DNA of 64,000 nt, taken from the NCBI GenBank assembly GCA_963810095.1, contig CAWEMM010000008.1, positions 64,001-128,000 on the forward strand, in the 5' to 3' direction. This document shows positions 1-64,000 of the stretch, piece by piece. A program made the position numbers and the translations under genes. The notes under the pieces were generated by a model. That model did no database searches, was not told where the DNA came from, and was given only the letters and a program-made list of their open reading frames with translations. How positions within the stretch are numbered: the stretch's first letter is position 1; every line of letters begins with the position of its first letter. Origin of the DNA: an uncultured Chloroflexia bacterium. Its GTDB lineage: Bacteria > Chloroflexota > Anaerolineae > CG2-30-64-16.

Positions 1-160
1 AGAAGAGACGCGTAACGCATATCATGCGAAGGGCCGTATGCTGGCGCGATGCGCGGCGTTTATCCGGTTAAGAACGTGATGCTACCGAGGCAATGCCGAC
101 CGGCCGGAGGCAGCCAAGGGGCAGCGCCGCTCTTACCACCCAGTCTAAGGAGAAACGACC

Positions 161-373
161 ATGAAACGCATTCTCATGCTCGGCCTGGTCCTGGCCCTGC
201 TCGCAACCATGATCATCAGCACGGCAGCCTTGGCCTGTGGCGCCGGCGGTGGCACCCAGGCGCGCAACGGAACGACAGCTCAGTACGGAGCCGGCAACGG
301 CGCGGGCGATGGCACGGGCCCGATCCAGAAGTGCCTCGACCTGAACCAGGACGGTTTGTGCGGGAAGCCCTAA
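161..373 (+). CDS. small secreted Gly-rich protein
   Basis: AAGGAG RBS; signal-peptide-like N-terminus (MKRILMLGLVLALLA...ALA); C-terminal CLDLNQDGLC with an EF-hand-like DxNxDG. Confidence 0.7.
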   Translation: MKRILMLGLVLALLATMIISTAALACGAGGGTQARNGTTAQYGAGNGAGDGTGPIQKCLDLNQDGLCGKP

Positions 374-376
374 GCG

Positions 377-535
377 CTACCATCCTGGCGACAGGATGGC
401 AGGGTCTTCCCGGGTGAGGTTAACCCTGCGAACACGAAGAGACCTTCTGGCGGAGGGTCGCAACAAGCGAACTGCCAGAAGGTCTCTTCGTGTTCATCGA
501 GGGCAGCAGCGGTGATGAGGGCCGCTGCTGCCCTC
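377..535. repeat. tandem inverted repeats (hairpins) between convergent genes; probable bidirectional terminator region
   Basis: Perfect 21-bp IR at 431-451/474-494, perfect 14-bp IR at 499-512/522-535, shorter hairpin at 377-402. Confidence 0.75.
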
Positions 536-543
536 AAGCGTAG

Positions 544-876
544 CTACTGCTGACGAGCCGCCAGCCACGTGCGCAGGTTCGTCACCGAGAACTTCTCGCT
601 CTCCAGGTTCTTGAGCTGAGCCGTCTCGGACGTATCGGCCGGCAGCTCGAATTCCGCGATGATGTCGGTGAGCGACACATTGTAGGCCTTCGTGATGTCC
701 GCCAGGGTCATCCACCCCTTGATCTCGTCGACGCTCGCACCTGTGGGCGCAGCGCGTTCCCCTGTGGACGTCACTTTCGCCGATACCGACCAGACACCCG
801 CAGCTTTCGCCCCGCCGAGCACGCCGAAGAACACCGCCAGAATGATGATGCCGAACACAAATGGGTTGATCTTCAT
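544..876 (-). CDS. membrane-anchored hypothetical protein
   Basis: GGAGG RBS; MKINPFVFGIIILAVFFGVLGG TM segment; IKGWMTL motif; directly downstream of the 4Fe-4S gene. Confidence 0.7.
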   Translation of the reverse strand: MKINPFVFGIIILAVFFGVLGGAKAAGVWSVSAKVTSTGERAAPTGASVDEIKGWMTLADITKAYNVSLTDIIAEFELPADTSETAQLKNLESEKFSVTNLRTWLAARQQ

Positions 877-896
877 AGTAAGCCTCCAACTTCCAG

Positions 897-1808
897 TTAT
901 TTGCCGAAGATCGGCACGCCCAGCTTCAGTTCCAGCGCGCCCTCGCGCGGGCACTCGTCGATGCACTCCAGGCAGCCGATGCAGTCGACGCTCTTGATCG
1001 TCGTCACCTCATGGACCGGCAAGCCCATCGGGCAGGCCTTGGTGCAGATGGCGCAGCTCTTGCAGGCATCGGACTCGCGCTTCAGATAGAACGGGCTGAG
1101 CTTGCTCACCAGCCCGGTTGCCGCGCCCAGCGGGCAGGCGTACCGGCAGAACGGCCGCTCGACAAAGAGCGAGGCGATCAGGACGACGATCAACACGAGC
1201 GTGCCGAGACCGAGGCTCAACTCCAGCAGCCCCCACAGCGCCGCCCATGGGTCGGCGTCACGGAAGACCATGAAGCCGTAGAGGGCGGTGCCAATTAGCG
1301 TCCATGCCAGGACGCCGTACTTCAGGAAGCGCAAGTAGCGATCGAGCACCGCGAGCTTCTTGCCACGGGTTTTCAATGTCTTGACGGCTTTGCGAACCGG
1401 GTAGACCTTCTTCTGGACGAACGCAGAAAAGCTACTGATCATGTCCTGGATGAAGCCGAACGGGCACAACCAGCCGCAGAAGCCATTGCGGGTAACGAGC
1501 GCGACGGCCAGGGTGGCGACCAGCACGACCATATTCGAGAGATGGACGTGGGGGACAGTCTTCCCGCCAGATGCGATGAACGTATACAGGCTTTCCAAGC
1601 CGCCGAACGGGCAGTAGGCCTCCCAAGAGGCGGTCGTGATGGCGCCGTTCTCGCCGACGATGGCATGGCGGATCGCCATGACGAAGATGAACAGGAACAC
1701 GCCCAGCTGGATGAGCCGGCGGAACGTGTGGTGGGTCAGCAGTGCAGCCAGCCCCTTGCGGCGGGGCTTGACTTTACCAAAAGGAGTAGGACGTGCGATG
1801 GTGGTCAT
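897..1808 (-). CDS. 4Fe-4S binding membrane protein (NapH/MauN/YccM-like polyferredoxin)
   Basis: YCPFGG, FCGWLCPFG and FCRYACPLG motifs plus two CxxCxxCxxxCP motifs; several TM helices. Confidence 0.85.
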   Translation of the reverse strand: MTTIARPTPFGKVKPRRKGLAALLTHHTFRRLIQLGVFLFIFVMAIRHAIVGENGAITTASWEAYCPFGGLESLYTFIASGGKTVPHVHLSNMVVLVATLAVALVTRNGFCGWLCPFGFIQDMISSFSAFVQKKVYPVRKAVKTLKTRGKKLAVLDRYLRFLKYGVLAWTLIGTALYGFMVFRDADPWAALWGLLELSLGLGTLVLIVVLIASLFVERPFCRYACPLGAATGLVSKLSPFYLKRESDACKSCAICTKACPMGLPVHEVTTIKSVDCIGCLECIDECPREGALELKLGVPIFGK

Positions 1809-2044
1809 GTTCTCTCCACACTTAACGGGTTGGATCGGCAATTAATGGATTCTTACTGCAAATGCTCGCTTGCAGATTGCGCTAATTGACATCCTAGCGA
1901 AAAGCAGCGAAGAAGCGGTGCGGGAGATATGAAGATGTCATGAAAAGTGCCGGGCGTTACGAGCGCGCACCCGGTCTTGTAACTTCCTGAACGTACCTGC
2001 ATCTCACCGCGTGGAACTTCCATCAATCTATCGAGGAGCTCACC

Positions 2045-2447
2045 ATGAACGAAATGGTCATCGACTTCCCCGGCGGCGCGCGTGTCGACGCTCACTTCAA
2101 CGGCTTCACAGTCATGACCGACCAGCCATCATACGCGCGGCGGCCAGAACTCCGCGCCCGCGCCCTTCTCGCTGTTCCTGGCGTCACTCGGCACGTGCGC
2201 CGGCATTTACGTGCTCGGTTTCTGCCGACAGCGCGGCCTGCCGACGGAGGGCATCCGCTTGGTACAACGCATGGAGAGCGACCCCGCCACGCGGATGATC
2301 TCGAAGATCGAGCTGGAAATCCAGTTGCCGCCGAGTTTCCCGGAGAAGTACAAGGACGCCGTTATCCGCTCCGCCGAGCAGTGCGCCGTGAAGAAGCACA
2401 TCGAAAACCCGCCACAGATGGTCGTGACGACGAAGGTCACAGCGTAA
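2045..2447 (+). CDS. OsmC family protein (frameshifted in assembly)
   Basis: N-terminus FPGGARVDAHFNGFTVMTDQP joins, after a frame change near 2130-2150, LASLGTCAGIYV...AEQCAVKKHI (two conserved Cys). Confidence 0.8.
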
Positions 2448-2587
2448 CTGCTGCGCGGAACTCGACGGATTTAGTCGCTGGGAGTCAGTGTAACGAACCG
2501 CTGCTGCCAGCATCATAGTGAGCAAGGACGGCGCAAGAGTGCGCAGAGCGCAGTGGGTTCGCCGCCCCGTCAGGGAGGTAGTATCAG

Positions 2588-2785
2588 ATGAAGGCAAATG
2601 AGAGTCACCTGGACCGGATCATCCGCGGCATTTTGGGTGTGGCATTGTTGCTCGTGGCGTTCCTCGCCGTACCGGCGGGTGCGCTGCAGATCGTCCTCGC
2701 CATCATCGGCGTCGTTTTGCTCCTCACGGGGATAGTCGGCTTCTGCCCGCTCTACCGCATCCTGGGCCTATCGACGAAGAGCTGA
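2588..2785 (+). CDS. DUF2892/YgaP-like membrane protein
   Basis: MKANE..DRIIR...GFCPLY..LG signature; GGAGG RBS. Confidence 0.85.
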   Translation: MKANESHLDRIIRGILGVALLLVAFLAVPAGALQIVLAIIGVVLLLTGIVGFCPLYRILGLSTKS

Positions 2786-2805
2786 CGGCAGACCAACCAG
2801 AAGAC

Positions 2806-2841
2806 AAAAAACAGCCAGGCGTCTGCCTGGCTGTTGCTTTT
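2806..2841. terminator. bidirectional intrinsic terminator
   Basis: AAAAAACAGCCAGGC-GTCT-GCCTGGCTGTTGCTTTT between convergent genes. Confidence 0.75.
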
Positions 2842-3066
2842 CCTCAGCTTCCCGTACCTGCGCGTGGCCTTGCTAAACCCGAGCGCTGGCGATTCAGCTA
2901 CAGGCCGTGGTGGAACAGGTCGGTCGGCTTGGTCAGGGGCAAACCGTGCAGCTGCTGAGAGAGCTCAGTGTCCCGAGGCCCCGGTCAAGTAATCCCAAGA
3001 TCAATACGACAGCCTTCGTAAACGTGGCTGTCGCTTTGCACGCTTTCTTCCGGCCTCGGCGCGCTC

Positions 3067-4521
3067 CTAGATGAGCACTACCGAGCCGGTCAGGTCTGCT
3101 TCCACGGCAGGGGTGCGGGCGAAGAGGTGTGCCATAGCGTCGGCAGCCCGGACGCCCGTCTCCTCTCGATGGGTGCCGTATCTCGGGCCGACGCCCTGCT
3201 CCGTGACGTAGGCGACGTGGTAGCGCCTGCTGGCTGAAACGGGCTCGTCGCCCACATACAGCTCCTGCACACGCTGGCCCTGCGGATTTTCCGCCTTCGC
3301 ATACAGCTTGACGCCCGCCATGCGCTTCAGGTACCCGCCCATCTGCCCGTACGGGTCCCGCGACAGCGTGCGCTCGAGGTTCTCCTCCAGCATCTCGCGT
3401 ATCTCTTCGCCCGTTAGCTCGACGGTCATGACCGGTGGGTTCATCGGAATGATGTTGTAGAGGTCGTTGACAGTCACCGGGCCGGGTGGGATCGGCGCGC
3501 CATACCGCCAGCCGTTCGAGAAGGCAACCTCAGCGCCGGTCGCCCGGAGCAGGCTCTGCAGGAGCACGTTGTCCATCGTGGACTCCAGCATGGTATTGCG
3601 GTTCAAGGCTGTCGCCGTCCGGCCGACCACACGGTCGAGCTCGCCGCGGAACGAACGCATCAGATCGTCCACCTGGGCTTGCATCTCCGGGTCCGGCGCG
3701 ATCTCCTCGCCCACAGTAATCAGCCGGTGGTCCCAGCCCGTCACTCGGCCGTCCTCCACTCGCAGGTCAAGGCGGCCAAGAAACGAGCCGTGGCTGCCGG
3801 ACTGGATGATCACCGTGCGGCCCACGATGGCCGGGCGATAGAGGCGGTTGTGCGTGTGGCTGCTGAGGACGACGTCCGGCGCCGCACCTTCTGCGCCCAG
3901 TTCCTCCGCCATCTGCATGTCTTGCGGGAAGCCGAGGTGCGAGAGGGCGACGACAAGGTCGACGTGCTCCTCGCGGCGCAATCGCCTGACCCCCTCGGCC
4001 AGCTCGTCCTTGCCGAGTGTGAAGCGCACGCCTTCGCTGAAGTGCGGGGGCATCGTCTTGTCGACGATGTTGGAGGCCAGGCCGACTGCGCCGACGCGGA
4101 GCCCTCCCGCCTCGAACACCCTCCGACCTTCGAACACCGCCGCGCCCGTCTCCTTCTCGTAGACGTTGCTTGCGAGCAAGGGATAGCTGAGCTGACCGGC
4201 GACCTTCTGCAGATGCTGTGGCCCGTACGCGAACTCCCAGTGGGCGGTCATCGCGTCGAACGCGAGTGCGTTGAGCAGCGGCACGAGTCCCTCGCCCTTG
4301 GTTTTCACGGCTGGGTACGTGCCGTGGATCGTATCACCGCCGTCGAAGGCGAGGACCGCGCCGGGCCGCTCGTTACGAATCTGCTTCAAAAGGGCCGCGA
4401 TCCGGGCATAGCCCCCCGCCTTGCGATACACGGCCCCGGACGCGGTCCAGAACAGCTCATTGTGCAGCTCGACGTAGCCGTGGCTGTCGTTGAGCTGCAC
4501 CAATGTCAGGTTGCGCTCCAC
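3067..4521 (-). CDS. SoxB-like metallohydrolase (5'-nucleotidase superfamily), cytoplasmic
   Basis: NDSHG, DGGDT, TAHWEF, SHLG, SHTH, SNGWRYG and DPYGQMGG motifs resemble the SoxB subgroup; no signal peptide. Confidence 0.75.
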   Translation of the reverse strand: MERNLTLVQLNDSHGYVELHNELFWTASGAVYRKAGGYARIAALLKQIRNERPGAVLAFDGGDTIHGTYPAVKTKGEGLVPLLNALAFDAMTAHWEFAYGPQHLQKVAGQLSYPLLASNVYEKETGAAVFEGRRVFEAGGLRVGAVGLASNIVDKTMPPHFSEGVRFTLGKDELAEGVRRLRREEHVDLVVALSHLGFPQDMQMAEELGAEGAAPDVVLSSHTHNRLYRPAIVGRTVIIQSGSHGSFLGRLDLRVEDGRVTGWDHRLITVGEEIAPDPEMQAQVDDLMRSFRGELDRVVGRTATALNRNTMLESTMDNVLLQSLLRATGAEVAFSNGWRYGAPIPPGPVTVNDLYNIIPMNPPVMTVELTGEEIREMLEENLERTLSRDPYGQMGGYLKRMAGVKLYAKAENPQGQRVQELYVGDEPVSASRRYHVAYVTEQGVGPRYGTHREETGVRAADAMAHLFARTPAVEADLTGSVVLI

Positions 4522-5937
4522 TAGCGCACCTTTGCCCGGGCGCCGTGGCCGTTCAAGGATATCTCCAACCCGGCCTGCTGCCAGGCCACCGTGCCGCCAA
4601 GGACGTTGTAGACCTTCTTGAAGCCCTTCTGCCCCAACAACGCGGCGGCCGACTGGCTGCGGTTGCCGTGTGCGCAGATGACCGCGACCGGCTGTGTCTC
4701 GTCGATCTCGGCTACGCGGTGCGGCAGTTGGCCAAGGGGAACGTTCACTGCGCCGGGAACGTGGCCCTGGCTGAACTCCCAGGGTTCCCGGACGTCAAGA
4801 ACGAACGGCGCCCGCTCCTCCTTCAGCATGCCCGCGAGCCGCGCCGGCGTCACGTCCTCGACATCGCCCGAGGCTACCGGCAGGCGGTGGCTGCGCCACG
4901 CCTGCATGCCGCCCTCGAGATACCCCACGACCTTGTCATAGCCGACGCGCGCGAGGGCCATAACCACGTCGCGGTAGACCTTCTCGTCGTCCAGCAGCAG
5001 GATCAACGGCTGGCCGGGCTGCAGGACGAACCCGGCCGCGGTTGCTCACCTGGTTATCGGCCTCGACGTGCACCGAGCCGGGGACGTGCTCCGCGATGTA
5101 AGCGGCCTTCGACCGAATGTCGAGCAGGCCGGCGCCCTGGCGGAAATAGGGCACCGCATCCTCGAGCGACAGGGCCACCGGCCGGACTTCGCCGAGCGGC
5201 GCCGGGCCACGCCGGTTCATGGCCTTAATACGCTGGTGGTTGCCCGGCTGCTCCGGTAGGTTCGTGGTCATGTACTCGACGAACGCTTCCTTGTCAGTGA
5301 CCTGCAATGAAGGGTTGTGCTTGCGTTCGAAGCCGAGCGTCGTGCTCCGCACGCTGCCGATCGCGCGGCCGCACAGCGAGCCCGCTCCATGACCAGGGTA
5401 AATCAGTAGGGCGTCCTCCAGCTTCATGACCTTGTCGAACAGGCTCTCGTGAAGCTGGCCGGCGAGGTCACGCGCTGCGTCGGCGCCGACCAAGTCCGGG
5501 CGGCCCACGTCGCCCACGAAAAGCAGGTCGCCAGTCAGGGCCATCCAGGGCTCAGCCGAGCGGGTACTGTCGGCAATAAGAAGGGTTATGCTCTCGGGCG
5601 TGTGGCCCGGCGTTGCTGCCACCTGTATGCGGACCGCACCCAGCTCCAGCACATCACCGTCGTGCAATGGCTGGTGCGCGAACTTCGCCTCGGCAGCTTC
5701 GTGGATGAAAATCGTCGCGCCCGTCCGGGCTGCCAGGTCCGTGTTGCCCGAAACATGATCGGCATGCAGGTGGGTCTCGATGATGTGCGTTATCTGCATA
5801 CCCCGGCGCTGCGCGGCGTCAATGTAACGCTCGACGTCACGGTCCGGATCGATCACGGCCGCGATGCCCTTGGCTTCGCAACCAACCAGATACGAAGCGC
5901 ACCCCAACCCTTCCACAAAGAACTGTTCTACGTACAT
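4521..5937 (-). CDS. MBL-fold persulfide dioxygenase-rhodanese fusion (CstB-like; frameshift near 5035)
   Basis: THLHADH, PGHT, TGD.LFVGDVGRPDL and PGHGAGSLCG motifs, then pseudo-rhodanese and rhodanese (CAHGNRS) domains. Confidence 0.85.
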
Positions 5938-5946
5938 GTTACTTCC

Positions 5947-6722
5947 TCACACAATCAACTTAGGCAAGTTGTCCTTCAACAGAAAGACGCCCAGCACGAT
6001 GACGAACAATGCGAATGCCTGCTTGAGACGGGCCGCTGGCAGACGGTGCGCCAATCTCGAGCCGACAAAGGTGCCGCCCAACCCGGCGGCGACAAACACC
6101 ATAGTGAGGCCCAGGTCGAAAGGTCCCCGGGGGACACGCCCTGGTCCAAATGGCCCAGCAACCCGGCCGCGCTGTTCGCCGCAATGATGATAAGCGACGT
6201 GCCGACGGCCTGGTACATGGGCAGGCCGACGAGCATCACCAGCGCGGGCACGATCAGGAACCCGCCCCCGACCCCGAGGATCCCCGTAAGCAGTCCAACG
6301 CCGGCGCCGGCCAGCAGCGTCACCCACCACGGCCGCGCCTGGCCCGCTTCGCCTTCGCGCCCCCGGCGCAACAGCATCAGGACGGCGACCACCAGCATCA
6401 GGACGGCGAACGCGACGAGCAGTGCCGCGGACGAGAAATGCTTTGACAGACCCGCCGCCATGTACGCGGTGATCATACCCGCGCCGCCGAAGATCGCTGC
6501 CACCTTCCAGTTCAGCGTCCCTTGCCCGCCGTGGAAGGCCGCACCGATGAGGCTGTTGCCGCCGACAATAGCGAGCGAAGTGGTCACCGCCGCTTGCGGC
6601 GATTGGCCCACGAGGTAGACCAGCGCGGGCACGGTGAGGATGGACCCACCGCCCCCGAGAAGACCGAGCGATAGCCCGATAGCAAAACCCAACACCAGAT
6701 CCAGCGGAACTCCTGTCAACAC
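5947..6722 (-). CDS. tauE: TauE/SafE sulfite exporter family protein (frameshift near 6125)
   Basis: GLLGGGGSILTVP and GILGVGGGFLIVP repeats; multiple TM helices. Confidence 0.85.
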
Positions 6723-6790
6723 GTCACACTTCCTTCAACACTCCATACCCTGTCCGACCGGACTATCTGATGCAAAAGGGGCCGAGAAGG

Positions 6791-6807
6791 ATACACCCGG
6801 GGAGTAT
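6791..6807. promoter_or_regulatory. putative CsoR/CstR-type operator
   Basis: ATAC-ACCCGGGGA-GTAT: TAC...GTA arms around C/G tracts, upstream of the tauE operon. Confidence 0.45.
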
Positions 6808-6831
6808 GCCCACCCAGCAGCGCCTGGGCAA

Positions 6832-6870
6832 ACGAAAAATCGGGGCAGCGCGTACGGCGCGGCCCCGATC
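6832..6870 (-). terminator. intrinsic terminator
   Basis: Minus strand ATCGGGGC-CGCGCCGTACGCGCT-GCCCCGAT followed by TTTTCGTT, after gene 6922..7492. Confidence 0.7.
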
Positions 6871-6921
6871 TCCAATTCGTCCGCCGGCGAGAGCGCTAGT
6901 CCACCCCGCCAGCCCCTTCGA

Positions 6922-7492
6922 TTAGCGGTTCCAGCGCCCCCCGCGGGTCCCGGCCATCGGGCTCTGCCCGGCGAAGGCCGGCCGCCCCACGTTCGTGCGC
7001 TCGGCCTGGAGCTTCACGTGCTCGGCCATGTTGCTCAGCATGTAATCCGCTTGCGCCTGCGTGATCTTACCCGCCGACAGCAGTTCGTTCACGCTCGCTT
7101 TGCGGACCTCGAGCAACTTAGCGATCAGCGTATCCTCATTGATGCCCTTGCTCGCCGCGATCTGGACCAGGGACTTGCCCGCCAGGCGCTCCGCCTGCAG
7201 TTGCTCGACGGTGAGGCCGAGGATGCTGGCAGCATCGTCATTGTCACCGGCCCATTCCGGTGCACCTCGGCGGGCGCCCATGCCCATGCCCTGCGCCTGC
7301 CCGTTCACGAGGCCCGTGCCCGGGGTATGGGCGCCGTTCCCGGGAAGCGTTGCCGGCACCGTAGCCGTAACCGCTACCCGCTTGCGTGCCCGGGACCGGG
7401 GTCGCCGGGGCAACCGGGGCCGCGAAGGCCGAGGTGGCGAAGGCCGCGGTCAGGGCCGCGACCAGGACTGCGATCATCAGGAACTTCTTCAT
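6922..7492 (-). CDS. secreted Gly-rich helical protein (DUF2680-like; frameshift near 7350)
   Basis: Signal peptide MKKFLMIAVLVAALTAAFATSAFA; AASILGLTVEQLQAERLAGKSL and GKITQAQAD motifs in the second frame; GGAGG RBS. Confidence 0.7.
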
Positions 7493-7576
7493 CGTGTAAT
7501 CCCTCCGTTGTGTCTTCTTGTTGAGATGTAGCTCAGCAGTGTTTCCTGCTTGCTGATCATAGGATAGCGGAGGGTT

Positions 7577-7636
7577 GTGAAGGGCCGGTGAACGGCGTGT
7601 GCGCGTGTGGCGAAACGCGCGTGAAGTTGGGGTGAA
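7577..7636. promoter_or_regulatory. six 11-bp-phased GTGAA-type direct repeats upstream of the 7492 gene
   Basis: GTGAA 7577, GTGAA 7588, GTGCG 7599, GCGAA 7610, GTGAA 7621, GTGAA 7632. Confidence 0.65.
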
Positions 7637-7893
7637 TTGTGCGCCAAGTCAAGCGGGCAGCGCCTACGCGCTAGCGTGCAGCCGGGGACCGGCCGACCCC
7701 CTAGCCGGTCCCCGCGACTGCCTGGCGCCTGGCCCTCGGCCGAAGGTCGGCCAGGGTCAGCTCATTCCGAGGAAGTCACACTCGTCCGTACTTCAGATCG
7801 TGCTGCGGGTGCGCCGCCTGGCCTGCCCGGCATCCCGCCTGCCCTGCAGAAACAGCAGGCCGACGATGGCCAGCCAGGTAGCGATGCGTATCG

Positions 7894-8403
7894 TCATTGC
7901 CTGCAGGCTTTGTGCCGCGACGGCATATACTGGGACTCATACAGGTGTGTATGCGAGCACGGATGCATCACACGAGGGTAAGTGTAGCGCCAACGGTGAC
8001 GTGTCACTCGGCGTTCGCCCCAGAGACCGGGCCGCCGGTGACACCCATCCCCGATCACGGCTACACTGCGCAATGCGCAAGTCGTCTCATCTCGGACCCC
8101 TAGTATCGCAGTTGCCGGTCTCCGACCTCCAGCCCGCGCGCCGCCTCCATCCGGCAGGACCAGGATCGTGCCGGGACCTACCGCGTACCGCTCTCCGTCG
8201 ACCGTCATCCACCCCGTTCCGTCAACGAAGTAGTAAACGCTCAACCCCTCGGGGTGCACCGGGATGCGCTGCCCCGGCTCCAGGCCCGCAACCAGCGACT
8301 TCATCTGGTCGGAGTCCAAGAGGACTTGTTGCCAGGGCCGGCGGGTGAAAACGCGGCTCGTTCCCGCACATCCTGTATGTAGATCGTCTCCATCGTGGTT
8401 CAC
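7894..8403 (-). CDS. cupin domain protein (3' end uncertain)
   Basis: LEPGQRIPVHPE...YFVDGTGWMTVDGERYAVGPGTILVLP cupin motifs; the tail is probably out of frame. Confidence 0.7.
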   Translation of the reverse strand: MNHDGDDLHTGCAGTSRVFTRRPWQQVLLDSDQMKSLVAGLEPGQRIPVHPEGLSVYYFVDGTGWMTVDGERYAVGPGTILVLPDGGGARAGGRRPATAILGVRDETTCALRSVAVIGDGCHRRPGLWGERRVTRHRWRYTYPRVMHPCSHTHLYESQYMPSRHKACRQ

Positions 8404-8669
8404 ACTCCTGACTTATCAATGGGCGGGCCGCCGGCGCCGCCGTTCGTTCCGGGCTGCTTCGAGGCAGTTGCCCGTGCTAGAATGTCCAGAAATTCGTCCA
8501 GAGGGACGCGATGGATGCGGGCCGCCCACTCCACGCTGACGGCCTTCGCAGCCAGCGCTCGCACCGAGTAGCGGCCCACCTGCTGCACCCCGAAGACCTC
8601 CATCACCTCGGCGATATCCCCATACTCCCGAAGGATGTCCGCCACGCGCGTATCCTTGTCGATCTTCAT
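8400..8669 (-). CDS. DUF1858-like small protein
   Basis: MKIDKDTRVADILREYGDIAEVMEVFG...AARIHRVPLDEFL pattern. Confidence 0.7.
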   Translation of the reverse strand: MKIDKDTRVADILREYGDIAEVMEVFGVQQVGRYSVRALAAKAVSVEWAARIHRVPLDEFLDILARATASKQPGTNGGAGGPPIDKSGV

Positions 8670-8756
8670 CCCTGACCTCGGTCCTTCGGCAGACGAGCGC
8701 AGTTGGTCGTACAATCCGCTGCGCCCGTCGCTTTCGCCGGCGCCAGCCAACGCCGC

Positions 8757-9047
8757 TCAAGCGCGTGGCTGGGTTCGCTGCGTGACCTTCACAGTGCTCA
8801 ACTGCTTCCGGATCGCGGGCCCGCCGAGCGGGTAGCCCAGCGCCTTCGCGATCAGGCAGAAGTCGAAGAGGCCTCCGCTCATGGGCACGAGGGAAACGAG
8901 GCTCATCACGAAGCCCGGCGTCCCCCGCACTACGAACTGCCCCAGGCCCAGAATCAGCAGGCCAGGCACGATCCGACCGATGCGCCCCGACGGTCCTGTC
9001 ATCAGCTTCACGAACTTCTCCGATCTTTCCGTGTGCATCTCTTTCAT
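8757..9047 (-). CDS. DUF2892-like membrane protein
   Basis: GRIGRIVPGL...GLFDFCLIAKALGYP; two TM helices. Confidence 0.65.
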   Translation of the reverse strand: MKEMHTERSEKFVKLMTGPSGRIGRIVPGLLILGLGQFVVRGTPGFVMSLVSLVPMSGGLFDFCLIAKALGYPLGGPAIRKQLSTVKVTQRTQPRA

Positions 9048-9114
9048 CTCCAATCTCACCTGATACGACCAGCCTACATCGCTCGAGGCTCGAGTGCCTC
9101 GACTTTTGTCGGAA

Positions 9115-9585
9115 TTACGGTTCAACTGCAACATCTGCTCGAACCGGCTCAGCCTCGAGCGCAACCCGTTCCGTGGCCGCCTGCACCGAGCGCCCATGTG
9201 CGGCCCTGTCTCCGCCGGGAGCGCGAAGCCGCACCAGCTGCACGAGCAGCGTTGTGGCCACGATCAGAACCAGCGTGCCGCCCGCGACGAGCATGGCCTG
9301 GTTGACCAGCGGGATGGCGATGAGGAGCGCAATGAGCCCTGCGTTAAGGATCAGCCAGATGCCCCACTGCATGCGGGGTTTCGGCTTGCCGGCGCGCGAC
9401 GCAACCAGCGCGGGCAGCGCGCCGAAGAGCACCTGGGTCAGCACGCCGAGCGTGATGAAGTGGACCTGCAGCCAGCGCAGACCGTTGGCCGCGGGCAACA
9501 CGTCGAACCGGATCAGTGACGACCCGGCCATGGCCACGATTCCCAGCGAGAAGTAGAGCAGGGCCATCAGGTAGTATCCGTACAT
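9115..9585 (-). CDS. membrane protein, probably truncated (NnrS/heme-copper-oxidase-like fragment)
   Basis: WLQVHFITLGVLTQVLFGALP motif; four TM helices followed by a low-complexity tail. Confidence 0.5.
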   Translation of the reverse strand: MYGYYLMALLYFSLGIVAMAGSSLIRFDVLPAANGLRWLQVHFITLGVLTQVLFGALPALVASRAGKPKPRMQWGIWLILNAGLIALLIAIPLVNQAMLVAGGTLVLIVATTLLVQLVRLRAPGGDRAAHGRSVQAATERVALEAEPVRADVAVEP

Positions 9586-9899
9586 CTCATCCTCCTACCA
9601 TCTATTCTGGCGTGCGAGCCTGCGTTGCGGCGGGGCAGGCTGCGAGCTGCCTCCGCCCGTATCCGTAAACGCACCTGCCCATCGTCCACACTGCTGATGA
9701 GGCCCAGCGGCAGGTGGTAGTATTCGAGCGTCGTGTGCGGGCGAGCCATCACGACGCCCGTCGATTTGCCGGCCGTATCCAATTCGATCGCCGCGACCCA
9801 GCCAACCTCGTGGCCGTCGGTGCTGATCGCCGGCATGCCGCGACTGACCCGGCACTCGCCGCAGTCGTCGCCGCCCGGCCAGATGCTCCCGCTTTCCAT
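9567..9899 (-). CDS. PRC-barrel/DUF2171-like protein
   Basis: GMPAISTDGHEVGWV...YHLPLGLISSVDDGQVRL. Confidence 0.55.
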   Translation of the reverse strand: MESGSIWPGGDDCGECRVSRGMPAISTDGHEVGWVAAIELDTAGKSTGVVMARPHTTLEYYHLPLGLISSVDDGQVRLRIRAEAARSLPRRNAGSHARIDGRRMRCTDTT

Positions 9900-10139
9900 C
9901 AGGATCGGCTCGTTGCCTTCGTCGTGAAGCGGTTCTCCGGTCGCGCTTTGCTTGTTGCGGTCTTCGAGTCATCTTGTTGCTCCTCTTCGGCGTGCAGCAT
10001 ACGCGGGGAGCTCGTCCGCGTTCTCTGACTTTTATCGGATATGGGAGGCAAAGTGAGCGAGTCGCAAAACCGACAAAAGTCTTGGAATGCAGCGGCGGGC
10101 GCTACACTGCGTTCAAAAGTCGGGGTGAGGGAGGGTAGT

Positions 10140-10558
10140 ATGGCAACGGGACAGTTGTAGGGACTGGCAATCGAGCGAAGCTGACGCGGCTTGATTGGCT
10201 GAAACGGGGTGGAGCGGCGCTACTAGCGTCGCCGCGGTGCTACTGGTTCAGGTCGTGGCGCTGACGCTCCGGCCGGAGCTTGTCCAGTTCAAACCACTGG
10301 ATTCGTACCCGTACGTGCTCTTCACGGTCATTCCGGCGTTGGGTGCGACGGCGGTCTTTGCCTGGCTGGCGAACGCGGAGGCGACCCGTCGCTAAGTCCT
10401 GCCGATCGGGCGGTCGTTTGCTGCTCAGCTTCATCCCGACTATGCGCTGCCGTTGGCGGGCAAGACGCTGTTGGGGAGCACCGTGGCGCGGGATGCATGC
10501 GGTGGCGGGCATCGTGACGGTGCCACCTCGTTATCAGCTATCGCAAGCAGGTGGGTAG
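10140..10558 (+). pseudogene. degraded membrane protein gene (DUF6069-like)
   Basis: GGGAGG-ATG start; hydrophobic fragments (FTVIPALGATAVFAWL, LLSFIPD, MHAVAG) spread over several frames with stops. Confidence 0.45.
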
Positions 10559-10562
10559 GTAG

Positions 10563-11820
10563 ATGGGACACTCGGGAAAGCCTGAGGTGGTGTGGTCGGT
10601 GCAGGCCCGGCCGGGATGCTCCTGGCCTACCTGCTCGTGACGAACGGCATCTCCGTGCGTGTGCTCGAACGGCATCCGGACTTCAAGCGGGAGTTCCGCG
10701 GGGAAGGCATCCAGCCATCGGTCATGCAGACCCTGGACGAGCTGGGCTTTCTGCCGCACTTGCTTGAGCGAGGGATCGCGGTTTCGGCACACCAGGCGCA
10801 GATCTTCCTCGACGGCCAGCCGGTGGCGACCCTGGACGGCAGCGAGGCGGAGGCGGGGGATTTCGGGCTCATCGTTTTCCAGGAGGGCTTTCTCGAGTTC
10901 CTCCACCAGCAGTGCAGCCAGTACGAACACTACCGGCTGGATATGGGTGTGACGGTGACGGGCATCGTGCGCGAGGATGGCCGGGTGGCGGCGGTCAAGA
11001 GCGCGTGACGCGGGACGGCAAAGAGGCCATTGTCGCAGGGGACTTCTTCGTCACGGCGGCCGGGCGGGGCACCGGCCTGCGCGGCCAGGCCGGGCTCGGC
11101 GCCGAGGTGCTCGAGTCGAGCTTCGATATCTATTGGATGAAGTTCGACCCGGCGGAATTGTTGGGAGGTGACGCCCTCGTCCCGGACGGTTTTCACGCGT
11201 ACCTGCAAGACGAATCCATGTTCATCTTCTACCGGACCTACGACCAGCGCATTCAGGTCGCGTGGGGCAAGCGGGGCTGGAACGCGGCGGGGCTGCGCGA
11301 TCTGGCAGGCCTGAAGACCCAGCTGGTCCGGGAGTCGCCGGCCCGGTTCCGCGCGATGATCGCGCAGCAGTTCTCGGAGCAGACGGAGCGGCAGCTGCTG
11401 AAAGTGGCCTGTGACCGGCTGGATGCGTGGCACGTGCCGGGGATGCTGTTCCTGGGCGACGCGGCGCACACCATGTCGCCGGTCGCGGGCCAGGGCATCA
11501 ACCTGGCAATCCGTGACAGCATCGTGGCTGCGAATCACATGATTCGAGCCCGGGAAGCGGGCAGACCATGGGACAGTGCGATGTGTCAAGCGATCGAGGA
11601 TGAACGGCGACCGGAGGTCGAGGCGATGCAAACGTTCCAGGTGCGGCTGGGGCATCTCATGCTGGGCGCGCCGCGCTTGCAGCGCCGCCTGTTCTTCCGC
11701 TTCGGGCTGCCATTGCTCTCAGCGCTCGGCCTTCGCCAACGGTTCGTGCGCCAGGTCCAGCGAGGCGTGGTGGACCTGCGCGTCGAATACCCTGTACCGC
11801 TACGAGTCGTCGCCGTCTAG
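10563..11820 (+). CDS. FAD-dependent monooxygenase (UbiH/PHBH family; frameshifts near 10590 and 11005)
   Basis: VGAGPAG, RGEGIQP and LGDAAHTMSPVAGQGINLAIRD motifs. Confidence 0.85.
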
Positions 11821-12496
11821 GCGTCGACGCTAGCCTTCGCTTCCAGCCCCGTGCGGTTGGCGATGCGGATCTGGTGGCGGTCAACCTCGATCAGCCCTTC
11901 AGCGACCAGGGTGCGGAGGGCCCGGTTGAGCACGTCGGGAACGGTGCCCAGCCGGTTGGCCATCTCACCTTGAGTGGCCCACCGACGCCTGGGGACAACA
12001 TCCGTCGTTCGCATTCTCAACCAGCAGCCGCGCCAGCCGGGCCGTGACGGTGCGCAGCGACAGGTCTTCCACTAACGAAAGTAGTTGCAGCGCGCGGCCG
12101 GCCAGGGTTTGGACCACCAGCGTGGCGAAAGCTGGCTGCTCGAGCAGCCCCAGCACGGCAGCTGCGGGGATGAACCAGACCTGCGCCAGTTCGAGCGCTA
12201 CGACAGTGGACGCATTCGGCCTGCCGGCAAACATGGTGAAGTCGCCGAACACCTCGCCCGGGCCGACGACTCGCAGCGTCTGTTCTCGTCCGGAAGGCGA
12301 CGACTTGAGGGACCGCAGCCAACCGCTCTCGACCACGTGCATGCCCGTGCACGGTTCTCCCTCGAGGAGGACGATCTGGCCGGCCTCGTAACGCCTTGGG
12401 ACGGCAGTGCCGGCAAGGATCGAGCAATTGGGCCTGGTCGAGCCCGGCGAAATAGGGAACTTGCGACAGAAGGTGGACTGGCATGCCCATCGTCAT
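11817..12496 (-). CDS. Crp/Fnr family transcriptional regulator (frameshifted)
   Basis: VPYFAGL; cNMP-like domain GREQTLRVVGPGEVFG; VTARLARLL; HTH TQGEMANRLGTVPDVLNRALR, over three frames. Confidence 0.85.
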
Positions 12497-12804
12497 GTGC
12501 ATTTTCCTGACTGTGACGGGCCAATCTCGCCCGCACAAACTCAAGCGACGCCGAAGTTGCTGAGAATTATGTCATGTCTAAGAAGTCCTTCGCGCCGCTA
12601 ACGCTAGTGTTCGGGAAGTGGGGGCCGATCCGCAGCTTGGAGGTCCGGCCTCCCCGACCAGGCGCTTTCAGGGGCAATCGTGCGATCCTCAACCTTGCGT
12701 CGGTGCGCACAAGTCCGCAAACGCCGGAGCGTCTGCCTGCGCCTTGTGCCGAAGTGTGCGTGAACCTGAGTCGTCGGTGATAGCCGCAACCTCCGGTAGT
12801 GGAG

Positions 12805-13065
12805 TCATGCCCCGGTCCAAGCCGTTGCGCTCGTTTTGGCGGACGTTAGGGCCTCCGGCCAGAACACGAAGTACGCGATCGGCCCGGCGAAGCTGACGGA
12901 CGCGGCCAGGGTCCAGAGCCGCCTGTCGCCTCTGATCCTGTCTGCCGGGCGATGCCAGATATCCCAGAGTGCCATGGTCAACAGCTTGAGCTGCACGGCT
13001 GCCGCGATCTTGATCGCATTCCGTTGCCTCTCCGTCAAATCGTTCCACGTTTTTCGCTGCGTCAT
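12805..13065 (-). CDS. PLDc_N-like small membrane protein
   Basis: WNDL...ALWDIWHRP..IRG..RLW...GPIAYF; 4-nt overlap with the mrpG stop. Confidence 0.65.
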   Translation of the reverse strand: MTQRKTWNDLTERQRNAIKIAAAVQLKLLTMALWDIWHRPADRIRGDRRLWTLAASVSFAGPIAYFVFWPEALTSAKTSATAWTGA

Positions 13066-13412
13066 GGTAAGTCCCCTTTAGCAAGTCCGTCCGTAGGTTC
13101 GCCCAGGTCGTCGCGAATCAGCCCCCGCGGCCGGATGCCGACGCGCCAGGCCGCGGCGGCGAGCGCATGCGATGCGGTCGGGGCGCCGAGAATCAGCAGC
13201 AGGATCAGAACCGCGGCCTTCCCCGCGCCCAGCGGCGTCAGCAACGTCGCCGCGACGAGCAGCAGGACGACGCCAAACACGCTCACCTTGCCTGTCGCAT
13301 GCAGCCGCGTGTAGACGTCGGGCAGGCGGATAAACCCGATCACGCCGACCAGGGAGAAAGCAGTTCCGACGAGGACGGCCAGGATGGCCAGCACGAGCCA
13401 GATCTCTTCCAT
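13062..13412 (-). CDS. mrpG: Mrp Na+/H+ antiporter subunit G
   Basis: GFIRLPDVYTRLHATGK and APTASHALA motifs. Confidence 0.9.
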   Translation of the reverse strand: MEEIWLVLAILAVLVGTAFSLVGVIGFIRLPDVYTRLHATGKVSVFGVVLLLVAATLLTPLGAGKAAVLILLLILGAPTASHALAAAAWRVGIRPRGLIRDDLGEPTDGLAKGDLP

Positions 13413-13691
13413 CTAGAACATCCTCTCATCGGCCACGTATTTCGCCAGCGCGATCGCGCCGACGAAGCCCAGCGCAGCCAGGCCCAGCGCCACGTCGATG
13501 TACAACGCGTTCCGTTCGATCACGGCGATCAGAACCAGGATCGCCAGCATGAGCGTCGTGACCAGGTCAGCGCCAATCAGGCGGTCGATGAGGTTTTCTC
13601 CGCGCCAGACGCGATAGACGCTAACGGCAATCAGCGCCACGTGGATGCCCAACGAGATGCTCAGGACGAACGCCAGGACCTGCTCGAGCAT
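13413..13691 (-). CDS. mrpF: Mrp antiporter subunit F
   Basis: DRLIGADLV...YIDVALGLAALGFVGAIALAKY. Confidence 0.9.
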   Translation of the reverse strand: MLEQVLAFVLSISLGIHVALIAVSVYRVWRGENLIDRLIGADLVTTLMLAILVLIAVIERNALYIDVALGLAALGFVGAIALAKYVADERMF

Positions 13692-13708
13692 GCGCGAACA
13701 CGTCGCTC

Positions 13709-14192
13709 CTACTCCAGAATGTGGCTCAAGCAGCCGCCTGCGCAAGGAGTGCGCCGCGGCGATGGTCTCCTCCGCGTGCGACGCGTCCAGGCAGTGGACA
13801 TAGAGCGTCGCCCTCGTCGTCGACGCCGACCACCAGCTCGCCCGGCGTCACTGAGAGGGCATGGCTGCTGAGCGCGACGCCGAGCTCGCTCTCGCACTCG
13901 GAGGGTATCGCGAGGATGCCGGGCCGGATCGGGAGCCGGGGATTGAGGACGATGGCCGCCACGCCGATACCGCTGCGCACGATATCCAAGGCGAGCAAAC
14001 CGGCATAGCGGGCCAGCGCCCACAACGCCACCGGCAGGCGCCGCAGTCCTCACCGGGGAGCTTGCCGGTCGCAGGAGGAACGCAACGAACGCGGCAATCA
14101 GAAGCCCAACGAACACGTTGTTCCATGCCAGGTTGCCTGACAGCGCCAGGTAGATGGCCGTCACGACTCAGGATCGTCCAGACGTAGCCCAC
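13709..14192 (-). CDS. mrpE: Mrp antiporter subunit E (frameshifted)
   Basis: IRPGILAIP...LSVTPGELVV and LYVHCLD fragments across frames. Confidence 0.8.
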
Positions 14193-14200
14193 CTCTCCCC

Positions 14201-15683
14201 CTATCCGCCCAACACGGCCGCGATATACGATGCGGGCGAGAGCAGCGACGCGCTCACCGCCAGCGACAGGCGCAGCAGTGGCTCGGCCCACAGCCCCAGG
14301 AGCACGCACAGCCCGATCAACAGGGCCGGCGCGACGAGATGATCGCCCGCCGGCTTGGCCTTGTGCCCTTCGGGGAGCGGCTCCCACCAGATGAGCTGGA
14401 AGGCGCGGATCACATACAGCAACGTCAGGATGCCGCCCACGCCGACCAGGAAGACGGCCACGAAGTGCTCGGCCGAGATGCCGCTGCCGAAAACGAGCAG
14501 CTTGCTCACGAAGCCATTCATCGGCGGTATGCCGGCGAGCGCCAGCCCGCCGAGCAGGAACAGGCCGCCGGCAAAGGGCGCGGCCTTCCCAACGCCCGTA
14601 AGTGCGGAAAAGGCGGCCGACTTCGGCGACGCCCGGCTCGCCATCGCGCCGGCCAGCATCAGCATGCCGGCCTTCACGAGGCTGTGATTGACAGTGAAGA
14701 CGATGGCAGCCGTGATCGCGAGCGGCGAGCCCCAGCCGATCGCGACCAGGATGTAGCCGACCTGCGCCAGGGTCGAGTACGCCAGCATCCGCTTGGCGTT
14801 AGTCGCGCCCAGGGCCGTCAGCCCGCCGAAGAGCACGCCGGCCACGCCGAGCACAATCAGCAAGGGCCGCAGCGGGAAAAGCCCTTCCGGGAGCAGCAGC
14901 GTGGTCATGCGCAGGAAGCCGTAGACGCCGACCTTCACGACGACGGAAGAGAGCATGGCGCTGACGGCGGTCGGCGCGGCCGTATGGAAGTCGGGCTGCC
15001 AGAAGTGGAAGGGCACGACCGCGCTCTTGATCATGAAGAAGGCGGTCATGAGCGCCACGGCCGCGGGCAGGAGCGGCGCCGCGGGCTGGGCCGCGATGCG
15101 GCGAGCAAGGTCGGCCAGGTTGAGCGTGCCGTACGACGCGTACAGGCTGCCGGCACGCGAGCAGGAGCAAGACGCCGGCGACCAGGCTCATGTAGAAATA
15201 CTTGTAGGCGGCTTCCACGCCCAGCCGGTCATCGGCCAGGGCCGTCAGACCTGCGCCGGAGATGACAAGGAGCTCGGAGAAGACGAAGATATTGAACAGG
15301 TCGCCGGTGAGCATGACGCCGGTGAGACCCGCACAGAGGGTCAGGAACAGCGGGTAGAACGCCGGGTAACGGATGCACTGGTCGCCTGCGCCGAGGCTGT
15401 AGATGATGCCGGCGACGATCACGGCCTGCGACATGACGGCCATGGTCGCGCCCAGCAGATCGGCCGCGAAAGTGATGCCGTACGGCGCGGGCCAAGTCCC
15501 GAGCTGATAAACGACCGGCCGGCCCTGAGCGCCACACCTCGGCCAACAGCGACGACTGGCTGACGCGCAGGACACCAGTGCGGCGGCGAGCGCCCAGTAG
15601 CCGGCGCCGCGGCCCAGCCGGCGGGCGGCGAGCGCCAGCACCGCGCCGAAGAGCGGGATCAGGACCGGCAAGAGGACGAGCAT
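14201..15683 (-). CDS. mrpD: Mrp antiporter subunit D (frameshift near 15150)
   Basis: GTWPAPYGITFAAD, DLFNIFVFSE, KSAVVPFHFWQP, KVGVYG and GIPPMNGFVSK. Confidence 0.9.
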
Positions 15684-15684
15684 C

Positions 15685-16017
15685 TCAACCCTTCATCCCC
15701 GCGACCTCGTCGGAGTCGCTCGTGCGGTAGCGGATCGTGATCACGTAAACCAGGGCCAGGATGAAGGAGAAGGCCGCCATGCTGATCACGATGGCGGTCA
15801 GGATGAGCGCCTGCGGCAGCGCGTCGCTGCGTTGCCCGGTCGCCGTCGCGTACGCGGGAATGAGCCCCTGGTAGGCGCCGGTTGCGAGCAGGAACAGGTT
15901 GACCGCGTTGGACAGCGCCATGACGCCGATGGCCGAGCGCAGCACGTTGCGGCGGAGCAGCTGGAATACGCCGATGCCAAAGAGCGCGCCGATCGCCAGC
16001 GCCTTCAATAGATCCAT
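15685..16017 (-). CDS. mrpC: Mrp antiporter subunit C
   Basis: SNAVNLFLL and DALPQALILTAIVIS. Confidence 0.9.
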   Translation of the reverse strand: MDLLKALAIGALFGIGVFQLLRRNVLRSAIGVMALSNAVNLFLLATGAYQGLIPAYATATGQRSDALPQALILTAIVISMAAFSFILALVYVITIRYRTSDSDEVAGMKG

Positions 16018-16022
16018 CTTGC

Positions 16023-18917
16023 CTACTGCTCCATTTCCACCGGCCGGTCCTTCGGATGGCCGATCGCTTCCAGGATGAACGAGACGCCGCCGAGCACGGC
16101 GGCGAAAATGGCGACCTCGAAGACGAACGACGTGCTCAGATGGAAGCCCGCGGGCAGGACCAGGCCGGCGGCTTTCCCGTAGTCGAACTGGGCGAAGAAC
16201 TCGTCGGCGAGAAACGCAGCCAGCGTGCCGTTCACCAGCGCGATGAGCAGGCCGCCGACTATCATGCGGGCGGGGCGCAGCCACCAGAGCTGGCGCTGGG
16301 TCTCGGCATACCCGAAGACGACGTACCAGAACGAGACGGCCAGCCCGACGATGACAGCCGCGGTAAACCCGTCGCCGCCCTGGTTATGGCCGTACATCAT
16401 CTGGACCGCGGCGAGGACCAGGCTGAGCGGCAGCAACGCATAGCCCAACACCCGCACAAGCGGCGAGGTCCGGCCGCCCGAAATGCCCAGGATACGCGGG
16501 ACATCGCTCCGGGCGTCGTTGCGAACCTCGTCCGGGCGCAAGACATGTGCCGGCATCCAGGGCTTGTGCGCCGCATAGCGCAGCAGGGTGTACACGGCCA
16601 GCCCGGCCATGGCGAATACGGCGATCTCGATGAGCGTGTCGAAGCCGCGAAAGTCGATCACGACGGCGCCCACGATGTCGGCCGCGCCGACGGCCGGCTT
16701 GGCGTTGGCCTCGTAGTAGGGCGTCACGGCCGACGGCCGCGGGCGCGAGGCGAGCGCAACGAGCGCCAGCGACGCGACGAGCAACCCGGCGCCCGTGGCG
16801 ATCGACGGCATCGCGGATCAGGCCGGGCCGGCTCTGCGCGAAGGTGAACTCAGAGGCCCGCTCGCGCTCGGCACGCGGCAGGTTGCTCAAAGTGAGCGTC
16901 AGGATCACGACGCTGAGCAGGTCGACAACCACCTGCACGAGCGCAACGTCGGGCGCAGGCTCGAGGGCGATGATCACCGCGACGGCAAGCCCGGACGCAC
17001 CAAGCGCCAGGATCGCGGGAAAATCACGGCGCAGGAAGACGCTGAGCAGCGCGGCGCCGGCGGCGAGCAACAGGGTGAACAGCCGCAGAATCGCCAACTC
17101 GTCCGTCAGGTCCAGGGGCGCAAGCTGAGTGGGCAGCGGCACGCCGCCGAACAGCACCACCAGCGCCAGTACGCCGGCAATGATCACGAAGAGGTACCGG
17201 CGGAGCTGGCCGCTCTGCGTACGGGTCGCGAGCGCACCCGCCGCGTCGAGCCCGGCGATCACGCCGTCGTAGACCTGGTTGAAAGAGAAACGGCCGCTGA
17301 GCGAGCTGGCAGCGAGGCGGGCGCGCAGGGGGTCGCGGAAGATGAACAGCAGCGCGCCGATGCTGATGGCGATCGGCGCTCAGAATCAAGGGCGGGTTAA
17401 TACCGGTCCAGAAGGCCAGCGAGACCTTGACCGGCGCGCCGTATGCGGCGCCCGCCGCAGCGGCCAGAAAGCCGGCCAGGAAGGCAGGCTCGGGCCCGAT
17501 GCCGACGAGCAACGAGAGCAGCGCGGGGATCGCGGGCGTCGCGATCATCGGCCAGGGCGCCTCGTGGCCGCGCACGGACGGATCACGCGGGCGGCCGAAG
17601 AACGTATCCCACACGAACAGGCCGGCCTGCGCGAGCAAGAGCGCGCCGGCGGCCACTGCCGCGGCCGGAAAGAGCAAGTTGAGCGCGGCGGGGACCGCAG
17701 GATGGATCACCGTGGCGAGCAGGGTCTCCTTGGCCAGGAAGCCGAAGAGGGGCGGCAGGCCGGCCATCGAGAGCCCGGCGATGATGCGCAACCTCGGCCG
17801 TTACGGGCATCCACCGGCGCAACCCGCCCAGCCGCCGGAGATCGCGGGTGTGGGCCTCGTGATCGACGCTCCCGGTGACGAGAAAGAGCGCGCTCTTGTA
17901 GAGCGCGTGGGCGAGGACTGCGATGACCAGGGCCTTGAACGCGATGTCCGTATCCTGGCCGATCAGCATCACCATGGCGCCCAGTTGGCTGATCGTCGAG
18001 TATGCCAGGAGGCCCTTGAGATCGTTCTGCCGGAAGCCCTGGTACGCGCCGAGCAGCATCGTGACCAGGCCGACGAGGCTGAGCGTCCAGAACCAGGCAT
18101 CGGTTTGACCGATTGCCGGGTTCATCCGGGCGAGCAGGTAAATGCCGGCCTTCACCATGGTGGCCGAGTGCAGATAGGCGCTCGCGGGCGTCGGCGCGGA
18201 CATCGCTTCGGGCAGCCAGATGTGCGCCGGGAACTGCGCGCTCTTGGTGAAGGCGGCAAAGGCAAACAACCCGAAGACGGGGAGATACCACGGGCTGCTG
18301 CGCAGCAGGGCGCCACTGGATAGGACGGTCTGGAAATCGACTCCGCCGGCGATCGAACCGACCCAGACCACGCCCGCCAGGAGCGCGATCCCCCCGCCGC
18401 CCGTGATGAAGAGCGACTTCATGGCGGCTGCCCGCGCTTTCGGGTCCTTCTGCTTGTACCCGATGAGCAGGAAAGAGGTGATGCTCGTGCACTCCCAGCA
18501 GAACCAGAGGGTCACGAGGTCGCCGGCCAGCACGAGGCCGAGCATGGCCGCCATAAACAGGAACAGGTACGCGTAGAAGCGCGGCGCCGAGGGGTCGTCC
18601 GCGAGATAGTAGCCGGCATAGATGACGACAAGGGCGCCAATGCCGGTGACCAGGAGCGCAAACAGCCCGGCCAGGCCATCGAGGTAGAACGAGACGCTGA
18701 GGCCGAGCGACGGCATCCACGGGAGGGCCAGCGTCTCAGGGGGCGCGCCTTTTGCGGGAATGAGGGACAGCAGCAGTATGAAGGCGAGGGCTGGCAGCAA
18801 GGCCAGGACCCAGCCGGCCACTCGGGGCGAGACGCGGCCGAACCACGCACGCCAGGCAACTGCAACGAGTGCGCCGGCGAGGCAGAGCAGTAGCGGGACC
18901 AGCAGCGTGACGTCCAT
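16023..18917 (-). CDS. mrpA: Mrp antiporter subunit A fused to B (group 2 MrpA'; at least 3 frameshifts)
   Basis: KSAQFPAHIWLPEAMSAPTPASAYLHSATMVKAG, APDVALVQ, DFRGFDTLIEI and GHNQGGDGF in consecutive overlapping frames. Confidence 0.85.
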
Positions 18918-19019
18918 GGGAAGTGAGCGGCGCCCAACTCAACTGCGCTATTCTAGCACGGCTGGCTGGCGAACGCGGGCCGGATAGCCGCCGTGTCGTC
19001 GAAGGGCGGCACCGCGGCG

Positions 19020-19469
19020 CTATTCGTCCCTGGCCAGCAGGCGAATGATATCTGCCCGGGTGATGATGCCGACCAGGCGCCCGGCCTGCAACACCAGGAC
19101 CCTCCCGATATCGTGCCTGGCCATCTCCCAGGCGACATGCCCGATCGAGTCGTCTGCACCAACCGTCACGGGATTTCTGCCCATGATATCGGCCGCCGTA
19201 TGATGGCGAGCGGCAGCATAGATGTCTGCGAGCCGCTCAGGCTGGACCCATTCGGCAAAGAGCTTCGGCATCTTTACAGCTGAAAATGGCATCCCCTTCT
19301 GCTTCAGGAACAAGTCGTTTTCAGTCACGATCCCAAGGACACGTCCTTCCCCGTCAGTCACCGGCACGCCGCCAATCTTGCGCTCGGTCAGGAGCCTGGC
19401 GATTTCGGCGACTGTCGTTTCAGGTCGTACGGTGACTGGGTTGGCGGTCATGATCTCACTAGCTTTCAT
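19020..19469 (-). CDS. tandem CBS domain protein
   Basis: IMTANPVTV...VLGIVTENDL / IMGRNPVTV...LVGIITRADI. Confidence 0.9.
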   Translation of the reverse strand: MKASEIMTANPVTVRPETTVAEIARLLTERKIGGVPVTDGEGRVLGIVTENDLFLKQKGMPFSAVKMPKLFAEWVQPERLADIYAAARHHTAADIMGRNPVTVGADDSIGHVAWEMARHDIGRVLVLQAGRLVGIITRADIIRLLARDE

Positions 19470-19511
19470 CTTGCTGACTCCGTCGATATTGTTCAAATCT
19501 GTCTGAAGGGG

Positions 19512-19877
19512 TCACGTGGCGTAGTTCTTCCGGTTCTCGCCGCGCACCTTCAGGACAGGGACCGCGAACATGAAGCCCGAGTTAGGGCGGTCCAGGTCAC
19601 CCAGGATCGCCTCCGTTGCGTGGAAGAAAGCATCGAGGTCGACGCGGTCTGGCAGCACGGTGAACAGACTGCGATGGTGCAATTCCTCGCGCTCGAGCAG
19701 GCTGCGCAGACCCGGGAACAGCGGCAAGTCGTCGCGCAGCGCGTTCTGGGCCAGGTACTGGCCGGCGCCGCTGCTTTCGAGGATGGTAATGCCGCCTGCG
19801 CCGGCAGCGTGCCAGCCGTTGATGATATCGTTCAGGCGGTCAGGGTCGAGCAACACGAGCCATACCATTGTTGACAT
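19512..19877 (-). CDS. PII-like protein
   Basis: GAGGITILESSG and C-terminal GDLDRPNSGFMFAVPVLKVRG, similar to the PII fold. Confidence 0.7.
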   Translation of the reverse strand: MSTMVWLVLLDPDRLNDIINGWHAAGAGGITILESSGAGQYLAQNALRDDLPLFPGLRSLLEREELHHRSLFTVLPDRVDLDAFFHATEAILGDLDRPNSGFMFAVPVLKVRGENRKNYAT

Positions 19878-19890
19878 GCGAAGTTCACTC

Positions 19891-21115
19891 CTATGCACCA
19901 TTTGAGGCTTGGGGCGCCGGCGCGGCGGGCTTGCGTGCGAAGACGACGCGGAGCAGGATCGGCGTCACAAGCGTGGTGACGAGCACCATGATCACGGCGA
20001 TGGAAATCAGGTCCGGGGGCACGACGCCGTTGATGACGAGCAACTGCGCCACGATCAAGCCGACCTCGCCACGCGAGATCATGCCGACGCCCAGCCTTAA
20101 CGACTCTGCCGCGGGAGAAGCCCCCCAGGAGGGCGCCAGCCCCGCTGCCGAGAACCTTCGAGATCACTGCCACGACCGTGAGGAGCGCTGTCAGGAGCAC
20201 CAGTTCGCCGCGAAGCGCCCAGATGTCAACCTGCAGGCCAATGTTCACGAAGAAGATCGGCACGAAGAAGCCATACGCGAGCGCACTGATGCCCTCCTCG
20301 ATCCGACGGTGCGACCGCGCGCGTCCGGCAAGGATGCCGGCAAGAAATGAACCGGTGATCATGGCGACGTGGCCCACCACCTCGGCCGACCAAGCGAAAA
20401 GCATCGCGACTACCGCTGCCGTAGCCAGCAGTCCCTGGCTGATCGGCAGGTGATCCACCCGATTAAGCAAACGCGGGACCAGGATCCAACCCAGCCCGCC
20501 GAAGAGGGCGACATAGAGCACCACCCGGCCCAACAGGACGGCGATATCAGCCGGGCTTGAGCCACCGCCCGTTGCGATGGCGAGAAATATCGAAAGGAGC
20601 AGTATGACGAGGACATCATCGACTACCGCCGCCCCGAGCAGCGCAACACCTTCGCGGCTGCGCAACACGCCGAGCTCGAGCAGGGTCTGCGCCGAAATGC
20701 TGACGCTCGTTGCGGTGAGGAGCATCCCAATGGCGATCGCCTGGGTCGTCTCATAGCCGAATGGAAGCGCCACGCCCGCGCCCATGACCAGGGGTACGAT
20801 GACGCCAAGAAGGCCCGCAAGGATGACCACTTTCCCGGCCTTGCGCATCTGGCTCAGGTCGGCCTCGAGGCCGGCCAGGAACATGAGCAAGATGACGCCA
20901 AGCTCCGCTAGCTCGGTGATCGTCTCGGGCAGCTGCTCACTGGTGAGGAATGGCAGCGCCTGGATGTTCATGAGCGAGGGGCCCAACAGCAAGCCGGCCA
21001 GGATCTCACCGAGCACGGCCGGCTGGCGAAAGCGCGTGCTGAGGTAGCCCGCAGCCTTGGCAACGGCGATCAGGACACTCAGCTCAAACAGGAGCTGTAA
21101 GACTGGCGACAACAC
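19891..21115 (-). CDS. CPA2 cation:proton antiporter (NapA/GerN-like; frameshift near 20110)
   Basis: QPAVLGEILAG, ATSVSISA, GAAVVDDV, FVPIFFVNIG and MISRGEVGL. Confidence 0.85.
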
Positions 21116-21121
21116 AACCTC

Positions 21122-21523
21122 CTACTCACTCGCTTGCCATATCTCGGCCAACCAATCGAAGATCACCCGGTTCAGCAGCTACAGATTGTCGACCTGGCAG
21201 TGCGCTGCTCCGCCGATTTCCTCAGTGAGGATAGCCAGCCGCTTGCGCGGGTTCGGCAGGCGCTCGTACGTCTGCCGCGTCTGCTCCAGCGTCGCCTGCG
21301 CCTCGCTTTCGCCCGCGATGCGGCGGGTCAGGGCCGGCCGGGGAGCCTGCCAGCTCACGGCGTCGCCGTCTCCGATTCGCTCGGCCGCTTGATAGCACAC
21401 TCACGCGTCGCTGCCGCAGACGGCCTGCCGGCCCAGGATCCACGAGAAGTAGTAATCCATATCCTTGTGCTCGAAGCGGTATTTCTCCGCGCTGCGCCGC
21501 GCAACTGGCTGTGCGTCGGTCAT
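21122..21523 (-). pseudogene. internally deleted alpha/beta-hydrolase remnant
   Basis: N-terminal MDYYFSWILGRQ..GSD*..CYQAAERIGDGDAVSW joined directly to C-terminal GGAAHCQVDNL*LLNRVIFDWL; two in-frame stops; catalytic core missing. Confidence 0.55.
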
Positions 21524-21551
21524 AACTCACCTCGTCTGACCGGCCGGCGGG

Positions 21552-22541
21552 TCACGGGCCGATCCCCCGGGTATAGAGGAATGCCAGGCCTGCGCCATAG
21601 ACGACGATGATCGCGAGCGCATCGGCTTCCACGAACAGCAGGCGCCGCTCGACACGTGCCAGGTTGCCGATCAGGGCCAACCCAGTGAGCACGAGGCCGA
21701 GGAGCGCGACCAGGGCGAACGCGGGCGGAATGGCGCTCAGGAAGGGGCCGGGCCGGTAGAAGAAGTCGCTAATGCCCAGCGCCAGCATGTTGAACGCGTT
21801 GCTGCCGAAGAGGTTGCCGATAGCGAGGTCGTAGGCGCCCAGACGCACGGCCGCGATCGAGGTCGCGACCTCGGGCAGCGAGGTCACCACGGCCACTAAC
21901 GCCGTGCCGACGAAGCCCGTCCCCATCCCCGTCAGCTCGGCAATCTGCTTGCTGCTGCTCACCAGCCACGGTGAGACCAGCACCAGGATGAGCGTGGCGC
22001 CGCCGAAACCCAACAAGGCCACCCAGAGCCGCGGCACACCGGCCAGCTCTTCCGGCTCGAGCGGCGTCTCACCTGCCGCGGCATTGTTGGACTGTATCAG
22101 GCGCACGCCGATGACATAGGTGGCGATCAGCAACAGGCTGTCGACACCGACATGCCCGATGGTGATGTCGACGTCGGCCAGAATGAAGAATGCGGCCATC
22201 CCGATCAACAAGGTGGCCAGGCTGGCGGTGAGCGCATGCTTCAGGGCGACGCGGCGCAAGATGCGGGCCTGGCGGCCAACGACATCGAGGACGGCCAGCA
22301 GCAGCATGTTGAACATGTTGCTGCCCATCAGGTTACCCGCGGCCAGCTCGGGCACACCCTGGCTAAAGGCGTTGATCGTCGTCAGAAGCTCGGGCAGCGA
22401 GGTCGCGCCCGCGAGCAGCAACGTGCCGACGAAGAGGCGGCCCAGGCCGGTGCGGGCGGCGATCGCATCGCCGTACTGTGCGAGCTTCGTCGCGGCAAAT
22501 ACGAGCAGCGCAGAGCTGCCGAAGAAGATGAGCCAGGGCAC
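21552..22541 (-). CDS. Na+/Ca2+ exchanger (CaCA family)
   Basis: Alpha repeats GATSLPE / VTSLPE and GNLMGSN / GNLFGSN. Confidence 0.9.
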   Translation of the reverse strand: MPWLIFFGSSALLVFAATKLAQYGDAIAARTGLGRLFVGTLLLAGATSLPELLTTINAFSQGVPELAAGNLMGSNMFNMLLLAVLDVVGRQARILRRVALKHALTASLATLLIGMAAFFILADVDITIGHVGVDSLLLIATYVIGVRLIQSNNAAAGETPLEPEELAGVPRLWVALLGFGGATLILVLVSPWLVSSSKQIAELTGMGTGFVGTALVAVVTSLPEVATSIAAVRLGAYDLAIGNLFGSNAFNMLALGISDFFYRPGPFLSAIPPAFALVALLGLVLTGLALIGNLARVERRLLFVEADALAIIVVYGAGLAFLYTRGIGP

Positions 22542-22905
22542 TAGCGCACTCCGGGATCGGTGGCGCGAGGCGGGGCTCCCTTCATGAAAGCCAGGGGCCA
22601 GGCAGCCCAACTCCCGGCGCCCGAGACTGCGAGATCGCCCACCACCAGTTCGGTGGCCGTCAGGCACTGCTCTGCCGCCGCCTCGATCGGGGACGATGCC
22701 GAACAGGGTGAAGTTGGCCTGTTCGGTTTCAATCCCGAGGTTCTCGACGTTGCGCCGCGCGATGTACAAGCCCGAGCGCGGAACGGCGCCGGTGCGCTCC
22801 TGCGCCTTCGACCGAGGTGAGGCCCACTGCCCCCGACTTTGTCCAGCCTGCCACTACTTCATCGAGGTGATCCACGTCATCCAGGACCAGCATGATCATG
22901 AACAC
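22541..22905 (-). CDS. second PII-like protein (frameshifted)
   Basis: MFMIMLVLDDVDHLDEVVAGW..SGAVGLTSVEG...FTLFGIVPD...VVGDL..GAGSWAAWPL parallels 19512..19877. Confidence 0.55.
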
Positions 22906-22908
22906 CTT

Positions 22909-24021
22909 CTACGCCTCCCAGGAACGCTCGCCTTCCATCACGAACTGCGTCAACTCCGAGACGCTCAACTTATCGATACCCAACTTGTCGAGCGTCCGTC
23001 CCCGCCGCCAGTAGTCGGTGCGGTGGATGACGCACGCCAGCCGAATGATGGCATCCATGCCGCGGACCGAAACCCCGAAGTGCTGGCCGAGCGCCGCGAT
23101 GGGCACGAGGCTCATCGGCACGTCTTCGAAGATGTAGCGATGGTTGAGGGTGCTGGGCGCATTGATGCCGAAGTACCCCGGCTGGTTGTGAATCGCTTCG
23201 TTGAGGTCGGCGCCATCCGCATCATACGCCAGCTTAAGCCACTCCAGGCCGGTGCGCCCGCGCAAGCCGAGCGAGGCGGCCACGGTTACGCGCTCGCGGT
23301 CCAACGCTTCGAGCACGCGGGCAACCGACTGCGTCACGCCGTCAATGTAGAACTGAAAGTCGCCGTGTGTGGATTCGATGCGCCCGGCGTTCAGGATGGT
23401 AAGCGCCGGGTGAAAGATGGCGCCCATGTTATTGAGGCCGGTGTGTAGGACACTAACGCCGTCGATGTACTGGGGGTAGGCCGGTAGCAGCGCGTCCAGC
23501 ACCCGCGGCGTGCGCGTCGCAGGTAGTGCGGCGACGGGCACGGCCTCTTTGATGCGGAAGATGCGCGCCTGGGCCGGACCGTCCGAGCGGCTGGCATAGA
23601 TGAACGTTTCGGCCTCGGCGACCGTGACGTCGGCGCGGCAGCCGTGATCGCGCAGCACCTTGTCGAACTCGATGGCGCCCAGTGTGCGGCCCGGATGCAA
23701 GACAAGGATCTGGCCGTCTCGGAGGTGCGGCGCGGCAGCCTTCGCGATATCGGCGTGGGCGGAAGAAGGCACCACCACCATGACCAGGTCGGCAGCGGCG
23801 AGCGCCTCGGCCATGTCGGACGTGACACACCCGATGCGGCCGAAGCCCCGCGGCCCGTCGGCGCTCTCCAAGTCGATGCCGCCGCGTGCCTTGATGGCGG
23901 CTACCCGCTCGGGCGTCCGGTTGTAGAGCGTGACCTGGCAGCCCAACAAGGCCAGGTGCGCGGCCATCGCCTTGCCGCCGTGGCCCGCGCCGATCACGGC
24001 ATAGGTTCGAGATGTCGGCAT
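22909..24021 (-). CDS. NAD(P)-dependent opine (octopine/nopaline) dehydrogenase family protein
   Basis: GAGHGG Rossmann motif; AETFIYASR, NMGAIFHP, LDRERV and HRYIFEDVP; GGAGGA RBS. Confidence 0.9.
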   Translation of the reverse strand: MPTSRTYAVIGAGHGGKAMAAHLALLGCQVTLYNRTPERVAAIKARGGIDLESADGPRGFGRIGCVTSDMAEALAAADLVMVVVPSSAHADIAKAAAPHLRDGQILVLHPGRTLGAIEFDKVLRDHGCRADVTVAEAETFIYASRSDGPAQARIFRIKEAVPVAALPATRTPRVLDALLPAYPQYIDGVSVLHTGLNNMGAIFHPALTILNAGRIESTHGDFQFYIDGVTQSVARVLEALDRERVTVAASLGLRGRTGLEWLKLAYDADGADLNEAIHNQPGYFGINAPSTLNHRYIFEDVPMSLVPIAALGQHFGVSVRGMDAIIRLACVIHRTDYWRRGRTLDKLGIDKLSVSELTQFVMEGERSWEA

Positions 24022-24047
24022 GTTTCCTCCTCCGCGCAGGGGCTTCC

Positions 24048-25394
24048 TCAGTCCTGCGGCGCGCCCTTGGTGCGTCCCATCCAGTCCAGGTTCGCAAACT
24101 CGCCGAAGTGCTCCTTGAAGATGCGGTAGTACTGGAGCTCTTCCTTCGTCCGCAGCTGCCAGCCGTTCGGCAGGACACGCTCGGCCTCGAAGTCGCGATC
24201 CGAAACGCGGCTGCCCGCGTAGTCCGCCAGCAAGTCGCCAACCCCCGCGCCCTCCCAGAACTTGGACTTCGTCCGGGTGAGGATCTTGTCCGGCAGCAGG
24301 CCGATTAAAGCCTGGCGCAGGATCCACTTTTCGACGCCATCGCGCAGCTTCAGCTCGGTGGGTATGCGCAGCGCATAGTCGACGAAATCAAGACCCAGAA
24401 ACGGCACGTGCGCGAGCAGGCCGTGCGCCGCAGAGCAGCGGTCGACCCGCTGCAGCGCGGTGTTGTGGAGGCGCTTCGTGATGTCGAGCAACTCGGAGGT
24501 CAGCGCGGCCTGCGGCATCTCCTTCAGGTAGGCGTAGCCGGCGAACAACTCGTCGCCGCCCTCTCCCGAAAGAGTGGCCGGCGCATAATCCGCCGCGGCG
24601 CGACCGGCGAGGTAGTTGATGATGCTGGAGCGCACCAGCAGGGCATCAAATGACTCGAGGTGATAAATGACAGCCGGAAGCACGGCGAGCATTTCGTCGA
24701 AAGTGACCTCGATCTCGTGGTGTTGCGAGCCGATGAAGGATGCGACCGTGCGAGCCGCGGCCAGATCCGGCGCGCCGCATACTCCTGCCGCAAAGGTGTG
24801 CAAGCGACGCACGGTGCGGGCGGCAAGCGCCGCGATGCCGCTGGAATCGAGGCCCCCCGAGAGCCAACATGCCATGTCGTCCTCGTCCGTGACGCAGTCC
24901 TGCACCGCGGTTGTCATTCGCCGCCGCAAATCCTTCGCAACGCTCGGAAAATCGGCTGCGATGGGTGGTTCGGAATGAAGCCGGTAGAACGGTCGGATCT
25001 CGGCCCCGTCGTACAGGGTGCCGGGAGGCAAGGAACGCACCTCCCTCGAAAATGGCAGGAGCGCCTTGACTTCCGAGGCGAAGTATAGCGCCCCAGCGTC
25101 GCCGTGCGTGTAATACAGCGGCGCAACGCCGAGCGGATCGCGCAGCAGGCTCAACCGGGTCATCTCCGCGGTCGCGCGCGCCATGCGGCCTGAGCCCGCA
25201 CTGTCTTGCGCGGCCTGGGCGCGCTCGAGGGTTTGCCCTGCGAACGCCTGGCTACGCGACCACGCCACGCCCAGGGTCGCGGCCTCGGTCTCGATCACCG
25301 CGCGCCCAGCGGGGCCGCGGTGCGCCTGCACAGCCAACATGGACTGGACGTCGGAACGCGAGCATGGCGGGCTACAGCCAGCGATTGCTGACAT
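24048..25394 (-). CDS. asparagine synthetase-like ATP-dependent amide ligase lacking the N-terminal catalytic Cys
   Basis: Starts MSAIAG (canonical MCGIAG); HRGP, RDPLGVAPLYY, ASEVKAL, SGGLDSS, SGEGGDELFAGY and EKWILR. Confidence 0.85.
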   Translation of the reverse strand: MSAIAGCSPPCSRSDVQSMLAVQAHRGPAGRAVIETEAATLGVAWSRSQAFAGQTLERAQAAQDSAGSGRMARATAEMTRLSLLRDPLGVAPLYYTHGDAGALYFASEVKALLPFSREVRSLPPGTLYDGAEIRPFYRLHSEPPIAADFPSVAKDLRRRMTTAVQDCVTDEDDMACWLSGGLDSSGIAALAARTVRRLHTFAAGVCGAPDLAAARTVASFIGSQHHEIEVTFDEMLAVLPAVIYHLESFDALLVRSSIINYLAGRAAADYAPATLSGEGGDELFAGYAYLKEMPQAALTSELLDITKRLHNTALQRVDRCSAAHGLLAHVPFLGLDFVDYALRIPTELKLRDGVEKWILRQALIGLLPDKILTRTKSKFWEGAGVGDLLADYAGSRVSDRDFEAERVLPNGWQLRTKEELQYYRIFKEHFGEFANLDWMGRTKGAPQD

Positions 25395-25406
25395 TGGTTG
25401 CTCCTT

Positions 25407-27058
25407 CTACTGGCCGGGCAGATCCAGCGCAGCCAGTCGCGTTGCCTCGGGCAAGACCTCCGTGCCGCTTGGCCCGACCGCCACGCAGGCGCCCCGGCGA
25501 TCGATACGCGTCACGACGGACCCGCGCCCGAAGCGGTTGTTGCGCAGCTGCGGCGCGTCGAGGATGCCACTCGTCACGGCGGCGCACAGGGTGCCCGGAT
25601 CAGTAAAGGGATCGTGTACGCCGGTCCCGGCGCGGCCGCCGATCGCTTGGAGTGTCAGCCGAGCTTCTGCCGCCAGCTCGGCGGCGCGTTCCTGCACGCG
25701 CATCGTTTCCAGCATGTCCGGCGCGCCGGCCAGCGCGTTCTCGATGGCCCGCCGCGCCACCTTGCATGCCGCAATCACATCCTCGGCCGTCGCCGCGTGG
25801 TGCGCCTCGGTATGGCCCACGACGTGCACGATATGCGGCTTGAGGGCCATCTGCAGATAAGTCGCTGCGGCCAGGTGGCCGCGTGCGGCCTCGGGATCCA
25901 GCGGGTGGCTCAGCAGGCCGACGCGAACCTGACGGTAGATGCGGAAGTCCTCTCCAGCGAGCGGCTCAATGAGTTGGAGACACGCCTGCATCTTCGCCAG
26001 ATCCATGGCATCGGACAGGCCCGGTGGGCTGTTGAACATGAATTGCGCGATGTAGTCGTGGACGCCGGACGCGCGCGGCGTTGTAGGCGGAGAGATAGGC
26101 GGCAACGACGAAGACGACGTCCGGCGCATCGCGCATGCCCCAGTGATGCGGCTCGTTGAGCTCGACGGGGATATTCGCTCGACCCGTACCAGGCCATCAA
26201 CTCCTGATGGAGACGGATCGACGACGCCAGGTCGTGTGGCCCGCGGCCGTCCATGGCGTTGAACCAGAAGAGCGGCACTGCCGCCCACGCGATGTTGATG
26301 GTATCCACGTACATCTCGGCAAGACGCACGAAGTCGTCAGTTCCCGAGTAGGTGCGCATGAGGGGGAAGTTGCCGCGGCGGCTGGCGGCATAGAGCGCGC
26401 GGTAGTTCTCCGGGCTCCGCACCGGCACCCCGCCGGCGCCGGTGCGCCGCGGGTCCTGGCGCTCCGGATGAAAGAAGTTCTCCTGCGCATCCTGGTCCGT
26501 GCCGAGCGAGATGACGTCGAGCACCTTCGCGTCGGCGATCTGCACGATCCCTGCCAACGTCGCTTCCATCGTCGGCAGGCCGAAATGGTGCCGGATCAGC
26601 GGGTACGGCGCCTTCCAGGCGATCCGCTCGACGGTCGACTGCGGGTAGGCATCCTCAGTTGCGGCTGCGGGGGAACCGCGCAGATATGCGGTTACTTCTT
26701 CAGGCGGCTGCGAGCCGTCGAAAACCCGCTCGAAGAAGCCGATCCTGGCGGCCCGTTCGGCCACGGGCGGCGTGCCGCCGAACGCGAACCGCACCCCACG
26801 CTCGCGGAGGTCGTCGGCCGCCTCGGCGAACTCGGCCAACAGCCGCTCGCCGGTGTCCGGTGTCAGACGGTACGAGATGCCGACGAGGTCCGCGCCTTCA
26901 GTCACCGCTACGTGCAGCACTCGCTCCACCGGTACTGCGGGGCCGAGAAAGACCGTGCGCCAGCCGGCCGCCTCCGCGAGGCGCAGGAAGTTCATCACAC
27001 CCGCGACGTGCACGCACTCCCCTAACGCGGCGGCCACAACCGTCTTCTGTCCCACCAT
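25407..27058 (-). CDS. uncharacterised cobalamin-binding enzyme: N-terminal B12-binding domain plus large C-terminal domain (frameshifts near 26170 and 26070)
   Basis: GECVHVAG (variant of DxHxxG), VGISYRL and AFGGT B12-domain motifs; IRHHFG, MRTYSGT, HHWGMRDA, QFMFNSP and HVVGHTEAHH in the catalytic region. Confidence 0.75.
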
Positions 27059-27098
27059 AAACGGCGCCCCTCTCACGGAAATTTCATCCGCATTCATC

Positions 27099-27150
27099 TT
27101 GACAAAGGATCATTCCTCCCTATACTACAAGTGTTACTTCCCGGTGTCAA
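27099..27150. promoter_or_regulatory. overlapping divergent sigma70-type promoters
   Basis: Plus strand: TTGACA 27099, N16, TATACT 27121. Minus strand: TTGACA 27150-27145, N17, TAGTAT 27127-27122. Confidence 0.65.
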
Positions 27151-27174
27151 GTCGCACCCCAGAAGGAGCGCAAG

Positions 27175-27999
27175 ATGGCGCAAACCGAACCCCTACCCAA
27201 TCTTTTGCTGATGATACGTGGACTGCTGCCCTCGCTCAACGAGCAGGAGCAGAAGGTCGGCCAGTACGTGCTGGACCACCCGTACGAGGTCATCCATCTC
27301 GCCATGGTGGAGCTTGCCGAGCGCTGCGGCGTCGGCGACACGACGATCTTCCGCTTCTGCCGCCGGGTGAAGACGGAGGGGTACCAGGATTTCAAGATCG
27401 CCCTCGCGCAGGAACTGACGCCCGCCAACCCACCCGTGTACGAGGCGGTCGCGGCGGGCGACAGCGCGGCCGCGGCCGCGCAAAAGGCGATCGCCGGCGA
27501 CGTCAAGGCGCTGGAGGACACGCTCCGCGTGCTCGACCTGGCGGCGTTGGACCGGGCCGGCGACGCCCTGCTGCGGGCGCGACGCGTCGACGTCTACGGG
27601 TCGGGCGGCGCCGCGGTCGCCGCACACGAGCTGCAGTACAAGCTGCTGCGGCTCGGGCGTGCGCGCGCTGGCGCTCACCGACGCGCAGATGGAGGTCATG
27701 TCCGCCGGGATGCTCACGGCAGACGACGTGGCGGTGGGGTTTTCGCACTCGGGCACGGCCGCGGACGTGCGTCAGGCGCTGGCCAAGGCGAAAGAGTGCG
27801 GCGCGACCACGATCGCGGTCACCAACCACCCAGCCTCGCCGATCGCACAGCTGGCCGACATCAGCCTCTGCACGGCCGCGCAGGACGCGGTCGGGCATGG
27901 CTATCCGCTGGGCGCACGGGTAGCTCAGGTCGGCCTGATCGACGTGCTGTATACGTGCCTCTTGCTCAAGCAGGGAAATGCGGTCCGAAGCTCAAATAG
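27175..27999 (+). CDS. RpiR/MurR family regulator (HTH + SIS; frameshift near 27660)
   Basis: ELAERCGVGDTTIFRFCR...GYQDFK HTH; YGSGG, FSHSG and AVTN..SP SIS motifs. Confidence 0.85.
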   Translation: MAQTEPLPNLLLMIRGLLPSLNEQEQKVGQYVLDHPYEVIHLAMVELAERCGVGDTTIFRFCRRVKTEGYQDFKIALAQELTPANPPVYEAVAAGDSAAAAAQKAIAGDVKALEDTLRVLDLAALDRAGDALLRARRVDVYGSGGAAVAAHELQYKLLRLGRARAGAHRRADGGHVRRDAHGRRRGGGVFALGHGRGRASGAGQGERVRRDHDRGHQPPSLADRTAGRHQPLHGRAGRGRAWLSAGRTGSSGRPDRRAVYVPLAQAGKCGPKLK

Positions 28000-28012
28000 T
28001 GGGGAGCCAGCA

Positions 28013-28495
28013 ATGATCGCCTCGTGCATGAAACGCCAGGTGGTGTCGGTTGGGCTGGAGACGACGGCTGAAGAGGCCGCGCGCCTCGTCATGTCGCACC
28101 ACATCGGCACGCTGCCGGTGGTAGATGAGCAGGGCGTGCTGGTCGGGGTCGTCCGCCTGCAAGACCTGCTGCAGGTGTTCATGCCCGACTTTGTGGCGCT
28201 GCTCGACAACATCGACTTCATTCCCAGCTTCGGCGCCGTCGAGATCCTGCAGCCCCACGACCTGCCGGGCGCTCGGAATCGGCCGATGCGAGACCTGATG
28301 CAGGAGCCGGTCTCGGTCGAGCAGACGTCCGGGTTGCTGCGCGCGCTCGCAACACTGTCCAAACACCAGCTGGCGGATCTGCCCGTGGTCAACGACGCGG
28401 GCGCGCTCGTCGGCATCGCCTCGCGCGTGGACATCGCGGCCGAGTTCTTCGCCCGCTGGCTGCAGGCTGCGTCGTCGCAGCGGCCGCAGCGGTGA
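28013..28495 (+). CDS. tandem CBS domain protein
   Basis: LPVVDEQGVLVGVV / LPVVNDAGALVGIASRVDI; GGGGAG RBS. Confidence 0.85.
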   Translation: MIASCMKRQVVSVGLETTAEEAARLVMSHHIGTLPVVDEQGVLVGVVRLQDLLQVFMPDFVALLDNIDFIPSFGAVEILQPHDLPGARNRPMRDLMQEPVSVEQTSGLLRALATLSKHQLADLPVVNDAGALVGIASRVDIAAEFFARWLQAASSQRPQR

Positions 28496-29788
28496 ACCTG
28501 TCCCAGTTTGCCGCAACCGCGGTGTTCGTGGCCACGTTTGTCGCCATCCTGTCCGAGCGTCTGCACCGGACGATCGCGGCGATGGCCGGCGCGGGCGTGA
28601 TGCTCGTCGTCGGGATGATCGCTGGGCTTCTACGACCAGGAAGCGGCTCTGCGCGCGATCGACTTCAACACGCTCGGACTGCTGCTCGGCATGATGATCC
28701 TTGTCCGCATGCTGCAGCAGACCGGCTTCTTTCAGTTTGCCGCGATTGCGGTGGGGAAACGGGCGCGCGGCCGCCCGCTCCTGCTCCTTGTCGCGCTGGG
28801 CACGCTCACGACGGTCCTCTCGATGTTCATGGACAACGTGACCACCGTCGTGCTCATCGCGCCGGTGACGATCCTGATCGCCGAGATCCTGGGCATCAGC
28901 CCGATCCCGCTGTTGATGGCTGAGGCGCTGCTTTCCGACACCGGCGGCGTCGCGACCCTGGTGGGCGATCCGCCGAACGTCCTGATCGGGTCGGCCGCCG
29001 GGTTCAGCTTCGTTGCCTTCCTCACCCACCTCGCGCCGATCGTGCTGGTCGCCTGGCTGGTCGCACTCGTCGTGCTGCGGATCGTCTTTCGGCGCGAGCT
29101 CAAGCAGGGGCCGCGGGACGTCGCTGCGCTGCTCGAGATGGACGAACGAGCCGGCCTCCACGATCCGGTCGCGCTGCGGAAGATCCTGATCACGCTGGGC
29201 GGGGTCATCCTGTTGTTCTTCCTGCAGGAGCGGCTGCACCTCGCGCCGGGCGCCATCGCGCTGCTGGGAGCCGCGGCCGCGCTGCTGTGGGTGCGCCCGG
29301 ACGTCGAGGAGACGCTCCGGCACATCGAGTGGCCCGTCCTGCTGTTCTTCGCGGCCCTGTTTGTCGCGACCGGCGGACTGCAGGCTTCAGGCGTTCTGGC
29401 GCTGCTCGCCGACCGGGTGGCGGGTCTCGCCCAGGATGACCTTCTGGCCGCGAGCTTACTCATGCTCTGGCTGGCTGCCGGCATCTCGGCAGTCGTCGAC
29501 AACATCCCGTTTACGATCGCGATGCTGCCGGTCATCGCACAGCTGGGCACGCTGGGCGTAAATGCCGTCCCGCTCTACTGGGCGCTGGCCCTGGGTGCGG
29601 GGTTCGGCGGAAACGGGACGCCGATCGGTTCAACCGCTAACGTAATCACCGTTTCGCTCAGCGAGAAAACCCGCACGCCAATCACGACGCGCATCTGGCT
29701 GCGTTCGGGGCTGCCGGTCATGCTGGCGACGTGCGCGGTTGCGACGTTGATGTTCGTCCTGTTCTTCGGCTGGATGCAGACGCGGTGA
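28492..29788 (+). CDS. ArsB/NhaD (IT superfamily) transporter (frameshift near 28625)
   Basis: IDFNTLGLLLGMM, DNVTTV, GGVATLVGDPPN, VDNIP and GGNGTPIGSTAN. Confidence 0.85.
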
Positions 29789-29815
29789 CCTCGCGCGGGA
29801 CGGAGGCACGGTAGG

Positions 29816-29995
29816 ATGCAGCGACTTCCGATCCTGGTGGTCTTGCTCAGCGCGCTGGGCGGGATCTGGTTTCTGGTCCTGGCGGTGCAATTTCTGCGCC
29901 GGGGCGACTGGACGATGGCCGTGCTGGCCGGCGCGGCGGGGCTTGGTCTGTTGTGGTTGGCACGCGAGGATTTCTCCGGGGCGCGCCGGCTATAA
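29816..29995 (+). CDS. small 2-TM membrane protein (59 aa; below the ORF-track cutoff)
   Basis: GGAGG RBS; MQRLPILVVLLSALGGIWFLVLAVQF... Confidence 0.5.
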   Translation: MQRLPILVVLLSALGGIWFLVLAVQFLRRGDWTMAVLAGAAGLGLLWLAREDFSGARRL

Positions 29996-30264
29996 GGTAT
30001 TGACGCTGTGCGGCCGGTTTGTCTCTGCCCGCAGCAACGCCCGCGCTGACGGGGTCACCGGGAAGTCAAGGGACAGAAGGCGGAGATAAATCTCAGCCCT
30101 GCGCAGAATTCTCGTCCCCTACAACGAGAGTGCGACCCTCATCAAAGGTGAGCCACGAGACTTGCTGGCCGAGCAGGCCCGCATCGCAAGCGCGCAGGCT
30201 CGGCGATCCCATCGTACACACCACCAGCCTGACCCACATCATATACAGGGCGCTCCAATGGGTG

Positions 30265-30288
30265 TAGAATATGCAAACATTGGTATAT
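30265..30288 (+). promoter_or_regulatory. -10 box and imperfect ArsR operator
   Basis: TAGAAT overlapping ATATGCAA-ACAT-TGGTATAT. Confidence 0.5.
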
Positions 30289-30302
30289 AGGGAAGAGAGC
30301 AT

Positions 30303-30692
30303 ATGGGAATGTATGAACGACAAGCAGCTTTGCTAAAGGCCATCGGCCATCCGGTGCGCCTCAAGATTGTCGATTTGCTGCGGACGGAGTCAGAGTGTGT
30401 CTGCCATCTGTCGACTGCGCTGGACAAACCGCAGCCCTATGTATCCCAGCAACTGGCGATCTTGCGCAATGCCGGCGTGATCGTAGACGAGCGTGACGGC
30501 ACAAACATCTTCTACCGCCTTGCGGACGACAATGTCGCGCGCCAGGTGACGGCGGCTTGCCAGGACTGCGACGATGCGGACGCGAACGGCGATGGGAATG
30601 GCCAAGCCAGCCGGATGTTGGCCGACTGCAACTGTCCGAAGTGCTTGATGGCGCGCGGACTGGGCGCGGAAGCACACCAGGTCAAGTGCTGA
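30303..30692 (+). CDS. arsR: ArsR/SmtB regulator
   Basis: GHPVRLKI, ECVCHL and VSQQLAILR; C-terminal CNCPKC. Confidence 0.9.
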   Translation: MGMYERQAALLKAIGHPVRLKIVDLLRTESECVCHLSTALDKPQPYVSQQLAILRNAGVIVDERDGTNIFYRLADDNVARQVTAACQDCDDADANGDGNGQASRMLADCNCPKCLMARGLGAEAHQVKC

Positions 30693-30783
30693 ACCGATTA
30701 TGCGGCGAGCGATCCTGTTTCGTCGTTGACGGGGAAAAGCCCTGGTCCTTCACACAACATTCTACCCCCTGGAGGCATGCATT

Positions 30784-31065
30784 ATGACCCTACACATCAA
30801 GATTCTCGGCGGCGGTTGCGCCAACTGCGACCGTCTGGCCGCGAAACGCCAAGCAGGCAGTAGCCCAACTTGGCGTGGAAGCGACGTTCGAGAAGAGCGG
30901 CGACTACACGGAGTACCCCGGTACAGCCTGCTGGCCACGCCCGGCTTGGTCGTGAACGACAAGCTCCTAAGCGGCGGCCGCGTCCCGTCTCCCGAGCAGA
31001 TCGTGACGATGTTGGCTAACGTTCTGGCAGGCGGACGCCAATTAGGCCGGCGCCCCACGCAATAA
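30784..31065 (+). CDS. MTH895-like small thioredoxin (internal indels likely)
   Basis: [11 protein letters not shown]...ATPGLVVN...GRVP. Confidence 0.75.
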
Positions 31066-31094
31066 GGCCTTCATCCATTCGAAGGAGAAACATT

Positions 31095-32246
<1,152 letters not shown>

Positions 32247-32310
32247 TAGCTTTGGGCCTGGCACTGTGGCGGACGACGCCGCTGCGCCAGGCCCTTTTCG
32301 CGGGTAAACG

Positions 32311-33621
32311 ATGCCAAGTACACTCGGCTTATGGGGCGCACGCTCGGAGTCGGAATCTCGGCGCGAATCCGTGTGGTTGCAGCCTGATCGTACTGGAATT
32401 CGGTGCGCAAGGTCTGACCCTGACGCGCGATGTCCTGGCGCGTGCCGGGCTGGGTCAGGACGAAGACCTGCTCCTCGAGCTGACCGGCGACGGCCTGCGG
32501 CTGACGTCCGACCGGTTGCGCAAAGTCTACGTCGAGGTGACGAGCGTTTGCAACCTGGCCTGCGCGACATGCATTCGGAACGCCTGGGACGAGCCGTTGG
32601 GCCACATGCCCGTTGAGCGCTTCGAGCGGCTCCTGCAGGGACTGCCAGAGGCGAAGCCGGGTGATCGGGCCGATCACGATGTCGCTCAGCGGGTTTGGCG
32701 AGCCCCTCGCCCATCCGCACTTCCTTGACCTGGTCCGGATGGCGCGTGAGCACGGCGTGCGCGTTGAGATCGTGACCAACGGGCTGCTGCTGGATGCGGC
32801 GCTCGCTCGCGTGCATTGGCGGACCTCGGCGTCAGCCAGGTCGCGGTGTCGCTCGACGGCGGGGAGCCAGCCGGCTATGAGAGCATCCGGGGCGCGGACT
32901 TTGGGGCGGCGGCGGAGGCAGCCCGCCTGCTGGTCGAAGCGCGACGGCGGACACGCAGGACGATGGCGGTGGGCGCGGCGTTCGTGGCAACCGGGCGCAA
33001 TGTCGACAGCTTGCCGGCCCTGCTGCGGCTGGCGCGAGGACTTGGCGCTCGACTTCGTGTCGATCAGCAATGTCGTGCCCCATACCGCCGAGATGGCGGC
33101 AGAGACGCTCTGGCGCCACGCGGCCTGGGCGGCTACGTTTCGGCCCGAGGGCTGGCGGCCACACGTAACGATGGGGCACCTGGACGTGGATGACAGACAC
33201 GCTGCCAGCACTGGCTGCGCTCGTCGCAAGCGGGCCGGTGTTCCCGCCCGCGTGGCTGGATCACGGTGCGGGGCGCAACTACTGCCGCTTCGTGCGCGAA
33301 GGCATGCTAGCAGTGAGCTGGGATGGCCGGGTTGCGCCCTGCCTGTCGCTGCTACACACGCACCCCGAGTACGTCAACGATCACTGGAAGACGGTCCGCA
33401 GTTATGCCGTCGGACACGTGGACGATCGGGGGTTGGCCGAGATCTGGCGCGAGGCGGCCTATCGGGAGCTTCGCGGCCGCGTGCGCAGCTTCGACTTCTC
33501 GCCGTGTTTCGCCTGCGGCGGGTGCCCGGAGACGGACACCAACGACACAGACTGTTATCGCAGCCCATTTCCCGCGTGCGGCGAATGCCTCTGGGCCCAA
33601 GGGATCGTCCTTTGTCCCTGA
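32311..33621 (+). CDS. radical SAM/SPASM protein resembling the tungsten-cofactor oxidoreductase maturase family (multiple frameshifts; start uncertain)
   Basis: YVEVTSVCNLACATCIRN, GFGEP, TNG and SLDG; SPASM-like CRFV..DGRVAPC..CFACGGC..DC..CGECLWAQGIVLCP. Confidence 0.8.
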
Positions 33622-33739
33622 GGGCGAAAACCGCTCCGCTCCTGTCTTAGGCTCGCTTATGAACTGCACAACCAGCCGGAGACAGGAGAGCTTCGCCACG
33701 CTCCGAGTGATGCGCCAACCGATGCAGGGAGGAAAACTT

Positions 33740-34300
33740 GTGATCATCGAATCCTACGATATCGAGGTTTTTACACCGCCTTGCGATCCGGGTGCGGAAC
33801 GGTTCGCAGGCAAGGCGCTGTTGATGGCAGACATCTCGGACGTGCTCCCGTACCTCAACGCGACATTGCGCGGCGCGGTCTATACCCAGTCGGCGAACGC
33901 GCTCACCTGGAAGAAGGGCGGGCACAACCTCGCGTTTCACGCCTATGAGATCGCAACCAGCAACGTGGAAGACCGTGACGCTGCGATTAAGGAATTGGAA
34001 GGGCTGGTCGACCTGGTCAACCGGACGTGGGAACGGCGCGGGGAGATCACACCTGATTTTGCCTTGCACCAACGACCGACGGCGATGGCACTCTACAAAC
34101 TGCTACCCGCGACTAACTGTCGCAAGTGCGGACAGCCTTCCTGCTGGAATTTTGCTCTGAAGCTCGCCGCAGCGCAGGTCGGGCTGGATCCTTGTCCCCT
34201 GCTCGGCGAGCCAGCCTATGCGGAGCGCCGGACCAGCCTCGAGGTGCTCCTGGCGCCGATGCCAGCCATCGGACCGCGTGAAGATCAGCGCGGATCGTGA
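33740..34300 (+). CDS. Fe-S-binding protein (PF04060-type C-terminal domain)
   Basis: PPCDPG, LPYLNA and LLPATNCRKCGQPSCWNFA...CP. Confidence 0.8.
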   Translation: MIIESYDIEVFTPPCDPGAERFAGKALLMADISDVLPYLNATLRGAVYTQSANALTWKKGGHNLAFHAYEIATSNVEDRDAAIKELEGLVDLVNRTWERRGEITPDFALHQRPTAMALYKLLPATNCRKCGQPSCWNFALKLAAAQVGLDPCPLLGEPAYAERRTSLEVLLAPMPAIGPREDQRGS

Positions 34301-34320
34301 TCGTGTGTACGTTTCACTAT

Positions 34321-34370
34321 TTGACAGCGCGGCTGACGTGAGCTAAAATCACATTCAGTGAAATGAATGT
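34321..34370 (+). promoter_or_regulatory. sigma70 promoter and ArsR operator
   Basis: TTGACA-N17-TAAAAT followed by ACATTCA-N6-TGAATGT. Confidence 0.8.
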
Positions 34371-34389
34371 ATCTGTGGGGGTCGCAAGA

Positions 34390-34743
34390 ATGGAACCGTT
34401 TCAGGATATTGGCGAGCTGTTCAAACTGCTGTCGCACCCGACCCGCCTAGCAATTCTCGAAATGCTGCGGGGGGGCGAGGAGTGCGTGTGCCATATGACC
34501 GCCATGTTAGGCTCCCGTCAGGCGTATGTATCCCAGCAACTCATGGTCTTGCGCGAGGCGGGCTTCGTAATCGACCGTCGGGACGGCTGGAACATCTACT
34601 ACCGCGTCACGCGCCCCGAGGTGTACGCAGTGCTGGACGCAGCGCGCAAAGCGGTCCCAGTCCGGCCGCCTGAGACCTTCACCTTCAGCAGCATGTCAAA
34701 CGCGTGCCCTTGCCCGAAGTGCCAGGCTGCGGTCACGACTTAG
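34390..34743 (+). CDS. arsR: ArsR/SmtB regulator
   Basis: SHPTRLAIL, ECVCHM and VSQQLMVLR; C-terminal CPCPKC. Confidence 0.9.
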   Translation: MEPFQDIGELFKLLSHPTRLAILEMLRGGEECVCHMTAMLGSRQAYVSQQLMVLREAGFVIDRRDGWNIYYRVTRPEVYAVLDAARKAVPVRPPETFTFSSMSNACPCPKCQAAVTT

Positions 34744-34776
34744 TTCGTGGATTTCTCTCTCTTTTTTTATCATAAT

Positions 34777-34796
34777 ACATTCACTCGCTTGAATGT
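34777..34796. promoter_or_regulatory. second copy of the ArsR operator, downstream of arsR
   Basis: ACATTCA-CTCGCT-TGAATGT after a T-run. Confidence 0.75.
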
Positions 34797-34826
34797 GATT
34801 CTATTCTGCTAACATGGAGAACGACA

Positions 34827-35077
34827 ATGGTCAACATCAAAGTGCTCGGCACAGGATGTGCCAATTGTCAGCGGCTGGAGGCCAGCGTGCGCCGGGTCGT
34901 GGCGACGCAGGGGATCGAGGCCCAGATCGAGAAGGTCACCGACCTGGGCGAGATCATGAAGTACGCCCTCCTGGCCACGCCGGGGCTGGTGATCGACGGC
35001 AAACTGGTCGCGGCCGGCCGCGTGCCTGCCGACAAAGAGATCGCCGGCTGGCTGCCGCGGCGACGCCGTCCGGCTGA
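34827..35077 (+). CDS. MTH895-like small thioredoxin (3' frameshift likely)
   Basis: IKVLGTGCANC...ATPGLVIDG...GRVP. Confidence 0.85.
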
Positions 35078-35130
35078 GCCGGATCGCAACGTGCGGTCAG
35101 GAAGTCAGAACTATTTGAGTGGGAGACAAT

Positions 35131-36186
35131 GTGGCAATCCAGGAAACAACGCCAGCGCGGCATAGCCTGCGCGCCGATCTGCCGGTCTACGGCAAGCTCG
35201 CCGCTATCGCCCTGCTGTGGTGGGCGGCCTATTCCGTGTTGCTGCCGGTCAGCCAGTGGCTGACCTACAACGTGCTCGGGTTGGAGCGTGGCTCGCAGGT
35301 GGGCGAGTCGGTGGCCTTTTTCCTCTACGACGTGCCCAAAATCCTGCTCCTGCTCGCGGGCATGATCTTTCTGATCAGCATTGTGCGCACCTTTTTCAGC
35401 CCCGAGCGCACGCGAGCGCTGTTGGGTGGCAAGCGCCAGGGGCTGGGTAACGTGCTGGCGGCCACGCTCGGCATCGTGACCCCCTTCTGCTCCTGCTCGG
35501 CCGTGCCGCTCTTCATCGGGTTTGTCGAGTCGGGCATTCCGCTGGGGGTCACCTTCTCCTTCCTGATCGCCGCGCCGCTGATCAACGAGGTGGCGGTGAT
35601 TATGCTGGGCGGCCTGTTCGGCTGGCGGGTCGCGGCGCTGTATATCGGTACGGGCCTGGTGATCGCCATCGGCGCCGGCTTCGTCATCGGCCGCTTCCAC
35701 CTGGAGCGCTATGTCGAAGATTTCGTCTGGCAGTTGCAGATGGGCGCGAGCGGCCCGCAGGAGCGCCTCAGCTGGCCGGAGCGCATCAGCCGGGCCACGG
35801 ACAGCGTCAAGGAGATCGTCGGCAAGGTCTGGCCCTATGTCATCGTCGGCATTGGGATCGGCGCAGCCATCCACGGCTTCGTGCCCGAGAGCGCCCTGGC
35901 GAACATCATGGGCAAACAGGCGTGGTGGAGCGTGCCGGCGGCCGTACTGCTGGGCATCCCGTTGTATTCCAACGCGGCGGGGGTCATCCCCATCGTCGGC
36001 GCGCTGATCGAGAAAGGCGCCAGCGTGGGCACCGCACTGGCGTTCATGATGGCAGTGGTGGGCCTGAGCCTGCCCGAGATGATCATCCTGCGCCGGGTGC
36101 TCAAACCGCAACTGATCGCGGTCTTCATCGGCGTGCTGGCGCTGGCCATCATCTTTACCGGCTATCTGTTCAACCTGGTCCTGTAA
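35131..36186 (+). CDS. arsP: ArsP-type permease (DUF318)
   Basis: TPFCSCSAVP, GIPLGVTFSFL, PLYSNAAG and SLPE. Confidence 0.85.
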   Translation: MAIQETTPARHSLRADLPVYGKLAAIALLWWAAYSVLLPVSQWLTYNVLGLERGSQVGESVAFFLYDVPKILLLLAGMIFLISIVRTFFSPERTRALLGGKRQGLGNVLAATLGIVTPFCSCSAVPLFIGFVESGIPLGVTFSFLIAAPLINEVAVIMLGGLFGWRVAALYIGTGLVIAIGAGFVIGRFHLERYVEDFVWQLQMGASGPQERLSWPERISRATDSVKEIVGKVWPYVIVGIGIGAAIHGFVPESALANIMGKQAWWSVPAAVLLGIPLYSNAAGVIPIVGALIEKGASVGTALAFMMAVVGLSLPEMIILRRVLKPQLIAVFIGVLALAIIFTGYLFNLVL

Positions 36187-36203
36187 ATCAAGGAGCGCTA
36201 CCC

Positions 36204-36758
36204 TTGTCCCAAGACTGTTGTTGTCTATCTGATGATGCAGGTTCCCAAACCTGCGAGCCGACCCCGGAGATCGCAGAACGTCCCGCAACGCCCGGCGATT
36301 GTCCGATCTGCGGGCAGCACGGCAAGCTGGTAGACGGGCAGACGGTGAAGGCCCTGCTGGCGATCAGCCTGGTCCAAGTGACTCACGAGCCGTACTTATT
36401 CTGCGCCAACCCGGGTTGCGCCATTGTCTATTATGCTGCCGACGGTGAGCAAACTTTCTCCACCGCCGAGGTGCGCGAGCGGGTCTACCAGAAGGAGCCA
36501 GGCGCCGAGGACGTGTTTGTCTGCTACTGCTTCCGGCACACGCGGGACGAAATCCGCGCCGAGATCGCGGCAACCGGTCGCAGCACCGTGGTAGATGCCA
36601 TCAACGCAGGCATCCGTGCCGGCGCCTGTGCCTGTGACCTGCGCAACCCGCAAGGTTCCTGCTGCCTGGGCAACGCACGCGCCCTGGTCAAGCTTCTGTT
36701 GGCTGAAAAAGGGTCAACGGCAACAGATCGACCGGAAAACAAGAGGAGAACATCATGA
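36204..36758 (+). CDS. CopZ N-terminal-like Zn/[2Fe-2S] protein
   Basis: AAGGAG-TTG start; DCCC, CPICG, FCANPGC, VCYCF and CACDLRNPQGSCCLG. Confidence 0.75.
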   Translation: MSQDCCCLSDDAGSQTCEPTPEIAERPATPGDCPICGQHGKLVDGQTVKALLAISLVQVTHEPYLFCANPGCAIVYYAADGEQTFSTAEVRERVYQKEPGAEDVFVCYCFRHTRDEIRAEIAATGRSTVVDAINAGIRAGACACDLRNPQGSCCLGNARALVKLLLAEKGSTATDRPENKRRTS

Positions 36759-37357
36759 CGGAGCATGAAATCCTGTTGGATGCACTGAAATTCCACGGGC
36801 ACCGCTGCTGGGCCAGCGTGGCGGGCGTGCGGGTGGGATTGGCCGCGCTGCGGGCGCTCGGCGTGCAACGCTCGGGCGGCACGCAGCTCTACGCCATCAT
36901 CGAGACCGGCGAAGAACATGGCGGCATGTGCTTCGGCGACGGCGTGCAATACACCACGGGCTGCACGTTCGGCAAGGGGAACATCCGCAAGAACCCCCTC
37001 GGCAAGCTGGCATTGACCCTGATCGACAAGGACAGCAACCAGGCCGTGCGCGTCTCCTACAAGCCCACGCTGCAGAAGCAGATCGCGGCGTCAGCCTTCA
37101 TGCAGCAGCGCGCCGCCGGGTACCAGCCGGACGAGATCCCCGAGGCTGACCAGATGGAGTTGGTCAACCTGGTGTGGGACGCGCCGGAAGACGACGTCCT
37201 GACCGTGGGCGAAGTCTTCACCTACGACTGCAACTGGCTGCCTGAGGTGATGGGCTTTACAAAATGTGACTCGTGCGGCGAGCTCGCGGCCCACGCGTAC
37301 GTGCGGCTGGTCGGCGATCGCAAGGTGTGCATCCCATGTTCCGGGTACGATCGCTGA
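36755..37357 (+). CDS. FmdE family protein with C-terminal zinc finger
   Basis: FHGHRC, CFGDGVQYTTGCTFGKGN and CDSCGE...CIPC. Confidence 0.85.
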   Translation: MTEHEILLDALKFHGHRCWASVAGVRVGLAALRALGVQRSGGTQLYAIIETGEEHGGMCFGDGVQYTTGCTFGKGNIRKNPLGKLALTLIDKDSNQAVRVSYKPTLQKQIAASAFMQQRAAGYQPDEIPEADQMELVNLVWDAPEDDVLTVGEVFTYDCNWLPEVMGFTKCDSCGELAAHAYVRLVGDRKVCIPCSGYDR

Positions 37358-37358
37358 A

Positions 37359-38114
37359 ATGAGTCCGACTACCTACATCATCAGCGCCGTGTTGGTGTTC
37401 GTCTTCTCCGGCCTGCTGGCGATGGCCGGGCTGGGCGCGGCATTTCTGTTCGTGCCGCTCTTCTACTATCTCGGCGTCCCGCTGGCCGAGGCCACCCCGA
37501 CCGCCCTGCTGTTGAACGTCGTAAGCCTGTTATTTGCCACGATCAACTACTGGCGCGGCAAGCTGATCAACTTCCGGGTTGGGCTTCCGGTTTTGGTCAC
37601 AGCCGTGATCCTGTCGCCGCTCGGCGCGCGGCTGACACCGCAGATCGACAAGACAGTGCTGCTCGGACTGTTCGCGGCATTTCTGATTTTCGCCGGGTTC
37701 ATGATGCTATTCTACCGGCCGAAGAAACGCGGAGAGCCGCTCAGTCGGACGGTTGAGGTGAGCGCCGGCGTGGGCATCGGCGGCGTGGCGGGCTTCCTGG
37801 GCGGCCTGCTCGGCGTGGGCGGGGGCAATTTTATCCTGCCCGTGCTGAACTGGCTGGGGCTGGATGCAAAGGTGGCGGCTGGCACGACTGCGTTGGTGGT
37901 GGTCTTCGCATCGTTCTCGGGCTTTCTGGGTCACGCCACACTCGGCGGACTCGACCCCGTGTTCATTGGCATCATGGCTGTGATGGCTGCGGCTGGCTCC
38001 ATCGTCGGCTCACAACTGATGAAGACGAAGCTGTCCAGCGCACAACTCAAGCGCATGATCGGCGTGTTGCTGTTGCTGATCGCCGCCAAGATGATCTTTG
38101 ATCTCGTGAAGTAA
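37359..38114 (+). CDS. TauE/SafE family exporter
   Basis: AGLGAAFLFVP and GLLGVGGGNFILP repeats. Confidence 0.85.
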   Translation: MSPTTYIISAVLVFVFSGLLAMAGLGAAFLFVPLFYYLGVPLAEATPTALLLNVVSLLFATINYWRGKLINFRVGLPVLVTAVILSPLGARLTPQIDKTVLLGLFAAFLIFAGFMMLFYRPKKRGEPLSRTVEVSAGVGIGGVAGFLGGLLGVGGGNFILPVLNWLGLDAKVAAGTTALVVVFASFSGFLGHATLGGLDPVFIGIMAVMAAAGSIVGSQLMKTKLSSAQLKRMIGVLLLLIAAKMIFDLVK

Positions 38115-38172
38115 TTCGAGAGGCGGGCGCCTGGCGTTTCCGCAAATCCAAACCAAGAGAGGTACTTTCCTG

Positions 38173-38778
38173 ATGGACCGCAATGATGAACTGTACAAGG
38201 CCGGCCTGCTGCTGCACGGCCACAAGTGTCCCGCGATGCCGATGGGGCTGCGCGCCGGGCTGGCCGCGCTGGAGGCACTGGGTGCCGAGCGCGCCGCGGA
38301 CGGACAACTGACTGCGCTGATCGAGATCGACAGCGAGCACTGCGCCACCTGCTATGCAGACGGCATCCAGATGGCGACCGGCTGCACCTTCGGCAAGGGC
38401 AACATCCGCAAGCTCGGCTACGGTAAATTCGTGCTGACGCTGGTCGACAACAAGACCGGCCGCAGTGTGCGCGTCGCCACCCGCAACGAGGTGATCAAGC
38501 GCAACCAGGAATCCGAGTTCATCCAATATCGCAAGCGTGGCGTGCCGGCCTCCAAGATTGATCTGGCACTGGTCGAGCCCTACGTGGACTTCATCCTGTG
38601 CGCCCAGGCTGAGGAGTTGTTCAGAATCGGGCCGGTGACGGAGCTGAAGCTCCCGGCGGGCCGGCCGCACGACTTCAACACGATCATCTGCGCCGAGTGC
38701 GGCGAAGTCGCGGTCGAGCGGTACGCCCGGGTCAAGAACGGGCAGATCGTCTGCATGCCCTGCGCGGAGAAGAACTAA
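38173..38778 (+). CDS. FmdE family protein (second paralogue)
   Basis: LHGHKCP, CYADGIQMATGCTFGKGN and CAECGE...CMPC. Confidence 0.85.
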   Translation: MDRNDELYKAGLLLHGHKCPAMPMGLRAGLAALEALGAERAADGQLTALIEIDSEHCATCYADGIQMATGCTFGKGNIRKLGYGKFVLTLVDNKTGRSVRVATRNEVIKRNQESEFIQYRKRGVPASKIDLALVEPYVDFILCAQAEELFRIGPVTELKLPAGRPHDFNTIICAECGEVAVERYARVKNGQIVCMPCAEKN

Positions 38779-39182
38779 TGAAAATCGCAGCAGTCACAGA
38801 CGACGGCATTACCATCAGTCAACATTTCGGACGCGCACCCTACTACCTGGTGCTCACGGTCGAGGATGGACGCATCGTGAGCCGCGAGCAGCGCGAGAAG
38901 ATCGCCCATGGTCAGGGGCACAGCCACGGCCAGCCGAACGAGGTGCACCTGGCGGATCAGCCCCACGGCTTCGACCCGGCGTCACAGGACACGCACAGCC
39001 GCATGGCCGCGCCGATAAGCGATTGCCAGATGCTGCTGGCGCGCGGTATGGGGGCCGGGGCGTACGCCAGTTTGGAACAAGCCGGCATTCGACCCATTCT
39101 AACGACCCTCGTCAATATTGAGGAAGCCGCCCTGCAAGCGGCGGCTGGAACGATCGTCGACCACCGCGAACGGCTGCACTAG
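38778..39182 (+). CDS. NifB/NifX-family FeMo-cofactor-binding domain protein
   Basis: MKIA...SQHFGRAPYY...GMGAGA; His-rich insert HGQGHSH. Confidence 0.85.
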   Translation: MKIAAVTDDGITISQHFGRAPYYLVLTVEDGRIVSREQREKIAHGQGHSHGQPNEVHLADQPHGFDPASQDTHSRMAAPISDCQMLLARGMGAGAYASLEQAGIRPILTTLVNIEEAALQAAAGTIVDHRERLH

Positions 39183-39212
39183 AAACATCGCTGGTTGTCG
39201 CAAGGGGAAATC

Positions 39213-39971
39213 ATGGATCTGGATGCAATTCGAATCATGGCCGTGCAGATGCACGACATCCTTCAGTTGTCAGCCCCGGCCATCGGCGTCAGCCTTCTGT
39301 TGGAGAGACCAGACGAGGGTATGGGCCGAGCGTTGTCGCAGTATCGCTTCTGCCAGGCGCTGATGCGTGCGCGACACGGTGAAACGGTCACTCTGGACGG
39401 TGGTGGCCTGACATGTCCGGCCGCTGCGGCGGCCTTCGGCTTCCGGCCCTTGCCCGAGGGGTTGAGAAACGGTAGCGGCCTGGTTGGTTTCGGCATCGTG
39501 CAAGACCCGGCCGTCGGACAAAGGATGTTTGAAGAAATGCCGCGGCTAGCGCCCAACCAGATCCACAGCCTGCTCATTTTCCCACTCTCCGACGCGCCGG
39601 TCGTCCCTGACGTGATCGTCGTGGAAGATGAAGTCGAGAAGTTGATGTGGATAAACCTGGCCTACCTGCATGCTAGCGGCGGGAAGCGCATCCACAGCTC
39701 GACCGCCATCCTGCAGGCCACGTGCGTCGATGCCGCCATCATCCCGTATCTCGATAAACGCTTGAACTTCAGCTACGGATGCTATGGCTGCCGCGATGCT
39801 ACCGACCTGGCTGGCTCTGAGACAGTGGTCGGCTTCCCGATCTCCGTGCTGCCTGATATCGTGAAGCATCTTGAATTCCTGGCGCAAAAAGCGATCCCGA
39901 CCTCGCGCGCCAAAAAAGCCTGGGGAGCGCTCAAGGCGAAAGAGCTTCAAGCGGTCGCGACGAACTCCTAA
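39213..39971 (+). CDS. DUF169 family protein
   Basis: RFCQAL, CPAAAAAFG, QATCVDA and SYGCYGCRD. Confidence 0.8.
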   Translation: MDLDAIRIMAVQMHDILQLSAPAIGVSLLLERPDEGMGRALSQYRFCQALMRARHGETVTLDGGGLTCPAAAAAFGFRPLPEGLRNGSGLVGFGIVQDPAVGQRMFEEMPRLAPNQIHSLLIFPLSDAPVVPDVIVVEDEVEKLMWINLAYLHASGGKRIHSSTAILQATCVDAAIIPYLDKRLNFSYGCYGCRDATDLAGSETVVGFPISVLPDIVKHLEFLAQKAIPTSRAKKAWGALKAKELQAVATNS

Positions 39972-40039
39972 TGTCGGCCGCAGCGGGCAGGGGCGCGTTC
40001 GGGACAGTCCAAGATTCATAACAGAGAGGGATTGATATC

Positions 40040-40258
40040 GTGCAACCTTTCATCAACAAACGCCGGTGCCCGGCGCAAGACCAAATCTGCAAGGCGATCC
40101 CGGCCTGCCCGCACGGGGCGATCAGCTATGTCGCCGACGAGACCGAGCGCCTGGGCGGCAAGATTGTCTTCGACTACGACAAGTGCGACGGCTGCGGAAT
40201 CTGCGTGACTGAGTGCTGTGGCAGCGCGATCGATATGCAGCAAGTCGTCGCAACATGA
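40040..40258 (+). CDS. 4Fe-4S ferredoxin
   Basis: C....C....CP and CDGCGICVTECC. Confidence 0.8.
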   Translation: MQPFINKRRCPAQDQICKAIPACPHGAISYVADETERLGGKIVFDYDKCDGCGICVTECCGSAIDMQQVVAT

Positions 40259-40291
40259 CGCGGCTCATGGTCACGCGAGGAAAAACAGGCA

Positions 40292-40319
40292 TATGATGGT
40301 GTATGCAGTAAGGCATATA
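40292..40319 (+). promoter_or_regulatory. -10 box and ArsR-like 7-6-7 operator before gcvH
   Basis: TATGAT at 40292; TGTATGC-AGTAAG-GCATATA. Confidence 0.55.
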
Positions 40320-40380
40320 TAGAAATACCCGCATACGGCGCCGGGCACAAGACGCGTGCGCAGCGACGAAGGAGATCGAT

Positions 40381-40830
40381 GTGAGCACCGAGTATCTCGA
40401 AACGACGGTCGACAAGTTCATCTTTCGGGTCAAGGTCGGTTACCTGTACAGCGAAGCCGGCGTGTGGGTGGATTTCGATCCGTCCCGCCAGATCGCACGT
40501 ACGGGCCTAACTGACTTCCGCCAGCAGGCGAGCGGGGACGTCGCGTTCGTCGACCTGCCGGCGGCCGGCGCCACCGTCGCAAGCGGCGGTGACCTGGCGA
40601 ACATCGAAACGATCAAGGTCGATCTCGTCGTGCCGGCGCCGCTAGAGGGCACGGTCGTGGCGGGCAACGAGGCGCTCGGCGACGCTCCGGAACTGATTAA
40701 CCAGCAGCCGTACGGCGATGGCTGGCTGGTCGAACTAACGCCGGCCGCCTGGCCGGCGCCCGGCCTGCTTGACGCGGCAGCCTACCTGGCCGTGATGCAA
40801 GCGCAGGCGGAAGCTGAGGCGAAGCAATGA
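40381..40830 (+). CDS. stand-alone GcvH-like lipoyl carrier protein
   Basis: GLTDF.Q..SGDVAFVDLP, IETIK (putative lipoyl Lys79), PELINQQPYGDGWL; no gcvP/gcvT in the window. Confidence 0.8.
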   Translation: MSTEYLETTVDKFIFRVKVGYLYSEAGVWVDFDPSRQIARTGLTDFRQQASGDVAFVDLPAAGATVASGGDLANIETIKVDLVVPAPLEGTVVAGNEALGDAPELINQQPYGDGWLVELTPAAWPAPGLLDAAAYLAVMQAQAEAEAKQ

Positions 40831-41294
40831 GTGATGAAGCTGAGCAAGCGTCGCTCCCAGGAGCGGCTCGCACAGTGTGCATCGTGCCCTGTAGCGGGAT
40901 TGGCAAAACGTACGGCACGGTGACGCGCGAGGCAGCGTACGTCGTGAGCGAAGAGTTGCGACCGGACACCACGAAGGTGGTCCCCCTCTCGCTGCTCGTG
41001 CTCGGCGACGAGGCGGCGCGTGAGGCCGTGCAGGCGGCGCCAGCGCTCACGCTGGACGGCTGCAAGTTGGCCTGTGCGACGAACCTCGTGCGCCAGTCTG
41101 GGGGCATCGTGGCGCAGGACTTCGTCGTGCTCGACACGTTCCGGAAGAACCGGACGCTCAAGCCGGCGGGCATCGCCGAGCTAAACGACGGCGGGCTGGC
41201 CCTGGCGCGGGCGCTGGCAGACGAGGTCGCGGCGGCGGTAGATGCCGCCGTAGCGACGGATGGTTCATCGACTGGAGGAGAGCACGATGCCTAA
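40827..41294 (+). CDS. DGC-domain putative zinc-binding protein
   Basis: PCSG...LDGCKLACA. Confidence 0.8.
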   Translation: MSDEAEQASLPGAARTVCIVPCSGIGKTYGTVTREAAYVVSEELRPDTTKVVPLSLLVLGDEAAREAVQAAPALTLDGCKLACATNLVRQSGGIVAQDFVVLDTFRKNRTLKPAGIAELNDGGLALARALADEVAAAVDAAVATDGSSTGGEHDA

Positions 41295-42022
41295 TCTACC
41301 AAAGCGCAAGGTGGGCATCGTCGCCTGTTCGGGCGAGGAGCTGCCCGGCGGCACGGTCACCCGGCTGGCGGCGCTCAAGGTGCTCGAGCATCTGCGACCG
41401 GATCAGACGGTGACAATCTGCTTGCCGCTATTCCTGGCCGGTGGCGAAGGCGACCGGGCATTTGCGAAGTTCTACCCGACCATCGCCGTCGACGGCTGCG
41501 AGAAGCGCTGCGCCGCCCGGGCGACCGAGATGTACAGCAATAAGCCGGCGGCAAGCATCGTGCTGGACGAGCTGCTGACCGAGCACGGCCTGCCGCAGCC
41601 GATAGGGAAGCGCCGGCTGACGCGCGAGAGCGGCCGGGCGGTGGATGCACTGGCCGATGCCATCGCGGTGGAAGTGGATCACTTGATGGCGGTGCGCTGG
41701 AGCCGCAGCGAAGGTACGATCCTGGAGGCCGGCCCGGATGCCGGAGCGGTCAGCACGTCGGCCTGCGCCTGTGGTTCGGGAATCCCTGTGACGACGGTGC
41801 AAGTGGGCGAGCAAGCCGTCGAGATCATGGCCCTCGTGCCGATCATGGAACTGGCTTATCAGCAAGGGTTGCGCGCCAACGGCGCTCTGCCGCCGCAGAT
41901 ACTTCAGACGGTGCAGGTGTACAACACCGTGCCCGCCGGCGAGGAAGCGCTGTTACGCGCAAGCCGTTGAACTGGCGTGGGCGGCGTACTGTATGGAACG
42001 TGAGGGGCAGAACCATGGCTAA
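41287..42022 (+). CDS. DGC-domain protein with C-terminal extension (frameshift near 41955)
   Basis: ACSG...ICLP...VDGCEKRCA; linker SACACGSG. Confidence 0.75.
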
Positions 42023-42491
42023 GACGGCGACGTATCACACTGAGGTCGAGTGGCGCGGGGAACACACGGGGCAGATCGTCATGGGCAACGGGCCGGAGAT
42101 GCCGTTCTCAGCCCCGCCCGATGCTTACGGGCAGGCCGGGGTGCTGACGCCGGAGGATGCTTTCGTGGCCGCGGCCAACACCTGCGTCATGATGATGTTC
42201 CTGTGGGCGTGTGAACGGTTCAAGATTGACCTGGTCGACTACCGCTGCCGGACCGAAGGGACCAAGAAGATCGAGCTCGACCGGACCGAAATCTTCACGC
42301 ACCTGCGCTTCTGGCCGCAGATTACCGTGCGCGCCGATGTCGACGGGGATGCGAGCAGCACCGAAAAGAGGGTTCACAAAGCCCTTGCGTCCGCCCAGAA
42401 GTACAGCCTCGTCGCCAACTCGGTCAAGAGCGAGATTGTCGTGGAACCTCACATCACGGTTCTCGCCGGCGCCGCCGAGGCAGTGCGATGA
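42015..42491 (+). CDS. OsmC/Ohr family protein
   Basis: FSAPP..G....TPEDAFVAAANTC; the second-Cys position reads KYSLVANS. Confidence 0.8.
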   Translation: MAKTATYHTEVEWRGEHTGQIVMGNGPEMPFSAPPDAYGQAGVLTPEDAFVAAANTCVMMMFLWACERFKIDLVDYRCRTEGTKKIELDRTEIFTHLRFWPQITVRADVDGDASSTEKRVHKALASAQKYSLVANSVKSEIVVEPHITVLAGAAEAVR

Positions 42492-42841
42492 CGACCGACT
42501 ACCAAGCCTATTACAAGCACCTGGAAGAGCGCCTGACCGAGTTGGGCCGGGAGCAGCCCGGTCCGATGAGCGGCTTCGCCCGGTTGCACAAGAAGGCCGT
42601 CGAGGACGGCGCGCTCAGTGCCAAGACCAAGGAACTGATGGCATTGGCGATCAGCATCGCGGTGCGCTGCGAGGGGTGTATCGCCTATCACGTCCACGCT
42701 GCGATTGCTGCGGGCGCGACACGGCCCGAGCTGCTGGAGACGATTAGCGTCGCCGTCTTAATGGGCGGCGGCCCGGCCTCCATGTACGCGGCGCATGCGC
42801 TGGATGCGATCGAGCAGTTCGGAGCGCCGCCCGGAAGCTGA
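42488..42841 (+). CDS. AhpD/CMD family protein
   Basis: GALSAKTKELMALAISIAVRCEGCIAYH and MGGGP. Confidence 0.9.
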   Translation: MTTDYQAYYKHLEERLTELGREQPGPMSGFARLHKKAVEDGALSAKTKELMALAISIAVRCEGCIAYHVHAAIAAGATRPELLETISVAVLMGGGPASMYAAHALDAIEQFGAPPGS

Positions 42842-42854
42842 AGAAGAGGCAACA

Positions 42855-43398
42855 GTGTCAAAGCAACGCCAGCAAGCAGCTCGAGCATCGCAAAACCAGC
42901 ACCCCGACCACGGCGGGTCGCCGTCGGGTTGGCGGCGTGCTTACCGTCCTCATCCTGGCGAGCGTAGTGCTGGCGCTGGGGGCGATCCTCCTCTTGAAGG
43001 AAGGGCGGCCGCCGACGTCAACGATCGTCAACCCGCCGCCCGGCAGCGCTGCGCCGGCCGGCAGCGCGACGGCGGTCGGATCGGCAGCGGACCAGTTGCA
43101 GGCGGCGCTGGCGGCAAACAAGCCGGCCCTCGTCTTCATGCATTCGACCACCTGCCAGTCCTGCATCGACATGATGCATGTCGTGGATCAGGTTTACCCG
43201 GAGTTTGCCGCTCAGATCGCCCTCGTGGATGTCGATGTCTATGACGAGGCTAACGAACCGCTGATGCAAGTGCTGGGCCTACGCTATATACCCACGATCG
43301 TCGTGTATGACCGGGCCGGCAAGGCCGCACAGAATGTGGGCGCCATGAAAGCCGATGCCTTCCGCACTTTCCTGCGCCAGCGCGCCTTGGGCGGCTGA
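42855..43398 (+). CDS. membrane-anchored thioredoxin-fold protein (5' frameshift)
   Basis: TM anchor, TCQSC and YIPT. Confidence 0.8.
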
Positions 43399-43399
43399 G

Positions 43400-44074
43400 A
43401 TGGACTGGGACTTTTCGGTCATCCAGCACATCTCGCCCCTGGCGATCGCGCTGGTCTTTGCGGGCGGCGTGGTGACAAGCATCGGCCCGTGTAACATGGC
43501 CATGATCCCGTTGATCATCGGCTACGTCGGTGGCAGCCGGGATTTGTCACGCGGGCGCAGCTTCGTCCTCTCCACCACCTTTGCAACCGGGCTCGCCATC
43601 ACCTTCATGATGCTGGGGGTGGTCGTGTCGTTCGTCGGCGGGCTGATCGGGACCGGCCACAAGTGGTTCTACTATGGGGTCGCCGGGGTCTGCCTGCTGA
43701 TTGGACTGCAACTGCTGGGGGTCATTCACCTGCCGATGCCCGACTTCCTGGCCGAACGCAGGCAGCGCATGGCCTGGCGGGGTGTGCCGGGAGCCATGGC
43801 GTTGGGGCTGGTCTCGGGATTGGTCGCCTCGCAATGCGCAACACCGGTATTGGCCGCGATCCTGACGTACGTTATGGCGGAAGGTGCGATCGCATACGGC
43901 GCAGCTCTGTTGTTCATTTATGCGCTCGGACGCGGGGTGCCCATCGTACTCGCGGGGACCTTTGCGGGAGTGCTCAAGCAGTTCCGCGTTTTCGGCCGCT
44001 GGTCGGGGGCGATGGAGAAGGTAAGCGGCGTGATTATCATTGGCGTGGCGTTGTACCTGGTGTGGCTGGCGTGA
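43400..44074 (+). CDS. ccdA: CcdA/DsbD-type transmembrane thiol reductase
   Basis: SIGPCN...IPL and ASQCATP; six TM helices. Confidence 0.85.
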   Translation: MDWDFSVIQHISPLAIALVFAGGVVTSIGPCNMAMIPLIIGYVGGSRDLSRGRSFVLSTTFATGLAITFMMLGVVVSFVGGLIGTGHKWFYYGVAGVCLLIGLQLLGVIHLPMPDFLAERRQRMAWRGVPGAMALGLVSGLVASQCATPVLAAILTYVMAEGAIAYGAALLFIYALGRGVPIVLAGTFAGVLKQFRVFGRWSGAMEKVSGVIIIGVALYLVWLA

Positions 44075-44096
44075 GAAACGAAAGATAAGGGGTGCG

Positions 44097-44363
44097 ATGA
44101 CGGCTACACCGCAGATCACGATATTACCGGCGCAGGGCTGCCGGCGTAGCCGCAAGCTGCTGGCATACCTGCAGGCGCATGACGTCCCTTTCACGCGCAT
44201 CGAGCTCGACTCAGCGGAAGGCGCGGCGCTGGCGGCCCAGTACGATCTGCGGGCCTCGCCCGGCATTCTGATTGATGGGGTCAGCATCAACCCGTTTGAT
44301 TTGCTGATCCAGCCAGCCTGCCGCGTGGATGAGGCGAAGGCACGCGAGCTGTTTGCTGCGTAG
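44097..44363 (+). CDS. glutaredoxin-like protein
   Basis: GCRRS (CxxS) and SPGILIDG. Confidence 0.65.
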   Translation: MTATPQITILPAQGCRRSRKLLAYLQAHDVPFTRIELDSAEGAALAAQYDLRASPGILIDGVSINPFDLLIQPACRVDEAKARELFAA

Positions 44364-44429
44364 CGCCGCGGCCGAGGGCGTACGGACGGCAGAGCACAGC
44401 CTGAACAACCCCTACCTGAAGGAACCCAT

Positions 44430-44603
44430 ATGCCGAAGGTATCTGTAGTGCTCGACGAGCAAGAGCAGCAAGAACTGCAGATGATCCTGACCGATGCGGA
44501 CGATGAGGCGGCACTGCGCTTCTTGAAGGAAGTGGTGTGGGCGCAGGTGCAGGCGGCGCGGCGCAAGGGTTTGCGCAGCCACCTGGAGGCAGGCCAGTCG
44601 TAG
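44430..44603 (+). CDS. small hypothetical protein (57 aa; below the ORF-track cutoff)
   Basis: AAGGA RBS; MPKVSVVLDEQEQQELQMILTDADDEAALRFLKEVV... Confidence 0.6.
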   Translation: MPKVSVVLDEQEQQELQMILTDADDEAALRFLKEVVWAQVQAARRKGLRSHLEAGQS

Positions 44604-44619
44604 CGCGTCGAGCGGTCGT

Positions 44620-45222
44620 GTGGAGGGCAATTTGACCAGCCGATCAGAAGATACTGAGCCTCTCGTAGGCGCCATAACCCTGGTTCGCACCTTGCCCTGC
44701 CTGGCCGAGCCGGGGAAGATCATCGTCGTCGGGGAGCCGGACGCGACGATCGACGCCGCGTTGCCACTCCTCAACGCCATCCTGCCCAATGTCATCAGCT
44801 ATTACCCCTTGGCCGGCGTCATGACATTGCGACGGCGGCCGGGGCTCATCACGCTCTATCCTCGCCGCGTCACGATCACCCAGGTGGCGGACGTGGAAGA
44901 GGGGCTAACGCTGCTGGCCGCGGTGCGCGACCTGGTCAACCAGGCCTGGTCGCGCCGGAACGAAATCCAGCCGAAGACCGAAAGCCGGCGGGTGCCTCGC
45001 CCGCTGGATGTTTACGAGCTGCTGCCGCGATCGAATTGCAGGTCGTGCGGCGCGGCGACGTGCATGGCGTTCGCCTTCGGACTTCTAGAAAGCCGCTATC
45101 AGCCCGGGGAGTGTCCTGTGCTGGGCGAGGCGGCATTCGACGCGCGGCGCCAGGCGCTCATTGACATGCTGCCGCCACAAGAAGACGGCAGCCCGCGGCC
45201 GGTCAACCTGCATGCCCTATAG
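44620..45222 (+). CDS. Fe-S-binding protein (paralogue of 33740..34300)
   Basis: LPCLAEP, LPLLNA and LLPRSNCRSCGAATCMAFA...CP. Confidence 0.8.
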   Translation: MEGNLTSRSEDTEPLVGAITLVRTLPCLAEPGKIIVVGEPDATIDAALPLLNAILPNVISYYPLAGVMTLRRRPGLITLYPRRVTITQVADVEEGLTLLAAVRDLVNQAWSRRNEIQPKTESRRVPRPLDVYELLPRSNCRSCGAATCMAFAFGLLESRYQPGECPVLGEAAFDARRQALIDMLPPQEDGSPRPVNLHAL

Positions 45223-45231
45223 GGGCAGAAA

Positions 45232-45912
45232 GTGAGCAGTCCCGTGTCCGTCATTACCATCTCCCGGGAGTTCGGAAGCGTCGAGGACGACTTTGGTGAG
45301 CGCGTGGCACACGAGCTGGGGTACCACTGCGTGTGCAAAGAGTTTATCGCCGACGTGTTAGCGCAATACGGCTTGATCGAGTTCGAGCGGGAATACGAAT
45401 CCAAGCCGGGCTTCTGGAACAGCCTGAGTGCCCTGCGGGGTGAGCGACGCAGCGACGTTGTGGCCATGCTCAATCAGGTGCTACAAGCGGTTGCCAAGCA
45501 CGGCAACGTGGTTATCCAGGGGCGCAGCGGCTTTGCGGCCCTGCGCGGGTTGGCCGACGTCTTGCACGTGCGCCTGCAAGCCCCGCTCGAGGCGCGTATC
45601 GAGCGTGTGGCCGGAGAACAGCGCATTACGCTCGACGAGGCTAGCCGGATCGTGAAGGAAGGCGACGGGGTGCGGACGGGGTTCGTGGAAGGGTTCTACG
45701 GGGTGCCGTGGAATTCTATCCAGGCATTCGATCTCGTAATCAACACCCAAAAGGTCGCCACTGAAGCAGCTGTAGCCTGGGTAGCTGAGGCGGCAAGAGC
45801 GCTCGCACTGCGCCCGACCGGCGGTCAGCCGTGCGCCGGCGACCTGGCAGTAGACGACGTTCTGGCGCGGGAGGTCGTGCGGCAGCTCGAGAAGCCTGCG
45901 CGGGCGTGCTGA
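45232..45912 (+). CDS. cytidylate kinase-like family protein
   Basis: ITISREFGS, GNVVIQGR, LHVRLQAP and FDLVINT. Confidence 0.8.
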   Translation: MSSPVSVITISREFGSVEDDFGERVAHELGYHCVCKEFIADVLAQYGLIEFEREYESKPGFWNSLSALRGERRSDVVAMLNQVLQAVAKHGNVVIQGRSGFAALRGLADVLHVRLQAPLEARIERVAGEQRITLDEASRIVKEGDGVRTGFVEGFYGVPWNSIQAFDLVINTQKVATEAAVAWVAEAARALALRPTGGQPCAGDLAVDDVLAREVVRQLEKPARAC

Positions 45913-46070
45913 CGACACGATGTTCGGAACGGGAGAACGAGCGCAGACAAGGCGCCCGTTCTCCTGGCTGCAGGCCTTCACAGATGTACTTCAGCCGCAA
46001 TTGCATTGTCTCGCTCCCGTCGGCGCCCCATGAGCGTTGAGAGGATCGCCCGACTCGCGCATTTTATCAC

Positions 46071-46130
46071 TTGACAGGCAGTGGGCTGCGTGGTAATATG
46101 TCGGACATCGATATATAGACCTCCGACATA
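46071..46130 (+). promoter_or_regulatory. sigma70 promoter with PadR operator
   Basis: TTGACA-N17-TAATAT; inverted repeat TATGTCGGA...TCCGACATA. Confidence 0.75.
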
Positions 46131-46141
46131 AGAGAGGCGTC

Positions 46142-46504
46142 ATGCCACTAGAAGACCCAGGATATTGGAAAGCGCTCGTCAACATGGGCCTGTCGCGCTT
46201 CTTCGTGCTCCGCACGTTACATGAGCGTCCAACGCACGGCTATGCGCTGCTCGACAGCCTCAGTATCTTCACGGAGGGTTGCTGTACCCCCGCCTATGGC
46301 ACGATCTACCCGATCTTGAAGGAACTCGTGGAGGGCGACTATGCGCGAGTAACTGTGGAGTCCGATGGCGGGCGCCAGCGCAAAGTATACGAGCTGACCC
46401 CGCGCGGCGAACTAGCCTACCAGACGGCCATGCAGACCTGGCAGGAAGTGCTCCCCTACATCGAACGCGCTGTGCGAGAAAGCAAAGAGGCGATCAATGA
46501 CTGA
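46142..46504 (+). CDS. PadR family regulator
   Basis: HGYAL, GTIYPILKEL and RKVYELTPRG. Confidence 0.9.
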   Translation: MPLEDPGYWKALVNMGLSRFFVLRTLHERPTHGYALLDSLSIFTEGCCTPAYGTIYPILKELVEGDYARVTVESDGGRQRKVYELTPRGELAYQTAMQTWQEVLPYIERAVRESKEAIND

Positions 46505-47435
46505 CACGCTACTTCGTTCCGGACAGTTCTTTCTGACCATCCTGGTCGAATTGATCCCACTGTTCCTTATCGTCACGTTCCTTTCCGGGCTCGCGCTGGA
46601 GTACATCTCGCCCGAGAAGCTGCGCCAGGGGCTGAGCGGTAGAAAAGGCATCGTCGGCCAGACGGCGGCTATGGGACTTGGCTGGGTGACGCCCTTCTGT
46701 TCTTGCTCCACGATCCCGATCCTGGCGAGCATGGTGAAGGCCGGCATCCCCATTGGGATTATGACCACCTTTCTGTATGCCTCGCCGTATCCCGTCGAAA
46801 TCGCGATCCCCATCCTGGCGCCCCTGTTCGGCGTGCCTACGGCGGCGGCATTCATGTTCGCGGGCGGCGCGATCGCCCTGACCATGGGCGTCGTCGTGGA
46901 GCACCTCGGGTGGCAACGCCAGATCAAGACCGCGGTCATCGAAAGCAGCGCGGGTGGGTTGGGCGATGCCAGCATCGACCTGGCCGGTGTTGGCCTGGTC
47001 CTCGCGCTGGACGACAGCTTCAGGGGCAAGGCCACGCGTGCGGGTGCATACACGCTGGACTTCGCCCGCAGACTGCTGCCGATCATCATCGTCAGCAGCG
47101 CCATCGGGGCGCTGATCTACGGCTTCATTCCTGAGGAGTGGATCCTGCGCTATGCGGGCGGCACGAGCCTGTTGGTCGTCCCCATCGCCGCGCTCATCGG
47201 CGTTCCTCTCTACGTCAACGCGGCAGCCGTCGTGCCGATCATCTACTCGCTCTCGCTAAAGGGCATGAGCGAGGGCGCCGTGATCGCCTTCCTGATCACC
47301 GCCACGACTATCAGCCCGCCCGAGATCATCATGTTGTCTGCCCTTTTCAAGCAGAAGTATGTCTGGGCGTTTGTCCTGGCCATGATCGTCGGTGCCATCA
47401 TCACCGGCTACCTGTTCAACCTGATTGCTCGCTAG
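46497..47435 (+). CDS. arsP: ArsP-type permease (DUF318)
   Basis: TPFCSCSTIP, PLYVNAAA and SPPE. Confidence 0.8.
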   Translation: MTDTLLRSGQFFLTILVELIPLFLIVTFLSGLALEYISPEKLRQGLSGRKGIVGQTAAMGLGWVTPFCSCSTIPILASMVKAGIPIGIMTTFLYASPYPVEIAIPILAPLFGVPTAAAFMFAGGAIALTMGVVVEHLGWQRQIKTAVIESSAGGLGDASIDLAGVGLVLALDDSFRGKATRAGAYTLDFARRLLPIIIVSSAIGALIYGFIPEEWILRYAGGTSLLVVPIAALIGVPLYVNAAAVVPIIYSLSLKGMSEGAVIAFLITATTISPPEIIMLSALFKQKYVWAFVLAMIVGAIITGYLFNLIAR

Positions 47436-47458
47436 TCACACCAACGGAGGATGATCCA

Positions 47459-47800
47459 ATGTCGGATTCCAAGGCGCCGGAAGTCATTACGGTCTCGGGC
47501 GCATGCTGTGCGCCGCAGATGGCGAAGCTGGATCAAGCGCTGGAGAAGGCCCTGCAACAGGCTTTCACGGACCTGGGCCTGACCATCGACGTGCGCAAAG
47601 CAAGCCTCAGCGCCGTGCTGAACAGCGAACAGGCGCTACCGTCGAAGGAGCGCCAGCAAATGCTCGCACTGTTCCAGCGCTACGGCACTCGCTGCACACC
47701 CACCGTGTTCATCAACGGGCAAGTCCGTTTTGCCGGCGTGCCGCCGAGCGTCCAGCAGATCAAGGATGCGCTGCAGGCCGTTGTCGGTGAGCAGGCCTGA
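47459..47800 (+). CDS. ArsD/thioredoxin-like Cys-pair protein
   Basis: GACC and CTPTVFING. Confidence 0.55.
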   Translation: MSDSKAPEVITVSGACCAPQMAKLDQALEKALQQAFTDLGLTIDVRKASLSAVLNSEQALPSKERQQMLALFQRYGTRCTPTVFINGQVRFAGVPPSVQQIKDALQAVVGEQA

Positions 47801-47845
47801 CGCCGGCCGGAAATGACCTGCGCAACGAACCCCAGGAGAGTACCG

Positions 47846-48067
47846 ATGCCAAACTACGAGTATATGTGCCGAGAGTGCGGCAAGCTGTTTGAAGTCCAGG
47901 CAACCTTTGCCGAGAAGAGCGCCGGCCTGCAGCCGGAGTGCCCGGATTGCCATGGCATGGAGACGCACCCGGTCATTACGACCGGACTGCTCGTGCATGC
48001 AAGCCCCGGGCGGTCTGGCGGGAGCTGCTGTGGTCCCGATTCCGGACCATCAGGATGCTGTGGGTAG
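47846..48067 (+). CDS. FmdB-type zinc ribbon protein
   Basis: MPNYEYMCRECG...CPDC; tail SCC...GCCG. Confidence 0.85.
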   Translation: MPNYEYMCRECGKLFEVQATFAEKSAGLQPECPDCHGMETHPVITTGLLVHASPGRSGGSCCGPDSGPSGCCG

Positions 48068-48097
48068 CTGAACCCAGCGAACGACACCGGAGGATCG

Positions 48098-49321
48098 ATG
48101 ATTCACGACCAATTGCTCGCGGTGGCTCTCGAAAAAGCGCAGGCAGTCTTGAGTCGGGAATGCAGCCCGATCGGGCTGATGGCTTCTCCTGAAGGCTATC
48201 CGCATGTCTGGGCGCGCGACAGCGTCATCACGGCGCTGGGCGCGCTCCACTCGCCCGGCTACGAAAGCTGCCTGCGCGTCTCGCTGGAGACTCTGGCCGG
48301 GCAGCAGTCCGAGTTGGGCGCAATCCCGAACAATGTGAGCGTGGCGACCGGCCGGCTGGATCACACCAACGCCGGCTCGGTGGATTCGAACCTGTGGTTC
48401 ATCCTGGGCCACGCCTTCCAGTATCGTGCCTCCGGCGACGCCGCGTTCCTGCGCTCCCAATGGCCGGCGCTCGAAAAGGCGCTGCTGTGGCTGCGCTACC
48501 AGGACTCCAACGGCTGCGGACTGCTCGAGGTGCACGAGGCGGCGGATTGGGCGGACCTGCTGGCCAACCGCTTCAACATCCTTTATGACAACGTGCTCTG
48601 GTACGCCAGCCTGCGCGCGATGGCGGAGCTGGCCGAGGCGCTGGGCCTCGACGGCGCGCGGTATGGCTGCCTGGCGGATGACGTGCGCCACAAGATCCGG
48701 ATCGTGTTGTGGGTGGGCGAGGAAAGCAAGGGCGAGTGGGGTCCGGGCTGTCCCGGGCACACCGAGTGGAAACACACGCTCAGCCAGGTCGACCCGGTCC
48801 TCGTCAAGCGGCCCTACTTCCTGCCCTACGTGGCCTTCCGCGACTTTGGCGATTATTGCGACGTCTTCGGCAACCTGCTGGCAATCCTCTTAGGAGTAGC
48901 CAACCCGGCGCAGGAAAAGCGCATCCTCGACTACCTGCACCAGGTCGGGATTGCCGATCCGTACCCTGTGCGGGTGCTGCACCCCATCATCTATCCCGGC
49001 AATAAGGACTGGCGCGAGTACTACCGCAACAACAACCTGAACCTGCCCGAGCAGTACCATAACGGGGGGATCTGGCCGTTCGTGGGCGGGTTCTACGTTG
49101 CGGCGCTTGTGAAGGCGGGGCGGCTGGAGGAGGCCCGGCGCCACCTGGTCAAGCTGGTCGAGGTCAACCGCCAGGGCTGCGAGGAGGAATGGGAGTTCAA
49201 CGAGTGGTGCCACGGCCGAACCGGGCAGCCGATGGGGCATCCCCACCAGGCATGGTCGGCTGGGATGTTCCTCTTCGCGTACCGCTGCGTTGACGCAGGG
49301 ATTGTGCCGCTCCTCAGCTAA
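48098..49321 (+). CDS. six-hairpin glycoside hydrolase (GH100/amylo-alpha-1,6-glucosidase-like)
   Basis: VWARDS, DSNLW, DWAD, YHNGGIWPF, FNEW and QAWSA. Confidence 0.8.
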   Translation: MIHDQLLAVALEKAQAVLSRECSPIGLMASPEGYPHVWARDSVITALGALHSPGYESCLRVSLETLAGQQSELGAIPNNVSVATGRLDHTNAGSVDSNLWFILGHAFQYRASGDAAFLRSQWPALEKALLWLRYQDSNGCGLLEVHEAADWADLLANRFNILYDNVLWYASLRAMAELAEALGLDGARYGCLADDVRHKIRIVLWVGEESKGEWGPGCPGHTEWKHTLSQVDPVLVKRPYFLPYVAFRDFGDYCDVFGNLLAILLGVANPAQEKRILDYLHQVGIADPYPVRVLHPIIYPGNKDWREYYRNNNLNLPEQYHNGGIWPFVGGFYVAALVKAGRLEEARRHLVKLVEVNRQGCEEEWEFNEWCHGRTGQPMGHPHQAWSAGMFLFAYRCVDAGIVPLLS

Positions 49322-49403
49322 GCTGGCCTGCAGGTCTTCGTGTGGGCAACACCCGGGTGGCCTGTGGAAATATATCCTTGGATTGTGTTCTCCCCTGCCG
49401 ATA

Positions 49404-49452
49404 TTGACACCCCCGCGCGGCTAGGATATTATATCAAGCAGGTTTGATATAA
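49404..49452 (+). promoter_or_regulatory. sigma70 promoter and ArsR operator
   Basis: TTGACA-N17-TATTAT; perfect palindrome TTATATCAA-N6-TTGATATAA. Confidence 0.8.
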
Positions 49453-49463
49453 TTCCTACGATT

Positions 49464-50243
49464 ATGAGCACGTATCCTAACGGTCGCGCACCGGAAATCT
49501 TCAGGCTGCTGGCGAACGATTTACGTTGGCAGCTGATCGTCGCGCTTGCCCGATCGGACCTTAAGGTGCAGGAATTGGCCGCTCGGACGGACCGGCCACA
49601 AAACCTCGTCTCCTATCATCTCAAGGAGCTCCGCGCGGCGGAGCTGGTTGTCGAGCGGCGTAGCAGCGCAGACGCGCGCGACGTCTACTATAGTCTCGAC
49701 CTCGGCCGGCTCCGCGACCGATTGCTCGAGAGTGGGCAAGTCCTCCATGCAGTTCTGGGAAGCTCCGGTCGGTCATCACGGATAATCGCCGAACGGGAAT
49801 TGCCCGTATCGGTCCTATTCTTATGCACCCGCAATAGTGCGCGCTCCCAGATGGCCGAAGCCCTACTACGGGCGCGCGGTCCGGCGTCGCTGCACGTCTG
49901 CAGCGCAGGCAGTGAGCCGGCTGCTGTTCATCCGTTGGCAATCGAAGCGATGGCCGAGATGGGCATTGACCTGCGCGGGCACGTGGCGAAGCACTTTGAG
50001 CAGCTCGTGGGGCAACACTTCGACTATGTGATCACGGTATGCGACCGCGTGCGCGAGGTCTGCCCCGTCTTTGCGGACGAATCCGAAGCGATCCACTGGA
50101 GCTTGCCCGACCCTGCAGCCGTGACTGGCTCGCCGGCCGAGCGCTATAAGGCGTTCCGGGAGACCGCCGCGGAGCTCACTACCCGCATTGATTTCCTATT
50201 GCCAGCCCTATTGAGTGACTATTCGAAAGGAAGAGACGCGTGA
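49464..50243 (+). CDS. ArsR-ArsC (LMW-PTP) fusion
   Basis: N-terminal wHTH (VSYHLKELR) plus CTRNSARS, TVCD..CP and HW..DP. Confidence 0.9.
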   Translation: MSTYPNGRAPEIFRLLANDLRWQLIVALARSDLKVQELAARTDRPQNLVSYHLKELRAAELVVERRSSADARDVYYSLDLGRLRDRLLESGQVLHAVLGSSGRSSRIIAERELPVSVLFLCTRNSARSQMAEALLRARGPASLHVCSAGSEPAAVHPLAIEAMAEMGIDLRGHVAKHFEQLVGQHFDYVITVCDRVREVCPVFADESEAIHWSLPDPAAVTGSPAERYKAFRETAAELTTRIDFLLPALLSDYSKGRDA

Positions 50244-50695
50244 GCAAGGTGAACGTACTGTTCTTGTGCACCGGCAACTCGGCGCGCAGCCAGATGGCGG
50301 AGGCATTCCTCCGCGCGTATGGCGGCGAGCAATTTGAGGCGTTCAGCGCAGGGCTGGATCCGAAAGACATCAGCCCCTACACACGACAGGTGATGGCGGA
50401 GCGCGGCTACGACCTGGCCGGCCAGCGCTCCAAAAATGTCAGCGAATACCTGGCCAAGAAGCACTTCGGCTACCTGATCACCGTGTGCGGTCAGGCTGAG
50501 CAGAACTGCCCGCGGGCGTTCATGGGCATGGGGCGCCGCGTGCATTGGGACCTGGAGGACCCGGCGGCATTCGTGGGGACGGATGAGCAGATACTCGAAA
50601 AGTACCGTCAGGTGCGCGACGAGGTCGAGGCACGAGTTCGTGGTTGGGTCGCCGAGACGCGACCGACACTGCAGGGAGTGAATCTGAATGGCTAA
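50240..50695 (+). CDS. arsC: thioredoxin-coupled arsenate reductase
   Basis: CTGNSARS, TVCG....NCP and HW..DP. Confidence 0.9.
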   Translation: MSKVNVLFLCTGNSARSQMAEAFLRAYGGEQFEAFSAGLDPKDISPYTRQVMAERGYDLAGQRSKNVSEYLAKKHFGYLITVCGQAEQNCPRAFMGMGRRVHWDLEDPAAFVGTDEQILEKYRQVRDEVEARVRGWVAETRPTLQGVNLNG

Positions 50696-51116
50696 GCGAC
50701 GAGTGTTGTTTCTATGCACCGGCAACTCCTGCCGCAGCCAATTGGCCGAAGCGATCGTCAACGCGCGCCTGGGCGATGAGTGGGAGGCGTATAGTGCGGG
50801 TACGCAGCCAGCGGGCTATGTTCACCCGTTGGCCGTGAAGGTCTTACGGGAGAACGGTATCGAGCACGAAGGGCGCTCGAAGAGTGCCAACGAGTACCGC
50901 GACATGGCGTTCGACCTTGTCGTGACGGTCTGTGACGATGCCGCCGAGAACTGCCCGGTGTGGTTGGGCAAGGGGCGGCGGGTCCACCTCGGCTTTCCCG
51001 ATCCCGCCAAGGCAACGGGCAGCGCGGACGAGGTGCTGGCCGTGTTCCGGCGCGTGAGAGACGATATTGCACTCCGGGTCACTGAGCTTCTGGAGGAGAC
51101 AAAACTCGGGGCTTGA
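50688..51116 (+). CDS. arsC: thioredoxin-coupled arsenate reductase
   Basis: CTGNSCRS and TVCD....NCP. Confidence 0.9.
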   Translation: MAKRRVLFLCTGNSCRSQLAEAIVNARLGDEWEAYSAGTQPAGYVHPLAVKVLRENGIEHEGRSKSANEYRDMAFDLVVTVCDDAAENCPVWLGKGRRVHLGFPDPAKATGSADEVLAVFRRVRDDIALRVTELLEETKLGA

Positions 51117-51147
51117 CAAATCGCGAACTATATCGTATAAATACGAT
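51113..51147 (+). promoter_or_regulatory. sigma70 promoter and ArsR operator
   Basis: TTGACA-N17-TATAAA inside ATCGTAT-AA-ATACGAT; a related site CATCGTAATTAGCCGATG lies at 51610-51627. Confidence 0.7.
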
Positions 51148-51183
51148 GTGAATTGCGAGAGCAGATAGGCGGGGTTGGACGAA

Positions 51184-51570
51184 ATGGACACGATCACATT
51201 GCAGGAACGACGTAACACCCAGGACGAAGAGCGGCTGGTGCAGATGTTGAAAGCGCTGGGCAATCCCATCCGCTTTCGGATCATGCAGACGCTGGCCGAG
51301 CGCAAGACGTGCATTACGCAGGAGATCGTCGACACCACGCCGCTCGCCCAGTCCACTGTCAGCCAGCATCTGAAAGTGCTACGCGAGGCTGGGCTGATCG
51401 ACGGCGAGACCGAGGGGCCGGCGACCTGCTACTGCCTCAGCGAGTCGGGCATCCGGTGGCTTAAGGAACAGATCGAAGGCTGGTTGCCAGGCTGCTGCAC
51501 CCCGAGCACTGGCAGGGTGCGCGACTTCGCGCCGGTGGACATCAAGGCGGCGAGCGGCTGCTGCAGCTGA
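51184..51570 (+). CDS. arsR: ArsR regulator with Cys-rich C-terminus
   Basis: GNPIRFRI, QSTVSQHLKVLREAGL, TCYC, GCC and GCCS. Confidence 0.9.
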   Translation: MDTITLQERRNTQDEERLVQMLKALGNPIRFRIMQTLAERKTCITQEIVDTTPLAQSTVSQHLKVLREAGLIDGETEGPATCYCLSESGIRWLKEQIEGWLPGCCTPSTGRVRDFAPVDIKAASGCCS

Positions 51571-51656
51571 GCTACTCCGGCTTGACGGTGCTATTTTTTT
51601 GAGGTCAATCATCGTAATTAGCCGATGAAATCCAACCAAGATAGGGAGATCGCATC

Positions 51657-53165
51657 ATGACGACCATGAGCGTAACGGGCAAGGCCACTATGCCTCGGGC
51701 TTCAGCCGAGTACTTCGAACGGGTGGCGGGCGAGTGGGACAGCCTGCGCAGTGGCTACTTCGGGGAGGCCGTGCGAGACGCGGCGATTGCGCGGTCATAC
51801 CTGCGGCCAGAGATGGTCGTGGCCGACATCGGCTCGGGCACCGGGTTCATGGCAGCAGGGCTCGCGCCACTGGTCGCCAAGGTCTACGCGGTCGATGGCT
51901 CGGAGGCGATGCTCGAGGTGGCGCGCGAGAAGCTGGCGAGCTTCGGTAATGTAGAGCTGCAACTGGCCGATGGCGCGACGCTGCCGTTTGACGACGCGGC
52001 GCTGGATGCGGTCTTCGCGAACATGTACCTGCACCACTGCCCCGATCCACAAGCAGCTATCACCGAGATGGTGCGGGTGCTCAAGCCCGGCGGCCGCCTG
52101 GTGATCACGGACATGGACCAGCATGAGCACACCTGGCTGCGCGACGAAATGGCGGACGTCTGGCTGGGCTTCGCGCGGCAGGACCTGCGAGCGTGGTTCC
52201 GGACGGCGGGATTAGTGAACATCATCGTCGACCGCACCGGCGAGACCTGCAGTTCAAAGTCGACGAGCTGTGCAGGGGAAGGCATGGCGGATATCAGCAT
52301 CTTCGTTGCTACCGGCAGCCGGCGGGTGAGCGGTGCAAAGGACGCGGTGCAGGAGAATTACGGCGCGCTGGCGGTCAACGGGGGGTGCTGTGGCTCGACC
52401 TCATCGCAGAGCAGCTGCTGCTCGACGTCGGACAGCGGCTCGCCAGCGAGCGGCTCGCCAGCGAGCAATTGCTGTTCTCCCGCTTCGAACGCTATGGAAC
52501 TGGTCGAAGCCGGAGACCCGGACCTGGTCCTGTGGGAGACGGGGTACACCGCCGAGCAGATCAGCCTGGTGCCCGCCGAGGCGGTGAATCTCTCGCTAGG
52601 GTGCGGCAATCCGACGGCGATGGCATCGTTGAAGCCGGGCGAGACGGTACTGGATATCGGGAGTGGCGCGGGGATCGACGCCTTCTATGCAGCCAAGCGT
52701 GTTGGACCTGAAGGGCATGTGATTGGACTGGACATGACGCCGGCCATGATCGAGCGGGCGGAGCGATCCGCAGAGGAAGCGGGGCTGACGCAGGTCGAGT
52801 TTCGGCTCGGCCAGGCGGAAGAGATGCCGGTCGAGGATGGAACGGTTGACGTGATCCTGTCCAACTGCGTCATCAACCTCGCTGAGGACAAAGGCCGGGT
52901 CTTTGAAGAGGCGCACCGGGTACTAAAGTCGGGCGGGCGGTTGAGCATCAGCGACATGGTCACCGCCGGGCCGCTGCCGATGAGCCTTCGGAGCGATCCT
53001 GAGATGTGGGCGGGGTGTATCAATGGCGCCCTGCCCGAACGGGAGTATCTGGACCTGGTGCGGCAGGCCGGGTTTGTCGATGTGGTTGGGACGCGGAGCT
53101 TGAGCGGGGGCGAGTTGGAGGGTATCGAGGTGTACAGCCTGGGGGTCTCGGGGAGGAAGGGATAA
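51657..53165 (+). CDS. arsM: arsenite S-adenosylmethionine methyltransferase with an extra N-terminal methyltransferase domain
   Basis: C-terminal SLGCGNP, DIGSGAG, SNCVINL and WAGCI; N-terminal DIGSGTG and NMYLHH; Cys-rich linker. Confidence 0.9.
   Translation: MTTMSVTGKATMPRASAEYFERVAGEWDSLRSGYFGEAVRDAAIARSYLRPEMVVADIGSGTGFMAAGLAPLVAKVYAVDGSEAMLEVAREKLASFGNVELQLADGATLPFDDAALDAVFANMYLHHCPDPQAAITEMVRVLKPGGRLVITDMDQHEHTWLRDEMADVWLGFARQDLRAWFRTAGLVNIIVDRTGETCSSKSTSCAGEGMADISIFVATGSRRVSGAKDAVQENYGALAVNGGCCGSTSSQSSCCSTSDSGSPASGSPASNCCSPASNAMELVEAGDPDLVLWETGYTAEQISLVPAEAVNLSLGCGNPTAMASLKPGETVLDIGSGAGIDAFYAAKRVGPEGHVIGLDMTPAMIERAERSAEEAGLTQVEFRLGQAEEMPVEDGTVDVILSNCVINLAEDKGRVFEEAHRVLKSGGRLSISDMVTAGPLPMSLRSDPEMWAGCINGALPEREYLDLVRQAGFVDVVGTRSLSGGELEGIEVYSLGVSGRKG
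52434..52466 (+). repeat. 15-bp in-frame tandem duplication (SGSPA x2)
   Basis: AGCGGCTCGCCAGCG repeated twice in the ArsM linker. Confidence 0.8.
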
Positions 53166-53352
53166 AGCGAGCGTTTCCCCGAGCGGCCGATCCTGCTCGT
53201 AACGACAAAGCGGGCGCCCGTCCTGATGACTGACTGCCCGTTGTTGCCCAAACTCATTGTCAGCACACAACTGGCGCGGCAGAGGGATTGACCCGCGCTA
53301 GTCGTAGTGCTATGATTTGCACAGGCGTAGGCTAACGCTGAAAGGAGATGGC

Positions 53353-53571
53353 ATGATGAAACGTCTTCAGAAAGCGATGCGGCCGGGCTACATTGAGGAC
53401 ACGCTGCAGGCGTGGGAGGACATGCGGGCCGAGGTCCTGCATGAGATCCAGGATGGCGGGCCGGTGCGGGAAGAACGGGTCGAGGCGGCCAGCGATATCG
53501 CGGCACATGTATTCCCGTGGGTGCTCGCCGAGCCGCAATCCGCTCGTCCAAGTCATGCTCACCGAAGGTAG
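53353..53571 (+). CDS. hypothetical protein
   Basis: AAGGAG RBS; no recognisable motif. Confidence 0.35.
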   Translation: MMKRLQKAMRPGYIEDTLQAWEDMRAEVLHEIQDGGPVREERVEAASDIAAHVFPWVLAEPQSARPSHAHRR

Positions 53572-53624
53572 CTAGATCAAGCACGGGGGCCAGTGCAGGT
53601 CTGACCAGGCGCACAACCGTATAA

Positions 53625-53673
53625 GGGGATGAGGCTCCCCGGGGTTATAGACCCAGAACGTCGCAAGACTGAT

Positions 53674-53682
<9 letters not shown>
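53625..53682 (+). ncRNA. fluoride (crcB-motif) riboswitch 1
   Basis: GGGGATGAGGCTCCCC...AAC GTC-GCAA-GAC TGATAGCCTCTAC with the GAGGC/GCCTC pseudoknot; upstream of eno...crcB. Confidence 0.9.
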
Positions 53683-55033
<1,351 letters not shown>

Positions 55034-55039
55034 GTGCCC

Positions 55040-55660
55040 ATGACGCGCTTCGTCCTGGTTCGGCACGGTCAGACGGAGTGGAACCGGGTCGAACGGTTCC
55101 GCGGACGGGCCGATGTGCCGTTGAACGACGCCGGGCTGGCGCAGGCGGAGGCGACCGGGCGGCGGGTGGCCGAGGAATGGCAGCCCGCCGCCGTGTACGC
55201 CAGTCCGCTTAGCCGGGCATACGTGACGGCGGAAGCGATTAGCGTACGCTGCGGCCTGCCGGTGGCGCCGTTGGCCGGCGTGATCGATATCGATTACGGG
55301 GAGTGGCAGGGACTGACGCCCGAGGAGGTCGCCGCCCGCTGGCCAGACCTGCTGCACGCCTGGTATACCGCGCCGCAGACGGTGCAGGTCCCCGGCGGTG
55401 AGTCGCTGGCGGGACTGCGCGAGCGGGCCATGCGGTCTCTTTGTGAGCTGGTGGACCGGCACCGTGACGAGACAGTCGCGGTCGTGAGCCACACGGTGGT
55501 CAACCGGGTGATCCTGTTGGGCATCCTCGGGCTGGGCAATGAACGGTTTTGGCGGCTGCGGCAGGACAACTGCGCAATCAATGTGTTCGACGCGGACGCC
55601 AGCGATTTCACGCTGGTGACACTAAACGATACCAGCCATCTGCGCTGCGCTGAGAAATGA
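55040..55660 (+). CDS. histidine phosphatase (GpmB/CobC-like)
   Basis: RHGQT, SPLSRA, GES and VSH. Confidence 0.9.
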   Translation: MTRFVLVRHGQTEWNRVERFRGRADVPLNDAGLAQAEATGRRVAEEWQPAAVYASPLSRAYVTAEAISVRCGLPVAPLAGVIDIDYGEWQGLTPEEVAARWPDLLHAWYTAPQTVQVPGGESLAGLRERAMRSLCELVDRHRDETVAVVSHTVVNRVILLGILGLGNERFWRLRQDNCAINVFDADASDFTLVTLNDTSHLRCAEK

Positions 55661-55682
55661 GCCGCCGCGCACCTGGAACGAG

Positions 55683-56234
55683 GTGACCGTGAATAACTTA
55701 TGGCTTGAGCTGCGCATGGGGCCGAAAGCGCCTGATATCGTATATGCCATCGTCGAGTCGCCCAAGGGCCAGCGGAACAAGACGGAGTATAACATCAACA
55801 GTGGTGCGCTCGTGTTGAGCCGCACGCTCGCCTCGTCGCTGCACTACCCGGGCGACTATGGGCTCATCCCGCAGACCTTCTTCGAAGATGGTGAGCCCAT
55901 GGACATCCTGACCATGACCGGCGAGCCGACTTTCCCCGGCTGCGTCATCCAGGCGCGCCCCGTGGGCATTCTGCGACTGATGGACGCCGGCCATCACGAC
56001 GACAAGGTGCTGGCGGTGGCTGCCACGGACCCACTCTTCGCCGAGTACCAGGCGCTGAAGGACATCCCCCCTCACTTCCTGCGCGAGGTGCAGCACTTCT
56101 TCGAGACGTACAAAGACCTGGAGGGCGGCAAGCGCGCGCAGGCGATGGGGTGGGAGGACGCGGCGGCGGCCAAGGAGGCCATCCTGCGCGCCCACCAGGT
56201 GTTCTTGGAGCGTTTCAGTCTGAAGGGCCTGTAG
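55683..56234 (+). CDS. ppa: family I inorganic pyrophosphatase (variant motif)
   Basis: YPGDYGLIPQT, DGEPMD, DDKV and FFETYKDLE. Confidence 0.9.
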   Translation: MTVNNLWLELRMGPKAPDIVYAIVESPKGQRNKTEYNINSGALVLSRTLASSLHYPGDYGLIPQTFFEDGEPMDILTMTGEPTFPGCVIQARPVGILRLMDAGHHDDKVLAVAATDPLFAEYQALKDIPPHFLREVQHFFETYKDLEGGKRAQAMGWEDAAAAKEAILRAHQVFLERFSLKGL

Positions 56235-56322
56235 GACAGCGGCATCGTAGGGCGCCTGAGAGACGAGCCTATGAGCCGCGAGCGCCTGGTGTGGAGGCGT
56301 GCAGCAATGCAGAGGGGAGTGC

Positions 56323-56697
56323 ATGACGAGGTTCCTGTTGATTGGCCTGGGCGGCATGGTGGGCGCGAATGTGCGCTACTGGCTGCAGCAATGGGCTGCC
56401 AACCGCTGGGGTGCGGCGTTTCCCTATGGGACGTTGATCATCAATGTGAGCGGGAGTTTCATCCTCGGTTTCTTCATCGTATTGGTCACCGACCGGCTCG
56501 CGGTCTCGCCCAACTGGCGTTACCTGATTGCGGTCGGGCTGTTAGGCGGCTACACGACCTTTTCGTCGTTCACGGTCGAAACGCTTACGCTGGCCGGGAG
56601 CGGGCGCCTGCTGCCCGCGTTGTTGTATCTGGGCGGCAATGTGGGGCTTGGCCTCATCTTCGCCTATCTTGGCATGGCACTGGCACGGGCGCTTTAG
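56323..56697 (+). CDS. crcB: fluoride channel Fluc/CrcB
   Basis: GANVRY, GTLIINVSGSF and GLLGGYTTFSSF. Confidence 0.95.
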   Translation: MTRFLLIGLGGMVGANVRYWLQQWAANRWGAAFPYGTLIINVSGSFILGFFIVLVTDRLAVSPNWRYLIAVGLLGGYTTFSSFTVETLTLAGSGRLLPALLYLGGNVGLGLIFAYLGMALARAL

Positions 56698-56749
56698 GAG
56701 CGCCTGCGAGCGGAGCACGCGCTCCTGGCAGAGCGTTCGGAGGTGCGAG

Positions 56750-58026
56750 ATGGAAATCGTCGGGACTGCCAAGAAAGTGACGGTATACATCGGCGAGAGC
56801 GACCGCTGGGCCGGTAAGCCGTTGTACATGGCGATCTTGGAGGTGCTCAAGGCGGCCGACTGCGCGGGGGCAACAGTAACGCGAGGCGTCGCAGGTTTCG
56901 GCGCGCACAGCCGCATCCGGACCGCAACCATCGTCGACCTGTCGCCCGACCTGCCCCTCATCGTGGAGTGGGTCGACGACCCGGGGCGGGTCGAGCGTGT
57001 CATGCCGAAGCTGATCGAGATGGTCGCCGAAGGCATGATCACCTGCTCGGAGGTCGAGGTGCATGACTTACGGGCATCGCGAGCTGCGCCGGCTGCGGGC
57101 CTCGGCGCCGGTGCATGACTTGATGAGTCGCGAGGTCCGTTCTGTGCGGCCAGACACGAGCGTGGCGGATGCCGTAGAGATGCTGATCGGCAAGGCCTAT
57201 AAGGCGCTCCCCGTCGTCGACGATGAGCGCCGCGTGGTCGGGATCCTCACGGACGGCGACGTGCTGCGGCGATTGGGACTCCCGGCTGCTGGCGTGCAGT
57301 CGGCACTGACGCGCGCGGAGCTCGGCCGGGAGCTCGAGGCGCTGCGCCACAGCGGGCAGACGGTCAAGGATATCATGGTGAGCCCGGTGGTAACGACCAC
57401 GGAGGATGCGCCAATCGCCCAGGCCGTCAAAGTGATGACACAGCGGGGCATCAAGCGGCTGCTGGTCGTGGATCGGGACGGCCGGCTCATCGGCGTGGTC
57501 AGCCGGGTCGACGTGCTCCGTGCGTTAGCTCAGCCGGCCGTGGCGGAGGCCCCCCAAGCCGAGGTGCGGCCGGGGCACCACGTCCAGGTACGCGACGTGA
57601 TGGTGACGGAAGTGCCAAAGGTGCACGTCGATGCTGGGCTCAACAAAGTCGTGGACCTGCTGGTCAGCTCGGCCGAGCGCCGCATCGTGGTGGTGGATAC
57701 GGATGAACGGGTACTGGGCATCATCACGGACGGCGATCTGATCAAGCGCGCCAGCGGGACCGAACGCAGCGGGTTGCTGGGCGCCCTGAGCCGCCGGCTT
57801 AGCAGTGCAGAGGGAGTCAACCTTGCCGCTCGGACCGCGGGCGAGGTGATGACGGCTAACCCCGTCACGGTGACACCCGAAACCCGCCTGTTGGATGCCC
57901 TGCAATTGCTCTTGCGCGCACAAGGTCAAGCGTTTGCCTGTCGTGGACGACACGGGGCGGCTCGTGGGTCTCGTCGGTCGGGGCGAGATACTGCAGGCGC
58001 TCGCTTCCGAGCTGCCTGAGGAGTGA
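56750..58026 (+). CDS. DUF190 (PII-like) domain fused to four CBS domains (frameshifts near 57060 and 57918)
   Basis: YIGESD..AGATVTRGVAGFG..DLPLIVEWVD followed by four CBS repeats. Confidence 0.8.
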
Positions 58027-58027
58027 C

Positions 58028-58471
58028 GTGCTCAACACGGCGCAGCGCGCGGCGATCACGATCGGCCTGCGCGCCTTCGAGATGCACTTGCACGAGATCG
58101 CGCGCTGGCTGCGAGGCGCACCGGATGCCGGCGTTCTGTTTTGGGAGCACCTTGATTTCAGCGACGAGGTGCGCATACAGGCCGAGGAGCAAGTTGCGGC
58201 TGCGCTTGCCCTGGTCGCGGAGCTGGCCCAGCGTTTTGAACTGGAACGGACCCCAATCGACCTGGGGGCGAAGATCACGGGCATGATGAGCGTCGACTGG
58301 GCCGACCTGGTGGACCTGCAGGCGAGCAAACTGCGGCGCTACGGCGGGGTAGCGGCTGAATTGAGTGGTTTGCTGGACGCCGATGTCGAACGACTCGCGG
58401 ACACGGCGAAGGAGCTGGCAAAGCTCAGAGGGGCTCCGAGCGGACACGGGGCGGCAGAAGTAGATGGCTGA
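58028..58471 (+). CDS. hypothetical protein
   Basis: In-operon ORF; WADL..L....LRRYG.V motif. Confidence 0.6.
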   Translation: MLNTAQRAAITIGLRAFEMHLHEIARWLRGAPDAGVLFWEHLDFSDEVRIQAEEQVAAALALVAELAQRFELERTPIDLGAKITGMMSVDWADLVDLQASKLRRYGGVAAELSGLLDADVERLADTAKELAKLRGAPSGHGAAEVDG

Positions 58472-59144
58472 GCAGGACACGCTATTCCACGAAATCTTGG
58501 ACGCGCTCAAGGCGGGTGGCTGCCCGATATGCCGGCTGGGACACCGTGCGCGCGACGCGCTACATCGACACGCTCAACTACGAGGGCGTCAACGATCCGG
58601 GCCTGCGCGAGAGCCTCCGCAAGTCGCGCGGGCTCTGCAACCGGCATGCGTGGGAATGGTCGCATGTGCGCGGCAGCCCGCTGGGTGTTGCCATCGTTTA
58701 CCAGAACCTGGTCCGGGACCTGGCCGAGGTGGTCGCGAACGGCAAGGCTCGCTACCAGAGCAAGGCCATGGCCGTCGAGGAGTCGGGGGGCCGCTGGCTC
58801 CTGCGGCACGCTGTCCAGCCTGCGTGGCCGAAGACGATGCAGGCGACCGTTATGCGACGACGCTGCTAGAAGTACCTCGAAGGCCGGAGATCGACGAGGT
58901 GTACGTCAGATCGGGCGGACTGTGTCTGCTACACTTACGGGTGGCCGTCAACTTAGCGGACGTCGGGCAGATCACGAAACTGGCGAACTGGCAGGCGGCC
59001 GTGTATCGCGGGCTGGACGAGCAGCTCGGCGAGTTCATCCGCAAGCACGACTACCGGTTCGCGGGCGAGCCGATGGAGGCAGAGAAAGACTCGTGGACGC
59101 GCGCCGTGGCGGCAATCGCGGGCCAGGAGGAAGACGTGCGTTAG
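58464..59144 (+). CDS. DUF6062-like Cys/His protein (internal frameshifts)
   Basis: CPIC, GLCNRH, CPAC, GLCLLH and FIRKHDYRF. Confidence 0.7.
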   Translation: MAEQDTLFHEILDALKAGGCPICRLGHRARDALHRHAQLRGRQRSGPAREPPQVARALQPACVGMVACARQPAGCCHRLPEPGPGPGRGGRERQGSLPEQGHGRRGVGGPLAPAARCPACVAEDDAGDRYATTLLEVPRRPEIDEVYVRSGGLCLLHLRVAVNLADVGQITKLANWQAAVYRGLDEQLGEFIRKHDYRFAGEPMEAEKDSWTRAVAAIAGQEEDVR

Positions 59145-59209
59145 CAGGGCGGCTGGCGGCATGCTCGCCTTGCTTACATCAATGAATACATTGTCTACAA
59201 GGAGCTTGC

Positions 59210-59644
59210 ATGACTTCCTTTCCAACCTGGTTCGTCTGGGCGCTTTTATCCGCCGTCTTCGCGGCGTTCACCGCCATCTTCGCAAAGATTGGCATTAAAG
59301 GCGTAGATTCAGACTTGGCTACGCTCGTGCGAACTGCAGTCATCATTGTCCTGTTGGCGGGCTTCGTTTGGGCAACTGGGAAGTGGAGTAACCCGCTTAC
59401 ACTCCCGCACAAGACCTTGCTATTTCTTGGACTGTCCGGCCTTGCCACTGGAGCTTCCTGGGTTTGCTATTTCCGCGCGCTCCAGATCGGAGATGCTTCG
59501 AAGGTCGCTCCCGTAGACAAGCTGAGCTTGGTGCTCGTCGCCATTTTTGCTTTCGCGTTGCTCGGCGAACGGCCAACACTCCGCGAATGGACGGGCATTG
59601 CGATGGTCGCGGGCGGCGTGCTTGTGCTCGCGCTTAAGAGATGA
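59210..59644 (+). CDS. EamA/DMT small transporter
   Basis: AIFAKIG..VDSDLATLVR and ASKVAPVDKLS. Confidence 0.85.
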   Translation: MTSFPTWFVWALLSAVFAAFTAIFAKIGIKGVDSDLATLVRTAVIIVLLAGFVWATGKWSNPLTLPHKTLLFLGLSGLATGASWVCYFRALQIGDASKVAPVDKLSLVLVAIFAFALLGERPTLREWTGIAMVAGGVLVLALKR

Positions 59645-59746
59645 GGCGAAGGGGACCTCCTGCGGTCATTGGGCAGACCGATCGTGAGCAGAACCCCAGC
59701 GTTTTGATGTTTGCGCCTTAGGTGCTAAGATGCGCCCAACTGAATA

Positions 59747-59805
59747 GGGATGAGGCTCCCGGCCGGGGCGAACGCTCCGGTTGTCGCAAGACTGATAGCC
59801 TCTAC
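59747..59805 (+). ncRNA. fluoride riboswitch 2
   Basis: GGGATGAGGCTCCC...GTC-GCAA-GAC TGATAGCCTCTAC; extended -10 TGcTAAGAT just upstream. Confidence 0.88.
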
Positions 59806-59838
59806 CAGTGCGCTACGGCACTGGTAGAGGCTTTTTTG
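59797..59838 (+). terminator. riboswitch terminator
   Basis: AGCCTCTACCAGTGC-GCTACG-GCACTGGTAGAGGCT followed by TTTTT. Confidence 0.85.
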
Positions 59839-59872
59839 TTGTTTAGGGTTGGATCGGATCGTGAGGCGAGGC

Positions 59873-61099
59873 ATGAGCGACGATGTCGACGGAATGGCGG
59901 AGAAGGTTCCGGCGGACGCGTGGCTGAACCGCAACGTGGTCGGCATGGCGCTGGCCAGCTTCTTCAGCGACGCGGGGCACGAGATGGCGACCGCGGTGCT
60001 GCCATTGTTCCTGGTAGCAATCGGCGCACCGGCCGCAGCGCTCGGTGCGATCGAAGGCGTGGCGGACGCCGTCTCCTCCTTCGTGAAGCTGGGCTCAGGC
60101 TGGCTTAGCGACCAACTCGGGCGCCGCAAGCCGATCGCCGTTACGGGGTACGTGCTAACCGGCGTGACGACAGGATTGTTCGCGCTGACAACTACATGGC
60201 CGCAGGTGTTGGTGGTGCGAGCCGCTGGCTGGTTCGGCCGCGGCATGCGCGGTCCAGTGCGCGATGCGATGCTGGCAGATTCGGTTCCTGATGCGGCGCG
60301 CGGTCGGGCCTTCGGCTTCCACCGAGCCGGCGATACACTGGGCGCTATCGTCGGACCGTTGCTCGCCCTGCTCATGCTGCGACTGTTGGGCGGGCGCGAG
60401 ACGCCGGAAACGACCTACCGCCAGATCTTCTGGCTGACTCTCATCCCTGGTCTGCTGGCTGCACTCGCATTCGCAACCTTAGTGAAGGAACAGCGGCGGA
60501 CGGGCAACGGCAAGTTCAACCTGTTCCATGCAATCGGACGGCTCCCGACGCCCTTTCGACGATTCCTCCTTGGGGTAGGGATATTCGGAGCAGGCGACTT
60601 CGCACACAGCTTGCTGACACTCCGCGCCGCGACCATGCTGGCGCCGTCGCTCGGCGTAAACCAAGCTGGCCAGGTCGCAATCGGCCTCTACGCAGTGCAC
60701 AACATCGTCTACGCTGCGCTGTCTTACCCAATAGGCTCGCTCGGAGACCGCATCGGCAAGCGAGGCCTCCTCGCCTTTGGCTACAGCCTCGCGGGCGTAA
60801 TGGCGCTCGGCTGGATCTTCGCCGTGCCCTCAGTCTGGTACCTCGGCGTGTTGTTTGCGCTCGGCGGGGCGTTCATCGCGGCCGAGGATACGCTCGAAGG
60901 CGCGCTGGCCGGAGATCTGCTGCCGGTTGACGTGCGCGGCACGGGCTACGGCGTTCTGGCCACCGTGAACGGCGCTGGGGACTTCCTGTCGAGCCTGCTC
61001 GTCGGCCTGTTGTGGTCGGCCGTGAGCCCTGCCGCCGGCTTTGCTTATGCAGGTGTGCTGGCTCTTATCGGGGCGACCATCGTGTTTCGAGTGCGATAG
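59873..61099 (+). CDS. MFS transporter
   Basis: GWLSDQLGRRK, GRAFGFHRAGD and GSLGDRIGKR; about 12 TM helices. Confidence 0.9.
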   Translation: MSDDVDGMAEKVPADAWLNRNVVGMALASFFSDAGHEMATAVLPLFLVAIGAPAAALGAIEGVADAVSSFVKLGSGWLSDQLGRRKPIAVTGYVLTGVTTGLFALTTTWPQVLVVRAAGWFGRGMRGPVRDAMLADSVPDAARGRAFGFHRAGDTLGAIVGPLLALLMLRLLGGRETPETTYRQIFWLTLIPGLLAALAFATLVKEQRRTGNGKFNLFHAIGRLPTPFRRFLLGVGIFGAGDFAHSLLTLRAATMLAPSLGVNQAGQVAIGLYAVHNIVYAALSYPIGSLGDRIGKRGLLAFGYSLAGVMALGWIFAVPSVWYLGVLFALGGAFIAAEDTLEGALAGDLLPVDVRGTGYGVLATVNGAGDFLSSLLVGLLWSAVSPAAGFAYAGVLALIGATIVFRVR

Positions 61100-61152
61100 G
61101 CGAGGAGAAACCAGATGGACGCCAAAGGCGGAATGAATTCGGAGGTTGCTTG

Positions 61153-62731
61153 ATGGCCGTCAGCGTGCCAGAGACTCGGATCAGCACGTCCAAGACGGCG
61201 TTCTGTAGCGTCCTGTTTCTGCGACCCGAGGATAGGACCGAGAGCGAGACGCGCGAGGAGCCGGCCTGCTTCGGCGATCTGAACCTCGACCAGGTCGTCG
61301 ATGCCGTGACAATCGGCAAGCAGGGCTATGACCTCAAACGCTTCTACTATACGCCCTTGCACGACGTGGACGCGATCCAGTACCGCCACGAGGTCATGCA
61401 GGACCTCGAACGCCGGACGCTGTTCGAGAAGATCGAGGAGTTCGCGCGCCGGATGCGGACCATGCGCGAGCATCTCAAGCAGGCCGAGAAGCTGTATTAC
61501 AAGCTGCAGAAGCAGCGCTGGTTCCTGGATGCGGTGAATACGTCTATTGCAGCGCCGTCCAGCCGCCTGGCCGAGGACCTGGCCGCGGAGAATCCGCAGT
61601 CGCGCGGGTTTGGAGCCCTGCGCGCCCACCTCGACGCGTACGTAGCCGGCGAACCTTTCCAGGTGCTCGCGGGCGAACTGCACGAGCTGCTCTCAGGCCT
61701 GGCCGGCGTGCGCTATGCGTTCGTGCTCAAGGGCCAGACGGTGAGCGTGCGGAAGTACGAGGAGGAGACCGACTACAGCGCCGAAGTGCTGCGGACTTTC
61801 GAGCGGTTCAAGCAGGGCGCGGTCAAGGAGTACCTGGCCGAATTTCGCGAGCCAGTGGACATGAACCACGTCGAAGCACAGGTGCTCGAGTTGGTCGCCC
61901 GGCTCTACTCTGACCTCTTTGGTCGCATCGAGAGTTACTGCACCCGGCACGTCGATTTTATCGACGAGGTGCTTGGCGTCTTCGACCGCGAGGTGCAGTT
62001 CTATATCGGGTACATCGACTTCATGCGGTCGTTGCAGCGGCGGGGCTTGCGGTTCTGCTACCCGGTCGTGTCGGCTGACAGCAAGGCTGTATCCAGCCGT
62101 GAAGGGTTCGACGTGGCGCTTGCGCGCAAGCTGGCGGGCGAAGAAGCGAACGTGGTCTGCAACGACTTCAGCATGCAGGGGGTGGAGCGGGTATTCGTGG
62201 TATCGGGGCCGAACCAGGGTGGGAAGACCACGTTTGCCGCGGGCTTTCGGCCAGCTGCACTACCTCGCCAGCATCGGCTGTCCCGTGCCGGGCCGAGAAG
62301 CCCACCTCTACCTGTTCGATCAGCTCTTGACGCACTTCGAACAGGAGGAGAACCTCACTAACCTGCGCGGCAAACTGGAAGACGAACTGGTGCGCATCCA
62401 TGAAATCCTCCAAGCGGCGACGCCGCGCAGCATCGTGATCATGAACGAGATCTTCACGTCGACGACGCTGCAGGACGCGGTCTTCCTGGGCGAGCGGGTC
62501 ATGCAGCGCATCCTCGACCTGGATCTCCTGTGCGTCTGCGTGACCTTCATCGACGAGCTGGCTGCGCTGAGCGACAAGATCGTCAGCATGGTCAGCACCG
62601 TGACGCCGGAGAACCCGAGCATGCGGACCTACAAGATCGTGCGGCGGCGGGCCGACGGGCTCGCGTACGCGATTTCGATCGCCGAAAAGCATCGCTTGAC
62701 CTACGAAGCGTTGAAGGAGCGCCTCGCGACC
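61153..62731 (+). CDS. MutS-related ATPase A (domain V type, no mismatch-binding domain; frameshift near 62240)
   Basis: [36 protein letters not shown] and VTFIDEL. Confidence 0.85.
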
Positions 62732-64000
62732 GTGAAAGCCTTCCTGATGTATCCGCAGCGGGATTTCGACGTGAAGCAGGCGTTGCCGCCGAATGCAGAA
62801 GCCCTGGTGCAGGACCTCGAGCTCAGCACCTTGTTCGCCGCGATGGCGCACGGCGACAAGTTCCTGTTCGAGGTGGCCCGGGTTGCCGTTTTGTCCGGCG
62901 CGGACGCCGACGTGCGCACGATCCTGTATCGGCAGGGCGTGCTCAAAGACTGCCTGAACCATGCGGCGCTCATTCGGCAGATCTACGACTTGGCTGTGGA
63001 CACCATCGAACGCGAGAAGCATGTGTGGTGGGGCGCATTCGGGAGAATGCCGGACACAATACTGCACCGGTCGGTCGAAGTGCTTGAGCTATTCGTCGGC
63101 GTGCTCAAGACGTTGAGGCGGATCGCCGACGAGCATGTTTCAGGCTTCGAGTCGGAGGGCTTCAAGGCGTTCTTCGCCATGCTCCAGCGGGAGCTCGACG
63201 ACGTGTTCTTTGCCGAGGTCCAGCAGCACGTGCGCAATCTCAAGTTTCGCGACGGCATCCTGGTCAGCGCGCAGCTCGGCCAGGGCAACCGGGGGGTGGA
63301 CTACGTGCTGCGAAAGCCGAACCGCAAGCAAGGCAACTGGTTCCAGCAGGCATTGGGGCCGCGGCCGACCGCCTATTCCTTCCGTATCGCGGATCGGGAC
63401 GACAACGGTGCGCGGGCCCTCTCCGAGTTGCGGGACCGGGGCGTCAACCTGGTGGCAAACGCGGCCGCCCAGTCATGCGACCACATCCTTTCGTTCCTCA
63501 CGCTGCTGCGCACCGAGCTCGCCTTCTACGTGGGTTGTCTGAACCTGCACGACCGGCTACAGGAGAAAGCCACGGCAACGTCCTTCCCGGTTCCCTTGCC
63601 GCCGACGGAGTGCCGGCACACGGCGCGCGGGCTGTACGACGTTTGCCTGGCACTCGTCGTCGACCAGCCGGTGGTGGATAACGACCTGGACGCTGACGGC
63701 AAGAACCTTGTCGTCATCACCGGCGCGAACCAGGGGGGCAAGTCTACCTTCCTGCGGGCCATTGGCCTGGCCCAGACGATGATGCAGTGCGGCATGTTCG
63801 TGCCGGCCGAGGCGCTGACAGCGAACGTCGCGGATCGCGTCTTCACGCACTATAAGCGCGAGGAAGATGAGAGCATGAAAAGCGGCAAACTCGACGAGGA
63901 GTTGGGCCGGATGAGCGAGATCGTGGACCACATGACCCCGGATTCCCTGCTGTTGCTAAACGAGTCGTTTGCCGCTACGAACGAGCGGGAGGGATCGGAG
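62732..64000 (+). CDS. MutS-related ATPase B (runs off the window end)
   Basis: GTG start after AAGGAG; [36 protein letters not shown] and [14 protein letters not shown]; open to the window end. Confidence 0.85.

Follow-up and report, generated by a model that had tools for sequence, protein, structure and literature searches.

A B12-dependent enzyme and opine dehydrogenase gene pair beside Na+, H+ and Ca2+ antiporter genes in an Anaerolineae-type Chloroflexota genome

A B12 family "always adjacent" to octopine/nopaline dehydrogenase (pfam02317) was predicted in 2009; the accessible part of that paper reports the pair from 11 genomes, without a function, and places asparagine synthase often nearby, with D-Ala:D-Ala ligase also noted (PMC2667541). 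Two enzymes of the set have known relatives, glutamate mutase GlmS/GlmE (PDB 1cb7, 6h9e, 1i9c) and the opine dehydrogenase ArODH, in which positions 111 and 198 set the preference for L-Asp/L-Glu with pyruvate and NADPH, as established by mutagenesis (PMC10787698); a term search of the main text of that study returns no 'B12', 'cobalamin' or 'neighbo...'. The c-di-AMP regulon of Firmicutes comprises the kimA/ktrA riboswitches, DarA/PstA, DarB/CbpB and CpaA. According to the accessible parts of two sources, c-di-AMP controls potassium and osmotic homeostasis, with the bound riboswitch turning expression off (PMC7900238), and its essentiality converges on potassium and glutamate homeostasis (PMC7857571).

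The locus described here lies in a 64,000-nucleotide window, the whole stretch of DNA analysed. It contains the same B12 family with the same pfam02317 adjacency, and asparagine synthase and D-Ala:D-Ala ligase neighbours are found in the present survey too. As a gene set, the enzyme trio is therefore not new. Ion transporters, DarA and c-di-AMP riboswitches are not mentioned in the accessible part of PMC2667541, whereas at the present locus the pair stands at the head of a 14-kb antiporter run. Beyond the earlier prediction, we describe the barrel fold, the specificity residues of the dehydrogenase, a Cys-to-Ser change in the AsnB-like protein, and the transporter and c-di-AMP neighbourhoods.

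Gene order and reading frames

The genes from 27058 to 12805 form a single co-oriented minus-strand string, with the B12 enzyme first and a small membrane protein last, and this string is a real operon-like run of an uncultured Chloroflexota (Anaerolineae-type) genome. ORF lists, Pfam and tblastn with intact proteins of relatives fix the order and bear out the gene list, order, orientation and ATG start at 27058 of an earlier sequence-only reading. The first three genes encode a single-chain enzyme with a B12-binding domain and a glutamate-mutase-like (MutE-like) barrel (25407..27058, read in three frames), a short AsnB-like protein (24048..25394) and an opine dehydrogenase of the acidic-amino-acid type (ODH; 22909..24021; PF02317, 158.7 bits). 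A PII-like gene (about 22577..22899, also in three frames) overlaps the start of a CaCA-family cation/Ca2+ antiporter gene (21552..about 22601; Na_Ca_ex, E 2.3e-34). A gene remnant with in-frame TGA and TAG, to which no family is assigned (21116..21551), precedes a CPA2 cation:proton antiporter (about 19930..21115; Na_H_Exchanger, E 2.8e-55), another PII-like signal protein (19512..19874) and a stand-alone CBS-pair protein (19020..19496; CBS, E 1.6e-34). The Mrp genes follow: fused MrpA/B (16024..18917), aligning to residues 46-1008 of the 1008-aa protein of G007, a genome of the same genus; MrpC (15685..16017; Oxidored_q2, E 2.8e-19); MrpD (14204..15683), MrpE (about 13728..14192) and MrpF (13413..about 13688), all three assigned by Pfam and relatives' proteins; and MrpG (13062..13412; Pfam E 6e-19). 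The run ends with an 86-aa membrane ORF (12805..13065), whose likeness to PLDc_N/DUF2568 is under both curated cut-offs (PLDc_N, E 0.0014, 19 bits against 23.3).

Intergenic gaps are short between the B12 and AsnB-like genes (12 bp), AsnB-like gene and odh (26 bp), odh and the PII-like gene (9 bp), the downstream PII-like and CBS genes (15 bp), and CBS and MrpA/B (102 bp). Gaps of at most about 100 bp, as first claimed, thus describe the run generally but not the stretch of about 436 bp with the remnant (21551-21116) between CaCA and CPA2, the sole gap well over 100 bp.

Alignment with relatives' intact proteins reveals at least 14 frame changes, all of them +1 single extra bases: two in the B12 gene (near 26173 and 26077), two in the PII-like gene at 22577-22899 (one near 22684, marked 'left out 1' at 22684), one in CPA2 (near 20100), three in MrpA/B (17785, 17375 and 16804), one in MrpD (15155), three in MrpE (14168, 14046 and 13810), and one each in rpiR (27655) and the ArsB-type gene (near 28620). 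Because single extra bases of the same kind are found genome-wide, most likely the assembly inserted one base in error at each broken frame, and "mrpA'" and most of the apparent pseudogenes are probably such errors. Break density here, at 9 in 10.1 kb, is about three times that of the compared remainder of the genome (10 in 32.9 kb), so that real decay of some genes is possible.

The divergent arm proposed earlier is present on the plus strand and consists of an RpiR/MurR-type regulator gene (HTH_6 + SIS; 27160..about 27976), a CBS-pair protein gene (about 28013..28465; 69% identity to the protein of G003) and a permease gene (28480..29788, start approximate) classed in the CitMHS/ArsB superfamily. 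Two promoter-like sites lie between the arms. That of the enzyme-transporter run (TTGACA, 17 nt, TAGTAT; 27122..27150, minus strand) matches 10/12 consensus positions, its TGTCAA/TTGACA elements being common to G007 and G003. That of the rpiR arm (TTGACA, 16 nt, TATACT; 27099..27126, plus strand) matches 11/12 and is kept in all three aligned genomes. Weak promoter-like sites are also seen within the run, at 19849 and 19072.

The three enzymes

The B12 enzyme is 88% identical to its G007 orthologue and belongs to a strongly conserved family (in an alignment of 10 proteins, 72-76% identity to the first one) with more than 6400 homologues, every one generically named. Its barrel folds like glutamate mutase in a structure model of a paralogue (pLDDT 73.4), for which GlmE is the best structural match (6h9e_B; E 6.8e-13, TM 0.56/0.62), ornithine and lysine aminomutases are the next best, and the N-domain matches GlmS. 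Glutamate mutase is therefore the best structural match for barrel and B12 domain alike. At the sequence level, GlmE in the PDB gives no match, and the Pfam Met_asp_mut_E match is weak (21.8 bits against a cut-off of 26.6). The enzyme also differs from glutamate mutase in being one chain with the B12 domain N-terminal, and in its ligand motif, GECVHVAG instead of DxHxxG. It is best read as an adenosylcobalamin enzyme made of one chain, with a barrel like that of glutamate mutase.

ODH matches 1BG6 (ArODH/CENDH) at E 1.8e-77 and, judged by eye, is about 70% identical to mODH-45 in the supplement of PMC10787698. Arg and Gly occupy ArODH positions 111 and 198 in ODH, as they do in 6/6 acid-preferring mODHs. 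Judged from these aligned positions, ODH carries both residues that set acidic-amino-acid preference, and it would join Asp or Glu to pyruvate with NAD(P)H.

The AsnB-like protein retains an intact Asn_synthase domain with an SGGLDSS loop. Compared with asparagine synthetase B, its N-domain is shortened by three deletions and the catalytic Cys2 is replaced by Ser, a change found in 4/4 short forms compared, whereas Cys is retained in 2/2 long forms. It scores under every curated cut-off (e.g., 325 vs 499 bits for AsnB) and gives weak NCBIfam matches to glutaminase-dead AsnB relatives (beta-lactam synthetase, lasso/macrolactam cyclases) and to the NAGGN amidotransferase AsnO; it may resemble beta-lactam synthetase. 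The protein may form amides in an ATP-dependent manner with a dead glutaminase site.

Linkage to ion transporters

Neighbourhoods of the pair were surveyed at 80 Chloroflexota loci and 80 loci of other lineages. In Chloroflexota, no more than 400 bp separate ODH from the B12 gene at 70 of the 80 loci, and CaCA, CPA2, ArsB or Mrp occurs in the examined flanks of 21; the other 59 have no such transporter in the DNA examined, many contigs being short. Transporters occupy 24 places in 1.28 Mb of flanks, compared with 1.9 expected at the window genome's own density, an enrichment that is rough because the loci are related to one another and a single genome supplied the background rate. Same-strand neighbours predominate (CaCA 10/10, PII-like gene 7/8). 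The link occurs in many differing gene orders and is scattered over the enzyme tree, with at least 21 state changes. L110 carries Mrp-B12-odh-AsnB-AsnB-ABC-CaCA on one strand; the G003 locus also has TrkAH, a second CaCA and, in convergent orientation, Mrp; in G005 and G012 the parts are split, still by rpiR and a Na+/H+ exchanger. Among the 80 other-lineage loci, no cation transporter recurs.

In its exact form, the 14-kb run is specific to this lineage and is not conserved even within the genus. G007 has odh-asnB-B12-rpiR, lacks window positions 6738-22900 between odh and its neighbours, and carries Mrp on another contig; the G001 and G002 loci have no transport run. The survey therefore upholds enzyme-transporter linkage above chance but not conservation of the exact run. 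This lineage-specific juxtaposition would also be expected if enzymes and antiporters were independent units of a stress-gene island, sharing orientation but not function. Consistently, the rest of the window holds ion and metalloid resistance genes, including arsenic-type and fluoride-type ones, and the 436-bp remnant and the weak internal promoter-like sites (19849, 19072) break into the run. However, transporters lie by the pair at about 13 times the genome-density expectation, in many orders and branches and mostly on the same strand, and we consider such a chance neighbourhood unlikely.

c-di-AMP partners and possible roles

DarA-type c-di-AMP receptor genes lie near the pair in 16 of the 80 Chloroflexota loci, in seven immediately after odh. 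In the window genome, all three CdAMP_rec (DarA-domain) matches are on C6, beside a paralogous second copy of the pair, and the C6 DarA protein passes the NCBIfam DarA equivalog (177 vs 140 bits). The c-di-AMP riboswitch RF00379 is found upstream of the pair, in the same orientation, in 7/62 other-lineage loci and 1/20 Chloroflexota loci, thus leading the operon in 8 of 82 scanned loci, which show no further RF00379 match elsewhere. Accordingly, the riboswitch family and DarA equivalog of the Firmicutes regulon flank the pair elsewhere; the window shares with that regulon small proteins of the CBS and PII types as well as a CPA2 antiporter, but neither riboswitch nor DarA was found in it.

A link of the enzyme set to ion and osmotic homeostasis is supported. 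Since the enzymes lie beside antiporters here and c-di-AMP sensors elsewhere, they probably make or handle a stress metabolite. We give about an even chance to a reading in which the set transforms the glutamate/aspartate pool within c-di-AMP-governed ion and turgor control and is joined here to antiporters. Part of this pool would be rearranged, N-carboxyethylated and then amidated to a less charged compound, within the regulation of K+, Na+, Ca2+, pH and turgor. The lineage would have brought the enzyme, CaCA, CPA2 and Mrp genes together, to be co-transcribed from one divergent promoter next to the gene of the RpiR regulator. The product may be an osmolyte, as we infer. Cell-wall and central metabolism are under c-di-AMP control as well, which makes the link not specific to osmolytes, and public runs with identical short pieces are labelled freshwater sediment and thus give no hint of a salty or alkaline habitat.

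It is also unlikely that an acidic amino acid or opine is imported and then degraded or salvaged by the set, with ODH working oxidatively, the mutase acting as in glutamate fermentation, the CitMHS/ArsB permease as importer and RpiR as substrate-sensing repressor. Glutamate mutase is classically catabolic, ODHs are reversible, the divergent RpiR-permease arm is conserved, and a LacI regulator and MGH1-like glycosidase lie upstream in some loci. However, the operon spends ATP through an AsnB-like enzyme or a Ddl-like ligase, which suits synthesis better, the surveyed loci have no recurrent methylaspartate ammonia-lyase or other downstream catabolic genes, and OFF switches responding to c-di-AMP typically control genes for uptake and homeostasis.

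Peptidoglycan processing is likewise tied to c-di-AMP, and the set might instead make or amidate an unusual acidic amino acid for the stem peptide or cross-bridge. Several bacteria use AsnB homologues to amidate residues of peptidoglycan; Ddl-like ATP-grasp ligases occur in 3/7 other-lineage riboswitch-led operons (L117, L157 and L185) and 7/80 loci overall; and genes for PBP1 and for MprF are each found within 3-5 kb at five loci, on the opposite strand. Such a role in envelope chemistry is improbable, as the operon strand bears no Mur ligase or other wall genes and ion transporters and small sensor proteins are the strongest recurrent partners in Chloroflexota. Highly improbable is a polycarboxylate chelator like staphylopine-type opines, with divalent cations handled by CaCA, a CitMHS-type metal-carboxylate permease and P-type ATPases: an Asp or Glu opine with pyruvate is a tricarboxylate, CitMHS is by its Pfam name a metal-citrate family, CaCA is the most frequent of the transporter partners (10 loci) and P-type cation ATPases are found next to the C6 paralogue as well as in G003, but neither a nicotianamine-synthase-like gene nor a metallophore importer was found in the surveyed neighbourhoods, and c-di-AMP, CPA2, Mrp and Trk partners indicate monovalent cations.

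In the reading based on ion and turgor control, the small proteins of the PII-like and CBS types are probable ligand sensors that gate the antiporters. Seven of eight PII-like family members match Pfam P-II; the copy after CPA2 does so at E 0.057, and its fold matches PII/GlnK. The window's PII-like proteins show no detectable relationship to DarA (hhalign probability 6%). They share the PII fold with the transporter regulators of the GlnK-AmtB and SbtB-SbtA pairs, 2ns1 (the AmtB-GlnK complex) being among the matches. Unlike in those pairs, the candidate partner here is an antiporter, and the PII-like gene lies immediately after CPA2 or before CaCA in eight loci.

Gene order and frame breaks of the transport run

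The genome that contains the window is a 6.13-Mb assembly of 16 contigs (65% G+C, completeness 88.5%), and its closest proteins come under Chloroflexota names (Anaerolineae, Thermoflexales, Chloroflexia, Roseiflexus and Caldilineales), as does every one of the 80 related genome records. ORF lists, Pfam and tblastn with the intact proteins of relatives bear out the gene map drawn by the sequence-only reading. All genes from 27058 (ATG) to 12805 lie on the minus strand in the order B12-binding and MutE-like enzyme, AsnB-like protein, opine dehydrogenase (ODH), PII-like protein, CaCA, a 436-bp stretch, CPA2, a PII-like protein, a CBS pair, fused MrpA/B, MrpC, D, E, F and G, and an 86-amino-acid membrane ORF whose likeness to PLDc_N is weak. 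The gaps along the run are 12, 26 and 9 bp, an overlap, about 436 bp, about 55 bp or an overlap, 15 bp and 102 bp, and thereafter the genes almost abut. The six Mrp genes form a complete set of the fused A/B type in one cluster (Proton_antipo_N/M, MbhD, MbhE, MnhB, Oxidored_q2, Proton_antipo_M, MNHE, MrpF and MrpG domains), which is collinear with that of G007, a genome of the same genus, at 77-83% identity when the frames are followed. The divergent arm on the plus strand consists of rpiR, a CBS pair and a CitMHS/ArsB permease. Between the two arms, a region of 100 bp contains two promoter-like sites, both strong (11/12 and 10/12), the hexamers of which are kept in G007 and in another related genome, G003, and no inverted repeat was found in the intergenic interval 27030-27200. 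Terminator-like sites occur at chance level (13 vs 8.5 +/- 2.8), all 13 of them inside mapped ORFs, and an Rfam scan of the window at the gathering threshold gives no match.

When the region is read against the proteins of the same genus, at least 14 frame changes appear, every one of them +1: three each in MrpA/B and MrpE, two each in the B12 and PII-like genes, and one each in CPA2, MrpD, rpiR and ArsB. DNA alignment to G007 places single extra bases in the window, outside long homopolymers. Because all breaks in the region are +1 and breaks also occur genome-wide, a technical cause is favoured, and the truncated mrpA and most of the broken genes that had been taken for pseudogenes are probably assembly errors. 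Region-specific decay was set aside on the same grounds. This leaves a threefold local excess of frame changes unaccounted for: nine were counted in the 10.1 kb compared here, each of them +1, versus ten (seven of them +1) in 32.9 kb elsewhere in the genome. Contigs from four public DNA runs show only events in which one base is left out, never put in, at sites including 14167, 15155, 17375, 22684 and 28619. The depth of these contigs is low (2-6), their difference-free pieces miss the frame-break sites, and those without the extra bases differ by about 5-7% and hence come from relatives. The stretch at 21116-21551 is the only one in the run that looks like a true remnant; its short ORF meets an in-frame TGA after ...GSDA and a TAG further on, matches no Pfam family and has no homologue in the genome or the compared loci. 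Outside the run, at 10592-11820, a FAD_binding_3 monooxygenase is split over two overlapping ORFs, probably by a one-base assembly error too.

Predicted properties of the three enzymes

The B12 protein is an extremely conserved, single fused chain of about 545 amino acids. Its family comprises more than 6400 homologues under generic names only (849 cluster representatives), and no NCBIfam model matches the protein. Passages of Zhang et al. 2009 (PMC2667541) predict a new family of proteins that depend on B12 and always adjoin octopine/nopaline dehydrogenase, the pair having D-Ala:D-Ala ligase and asparagine synthase close by in several organisms, and give DxHxxG as the canonical His-ligand motif of B12 proteins. 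The B12-binding Rossmann domain of the window protein (PF02310, E 6.5e-10) carries the motif GECVHVAG, in which the His and Gly are present and Cys replaces the Asp. Contig C6 of the same genome (locus L021) carries a second, paralogous pair, and the model of its intact B12 enzyme (pLDDT 73.4) has the GlmE barrel of glutamate mutase as its best Foldseek match, at moderate confidence (6h9e_B, E 6.8e-13; 1cb7_B, E 1.2e-11; TM 0.55-0.62). Ornithine and lysine aminomutases follow, and the N-domain matches GlmS. A GlmE-type TIM barrel is thereby predicted to be common to the B12 enzyme and glutamate mutase (GlmS/GlmE, EC 5.4.99.1). However, glutamate mutase is built of two separate subunits whereas the B12 enzyme is one chain, which also stays under the gathering score of Pfam Met_asp_mut_E (17.7 and 21.8 vs 26.6 bits). 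A PDB profile search with the B12 enzyme reached only B12 domains and no GlmE chain. Four longer family members (P0128, P0131, P0161 and P0163; 732-1266 amino acids) are possibly fusions with other domains.

The ODH of the window contains an Octopine_DH domain (PF02317; 158.7 vs a cut-off of 30 bits) and a Rossmann domain, and matches ArODH (1BG6) with E 1.8e-77. Alignment to 1BG6 places Arg at ArODH position 111 (LHPGRT) and Gly at position 198 (NNMGA). With pyruvate and NADPH, hot-spring metagenomic ODHs that carry this Arg/Gly combination prefer L-Asp and L-Glu, and exchange of residues 111 and 198 switches the substrate preference (PMC10787698); one ODH in the supplement of that study is, judged by eye, about 70% identical to the window ODH. 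The window ODH is predicted from these residues to belong to the acid-preferring subclass.

The AsnB-like protein is a distinct short form, which starts with MS(A/G)IAG (MSAIAG in the window) as against MCGIAG in long forms. Unlike asparagine synthetase B, it lacks the catalytic Cys with which the class II amidotransferase domain starts at the N-terminus, and its glutaminase domain has three deletions. The PP-loop is intact with an invariant SGGLDSS, and the Asn_synthase domain is present (PF00733, E 5.5e-61). The protein scores 325 vs a cut-off of 499 bits with the NCBIfam AsnB model and matches the model of NAGGN amidotransferase (AsnO) weakly (105.6 vs 570 bits). The short form should carry out carboxylate adenylation and amide formation without glutamine hydrolysis. 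The Pfam tables of the region contain none of the known compatible-solute families (Ect, betaine or similar).

Linkage to cation transport and c-di-AMP sensing

The B12 gene is found in at least 19 of 30 relatives among the matches listed. Its neighbours were obtained by unbiased clustering of all ORFs of at least 90 amino acids in 80 Chloroflexota loci, many of which are short contigs. ODH lies within 400 bp of the B12 gene in 70 of these loci (67 downstream, 3 upstream). AsnB homologues are found in 20 loci by clustering and in 21 by tblastn: the short type in 10 (48-59% identical), borderline cases at 43-44% in two (L082 and L108) and the long type in 11, two loci having both types. Other recurrent neighbours among the 80 loci, shadow ORFs aside, are a DUF5698+DUF2179 protein (19), a DarA-type c-di-AMP receptor (16), an ABC ATPase (16), CaCA (10), CitMHS/ArsB (9), the CBS pair (9), the PII-like protein (8), CPA2 (6), DUF389 (5) and an MGH1-like glycosidase (5). 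Every instance of CaCA, DUF389, MGH1 and the DUF2179 protein shares the strand of the operon. The DUF5698+DUF2179 protein, a membrane protein of 193 amino acids (e.g. L107, 1833-2414), is the second commonest same-strand neighbour and is absent from the window. A GDE_C/MGH1-like glycosidase, of the family named after mannosylglycerate hydrolase, is encoded in the window at 48098-49321, and its relatives in the five loci sit immediately upstream of the B12 gene and share its strand.

The coupling of the enzymes to transport that the sequence-only reading had proposed is borne out in part. Transporters of the window type lie near the pair in 21 of the 80 loci, in many orders, whereas the run is missing beside the pair in G007 and in two further relatives, G001 and G002. 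Linkage of Mrp to the pair was seen in three genomes only: that of the window, G003 (rpiR-CBS / B12-odh-AsnB-CaCA / CaCA-TrkH-TrkA...Mrp, plus a P-type ATPase) and the Thermoflexales locus L110, where a CBS gene, Mrp, B12, odh, AsnB-long, AsnB-short, an ABC transporter and CaCA share one strand. G007 has the order odh-asnB-B12-rpiR, with homologues of window 3095-6738 directly after odh, and its Mrp genes lie on another contig, adjoining a CrcB homologue. An odh in G005 and a short AsnB gene in G012 stand apart from the B12 gene, each beside rpiR and a Na+/H+ exchanger. One rival explanation is that enzyme and antiporter genes are juxtaposed by chance in a stress island. The transporters occupy 24 places in 1.28 Mb versus 1.9 expected, the latter being a rough control from the density of this one genome, applied to kin loci that are not independent. 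At least 21 changes of transporter state and at least 11 of DarA state occur on the B12 tree (89 proteins, FastTree only), so the link between enzymes and transporters is not one inherited block.

The PII-like fold matches PII/GlnK (E 2.4e-5, TM 0.57-0.72), and seven of eight family members match Pfam P-II (best 5e-8); the window copy after CPA2 stays under the cut-off (E 0.057). No relation to the DarA family is detectable by hhalign (probability 6%). A second pair of CPA2 and PII-like genes lies on contig C9 of the genome (655672-657263), 71% and 56% identical to that of the window. CPA2, PII-like and DarA-type genes stand in a direct row less than 10 kb from B12-odh in two loci (L101, 19108-21058; L105, 17319-19272).

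Passages of PMC7900238 place potassium and osmotic homeostasis under c-di-AMP control, state that the c-di-AMP riboswitch prevents expression when bound and that CBS-domain transporters bind c-di-AMP, and describe DarA as a PII-like protein of unknown function; a passage of PMC7857571 ties c-di-AMP essentiality to potassium and glutamate homeostasis. This riboswitch (RF00379) is found next to the pair in 8 of 82 scanned related loci and nowhere else in the scanned loci. Among divergent B12-family members (80 metagenome loci, 62 of them scanned for riboswitches), it occurs on the operon strand in seven (87-103 bits), followed by odh-B12 in five and by Ddl-like-odh-B12 in two. The remaining case, from 20 scanned Chloroflexota loci, is L032, with the order DarA, riboswitch, B12, odh. 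The window lacks both marks of c-di-AMP-controlled genes, a riboswitch in the leader and DarA in the operon, whereas the C6 paralogue has DarA. No CdAMP_rec match is found in the window and no RF00379 in the genome, which encodes a diadenylate cyclase; its three CdAMP_rec matches all lie on C6. One tandem-domain protein, which passes the NCBIfam DarA equivalog, accounts for two of them, and its gene ends 228 bp short of the paralogous B12-odh pair, on the upstream side. Also near this pair (L021, 2476-4530 and 6321-9083) are two CarH-like MerR regulators with B12-binding domains and, divided between two ORFs, a P-type cation ATPase; a GNAT gene and an MFS carrier gene diverge from the DarA gene.

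A possible amidated opine and other gene sets of the window

The divergent promoter region, the acid-type ODH, the GlmE-like AdoCbl enzyme and the glutaminase-dead AsnB form the basis of a model, together with three antiporter systems that have PII and CBS partners and with the repeated occurrence of the enzyme set beside genes for cation transport and for c-di-AMP sensing. The substrate would be Glu, Asp or an acidic amino acid that has been rearranged, for instance 3-methylaspartate; the enzymes would condense it with pyruvate and then amidate or cyclise a carboxylate, lowering the net charge. Low c-di-AMP would raise expression of the enzyme set, and the product would serve ion and osmotic balance. 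A link of the enzyme set to ion or osmotic homeostasis has roughly even chances; that the product is a true new osmolyte is doubtful. The full proposal is that the trio is a new AdoCbl-dependent path from the Glu/Asp counter-ion pool to a new opine-type amidated compatible solute, with c-di-AMP switching the synthesis through riboswitch or DarA and with PII-like and CBS sensors tuning it to Na+/K+/Ca2+ antiport; it is likewise doubtful. The same enzyme set could instead be a catabolic route or make a cell-wall building block, or its product could be a metal-binding opine.

Both the gene pair and its companions, AsnB and Ddl, had already appeared in print. A literature search without most subscription journals found no paper joining the pair to c-di-AMP or ion transport, and within the same limit none on a cluster of opine dehydrogenase, cobalamin and mutase, or on the ydaO/c-di-AMP riboswitch with octopine/opine dehydrogenase. 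The window contributes a transporter fusion larger than any other seen, evidence on DarA from within a single genome, and the assignment of the ODH to the acid type. The B12/ODH pair has been an orphan since 2009 and is very widespread. Its tie to c-di-AMP sensing and cation antiport gives the hunt for the product a narrower, testable setting, namely shifts of salt, K+ or pH in carriers that are in culture (Chloroflexus, Roseiflexus or Anaerolinea, for example), with Glu, Asp or 3-methylaspartate, plus pyruvate, as suggested substrates. The pair is a possible metabolic partner for DarA, and DarA-type receptors would gain a metabolic target if the reading as a c-di-AMP-switched solute is true. 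A new B12-dependent solute, should there be one, would mean that both a radical rearrangement and a class of bacterial stress metabolite had gone undescribed.

Beyond the divergent arm, a long arsenic-type resistance set extends from 30303 to 53165. It holds three ArsR regulators, an SBF/Acr3-type carrier, two ArsP_1 permeases and two LMWPc (ArsC-like) phosphatases, in addition to a fused double methyltransferase, FmdE-like proteins, TauE and thioredoxin/DsbD genes. In a row at 53720-58019 stand the genes for enolase, a His_Phos_1 phosphatase, inorganic pyrophosphatase, CrcB and a four-CBS protein, an arrangement suggestive of a response to fluoride, but the window gives no fluoride riboswitch at the gathering score. 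Fluoride riboswitches adjoin the B12-odh pair in two metagenome loci (L121, 7487-7557; L174, 132-193).

Follow-up and report, generated by a model that had tools for sequence, protein, structure and literature searches.

A putative lipoyl-based electron relay encoded beside arsenic-resistance genes in an uncultured Chloroflexia bacterium and its relatives

Introduction

Lipoyl proteins are known as the reductants of the Ohr/OsmC and AhpD families. A stand-alone H-protein feeding an OsmC was reported from the hydrogenosomes of Trichomonas vaginalis, and the same route was deduced for GcvH_1/OsmC of Hyphomicrobium denitrificans (as described in the available parts of both sources). According to the accessible portion of the sHdr literature, stand-alone GcvH-like LbpA proteins take part in sulfur oxidation, where ArsR-type repressors sense sulfane sulfur.

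Here we analyze a 64-kb stretch of DNA (hereafter, the window) from an uncultured Chloroflexia bacterium, in which genes for a GcvH-like protein, two DGC proteins and an OsmC-like protein lie among arsenic-resistance genes. The initial annotation had proposed an undescribed lipoate relay; this novelty could not be upheld, since a stand-alone H-protein feeding OsmC is already known from the two organisms above. With a probability of roughly one in two, we suggest that the locus encodes an ArsR-controlled electron relay on a dedicated lipoyl carrier, serving arsenic biotransformation and not glycine cleavage. Such a relay would mirror the Lpd - H-protein - OsmC and Lpd - lipoyl-protein - AhpD relays.

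Results

Gene run and arsenic-island setting

The closely spaced gene run was borne out, as Pfam families upheld its order on the + strand, and so was its setting in an arsenic island. The Pfam scan of the window placed groups of ars genes around it: ArsR, Trx_3 and Acr3 (30303-32206); ArsR, Trx_3 and ArsP (34363-36186); PadR, ArsP and Trx_3 (46142-47800); and ArsR-ArsC, two ArsC, ArsR and a double ArsM (49464-53165). Between 40381 and 44363, neighboring genes overlap or are separated by gaps of 2-95 nt.

All genes described below lie on the + strand. Directly 5' of the GcvH-like gene is a small 4Fe-4S ferredoxin-like gene (40040..40258; Pfam Fer4 families), with a homologue 5' of the GcvH-like gene in two related loci (L002 and L075); its product is a possible electron donor. 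Downstream of the four genes treated in the following sections, an AhpD-like CMD-family protein with a CEGC..H motif is encoded (42488..42841; PF02627, E 3.1e-22); its best NCBIfam matches, an arsenosugar-associated peroxidase-like protein and an ArsM/AhpD selenoprotein, were both under the cut-offs. The thioredoxin that follows (42937..43398; Pfam E 2.8e-9) combines a hydrophobic N-terminal segment with a CQSC motif, and is probably membrane-anchored and outward-facing. It precedes a CcdA/DsbD-type transmembrane thiol-disulfide electron transporter (43400..44074, alternative start 43355; PF02683, E 3.8e-33), which scored 102.9 bits on the NCBIfam DsbD subfamily, under the cut-off. The gene initially called a glutaredoxin is present (44097..44363, alternative start 44040) and encodes a small thioredoxin-fold-like protein in which a CRRS motif occurs once, but the family assignment is weak (Glutaredoxin E 0.0057, 17.3 bits vs. 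a cut-off of 22.9); it had no NCBIfam match and one homologue among 80 related loci (L080).

The run continues with a 57-aa ORF (44430..44603) assigned to no family in Pfam or NCBIfam, which has a homologue (79% identity) 3' of CcdA in L028, and with a protein carrying a C-terminal PF04060 "putative Fe-S cluster" domain (44620..45222; E 1.1e-9). The final gene encodes a cytidylate-kinase-like protein (45232..45912; PF13189, E 2.9e-32) and is followed by a 229-nt gap; a promoter-like site (46071-46099) precedes padR. The 57-aa ORF and the cytidylate-kinase-like gene lie within 40292..45912 but were absent from the module as first named.

Operator-like element and regulators

An operator-like dyad (TATGCA ... 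GCATA; 40302..40335, + strand) flanks a TATATAG -10-like box (40316-40322), 46 nt 5' of the GcvH-like start codon. A second copy of the dyad and TATATAG (30270..30303, + strand) abuts arsR (30303-30692) at its start; downstream of that gene lie Trx_3/ArsE and Acr3, and the Pfam families matched here were HTH_5, Trx_3 and SBF. The two matches in 64 kb compare with 0.24 expected, and two matches were reached in 2 of 100 shuffles. Upstream of the orthologous gene the dyad is conserved in L001 and L003, and with one change in L002; of the 80 loci, L001 and L003 alone showed the exact pattern 5' of the GcvH-like gene. The claim that the run has its own -10 box and an ArsR-like palindrome is partly supported, by this conserved element recurring at arsR, but a generic sigma-70 promoter scan gave only a weak match (40268-40297, 9/12).

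An ECVCH motif, present in the ArsR encoded at 30303-30692, is carried by ArsR1 and ArsR2, and CVC is a motif typically seen in As(III) sensors. ArsR/SmtB regulators respond to other metals and to sulfane sulfur as well. The ars operons upregulated with arsenic in Pseudodesulfovibrio mercurii ND132 include one with the composition ArsR-ArsP-ArsE-DGC, according to the available part of the report (10.1101/2022.10.17.512643).

Conserved core across genomes

Judged by record titles, the 80 related loci comprised 59 from Chloroflexota, 15 from Acidobacteriota (including Aminicenantes), five from Planctomycetota and one from "Eubacteriales." The conserved unit consists of the GcvH-like, DGC1, DGC2 and OsmC-like genes (40381-42491) plus ArsR and ArsE, and the four-gene core was complete in 65 of the 67 loci whose downstream sequence extended for 2.1 kb or more. 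The nine-gene module of the initial annotation is real as a gene run but is not the conserved unit; among the 80 loci, AhpD was found in 11, CcdA in 14, Trx in five and FeS in 11.

Both the tight pairing of GcvH with DGC and its association with ars genes held in other genomes. The 37 loci with full 10-kb flanks contained ArsR-family genes in 36 cases, ArsE-type Trx_3 in 34, Acr3 in 19 and ArsC in 18. At a threshold of at least 40% identity, any of Acr3, ArsC, ArsP or ArsM was present in 25 of these loci, and 12 had none of the four within 10 kb. ArsM was close to the cassette in few loci (2/80 by tblastn, 5/80 by ORF clustering).

GcvH-like lipoyl carrier

The GcvH-like protein (149 aa; 40381..40830; PF01597, E 1.6e-25) scored under both NCBIfam GcvH cut-offs (97.2 vs. 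117 bits and 88.8 vs. 115.85 bits). It keeps the lipoyl lysine, as first noticed: K79 in IETIK occupies the alignment position of the lipoyl lysine in E. coli GcvH (PDB 3a8i_E) and is invariant in 28/28 aligned homologues. In the window, tblastn with E. coli queries and the Pfam scans gave no matches to gcvP, gcvT, lipA, lipB or lplA, in agreement with the initial reading as regards gcvP, gcvT and a lipoate ligase, and the window encodes no dihydrolipoyl dehydrogenase, lipoate ligase or lipoyl synthase. With the same kind of queries, no GcvP, LipA, LipB or LplA was matched in the 80 loci (1.19 Mb), GcvT was matched once, in L072, about 10 kb from the cassette, and the search of related loci for AceE and AceF was empty. 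The description as a stand-alone lipoyl protein, set apart from genes for glycine cleavage and 2-oxoacid dehydrogenase E1/E2, is consequently sustained among the homologues. Dihydrolipoyl dehydrogenase (TIGR01350, 501 bits vs. a cut-off of 408.8) has homologues in 9 of the 80 loci, eight of them immediately 5' of the GcvH-like gene and in the same orientation.

DGC1 and DGC2

DGC1 (40827..41294; PF08859, E 1.5e-13), whose start overlaps the GcvH-like stop (ATGA), has three conserved cysteines (C22, C79 and C83). Its paralogue DGC2 (41287..42022, alternative start 41260; PF08859, E 9.1e-15) has four (C23, C54, C80 and C84), and the C-terminal domain bears a CxC motif (C169, C171). The annotated DGC2 ORF ends at 41970 owing to a frameshift from a 1-nt insertion near 41953; the orthologous reading runs on to 42022, overlapping the OsmC start.

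The two proteins matched each other at 99.8% in hhalign and are predicted to form a heterodimer. Three runs of the complex prediction scored 0.82, 0.60 and 0.77 (median 0.77), compared with 0.01 for the best control. Agreement between the runs was 91% of contacts or higher, with a partner pLDDT of 82 or above. Of 157 solved complexes, 116 attained that mark, as did 2 of 215 mismatched pairs; since our own alignments were used, these counts are only approximate here. The predicted interface segments take in C23, C54 and C84 of DGC2 and C22 and C83 of DGC1. The AF2 model of DGC2 had a pLDDT of 81.7. For the DGC fold, Foldseek found no PDB match at E <= 0.001 (best E 0.027) and hence no informative solved relative. 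The part of DGC in a relay is a guess.

OsmC-like protein

The module's OsmC belongs to that family (42015..42491, alternative TTG start 41967; PF02566, E 1.1e-11; closest PDB sequences 2onf and 2d7v) but is not of the canonical 2-Cys type; its sequence places it in a non-canonical subfamily. Counting residues from the TTG at 41967, the peroxidatic-position C73 is kept in 57/57 aligned proteins, the resolving-Cys position is Ser147 in 54/57, and an additional C94 is conserved in 55/57. Alignment with E. coli OsmC (16% identity) showed that the PE-motif Glu is retained and that the catalytic Arg region has no Arg opposite it. Due to this and to the loss of the resolving Cys, the protein may not act like Ohr/OsmC at all. 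Two related loci (L055 and L060) hold a separate canonical 2-Cys OsmC paralogue as well, which suggests that the core protein has another task. It is the best-conserved core member, with 58-87% identity across phyla.

Natural fusions

Among 1500 candidates, 24 long OsmC-like relatives were retained at E <= 0.001; they included nine OsmC + DGC fusions, one GcvH + OsmC fusion and three fusions with a methyltransferase. The fused methyltransferase halves scored 347, 307 and 321 bits on NF008823 (arsenite methyltransferase; cut-off 263), and their OsmC-like halves retain C73, C94 and S147. These three proteins are alike among themselves and may derive from a single event. Two GcvH + DGC fusions were also found, and a further two long proteins contain DGC only and may represent DGC1-DGC2 fusions. 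Fusion records with a single member could in some cases be artifacts of a frameshift where stop and start codons overlap.

Discussion

In the proposed relay, As(III) would free the CVC-motif ArsR from the dyad overlapping the -10-like box (40302-40335), and 40381-45912 would be transcribed together with the arsR-arsE-acr3 operon. A ligase encoded elsewhere would lipoylate the GcvH-like protein at K79. The lipoyl disulfide could be reduced by dihydrolipoyl dehydrogenase, encoded directly 5' in some relatives and outside this window, or, alternatively, by a low-potential donor acting through the Cys-rich DGC1/DGC2 heterodimer. The dihydrolipoyl arm would then pass electrons to the OsmC-like protein (C73/C94) and the AhpD-like CxxC protein, which might re-reduce the catalytic disulfides of ArsM or ArsC, reduce pentavalent (methyl)arsenicals, or reduce hydroperoxides arising under arsenic stress, while Trx and CcdA would deliver reducing equivalents to the outward side of the membrane. 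Among the three functions originally considered (a decoy for trivalent arsenicals, repair of poisoned lipoyl groups, and electron passing to OsmC/AhpD), the last is best supported, by Lpd 5' in 8/80 loci, by the known reduction of the Ohr/OsmC and AhpD families by lipoyl proteins, and by the GcvH-OsmC and DGC-OsmC fusions. A search for selenocysteine-for-cysteine substitutions, which would prove redox-active cysteines, found none.

The foremost rival, which we nevertheless consider unlikely, is a lipoyl-dependent hydroperoxide reductase of the ordinary kind (Lpd - H-protein - OsmC, plus AhpD) with no arsenical substrate, co-induced with ars genes only through oxidative or thiol stress. The T. 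vaginalis and H. denitrificans systems, the adjoining Lpd genes, and the peroxidatic-position Cys and Glu speak for it, as does the contribution of S. aureus GcvH-L to oxidative-stress resistance reported in the available part of PMC12440151. Nevertheless, the resolving Cys is absent in 54 of 57 OsmC-like proteins, an arsenite methyltransferase is fused to the same subfamily, and ArsR/ArsE is nearly always in the neighborhood. The canonical paralogues in L055 and L060 argue in the same direction, and the known peroxidase systems give no role to two conserved DGC proteins. Furthermore, judged by record titles, the carriers belong mostly to lineages known from anoxic habitats.

More doubtful is a metalloid decoy or chaperone, the sequestration and repair first suggested, in which the dihydrolipoyl arm and the DGC1/DGC2 Cys clusters would bind As(III)/MAs(III), protect or strip lipoyl enzymes, and pass the metalloid to Acr3/ArsP. 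As(III) is bound by the three-thiolate sites of ArsR, ArsD and ArsA, and here seven conserved cysteines lie near the predicted DGC1/DGC2 interface, in addition to the CxC and C-terminal Cys of DGC2; nearby Acr3 in 19 of 37 full-flank loci and the GcvH-DGC fusions also fit. However, the accessory genes recurring with the core (Lpd, ferredoxin, FeS, AhpD, Trx/CcdA and VKOR) encode electron-transfer proteins, so a catalytic relay fits better than stoichiometric binding; moreover, the most conserved member is the enzyme-like OsmC protein, and a decoy would have no need of Lpd.

It is improbable that the locus is a persulfide or thio-arsenical relay like that of sHdr LbpA, under a repressor sensing sulfane sulfur and not arsenic. 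The LbpA precedent, TauE genes in 10/80 loci, DsrE in three, and the rhodanese, MBL-fold and TauE genes at 4521-6722 in the window would suit it, but Hdr-like genes are absent among the recurrent neighbors, the E. coli LplA/LipA queries found no homologue, the regulators bear the CVC motif, and the neighbors include Acr3, ArsC, ArsP and ArsM, the last also fused to the OsmC-like protein. A housekeeping glycine cleavage H protein placed by chance beside unrelated redox genes is scarcely credible, for despite the PF01597 match and conserved lipoyl lysine it scores under both GcvH cut-offs, gcvP adjoins 0/80 homologues, gcvT occurs only in the one distant case, and the gene keeps a constant position relative to DGC and OsmC from phylum to phylum.

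For the ArsR-controlled lipoyl relay that we favor, the occurrence of the cassette beside arsenic-resistance genes in several phyla suggests that a cofactor poisoned by arsenic has been enlisted in arsenic defence.

Gene Run and Arsenic Island

The genes at 40292-45912 of the window are best read as an ArsR-controlled electron relay built on a lipoyl protein; this general interpretation is the best supported of those considered, and we give it a probability of about one half. The initial annotation had described a closely spaced run, and the Pfam analysis upheld the run and most of its members. It opens with the gene of the GcvH-like protein, hereafter the carrier (40381-40830; PF01597, E 1.6e-25), which is followed by two DGC genes, DGC1 (40827-41294; E 1.5e-13) and DGC2 (41260/41287-41970; E 9.1e-15), and by an OsmC-like gene (41967/42015-42491; E 1.1e-11). 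These four genes form the core of the cassette. Behind them lie genes for an AhpD/CMD protein (42488-42841; PF02627, E 3.1e-22), a thioredoxin (42937-43398; E 2.8e-9), a CcdA/DsbD_TM protein (43400-44074; E 3.8e-33), a protein whose glutaredoxin assignment proved weak (44097-44363; E 0.0057, below the cut-off), a 57-aa ORF matching no family (44430-44603), a PF04060 Fe-S protein (44620-45222; E 1.1e-9) and a cytidylate-kinase-like protein (45232-45912; E 2.9e-32), all on the plus strand. From 40381 to 44363 neighboring genes overlap (by ATGA or 8 nt) or are separated by gaps of at most 95 nt. A small ferredoxin gene (40040-40258, plus strand) directly precedes the carrier gene, and at the 3' side of 45912 a 229-nt gap with a promoter-like site (10/12) leads to padR.

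The arsenic-island setting was likewise confirmed, with ars genes between approximately 30.3 and 53.2 kb of the window. They are arranged as arsR-Trx_3-acr3, arsR-Trx_3-arsP and padR-arsP-Trx_3 units, together with an arsR/arsC fusion, two arsC, arsR and a double arsM. The last of these (51657-53165) encodes a 502-aa protein with two methyltransferase domains, the second of which scores as an arsenite methyltransferase; over its full length the protein reaches 343 bits on NF008823 (cut-off 263). The genes at 46071-48067 make up a unit of their own, with a strong promoter-like site (TTGACA-17-TAATAT); their products are a PadR protein with a CC motif, a permease (ArsP_1), a divergent member of Trx_3 and a zinc ribbon protein (FmdB). 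Upstream of the module, at 35922-39971, little-characterized genes for a CopZ-N-like Fe-S metallochaperone, two FmdE proteins, TauE, a NifX-like protein and DUF169 stand behind arsR-arsE-arsP. Farther away, a rhodanese gene, a metallo-beta-lactamase-fold gene and TauE adjoin on the minus strand (4521-6722) in an arrangement reminiscent of persulfide/sulfite detoxification operons, and adjoining CrcB and DUF190 genes (56299-57118), followed by a CBS-domain gene, have the look of a fluoride-resistance pair.

The 3' end of DGC2 (41940-42022) contains one extra base near 41953 in comparison to the related loci L001 and L003, and because of it the annotated ORF stops at 41970; the C-terminus orthologous to other DGC2 proteins, with its conserved Cys, lies in another frame and extends to 42022, overlapping the OsmC start. 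Two other genes of the window look split in a similar manner: a radical SAM/SPASM gene (32252-33650), divided into overlapping ORFs in different frames whose pieces match consecutive parts of TIGR04317, and an FAD_binding_3 monooxygenase gene (10592-11820), whose overlapping ORFs cover profile positions 7-136 and 138-344. Taken together, the three split genes suggest assembly indel errors rather than three pseudogenes.

Distribution and Genomic Neighborhood of the Core

A scan of one genome per species revealed at least 586 stretches encoding a relative of the carrier, and the best 80 of them (loci L001-L080) were examined; the best 120 relatives listed represent 90%-identity clusters with 67–100% identity to the query. 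To judge from the record titles, the 80 loci belong to Chloroflexota (59), Acidobacteriota, including Aminicenantes (15), Planctomycetota (5) and “Eubacteriales” (1). According to tblastn with the window proteins, DGC1 is encoded in 76, DGC2 in 72 and the OsmC-like protein in 68 of the 80. Where at least 2.1 kb of sequence was available downstream of the carrier gene, all three partners were in the expected place in 65 of 67 loci, and of the two exceptions, L043 has a DGC1-like start after all, which the filter missed. The locus of a cultured bacterium, Ornatilinea apprima P3M-1 (L076), contains genes for ArsE, the GcvH-like protein, DGC1, DGC2, the OsmC-like protein and AhpD.

The usual order is GcvH-DGC1-DGC2-OsmC. 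Four planctomycetotal loci (L019, L034, L045, and L046) have the order GcvH-OsmC-ArsE-DGC1-DGC2, and in the fifth (L079) DGC1 fell below the filter. In all five, one or two genes of the ArsF family and one of the ArsG type (DsbD_2) come after the cassette. The accessory genes of the window are not widely shared: AhpD was found in 11, CcdA in 14, Trx in 5 and the Fe-S gene in 11 of the 80 loci, whereas there was a single locus each for the Grx-like protein, for the small ORF and for DUF169. Homologues of FmdE or the NifX-like protein also occur near the cassette in L007, L015, L032, L052 and L080, the last being the only locus with DUF169. The gene order of the window was found again only in its closest relatives, L001 and L003, in which an ArsE gene, absent from the window's run, is present between OsmC and AhpD. 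With tblastn, no DGC2 match was obtained in 72,556 plasmid records.

The neighborhood analysis confirmed both the pairing of GcvH with DGC genes and their association with ars genes. Among the 37 loci with full 10-kb flanks, an ArsR-family gene was present in 36, an ArsE-type Trx_3 gene in 34, Acr3 in 19 and ArsC in 18; at least one of Acr3, ArsC, ArsP and ArsM at 40% identity or more was found in 25, and none of these four in the remaining 12. All 1438 called ORFs of the loci were also clustered, and clusters occurring in at least three loci were scanned. Of the 80 loci, 65 have an ArsE-type thioredoxin-like gene beside the core, and DsbD_2/CcdA-type membrane proteins, whose cluster representative scores as ArsG, are encoded in 21. 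Other recurrent neighbors are ArsF-family proteins (9 loci), VKOR (5), ArsM-like methyltransferases (5), ArsD (3) and ArsA (3). A radical SAM/SPASM gene is present in 20 of the 80 loci (L004, L006, L015, L021, L032, L033, L038-L040, L043, L051, L057, L076 and others). Frequently it immediately precedes the carrier gene, and it often stands between arsR and the GcvH-like gene. The model closest to it is that of a tungsten-cofactor oxidoreductase maturase (284 bits against a cut-off of 380), and by tblastn it is not LipA-like.

Regulation

The -10 box and ArsR-like palindrome of the initial annotation were recovered in part. Cross-species alignment revealed a dyad around TATATAG that is conserved in the aligned upstream regions of the window, L001, L002 and L003, but the generic promoter match was weak, and a repeat finder detected only two short direct repeats, and no inverted repeats of at least 8 nt, in 40240-40400. 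Within the window there are two copies of the dyad-TATATAG pattern, one at 40302-40335 and the other at 30270-30303, where it abuts arsR (2 observed versus 0.24 expected; 2 of 100 shuffles reached two matches). Upstream of the carrier gene, the exact pattern was found in two of the 80 loci, L001 and L003. The ArsR encoded next to 30270-30303 and the second ArsR of the window both contain ECVCH, which we take to be a motif of the As(III)-binding type. Since the dyad pattern is shared, the ArsR proteins contain ECVCH, and the exact pattern recurs only in L001 and L003, co-regulation of the module with arsR-arsE-acr3 may reasonably be inferred from sequence for this lineage. A generic terminator scan was uninformative, with six sites versus 4.0 expected, all on the minus strand.

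OsmC-Like and AhpD-Like Proteins

The OsmC-like protein is the best conserved member of the cassette, with 58–87% identity across phyla. Its OsmC fold is indicated by PF02566 (45.5 bits against a cut-off of 27.5) and by sequence matches to the PDB entries 2onf and 2d7v; NCBIfam gave one match, far below its cut-off. C73, present in 57/57 sequences, falls on the Cys in the first helix of E. coli OsmC, which is presumably the peroxidatic residue, and the Glu of the PE motif is also found in 57/57. The column of the resolving Cys in the second helix, which is Cys in E. coli OsmC, 2onf and 2d7v, contains Ser in 54/57 sequences (S147 in the window) and Cys in 2/57, while a new conserved Cys, C94, is present in 55/57. 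No catalytic Arg aligned in the loop region, in an alignment to E. coli OsmC at only 16% identity. The Ser at the second-Cys position and the new C94 indicate that this is not a canonical 2-Cys OsmC. Two loci, L055 (9500-9961) and L060 (1973-2434), possess a second OsmC paralogue with the canonical second Cys directly upstream of the GcvH-like gene, beside the non-canonical core gene.

Fusions provide further associations. Among 1500 candidates, 24 long OsmC-like relatives were found at E ≤ 0.001: nine are OsmC + DGC fusions, several of them with 2–6 member sequences, one is a GcvH + OsmC fusion, and three (P0129, P0132, and P0135) join an N-terminal OsmC-like domain to a C-terminal methyltransferase. 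The methyltransferase halves score as arsenite methyltransferase (NF008823, 347, 307 and 321 bits against 263), and C73, C94 and S147 are retained; the three proteins are similar to one another and may stem from one event. The long relatives of DGC1 included two GcvH + DGC proteins and two long DGC-only proteins.

The AhpD-like protein has a CMD fold with CxxC..H (TIGR00778 ahpD_dom, 44.6 bits against 27.8; CEGC then H in the translation). It weakly matches the NCBIfam model of curated ArsM/AhpD fusion selenoproteins. Fusions to ArsM thus exist for both OsmC and AhpD, two families that lipoyl proteins are known to reduce, and in the window a gene for each follows that of the carrier. In the 80 loci, no in-frame stop codon that would indicate selenocysteine, and hence a redox-active Cys, was aligned to a conserved Cys of GcvH, DGC1, DGC2, OsmC, AhpD, ArsE, Trx, CcdA or the Fe-S protein.

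These features bear on the possibility that the cassette encodes a plain peroxidase. In the available text of PMC5384416, Ohr/OsmC catalysis involves Cp, Cr, Arg and Glu, with Cp in the first long helix, and protein-bound lipoyl groups are the biological reductants of Ohr/OsmC (Cussiol et al., 2010, cited therein). The conservation of C73 and of the Glu would suit such an enzyme; given the Ser at the resolving position, the arsenite methyltransferase fusions and the ars neighborhood, we regard it as doubtful.

DGC1 and DGC2

DGC domain proteins (PF08859) are described as having a DGC motif and four conserved Cys (10.1101/2022.10.17.512643, available part). DGC1 and DGC2 are paralogous (hhalign 99.8%). 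DGC1 contains the motif and three of the four family Cys (C22, C79, and C83), and DGC2 contains the motif and C23, C54, C80 and C84; most DGC2 orthologues have in addition a CxC motif (C169, C171) and a C-terminal Cys. In the AF2 model of DGC2, the DGC domain is confident (mean pLDDT 81.7) and adopts a three-layer alpha/beta fold, and the secondary-structure string of the model places the Cys at the C-terminal ends of strands. The model gave no Foldseek match in the PDB at E ≤ 0.001, and the DGC2 sequence nothing meaningful there (E 0.8). In the ESM Atlas, DGC2 matched only PF08859 “zinc-binding protein family” clusters, mostly from Chloroflexota, and no NCBIfam family matched DGC1 or DGC2 at E ≤ 0.001. 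The Cys following strand 1 prompted a comparison with LMW-PTP/ArsC-like reductases, and a remote relationship was rejected: DGC1 gave a probability of 0.6% with the ArsC profile in hhalign, and Foldseek returned generic flavodoxin-like matches only (best E 0.027, TM ≤ 0.33).

DGC1 and DGC2 are predicted to form a heterodimer, with a median complex score of 0.77 against 0.01 for the best control. Of the solved complexes, 116 of 157 attained this mark, as did 2 of 215 mismatched pairs; since the prediction was made with our own alignments, these counts are approximate. The runs share at least 91% of contacts, with partner pLDDT of at least 82, and the segments of the predicted interface include three Cys of DGC2 (C23, C54, and C84) and two of DGC1 (C22 and C83). 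Candidate roles for the Cys are the binding of Zn, an Fe-S cluster or As(III), and disulfide formation.

A metalloid decoy or chaperone, as proposed among other roles in the initial annotation, could make use of these Cys and of a dithiol on the carrier. We consider this unlikely, as the dihydrolipoyl dehydrogenase genes adjacent to some carrier genes (see below) point to redox cycling.

The Predicted Lipoyl Carrier and Its Candidate Electron Input

The carrier has the PF01597 fold, and its predicted lipoyl lysine occupies the conserved place in the hairpin. This residue, reported earlier as retained in the IETIK motif, is K79; in alignment it matches the lysine that bears the lipoyl group in E. 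coli GcvH, and it is invariant in 28/28 homologues. GcvH-like mobile dithiol carriers outside glycine cleavage are represented by LbpA of the sHdr systems, which also have ArsR-type repressors (PMC6067878 and PMC10332631, in the parts available). The carrier would resemble LbpA in both respects, but its partners are DGC and OsmC-like proteins. A sulfur relay of the sHdr kind, which these similarities would favor, appears quite improbable: apart from DsrE (3 loci), no Hdr-like, sulfur transferase or sLpl/LipS genes were among the neighbor clusters in at least three loci.

The initial annotation had noted the absence of gcvP, gcvT and lipoate ligase genes from the window, and this held in Pfam scans and in tblastn with E. 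coli proteins, which detected no homologue of gcvP, gcvT, lipA, lipB, lplA, aceE, aceF or lpd there. Across the 1.19 Mb of the loci, E. coli queries gave no match for GcvP, LipA, LipB, LplA, AceE or AceF and one for GcvT, approximately 10 kb away; for lipoate attachment and synthesis near the cassette, the zero matches in the window and 80 loci refer to the E. coli LplA and LipA queries. None of the neighbor clusters in at least three loci is a glycine cleavage, lipoate attachment or 2-oxoacid dehydrogenase E1/E2 gene. A location with gcvPT or 2-oxoacid dehydrogenase genes, which would have spoken against a stand-alone module, is therefore not what homologues of the carrier gene display. A housekeeping GcvH, suggested by fold and lysine, is highly implausible, because the carrier scores below the curated cut-offs (TIGR00527, 88.8 against 115.85 bits; NF002270, 97.2 against 117 bits) and GcvP, which with GcvT serves such an H protein as partner and is as a rule encoded close by, is absent from the window and the 80 loci.

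An Lpd homologue was detected in nine of the 80 loci with the E. coli query, and the corresponding neighbor cluster scores as dihydrolipoyl dehydrogenase (TIGR01350, 501 bits; cut-off 408.8). In eight loci (L014, L020, L034, L047, L053, L064, L073, and L074), the Lpd gene has the same orientation as the carrier gene and stops immediately upstream of it. This adjacency is the strongest indication that the K79 position would carry a redox-cycling lipoyl group.

Comparison With Known Systems

In the hydrogenosomes of Trichomonas vaginalis, an L-protein/H-protein/OsmC system reduces peroxide (Nyvltova et al., 2016, as described in citing papers), and the “OsmC” of this organism, a member of an Ohr-like group, may depend on L and H proteins of the hydrogenosome (PMC5384416, available text). 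The same role has been inferred in the accessible part of a 2026 preprint for GcvH_1 of Hyphomicrobium denitrificans, which adjoins OsmC. These reports place the link from H-protein to OsmC among known kinds of system, so that the relay of the initial annotation is upheld as a reading, but not as an undescribed principle. Like both, the cassette pairs an OsmC-family protein with an H-type lipoyl protein that stands alone, without P and T. Dihydrolipoyl dehydrogenase may serve as electron input here too; its gene adjoins that of the carrier in eight of the 80 loci and is absent from the window. The cassette differs from both in that the pair lies in putative ars regulons, invariably together with two DGC proteins, and the OsmC-like protein differs in its Ser at the resolving-Cys position, its new conserved Cys and the fusions of its subfamily to arsenite methyltransferase.

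The mycobacterial relay runs from Lpd through DlaT(SucB) and AhpD to AhpC. In it and in Ohr relays, as in the reading proposed here, a protein-bound dihydrolipoyl group reduces a CxxC AhpD adaptor or an Ohr/OsmC thiol enzyme, and the AhpD-like gene of the window directly follows the OsmC-like gene. However, the lipoyl group would be borne here by a dedicated small carrier instead of an E2 subunit, the run contains no AhpC, and the setting is arsenic rather than peroxide defense.

ArsE, ArsF and ArsG are accessory ars genes (Chen, Zhang and Rosen, 2019, as cited in PMC9144182), and the core is joined by ArsE-type, ArsF-family and ArsG-scoring genes. Pseudodesulfovibrio mercurii ND132 has an ArsR-ArsP-ArsE-DGC operon with a DGC protein of unknown function (10.1101/2022.10.17.512643, available part), and so likewise a DGC protein among ars genes; this was the nearest mention in the literature searched. 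None of the named ars determinants found includes the GcvH-like, DGC pair and OsmC-like core, and no prior description of the cassette was met in the full texts searched, which included few subscription journals and no supplementary files. Overall, H-protein/OsmC and lipoyl/AhpD relays are already known, and the cassette represents a widespread, arsenic-linked variant.

Proposed Relay and Its Significance

In the proposed relay, Lpd or another donor would reduce the lipoyl group at K79 of the carrier, and the reduced carrier would pass electrons to the OsmC-like and AhpD-like thiol proteins, with the DGC heterodimer as a putative integral partner. Trx and CcdA may extend the relay to the outward side of the membrane. 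Candidate terminal acceptors are ArsM or ArsC disulfides, pentavalent arsenicals and hydroperoxides. A more specific proposal, which we advance tentatively, is that the cassette is a previously unrecognised arsenic-resistance determinant with protein-bound dihydrolipoate as cofactor, in which the carrier, the DGC1/DGC2 heterodimer and the non-canonical OsmC-like protein would act as a reductase of pentavalent oxo-/thio-(methyl)arsenicals or as the dedicated reductant of ArsM. If this is true, the cassette would account for the reducing step that is still missing from the schemes by which anaerobes methylate arsenic and reduce methylarsenate; we know of no enzyme assigned to the electron supply of these processes in anaerobes. 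The fusion of OsmC-like proteins of this subfamily to arsenite methyltransferase offers a concrete, testable lead on the source of these electrons.

The cassette would also provide the first functional context for the DGC domain family, which is without known function or an informative solved structure. It occurs in many uncultured Chloroflexota, Acidobacteriota and Planctomycetota. Such lineages abound in soils, sediments and wetlands, environments in which the methylation and mobilisation of arsenic have consequences for rice and groundwater. In textbooks, arsenite acts by attacking lipoyl groups, and a conserved ars-linked operon organized around a dedicated lipoyl protein would reverse this picture.

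Follow-up and report, generated by a model that had tools for sequence, protein, structure and literature searches.

The 64,000-nt stretch of an uncultured Chloroflexota genome analyzed here, referred to below as the window, contains six closely packed genes behind a putative fluoride riboswitch. They code for an enolase, a histidine phosphatase, an inorganic pyrophosphatase (PPase), the fluoride channel CrcB, a DUF190 protein and a CBS-domain protein. The PPase is one of two paralogs in the genome. It differs from canonical family-I enzymes in three active-site residues whose change is conserved in its clade, among them Glu (Glu71) in place of the second Asp of the DGDPxD motif, and this replacement recurs in many lineages. 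The safe part of our interpretation is that the gene encodes a predicted fluoride-inducible auxiliary PPase in an operon that would combine export with spare enzymes. For the fuller reading, in which this fluoride-induced auxiliary PPase also owes fluoride tolerance to Glu71, the chances seem to us about even. Fluoride induction of this operon and enzymatic activity of the product are what we infer from the sequence, and reduced fluoride sensitivity from the reported kinetics of the yeast variant D117E.

Fluoride riboswitch and operon structure

The features of the locus, all on the (+) strand, are as follows.

53288..53316 (+): weak sigma-70-like promoter match, TTGACC-17-TATGAT, possibly for a small ORF 5' of the riboswitch
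53616..53688 (+): candidate fluoride riboswitch aptamer (RF01734-like, 26.7 bits) with a 13-nt insert between P1 and P2
53671..53722 (+): intrinsic terminator followed by a U-rich tract (MFE fold -46 kcal/mol, z -3.1)
53720..55033 (+): second enolase of the genome (Enolase_N and Enolase_C domains)
55034..55660 (+): histidine phosphatase, branch 1, phosphoglycerate-mutase type (PF00300, 208 bits)
55683..56234 (+): auxiliary family-I inorganic pyrophosphatase with Glu71, Thr34 and Ser46 (PF00719, alignments)
56323..56697 (+): CrcB/Fluc fluoride channel (PF02537, 98.9 bits; ORF from 56299, ATG at 56323)
56750..57118 (+): DUF190 (PII-like) protein (PF02641, 121.9 bits)
57063..58019 (+): protein with four CBS domains (PF00571, 4 stretches)

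No RNA family was found in the window at the Rfam gathering scores. The RF01734 match has an E-value of 3.6e-4 in 8 kb and lies below the gathering score of 34 bits, a loss that we attribute to the 13-nt insert. The conserved P1, P2 and pseudoknot cores and a competing expression platform are present, as judged from the cmscan alignment, the fold and a comparison with the family-level relative G176. The window aptamer aligns core for core, terminator included, with both riboswitches of G176 (39.3 and 27.4 bits), and the cores common to the three are AGG.GATGAGGCTC.CC and CTGAT.GCCTCTAC. The terminator stem GAUAGCCUCUACCAG / CUGGUAGAGGCUAU is followed by UUUCUUU; its 5' arm is the 3' (pseudoknot) strand of the aptamer, and the fold employs AGCCUCUAC. 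This is the usual layout of a fluoride ON switch, of which the terminator at 53671..53722 is the predicted expression platform. The insert, the overlapping terminator stem and the alignment with G176 thus support the sub-gathering match as a likely riboswitch. The covariance model R1, built from 13 riboswitches with that of the window left out, missed it at E <= 1, so that variants with an insert escape R1 and a negative given by this model alone carries little weight; the key linkage controls described below used Rfam at E <= 0.1.

The PPase ORF starts 2 kb 3' of the riboswitch and terminator (53616-53722), and crcB lies on the same strand 2.6 kb 3' of the riboswitch, a fluoride-related gene downstream as is typical of RF01734. 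The intergenic gaps are 0-90 nt, and the operon is predicted from this gene layout. The placement of the PPase in a riboswitch operon with CrcB, claimed in an earlier note made from the sequence, is thus borne out by the layout and the RF01734 match. Translation of the enolase probably begins at the GTG at 53750, preceded by AGGAGG. This enolase is 72% identical to the other one of the genome, on contig C2 (G000:C2:16398-17258, L291), the differences including SGETVD versus SGETGD near the C-terminus. The CBS protein could start at an in-frame ATG at 57123, directly past the DUF190 stop. Two more same-strand ORFs close behind the CBS gene (58028-59144; 147 aa without a family and 226 aa with DUF6062) may share the transcript.

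The promoter match is not evidence by itself, because one site was found versus 0.8 expected from shuffles. Between this sole promoter-like match and the riboswitch lies a 72-aa ORF (53353-53571) with a good AAGGAG site, for which no Pfam family was found. Directly 5' of the operon, a 502-aa protein (51657-53165) has two SAM-methyltransferase domains with a Cys-rich linker (CCGS..CCS..CC) between them and may be a metalloid methyltransferase.

Among the closest known systems is the operon of Enterobacter cloacae FRM, which has been studied by experiment (ppaC-uspA-eno-gpmA-crcB-orf5249; PMC5533749, as excerpted). Its content resembles that of the window, with genes for a PPase, an enolase, a phosphoglycerate-mutase-type protein and the fluoride exporter CrcB behind one fluoride riboswitch. 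Its logic is described there as export plus extra copies of fluoride-inhibited enzymes. The gene order differs, the window has DUF190 and CBS genes in place of uspA, and the E. cloacae PPase belongs to family II (Mn-dependent), whereas the window has a family-I PPase whose active site is altered.

The pyrophosphatase and its altered residues

The PPase ORF (183 aa) begins with GTG; a second GTG at 55689, behind GAGG, fits better to the N-termini of the homologs P0001 and P0003. The product matches the family-I profile PF00719 over the whole domain (170.8 bits versus a cut-off of 23.5; residues 22-172 on profile positions 1-150 of 153). Its best solved relatives are the Pyrococcus and Thermococcus enzymes 1ude and 3i98 (E-values 7e-54 and 2.4e-51), which have DGDPFD where the window PPase has DGEPMD. 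The letters are gat-ggt-gag-ccc-atg-gac at 55887-55904, with GAG at 55893-55895, a departure from the D-G-D-P-x-D signature, in which Asp is third. Aligned to the canonical copy of its own genome and to the two solved enzymes, the protein further has NKTEY for NKYEY and VLSRT for VLDRV. These substitutions had all been read from the sequence earlier, and the window letters and the alignments agree with that reading. The other metal- and PPi-binding residues are all kept (E25, K33, E35, R47, Y59, D69, D74, D101, D106, K108, Y143 and K144), which we take to be E20, K29, E31, R43, Y55, D65, D70, D97, D102, K104, Y141 and K142 of the E. coli enzyme. In the same way Glu71, Thr34 and Ser46 presumably correspond to E. 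coli Asp67, Tyr30 and Asp42, and the E. coli numbering used below, including that of Glu31, is assigned likewise.

In the yeast variant D117E the pKa of the nucleophile is reportedly raised. Pohjanjoki et al. in 2001 reportedly saw the largest effect on fluoride binding with this variant, and its Glu carboxylate is said to displace the bridging water (Pohjanjoki 2001/Tuominen 1998). Residues 67-155 of the window PPase align to chain residues 113-203 of the structure of this variant (PDB 117e), placing Glu71 opposite yeast residue 117 if the first residues are ungapped. As excerpted, PMC11210485 has the nucleophilic water activated and held by Asp117 together with two metals, which upholds the claim that it is the Asp associated with this water that has changed. 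The two proteins thus share an Asp-to-Glu change at the residue holding the nucleophilic water. Yeast D117E, however, is an engineered eukaryotic point mutant, whereas the window enzyme is a natural bacterial paralog, conserved in its clade and with further changes at the Tyr30 and Asp42 positions.

The GAG codon, for which a base-calling error had been named as a possible cause, is genuine. A 151-nt contig from run X4, which is independent, covers 55752-55902 with no other letters, and a 456-nt contig from run X1, possibly the source sample itself, spans 55730-56185 and has no listed difference at this codon; runs X2 and X7 had no coverage of it. All six closest database homologs (71-93% identical) have Glu at position 67, one of them as DDEEPLD; they also have Thr, Met or Leu at the Tyr30 position, and at the Asp42 position Lys or Asn. 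Since these six share all three changes, a sequencing error is not the cause. The other 114 of the best 120 homologs keep Asp67 (110 with DGDPxD and 4 with other motif changes). An artefact, whether a base-calling error or a decaying pseudogene, thus has practically no chance. Nothing was found in its favor, although the assembly is a draft, 88.5% complete. As far as these data go, it is ruled out by the intact reading frame, the identical independent contig, the Glu of the six homologs and that of an ortholog in a sister species (G165).

The genome (6.13 Mb in 16 contigs) has two PF00719 genes. The other PPase (L001:1444-1986) is 69% identical to the window PPase and canonical, with NKYEY, LDR and DGDPLD. 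Of 14 other genomes that have a Glu-type enzyme, 13 have a canonical Asp-type PPase as well, the sole exception being a 1.6-Mb Nitrososphaerota genome, and a riboswitch nearby makes no difference to this second-copy pattern.

A search of 41 relatives gave a Glu-type ortholog in the window genome (G000) and in G165 alone, that is, in 2 of the 8 genus members searched (completeness 75-90%); 25 other loci are Asp-type and three failed to match the regular expression. The G165 ortholog is the nearest, 85% identical, with NKTE, LNR and DGEP. It is flanked by genes for a solute-binding ABC transporter and a GNAT acetyltransferase, and no riboswitch, crcB or enolase was found within 15 kb. In G176, tandem units consist of riboswitch, PPase, riboswitch and crcB (L282, G176:C2:1068374-1071913); this riboswitch-linked PPase keeps Asp67 and has Val at the Glu31 position.

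Distribution of Glu-type pyrophosphatases

The degenerate pattern YG.[IV]P.T...DGEP.D, run over one genome per species (185,579 species), gave 110 loci, 106 of which encode PPase homologs. Sixty-two of the 106 are full-type PPases with the other catalytic residues, and by record titles they come from Acidobacteriota, Actinomycetota, Chloroflexota, Myxococcota, Pseudomonadota and Nitrososphaerota. The first tree alignment had 161 rows (92 Asp, 68 Glu and 1 Asn), the Glu rows having been collected on purpose. With the three trait columns removed from both trees, 17 (FastTree, 161 rows) and 19 (IQ-TREE quick, 123 rows) Asp/Glu changes are needed, which suggests about 17-19 independent origins of Glu. 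GAA and GAG alternate inside the Glu clades (11 GAG and 6 GAA in the Rubrobacteraceae-type clade), which argues that Glu is maintained and not transient.

The Asp42 position is occupied by another residue in 17 of the 68 Glu rows versus 5 of the 92 Asp rows. When seven fluoride-linked lineages are compared with their nearest canonical copies, it is the second most often changed site, altered in four of the seven and 98% conserved in canonical rows; since these lineages were picked by Glu, the coupling is a lead and not a test.

The Rubrobacteraceae-type Glu PPases (L008, L018, L027, L045, L048, L056, L057, L066, L069, L085 and L089) have Glu, Glu, Asn/Thr and Phe at the Asp97, Asp102, Lys104 and Tyr141 positions, so that their active site is remodelled more deeply than that of the window PPase. 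A Na+/H+ exchanger and a zinc alcohol dehydrogenase are encoded close to several of these genes. Val or Ala at the Glu31 position occurs also in the Glu-type enzymes of L007, L077, L081 and L009.

Linkage to fluoride loci

Twenty Glu-type loci were scanned at the Rfam gathering level and nine of them have riboswitches; R1, applied to all loci, added three more. The riboswitch is upstream on the same strand in 10 of the 62 (L006, L016, L020, L023, L049, L051, L077, L097, L105 and L112). L081 is head-to-head with a riboswitch-crcB-crcB-enolase unit, and in L096 crcB is the next gene on the 3' side. These 12 of 62 fluoride-linked Glu PPases are a lower bound because the loci were uncentred 8-kb blocks. 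At least six Glu lineages besides that of the window stand at fluoride loci. At the other 50 of the 62 Glu-type loci neither riboswitch nor crcB was detected, and six of them refetched with flanks were likewise negative. The first batch of neighboring genes, 144 of 221 called ORFs scanned against Pfam, gave no fluoride-related context at the riboswitch-less Glu loci; the GC-frame gene caller missed some real genes, such as the crcB of L020. The unpublished genomes G038 and G063 were counted in the linkage tallies only.

For the canonical paralogs in the same genomes, a riboswitch within 1.5 kb was found in 0 of 14 (Rfam at E <= 0.1; R1). In the Chloroflexota relatives it accompanies 1 of 28 canonical copies (0 of 27 plus the Asp-type L282). 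An even sample of 151 Acidobacteriota genomes, which provides a background rate only, has riboswitches in 49 genomes and PPases in 59 (71 matches). The pairing of the two was found in the seed genome G001 alone, and at most 1 of 69 canonical PPases stands at a fluoride locus; in G129 the riboswitch is 3.8 kb off and in convergent orientation.

A metagenome scan blind to residue 67 (riboswitch 3' core, 190-250 nt, YG.[IV]P.T...DG[D/E]P) gave 113 contigs, with Asp in 112 (GAT in 76, GAC in 36) and Glu in one (L224). At 90%, 70% and 60% identity they group into 59, 14 and 6 clusters, respectively. A few peat and wetland projects, mostly Acidobacteriota, dominate the sample. The scan covers only first-gene PPases downstream of a single core variant (GATGRCYYCTRC); that of the window (GATAGCC...) would escape it. 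The residue pattern is fully canonical in 84 of the 113, except for Ala instead of Pro at window position 113. R1 gave 192 matches across the 100 loci searched, and in the four inspected by eye (L146, L151, L165 and L224) its match overlaps the pattern site. Like the window, the peat Acidobacteriota loci (L146-L258) have an extra family-I PPase behind a fluoride riboswitch, which it follows directly there; unlike it, 112 of the 113 keep Asp67 and the whole canonical active site.

The Glu-type L049 has about 90% identity to 15 of the Asp-bearing contigs, and the Glu-type L105 to nine. In the tree, Glu and Asp rows are intermixed within the riboswitch-linked Acidobacteriaceae clade, and L105 is sister to a riboswitch-linked Asp row. 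Independent pairs gave 11 contrasts (starred branches) or 14 (all branches), and no coupling of Glu to riboswitch linkage was found in these 11-14 phylogenetically independent Asp/Glu contrasts (median p = 1): linkage went with Glu in about two, against it in about one, and did not differ in about eight.

The enrichment of riboswitch-linked PPases in DGEP, which the earlier note had proposed as a check, is therefore mostly absent, as judged from the 112 Asp enzymes, the contrasts and the unlinked ortholog in G165. What stands of it is that at least 12 of the 62 Glu types are at fluoride loci versus 0 of 14, 1 of 28 and at most 1 of 69 canonical copies. Since 112 of the 113 adjacent PPases have Asp, the ordinary enzyme is the usual cargo of these riboswitches; because nearly all other riboswitch-linked copies keep Asp, the Asp-to-Glu change may help here and is not a general trick. 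Target replacement is at most lineage-specific, and an extra ordinary enzyme is the rule, a common solution that tempers the claim of Glu-based tolerance.

Proposed function and alternative explanations

Family-I PPases are textbook fluoride-sensitive enzymes. According to PMC11857102, as excerpted, 0.5 mM fluoride strongly inhibits them, and yeast becomes fluoride tolerant when IPP1 is swapped for a family-II enzyme, while overexpression of the fluoride-sensitive IPP1 is also sufficient. The fluoride-insensitive family-II PPase of Streptococcus mutans and membrane PPases, in the same source, share with our proposal the idea that a little insensitive PPase protects better than much sensitive enzyme; their folds are unrelated to family I. 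PPase genes are among those most often linked to fluoride riboswitches, and PMC11139923 explains this by overexpression or phosphate homeostasis. In such literature excerpts, riboswitch-linked PPase copies have so far been put down to simple overproduction. No paper or enzymology on natural Glu-type or fluoride-tolerant family-I PPases was found in a literature search conducted mostly outside subscription journals.

We propose that fluoride would stabilize the riboswitch and prevent the terminator, the operon being transcribed only then. A second, catalytically competent family-I PPase would keep PPi hydrolysis going while the housekeeping enzyme is inhibited, and the second enolase, the phosphoglycerate-mutase-type phosphatase, CrcB, the DUF190 protein and the CBS protein would be supplied together with it. 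The enzyme has Glu in place of the second Asp of DGDPxD, a residue whose role is to position the metal-bridging nucleophilic water displaced by fluoride. Together, the Glu, Tyr-to-Thr and Asp-to-Ser changes most likely weaken fluoride binding and slow catalysis, and Glu71 itself probably lowers fluoride binding at a cost in rate. Slower catalysis would explain why a Glu enzyme serves as an additional copy instead of being the sole PPase. Fluoride tolerance from Glu71 is chemically reasonable and fits the second-copy rule, the recurrence of Glu and its maintenance.

The operon may instead provide a plain dosage back-up, more PPase just as more enolase, with the Glu tolerated as a near-neutral change that brings no useful gain in tolerance. 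We regard this as rather unlikely, although several findings are in line with it: the canonical state of 112 of the 113 riboswitch-adjacent PPases, the independent contrasts without coupling and the G165 ortholog outside a fluoride locus. The Asp-type PPase behind a riboswitch in the family-level relative G176 also counts against the fuller reading. Published models, as excerpted, likewise invoke extra copies or overexpression (PMC5533749, PMC11139923), and overexpressed fluoride-sensitive IPP1 is enough in yeast (PMC11857102). Against it, Glu is held through synonymous turnover in several clades, and in the window clade it is accompanied by two more changes, both at positions where canonical rows are 98-100% conserved. 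The residue is in contact with the water whose place fluoride takes (PMC11210485, as excerpted), so that equal fluoride sensitivity would be surprising.

Still less probable, in our judgment, is that Glu types are specialized for another role (pH optimum, metal cofactor, Ca-PPi resistance or a different phosphoanhydride) and that one of them was merely placed in a fluoride operon. Such a role would suit the raised pKa of the nucleophile reported for yeast D117E, the status of Glu types as second copies nearly everywhere and the further active-site changes of some, such as Glu/Glu/Asn at the Asp97/Asp102/Lys104 positions in Rubrobacteraceae. It would also suit the 50 of 62 Glu loci without a detected fluoride element and, among the 144 of 221 ORFs scanned, unrelated neighbors such as polA in Actinomadura and the Na+/H+ exchangers in Rubrobacteraceae. 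The window gene, however, lies between enolase and crcB behind a fluoride riboswitch and keeps all other PPi-binding residues, and at least six other Glu lineages are found at fluoride loci.

The reading of the window PPase as a fluoride-tolerant auxiliary enzyme can be extended, as a tentative idea that we hold with less than even confidence, to Glu67 family-I PPases as a repeatedly evolved fluoride-insensitive class. In such enzymes the carboxylate would fill the site of the bridging water, loss of Asp42 would often compensate, and the slower back-ups would have been wired to riboswitches in several phyla. If so, the Chloroflexota operon would represent true target replacement added to efflux. 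Natural Glu67 enzymes, if fluoride-tolerant, would be a natural experiment on the nucleophile site of a classic metalloenzyme and would offer a one-residue route to fluoride-hardened PPi metabolism. Such a route could be useful in strains that must survive the fluoride released by organofluorine breakdown, which are needed according to PMC11139923.

Divergent DGEP domains and multi-riboswitch contigs

The remaining 44 loci of the Glu-pattern scan (within L003-L112) encode short or fused divergent PPase-like domains, in which DGEP is the normal motif; examples are L024:5892-6335, L029:4058-4531 and L099:4342-5874. They are without the Lys29/Glu31/Arg43 region, match only positions ~28-94 of PF00719 and, weakly, PF18823 (InPase), and were found in Salinibacteraceae, Clostridia, Chloroflexota and others. 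The search for fluoride riboswitches next to these 44 loci gave nothing but a non-significant R1 match in L060 (14.8 bits).

Several contigs carry more than one riboswitch. In a Kofleriaceae genome, a PP2C-type protein phosphatase gene (L112:110-949) lies between the riboswitch and the Glu-type PPase, and three riboswitches on this 5.5-kb contig drive PP2C-PPase, crcB and DUF190-CBS, respectively. Five contigs of at most 15 kb from peat and wetland metagenomes (L191, L195, L159, L161 and L229) have 5-6 fluoride riboswitch matches each, and the genome G001 has 11 fluoride riboswitches; together they look like dense fluoride-response islands in Acidobacteriota.
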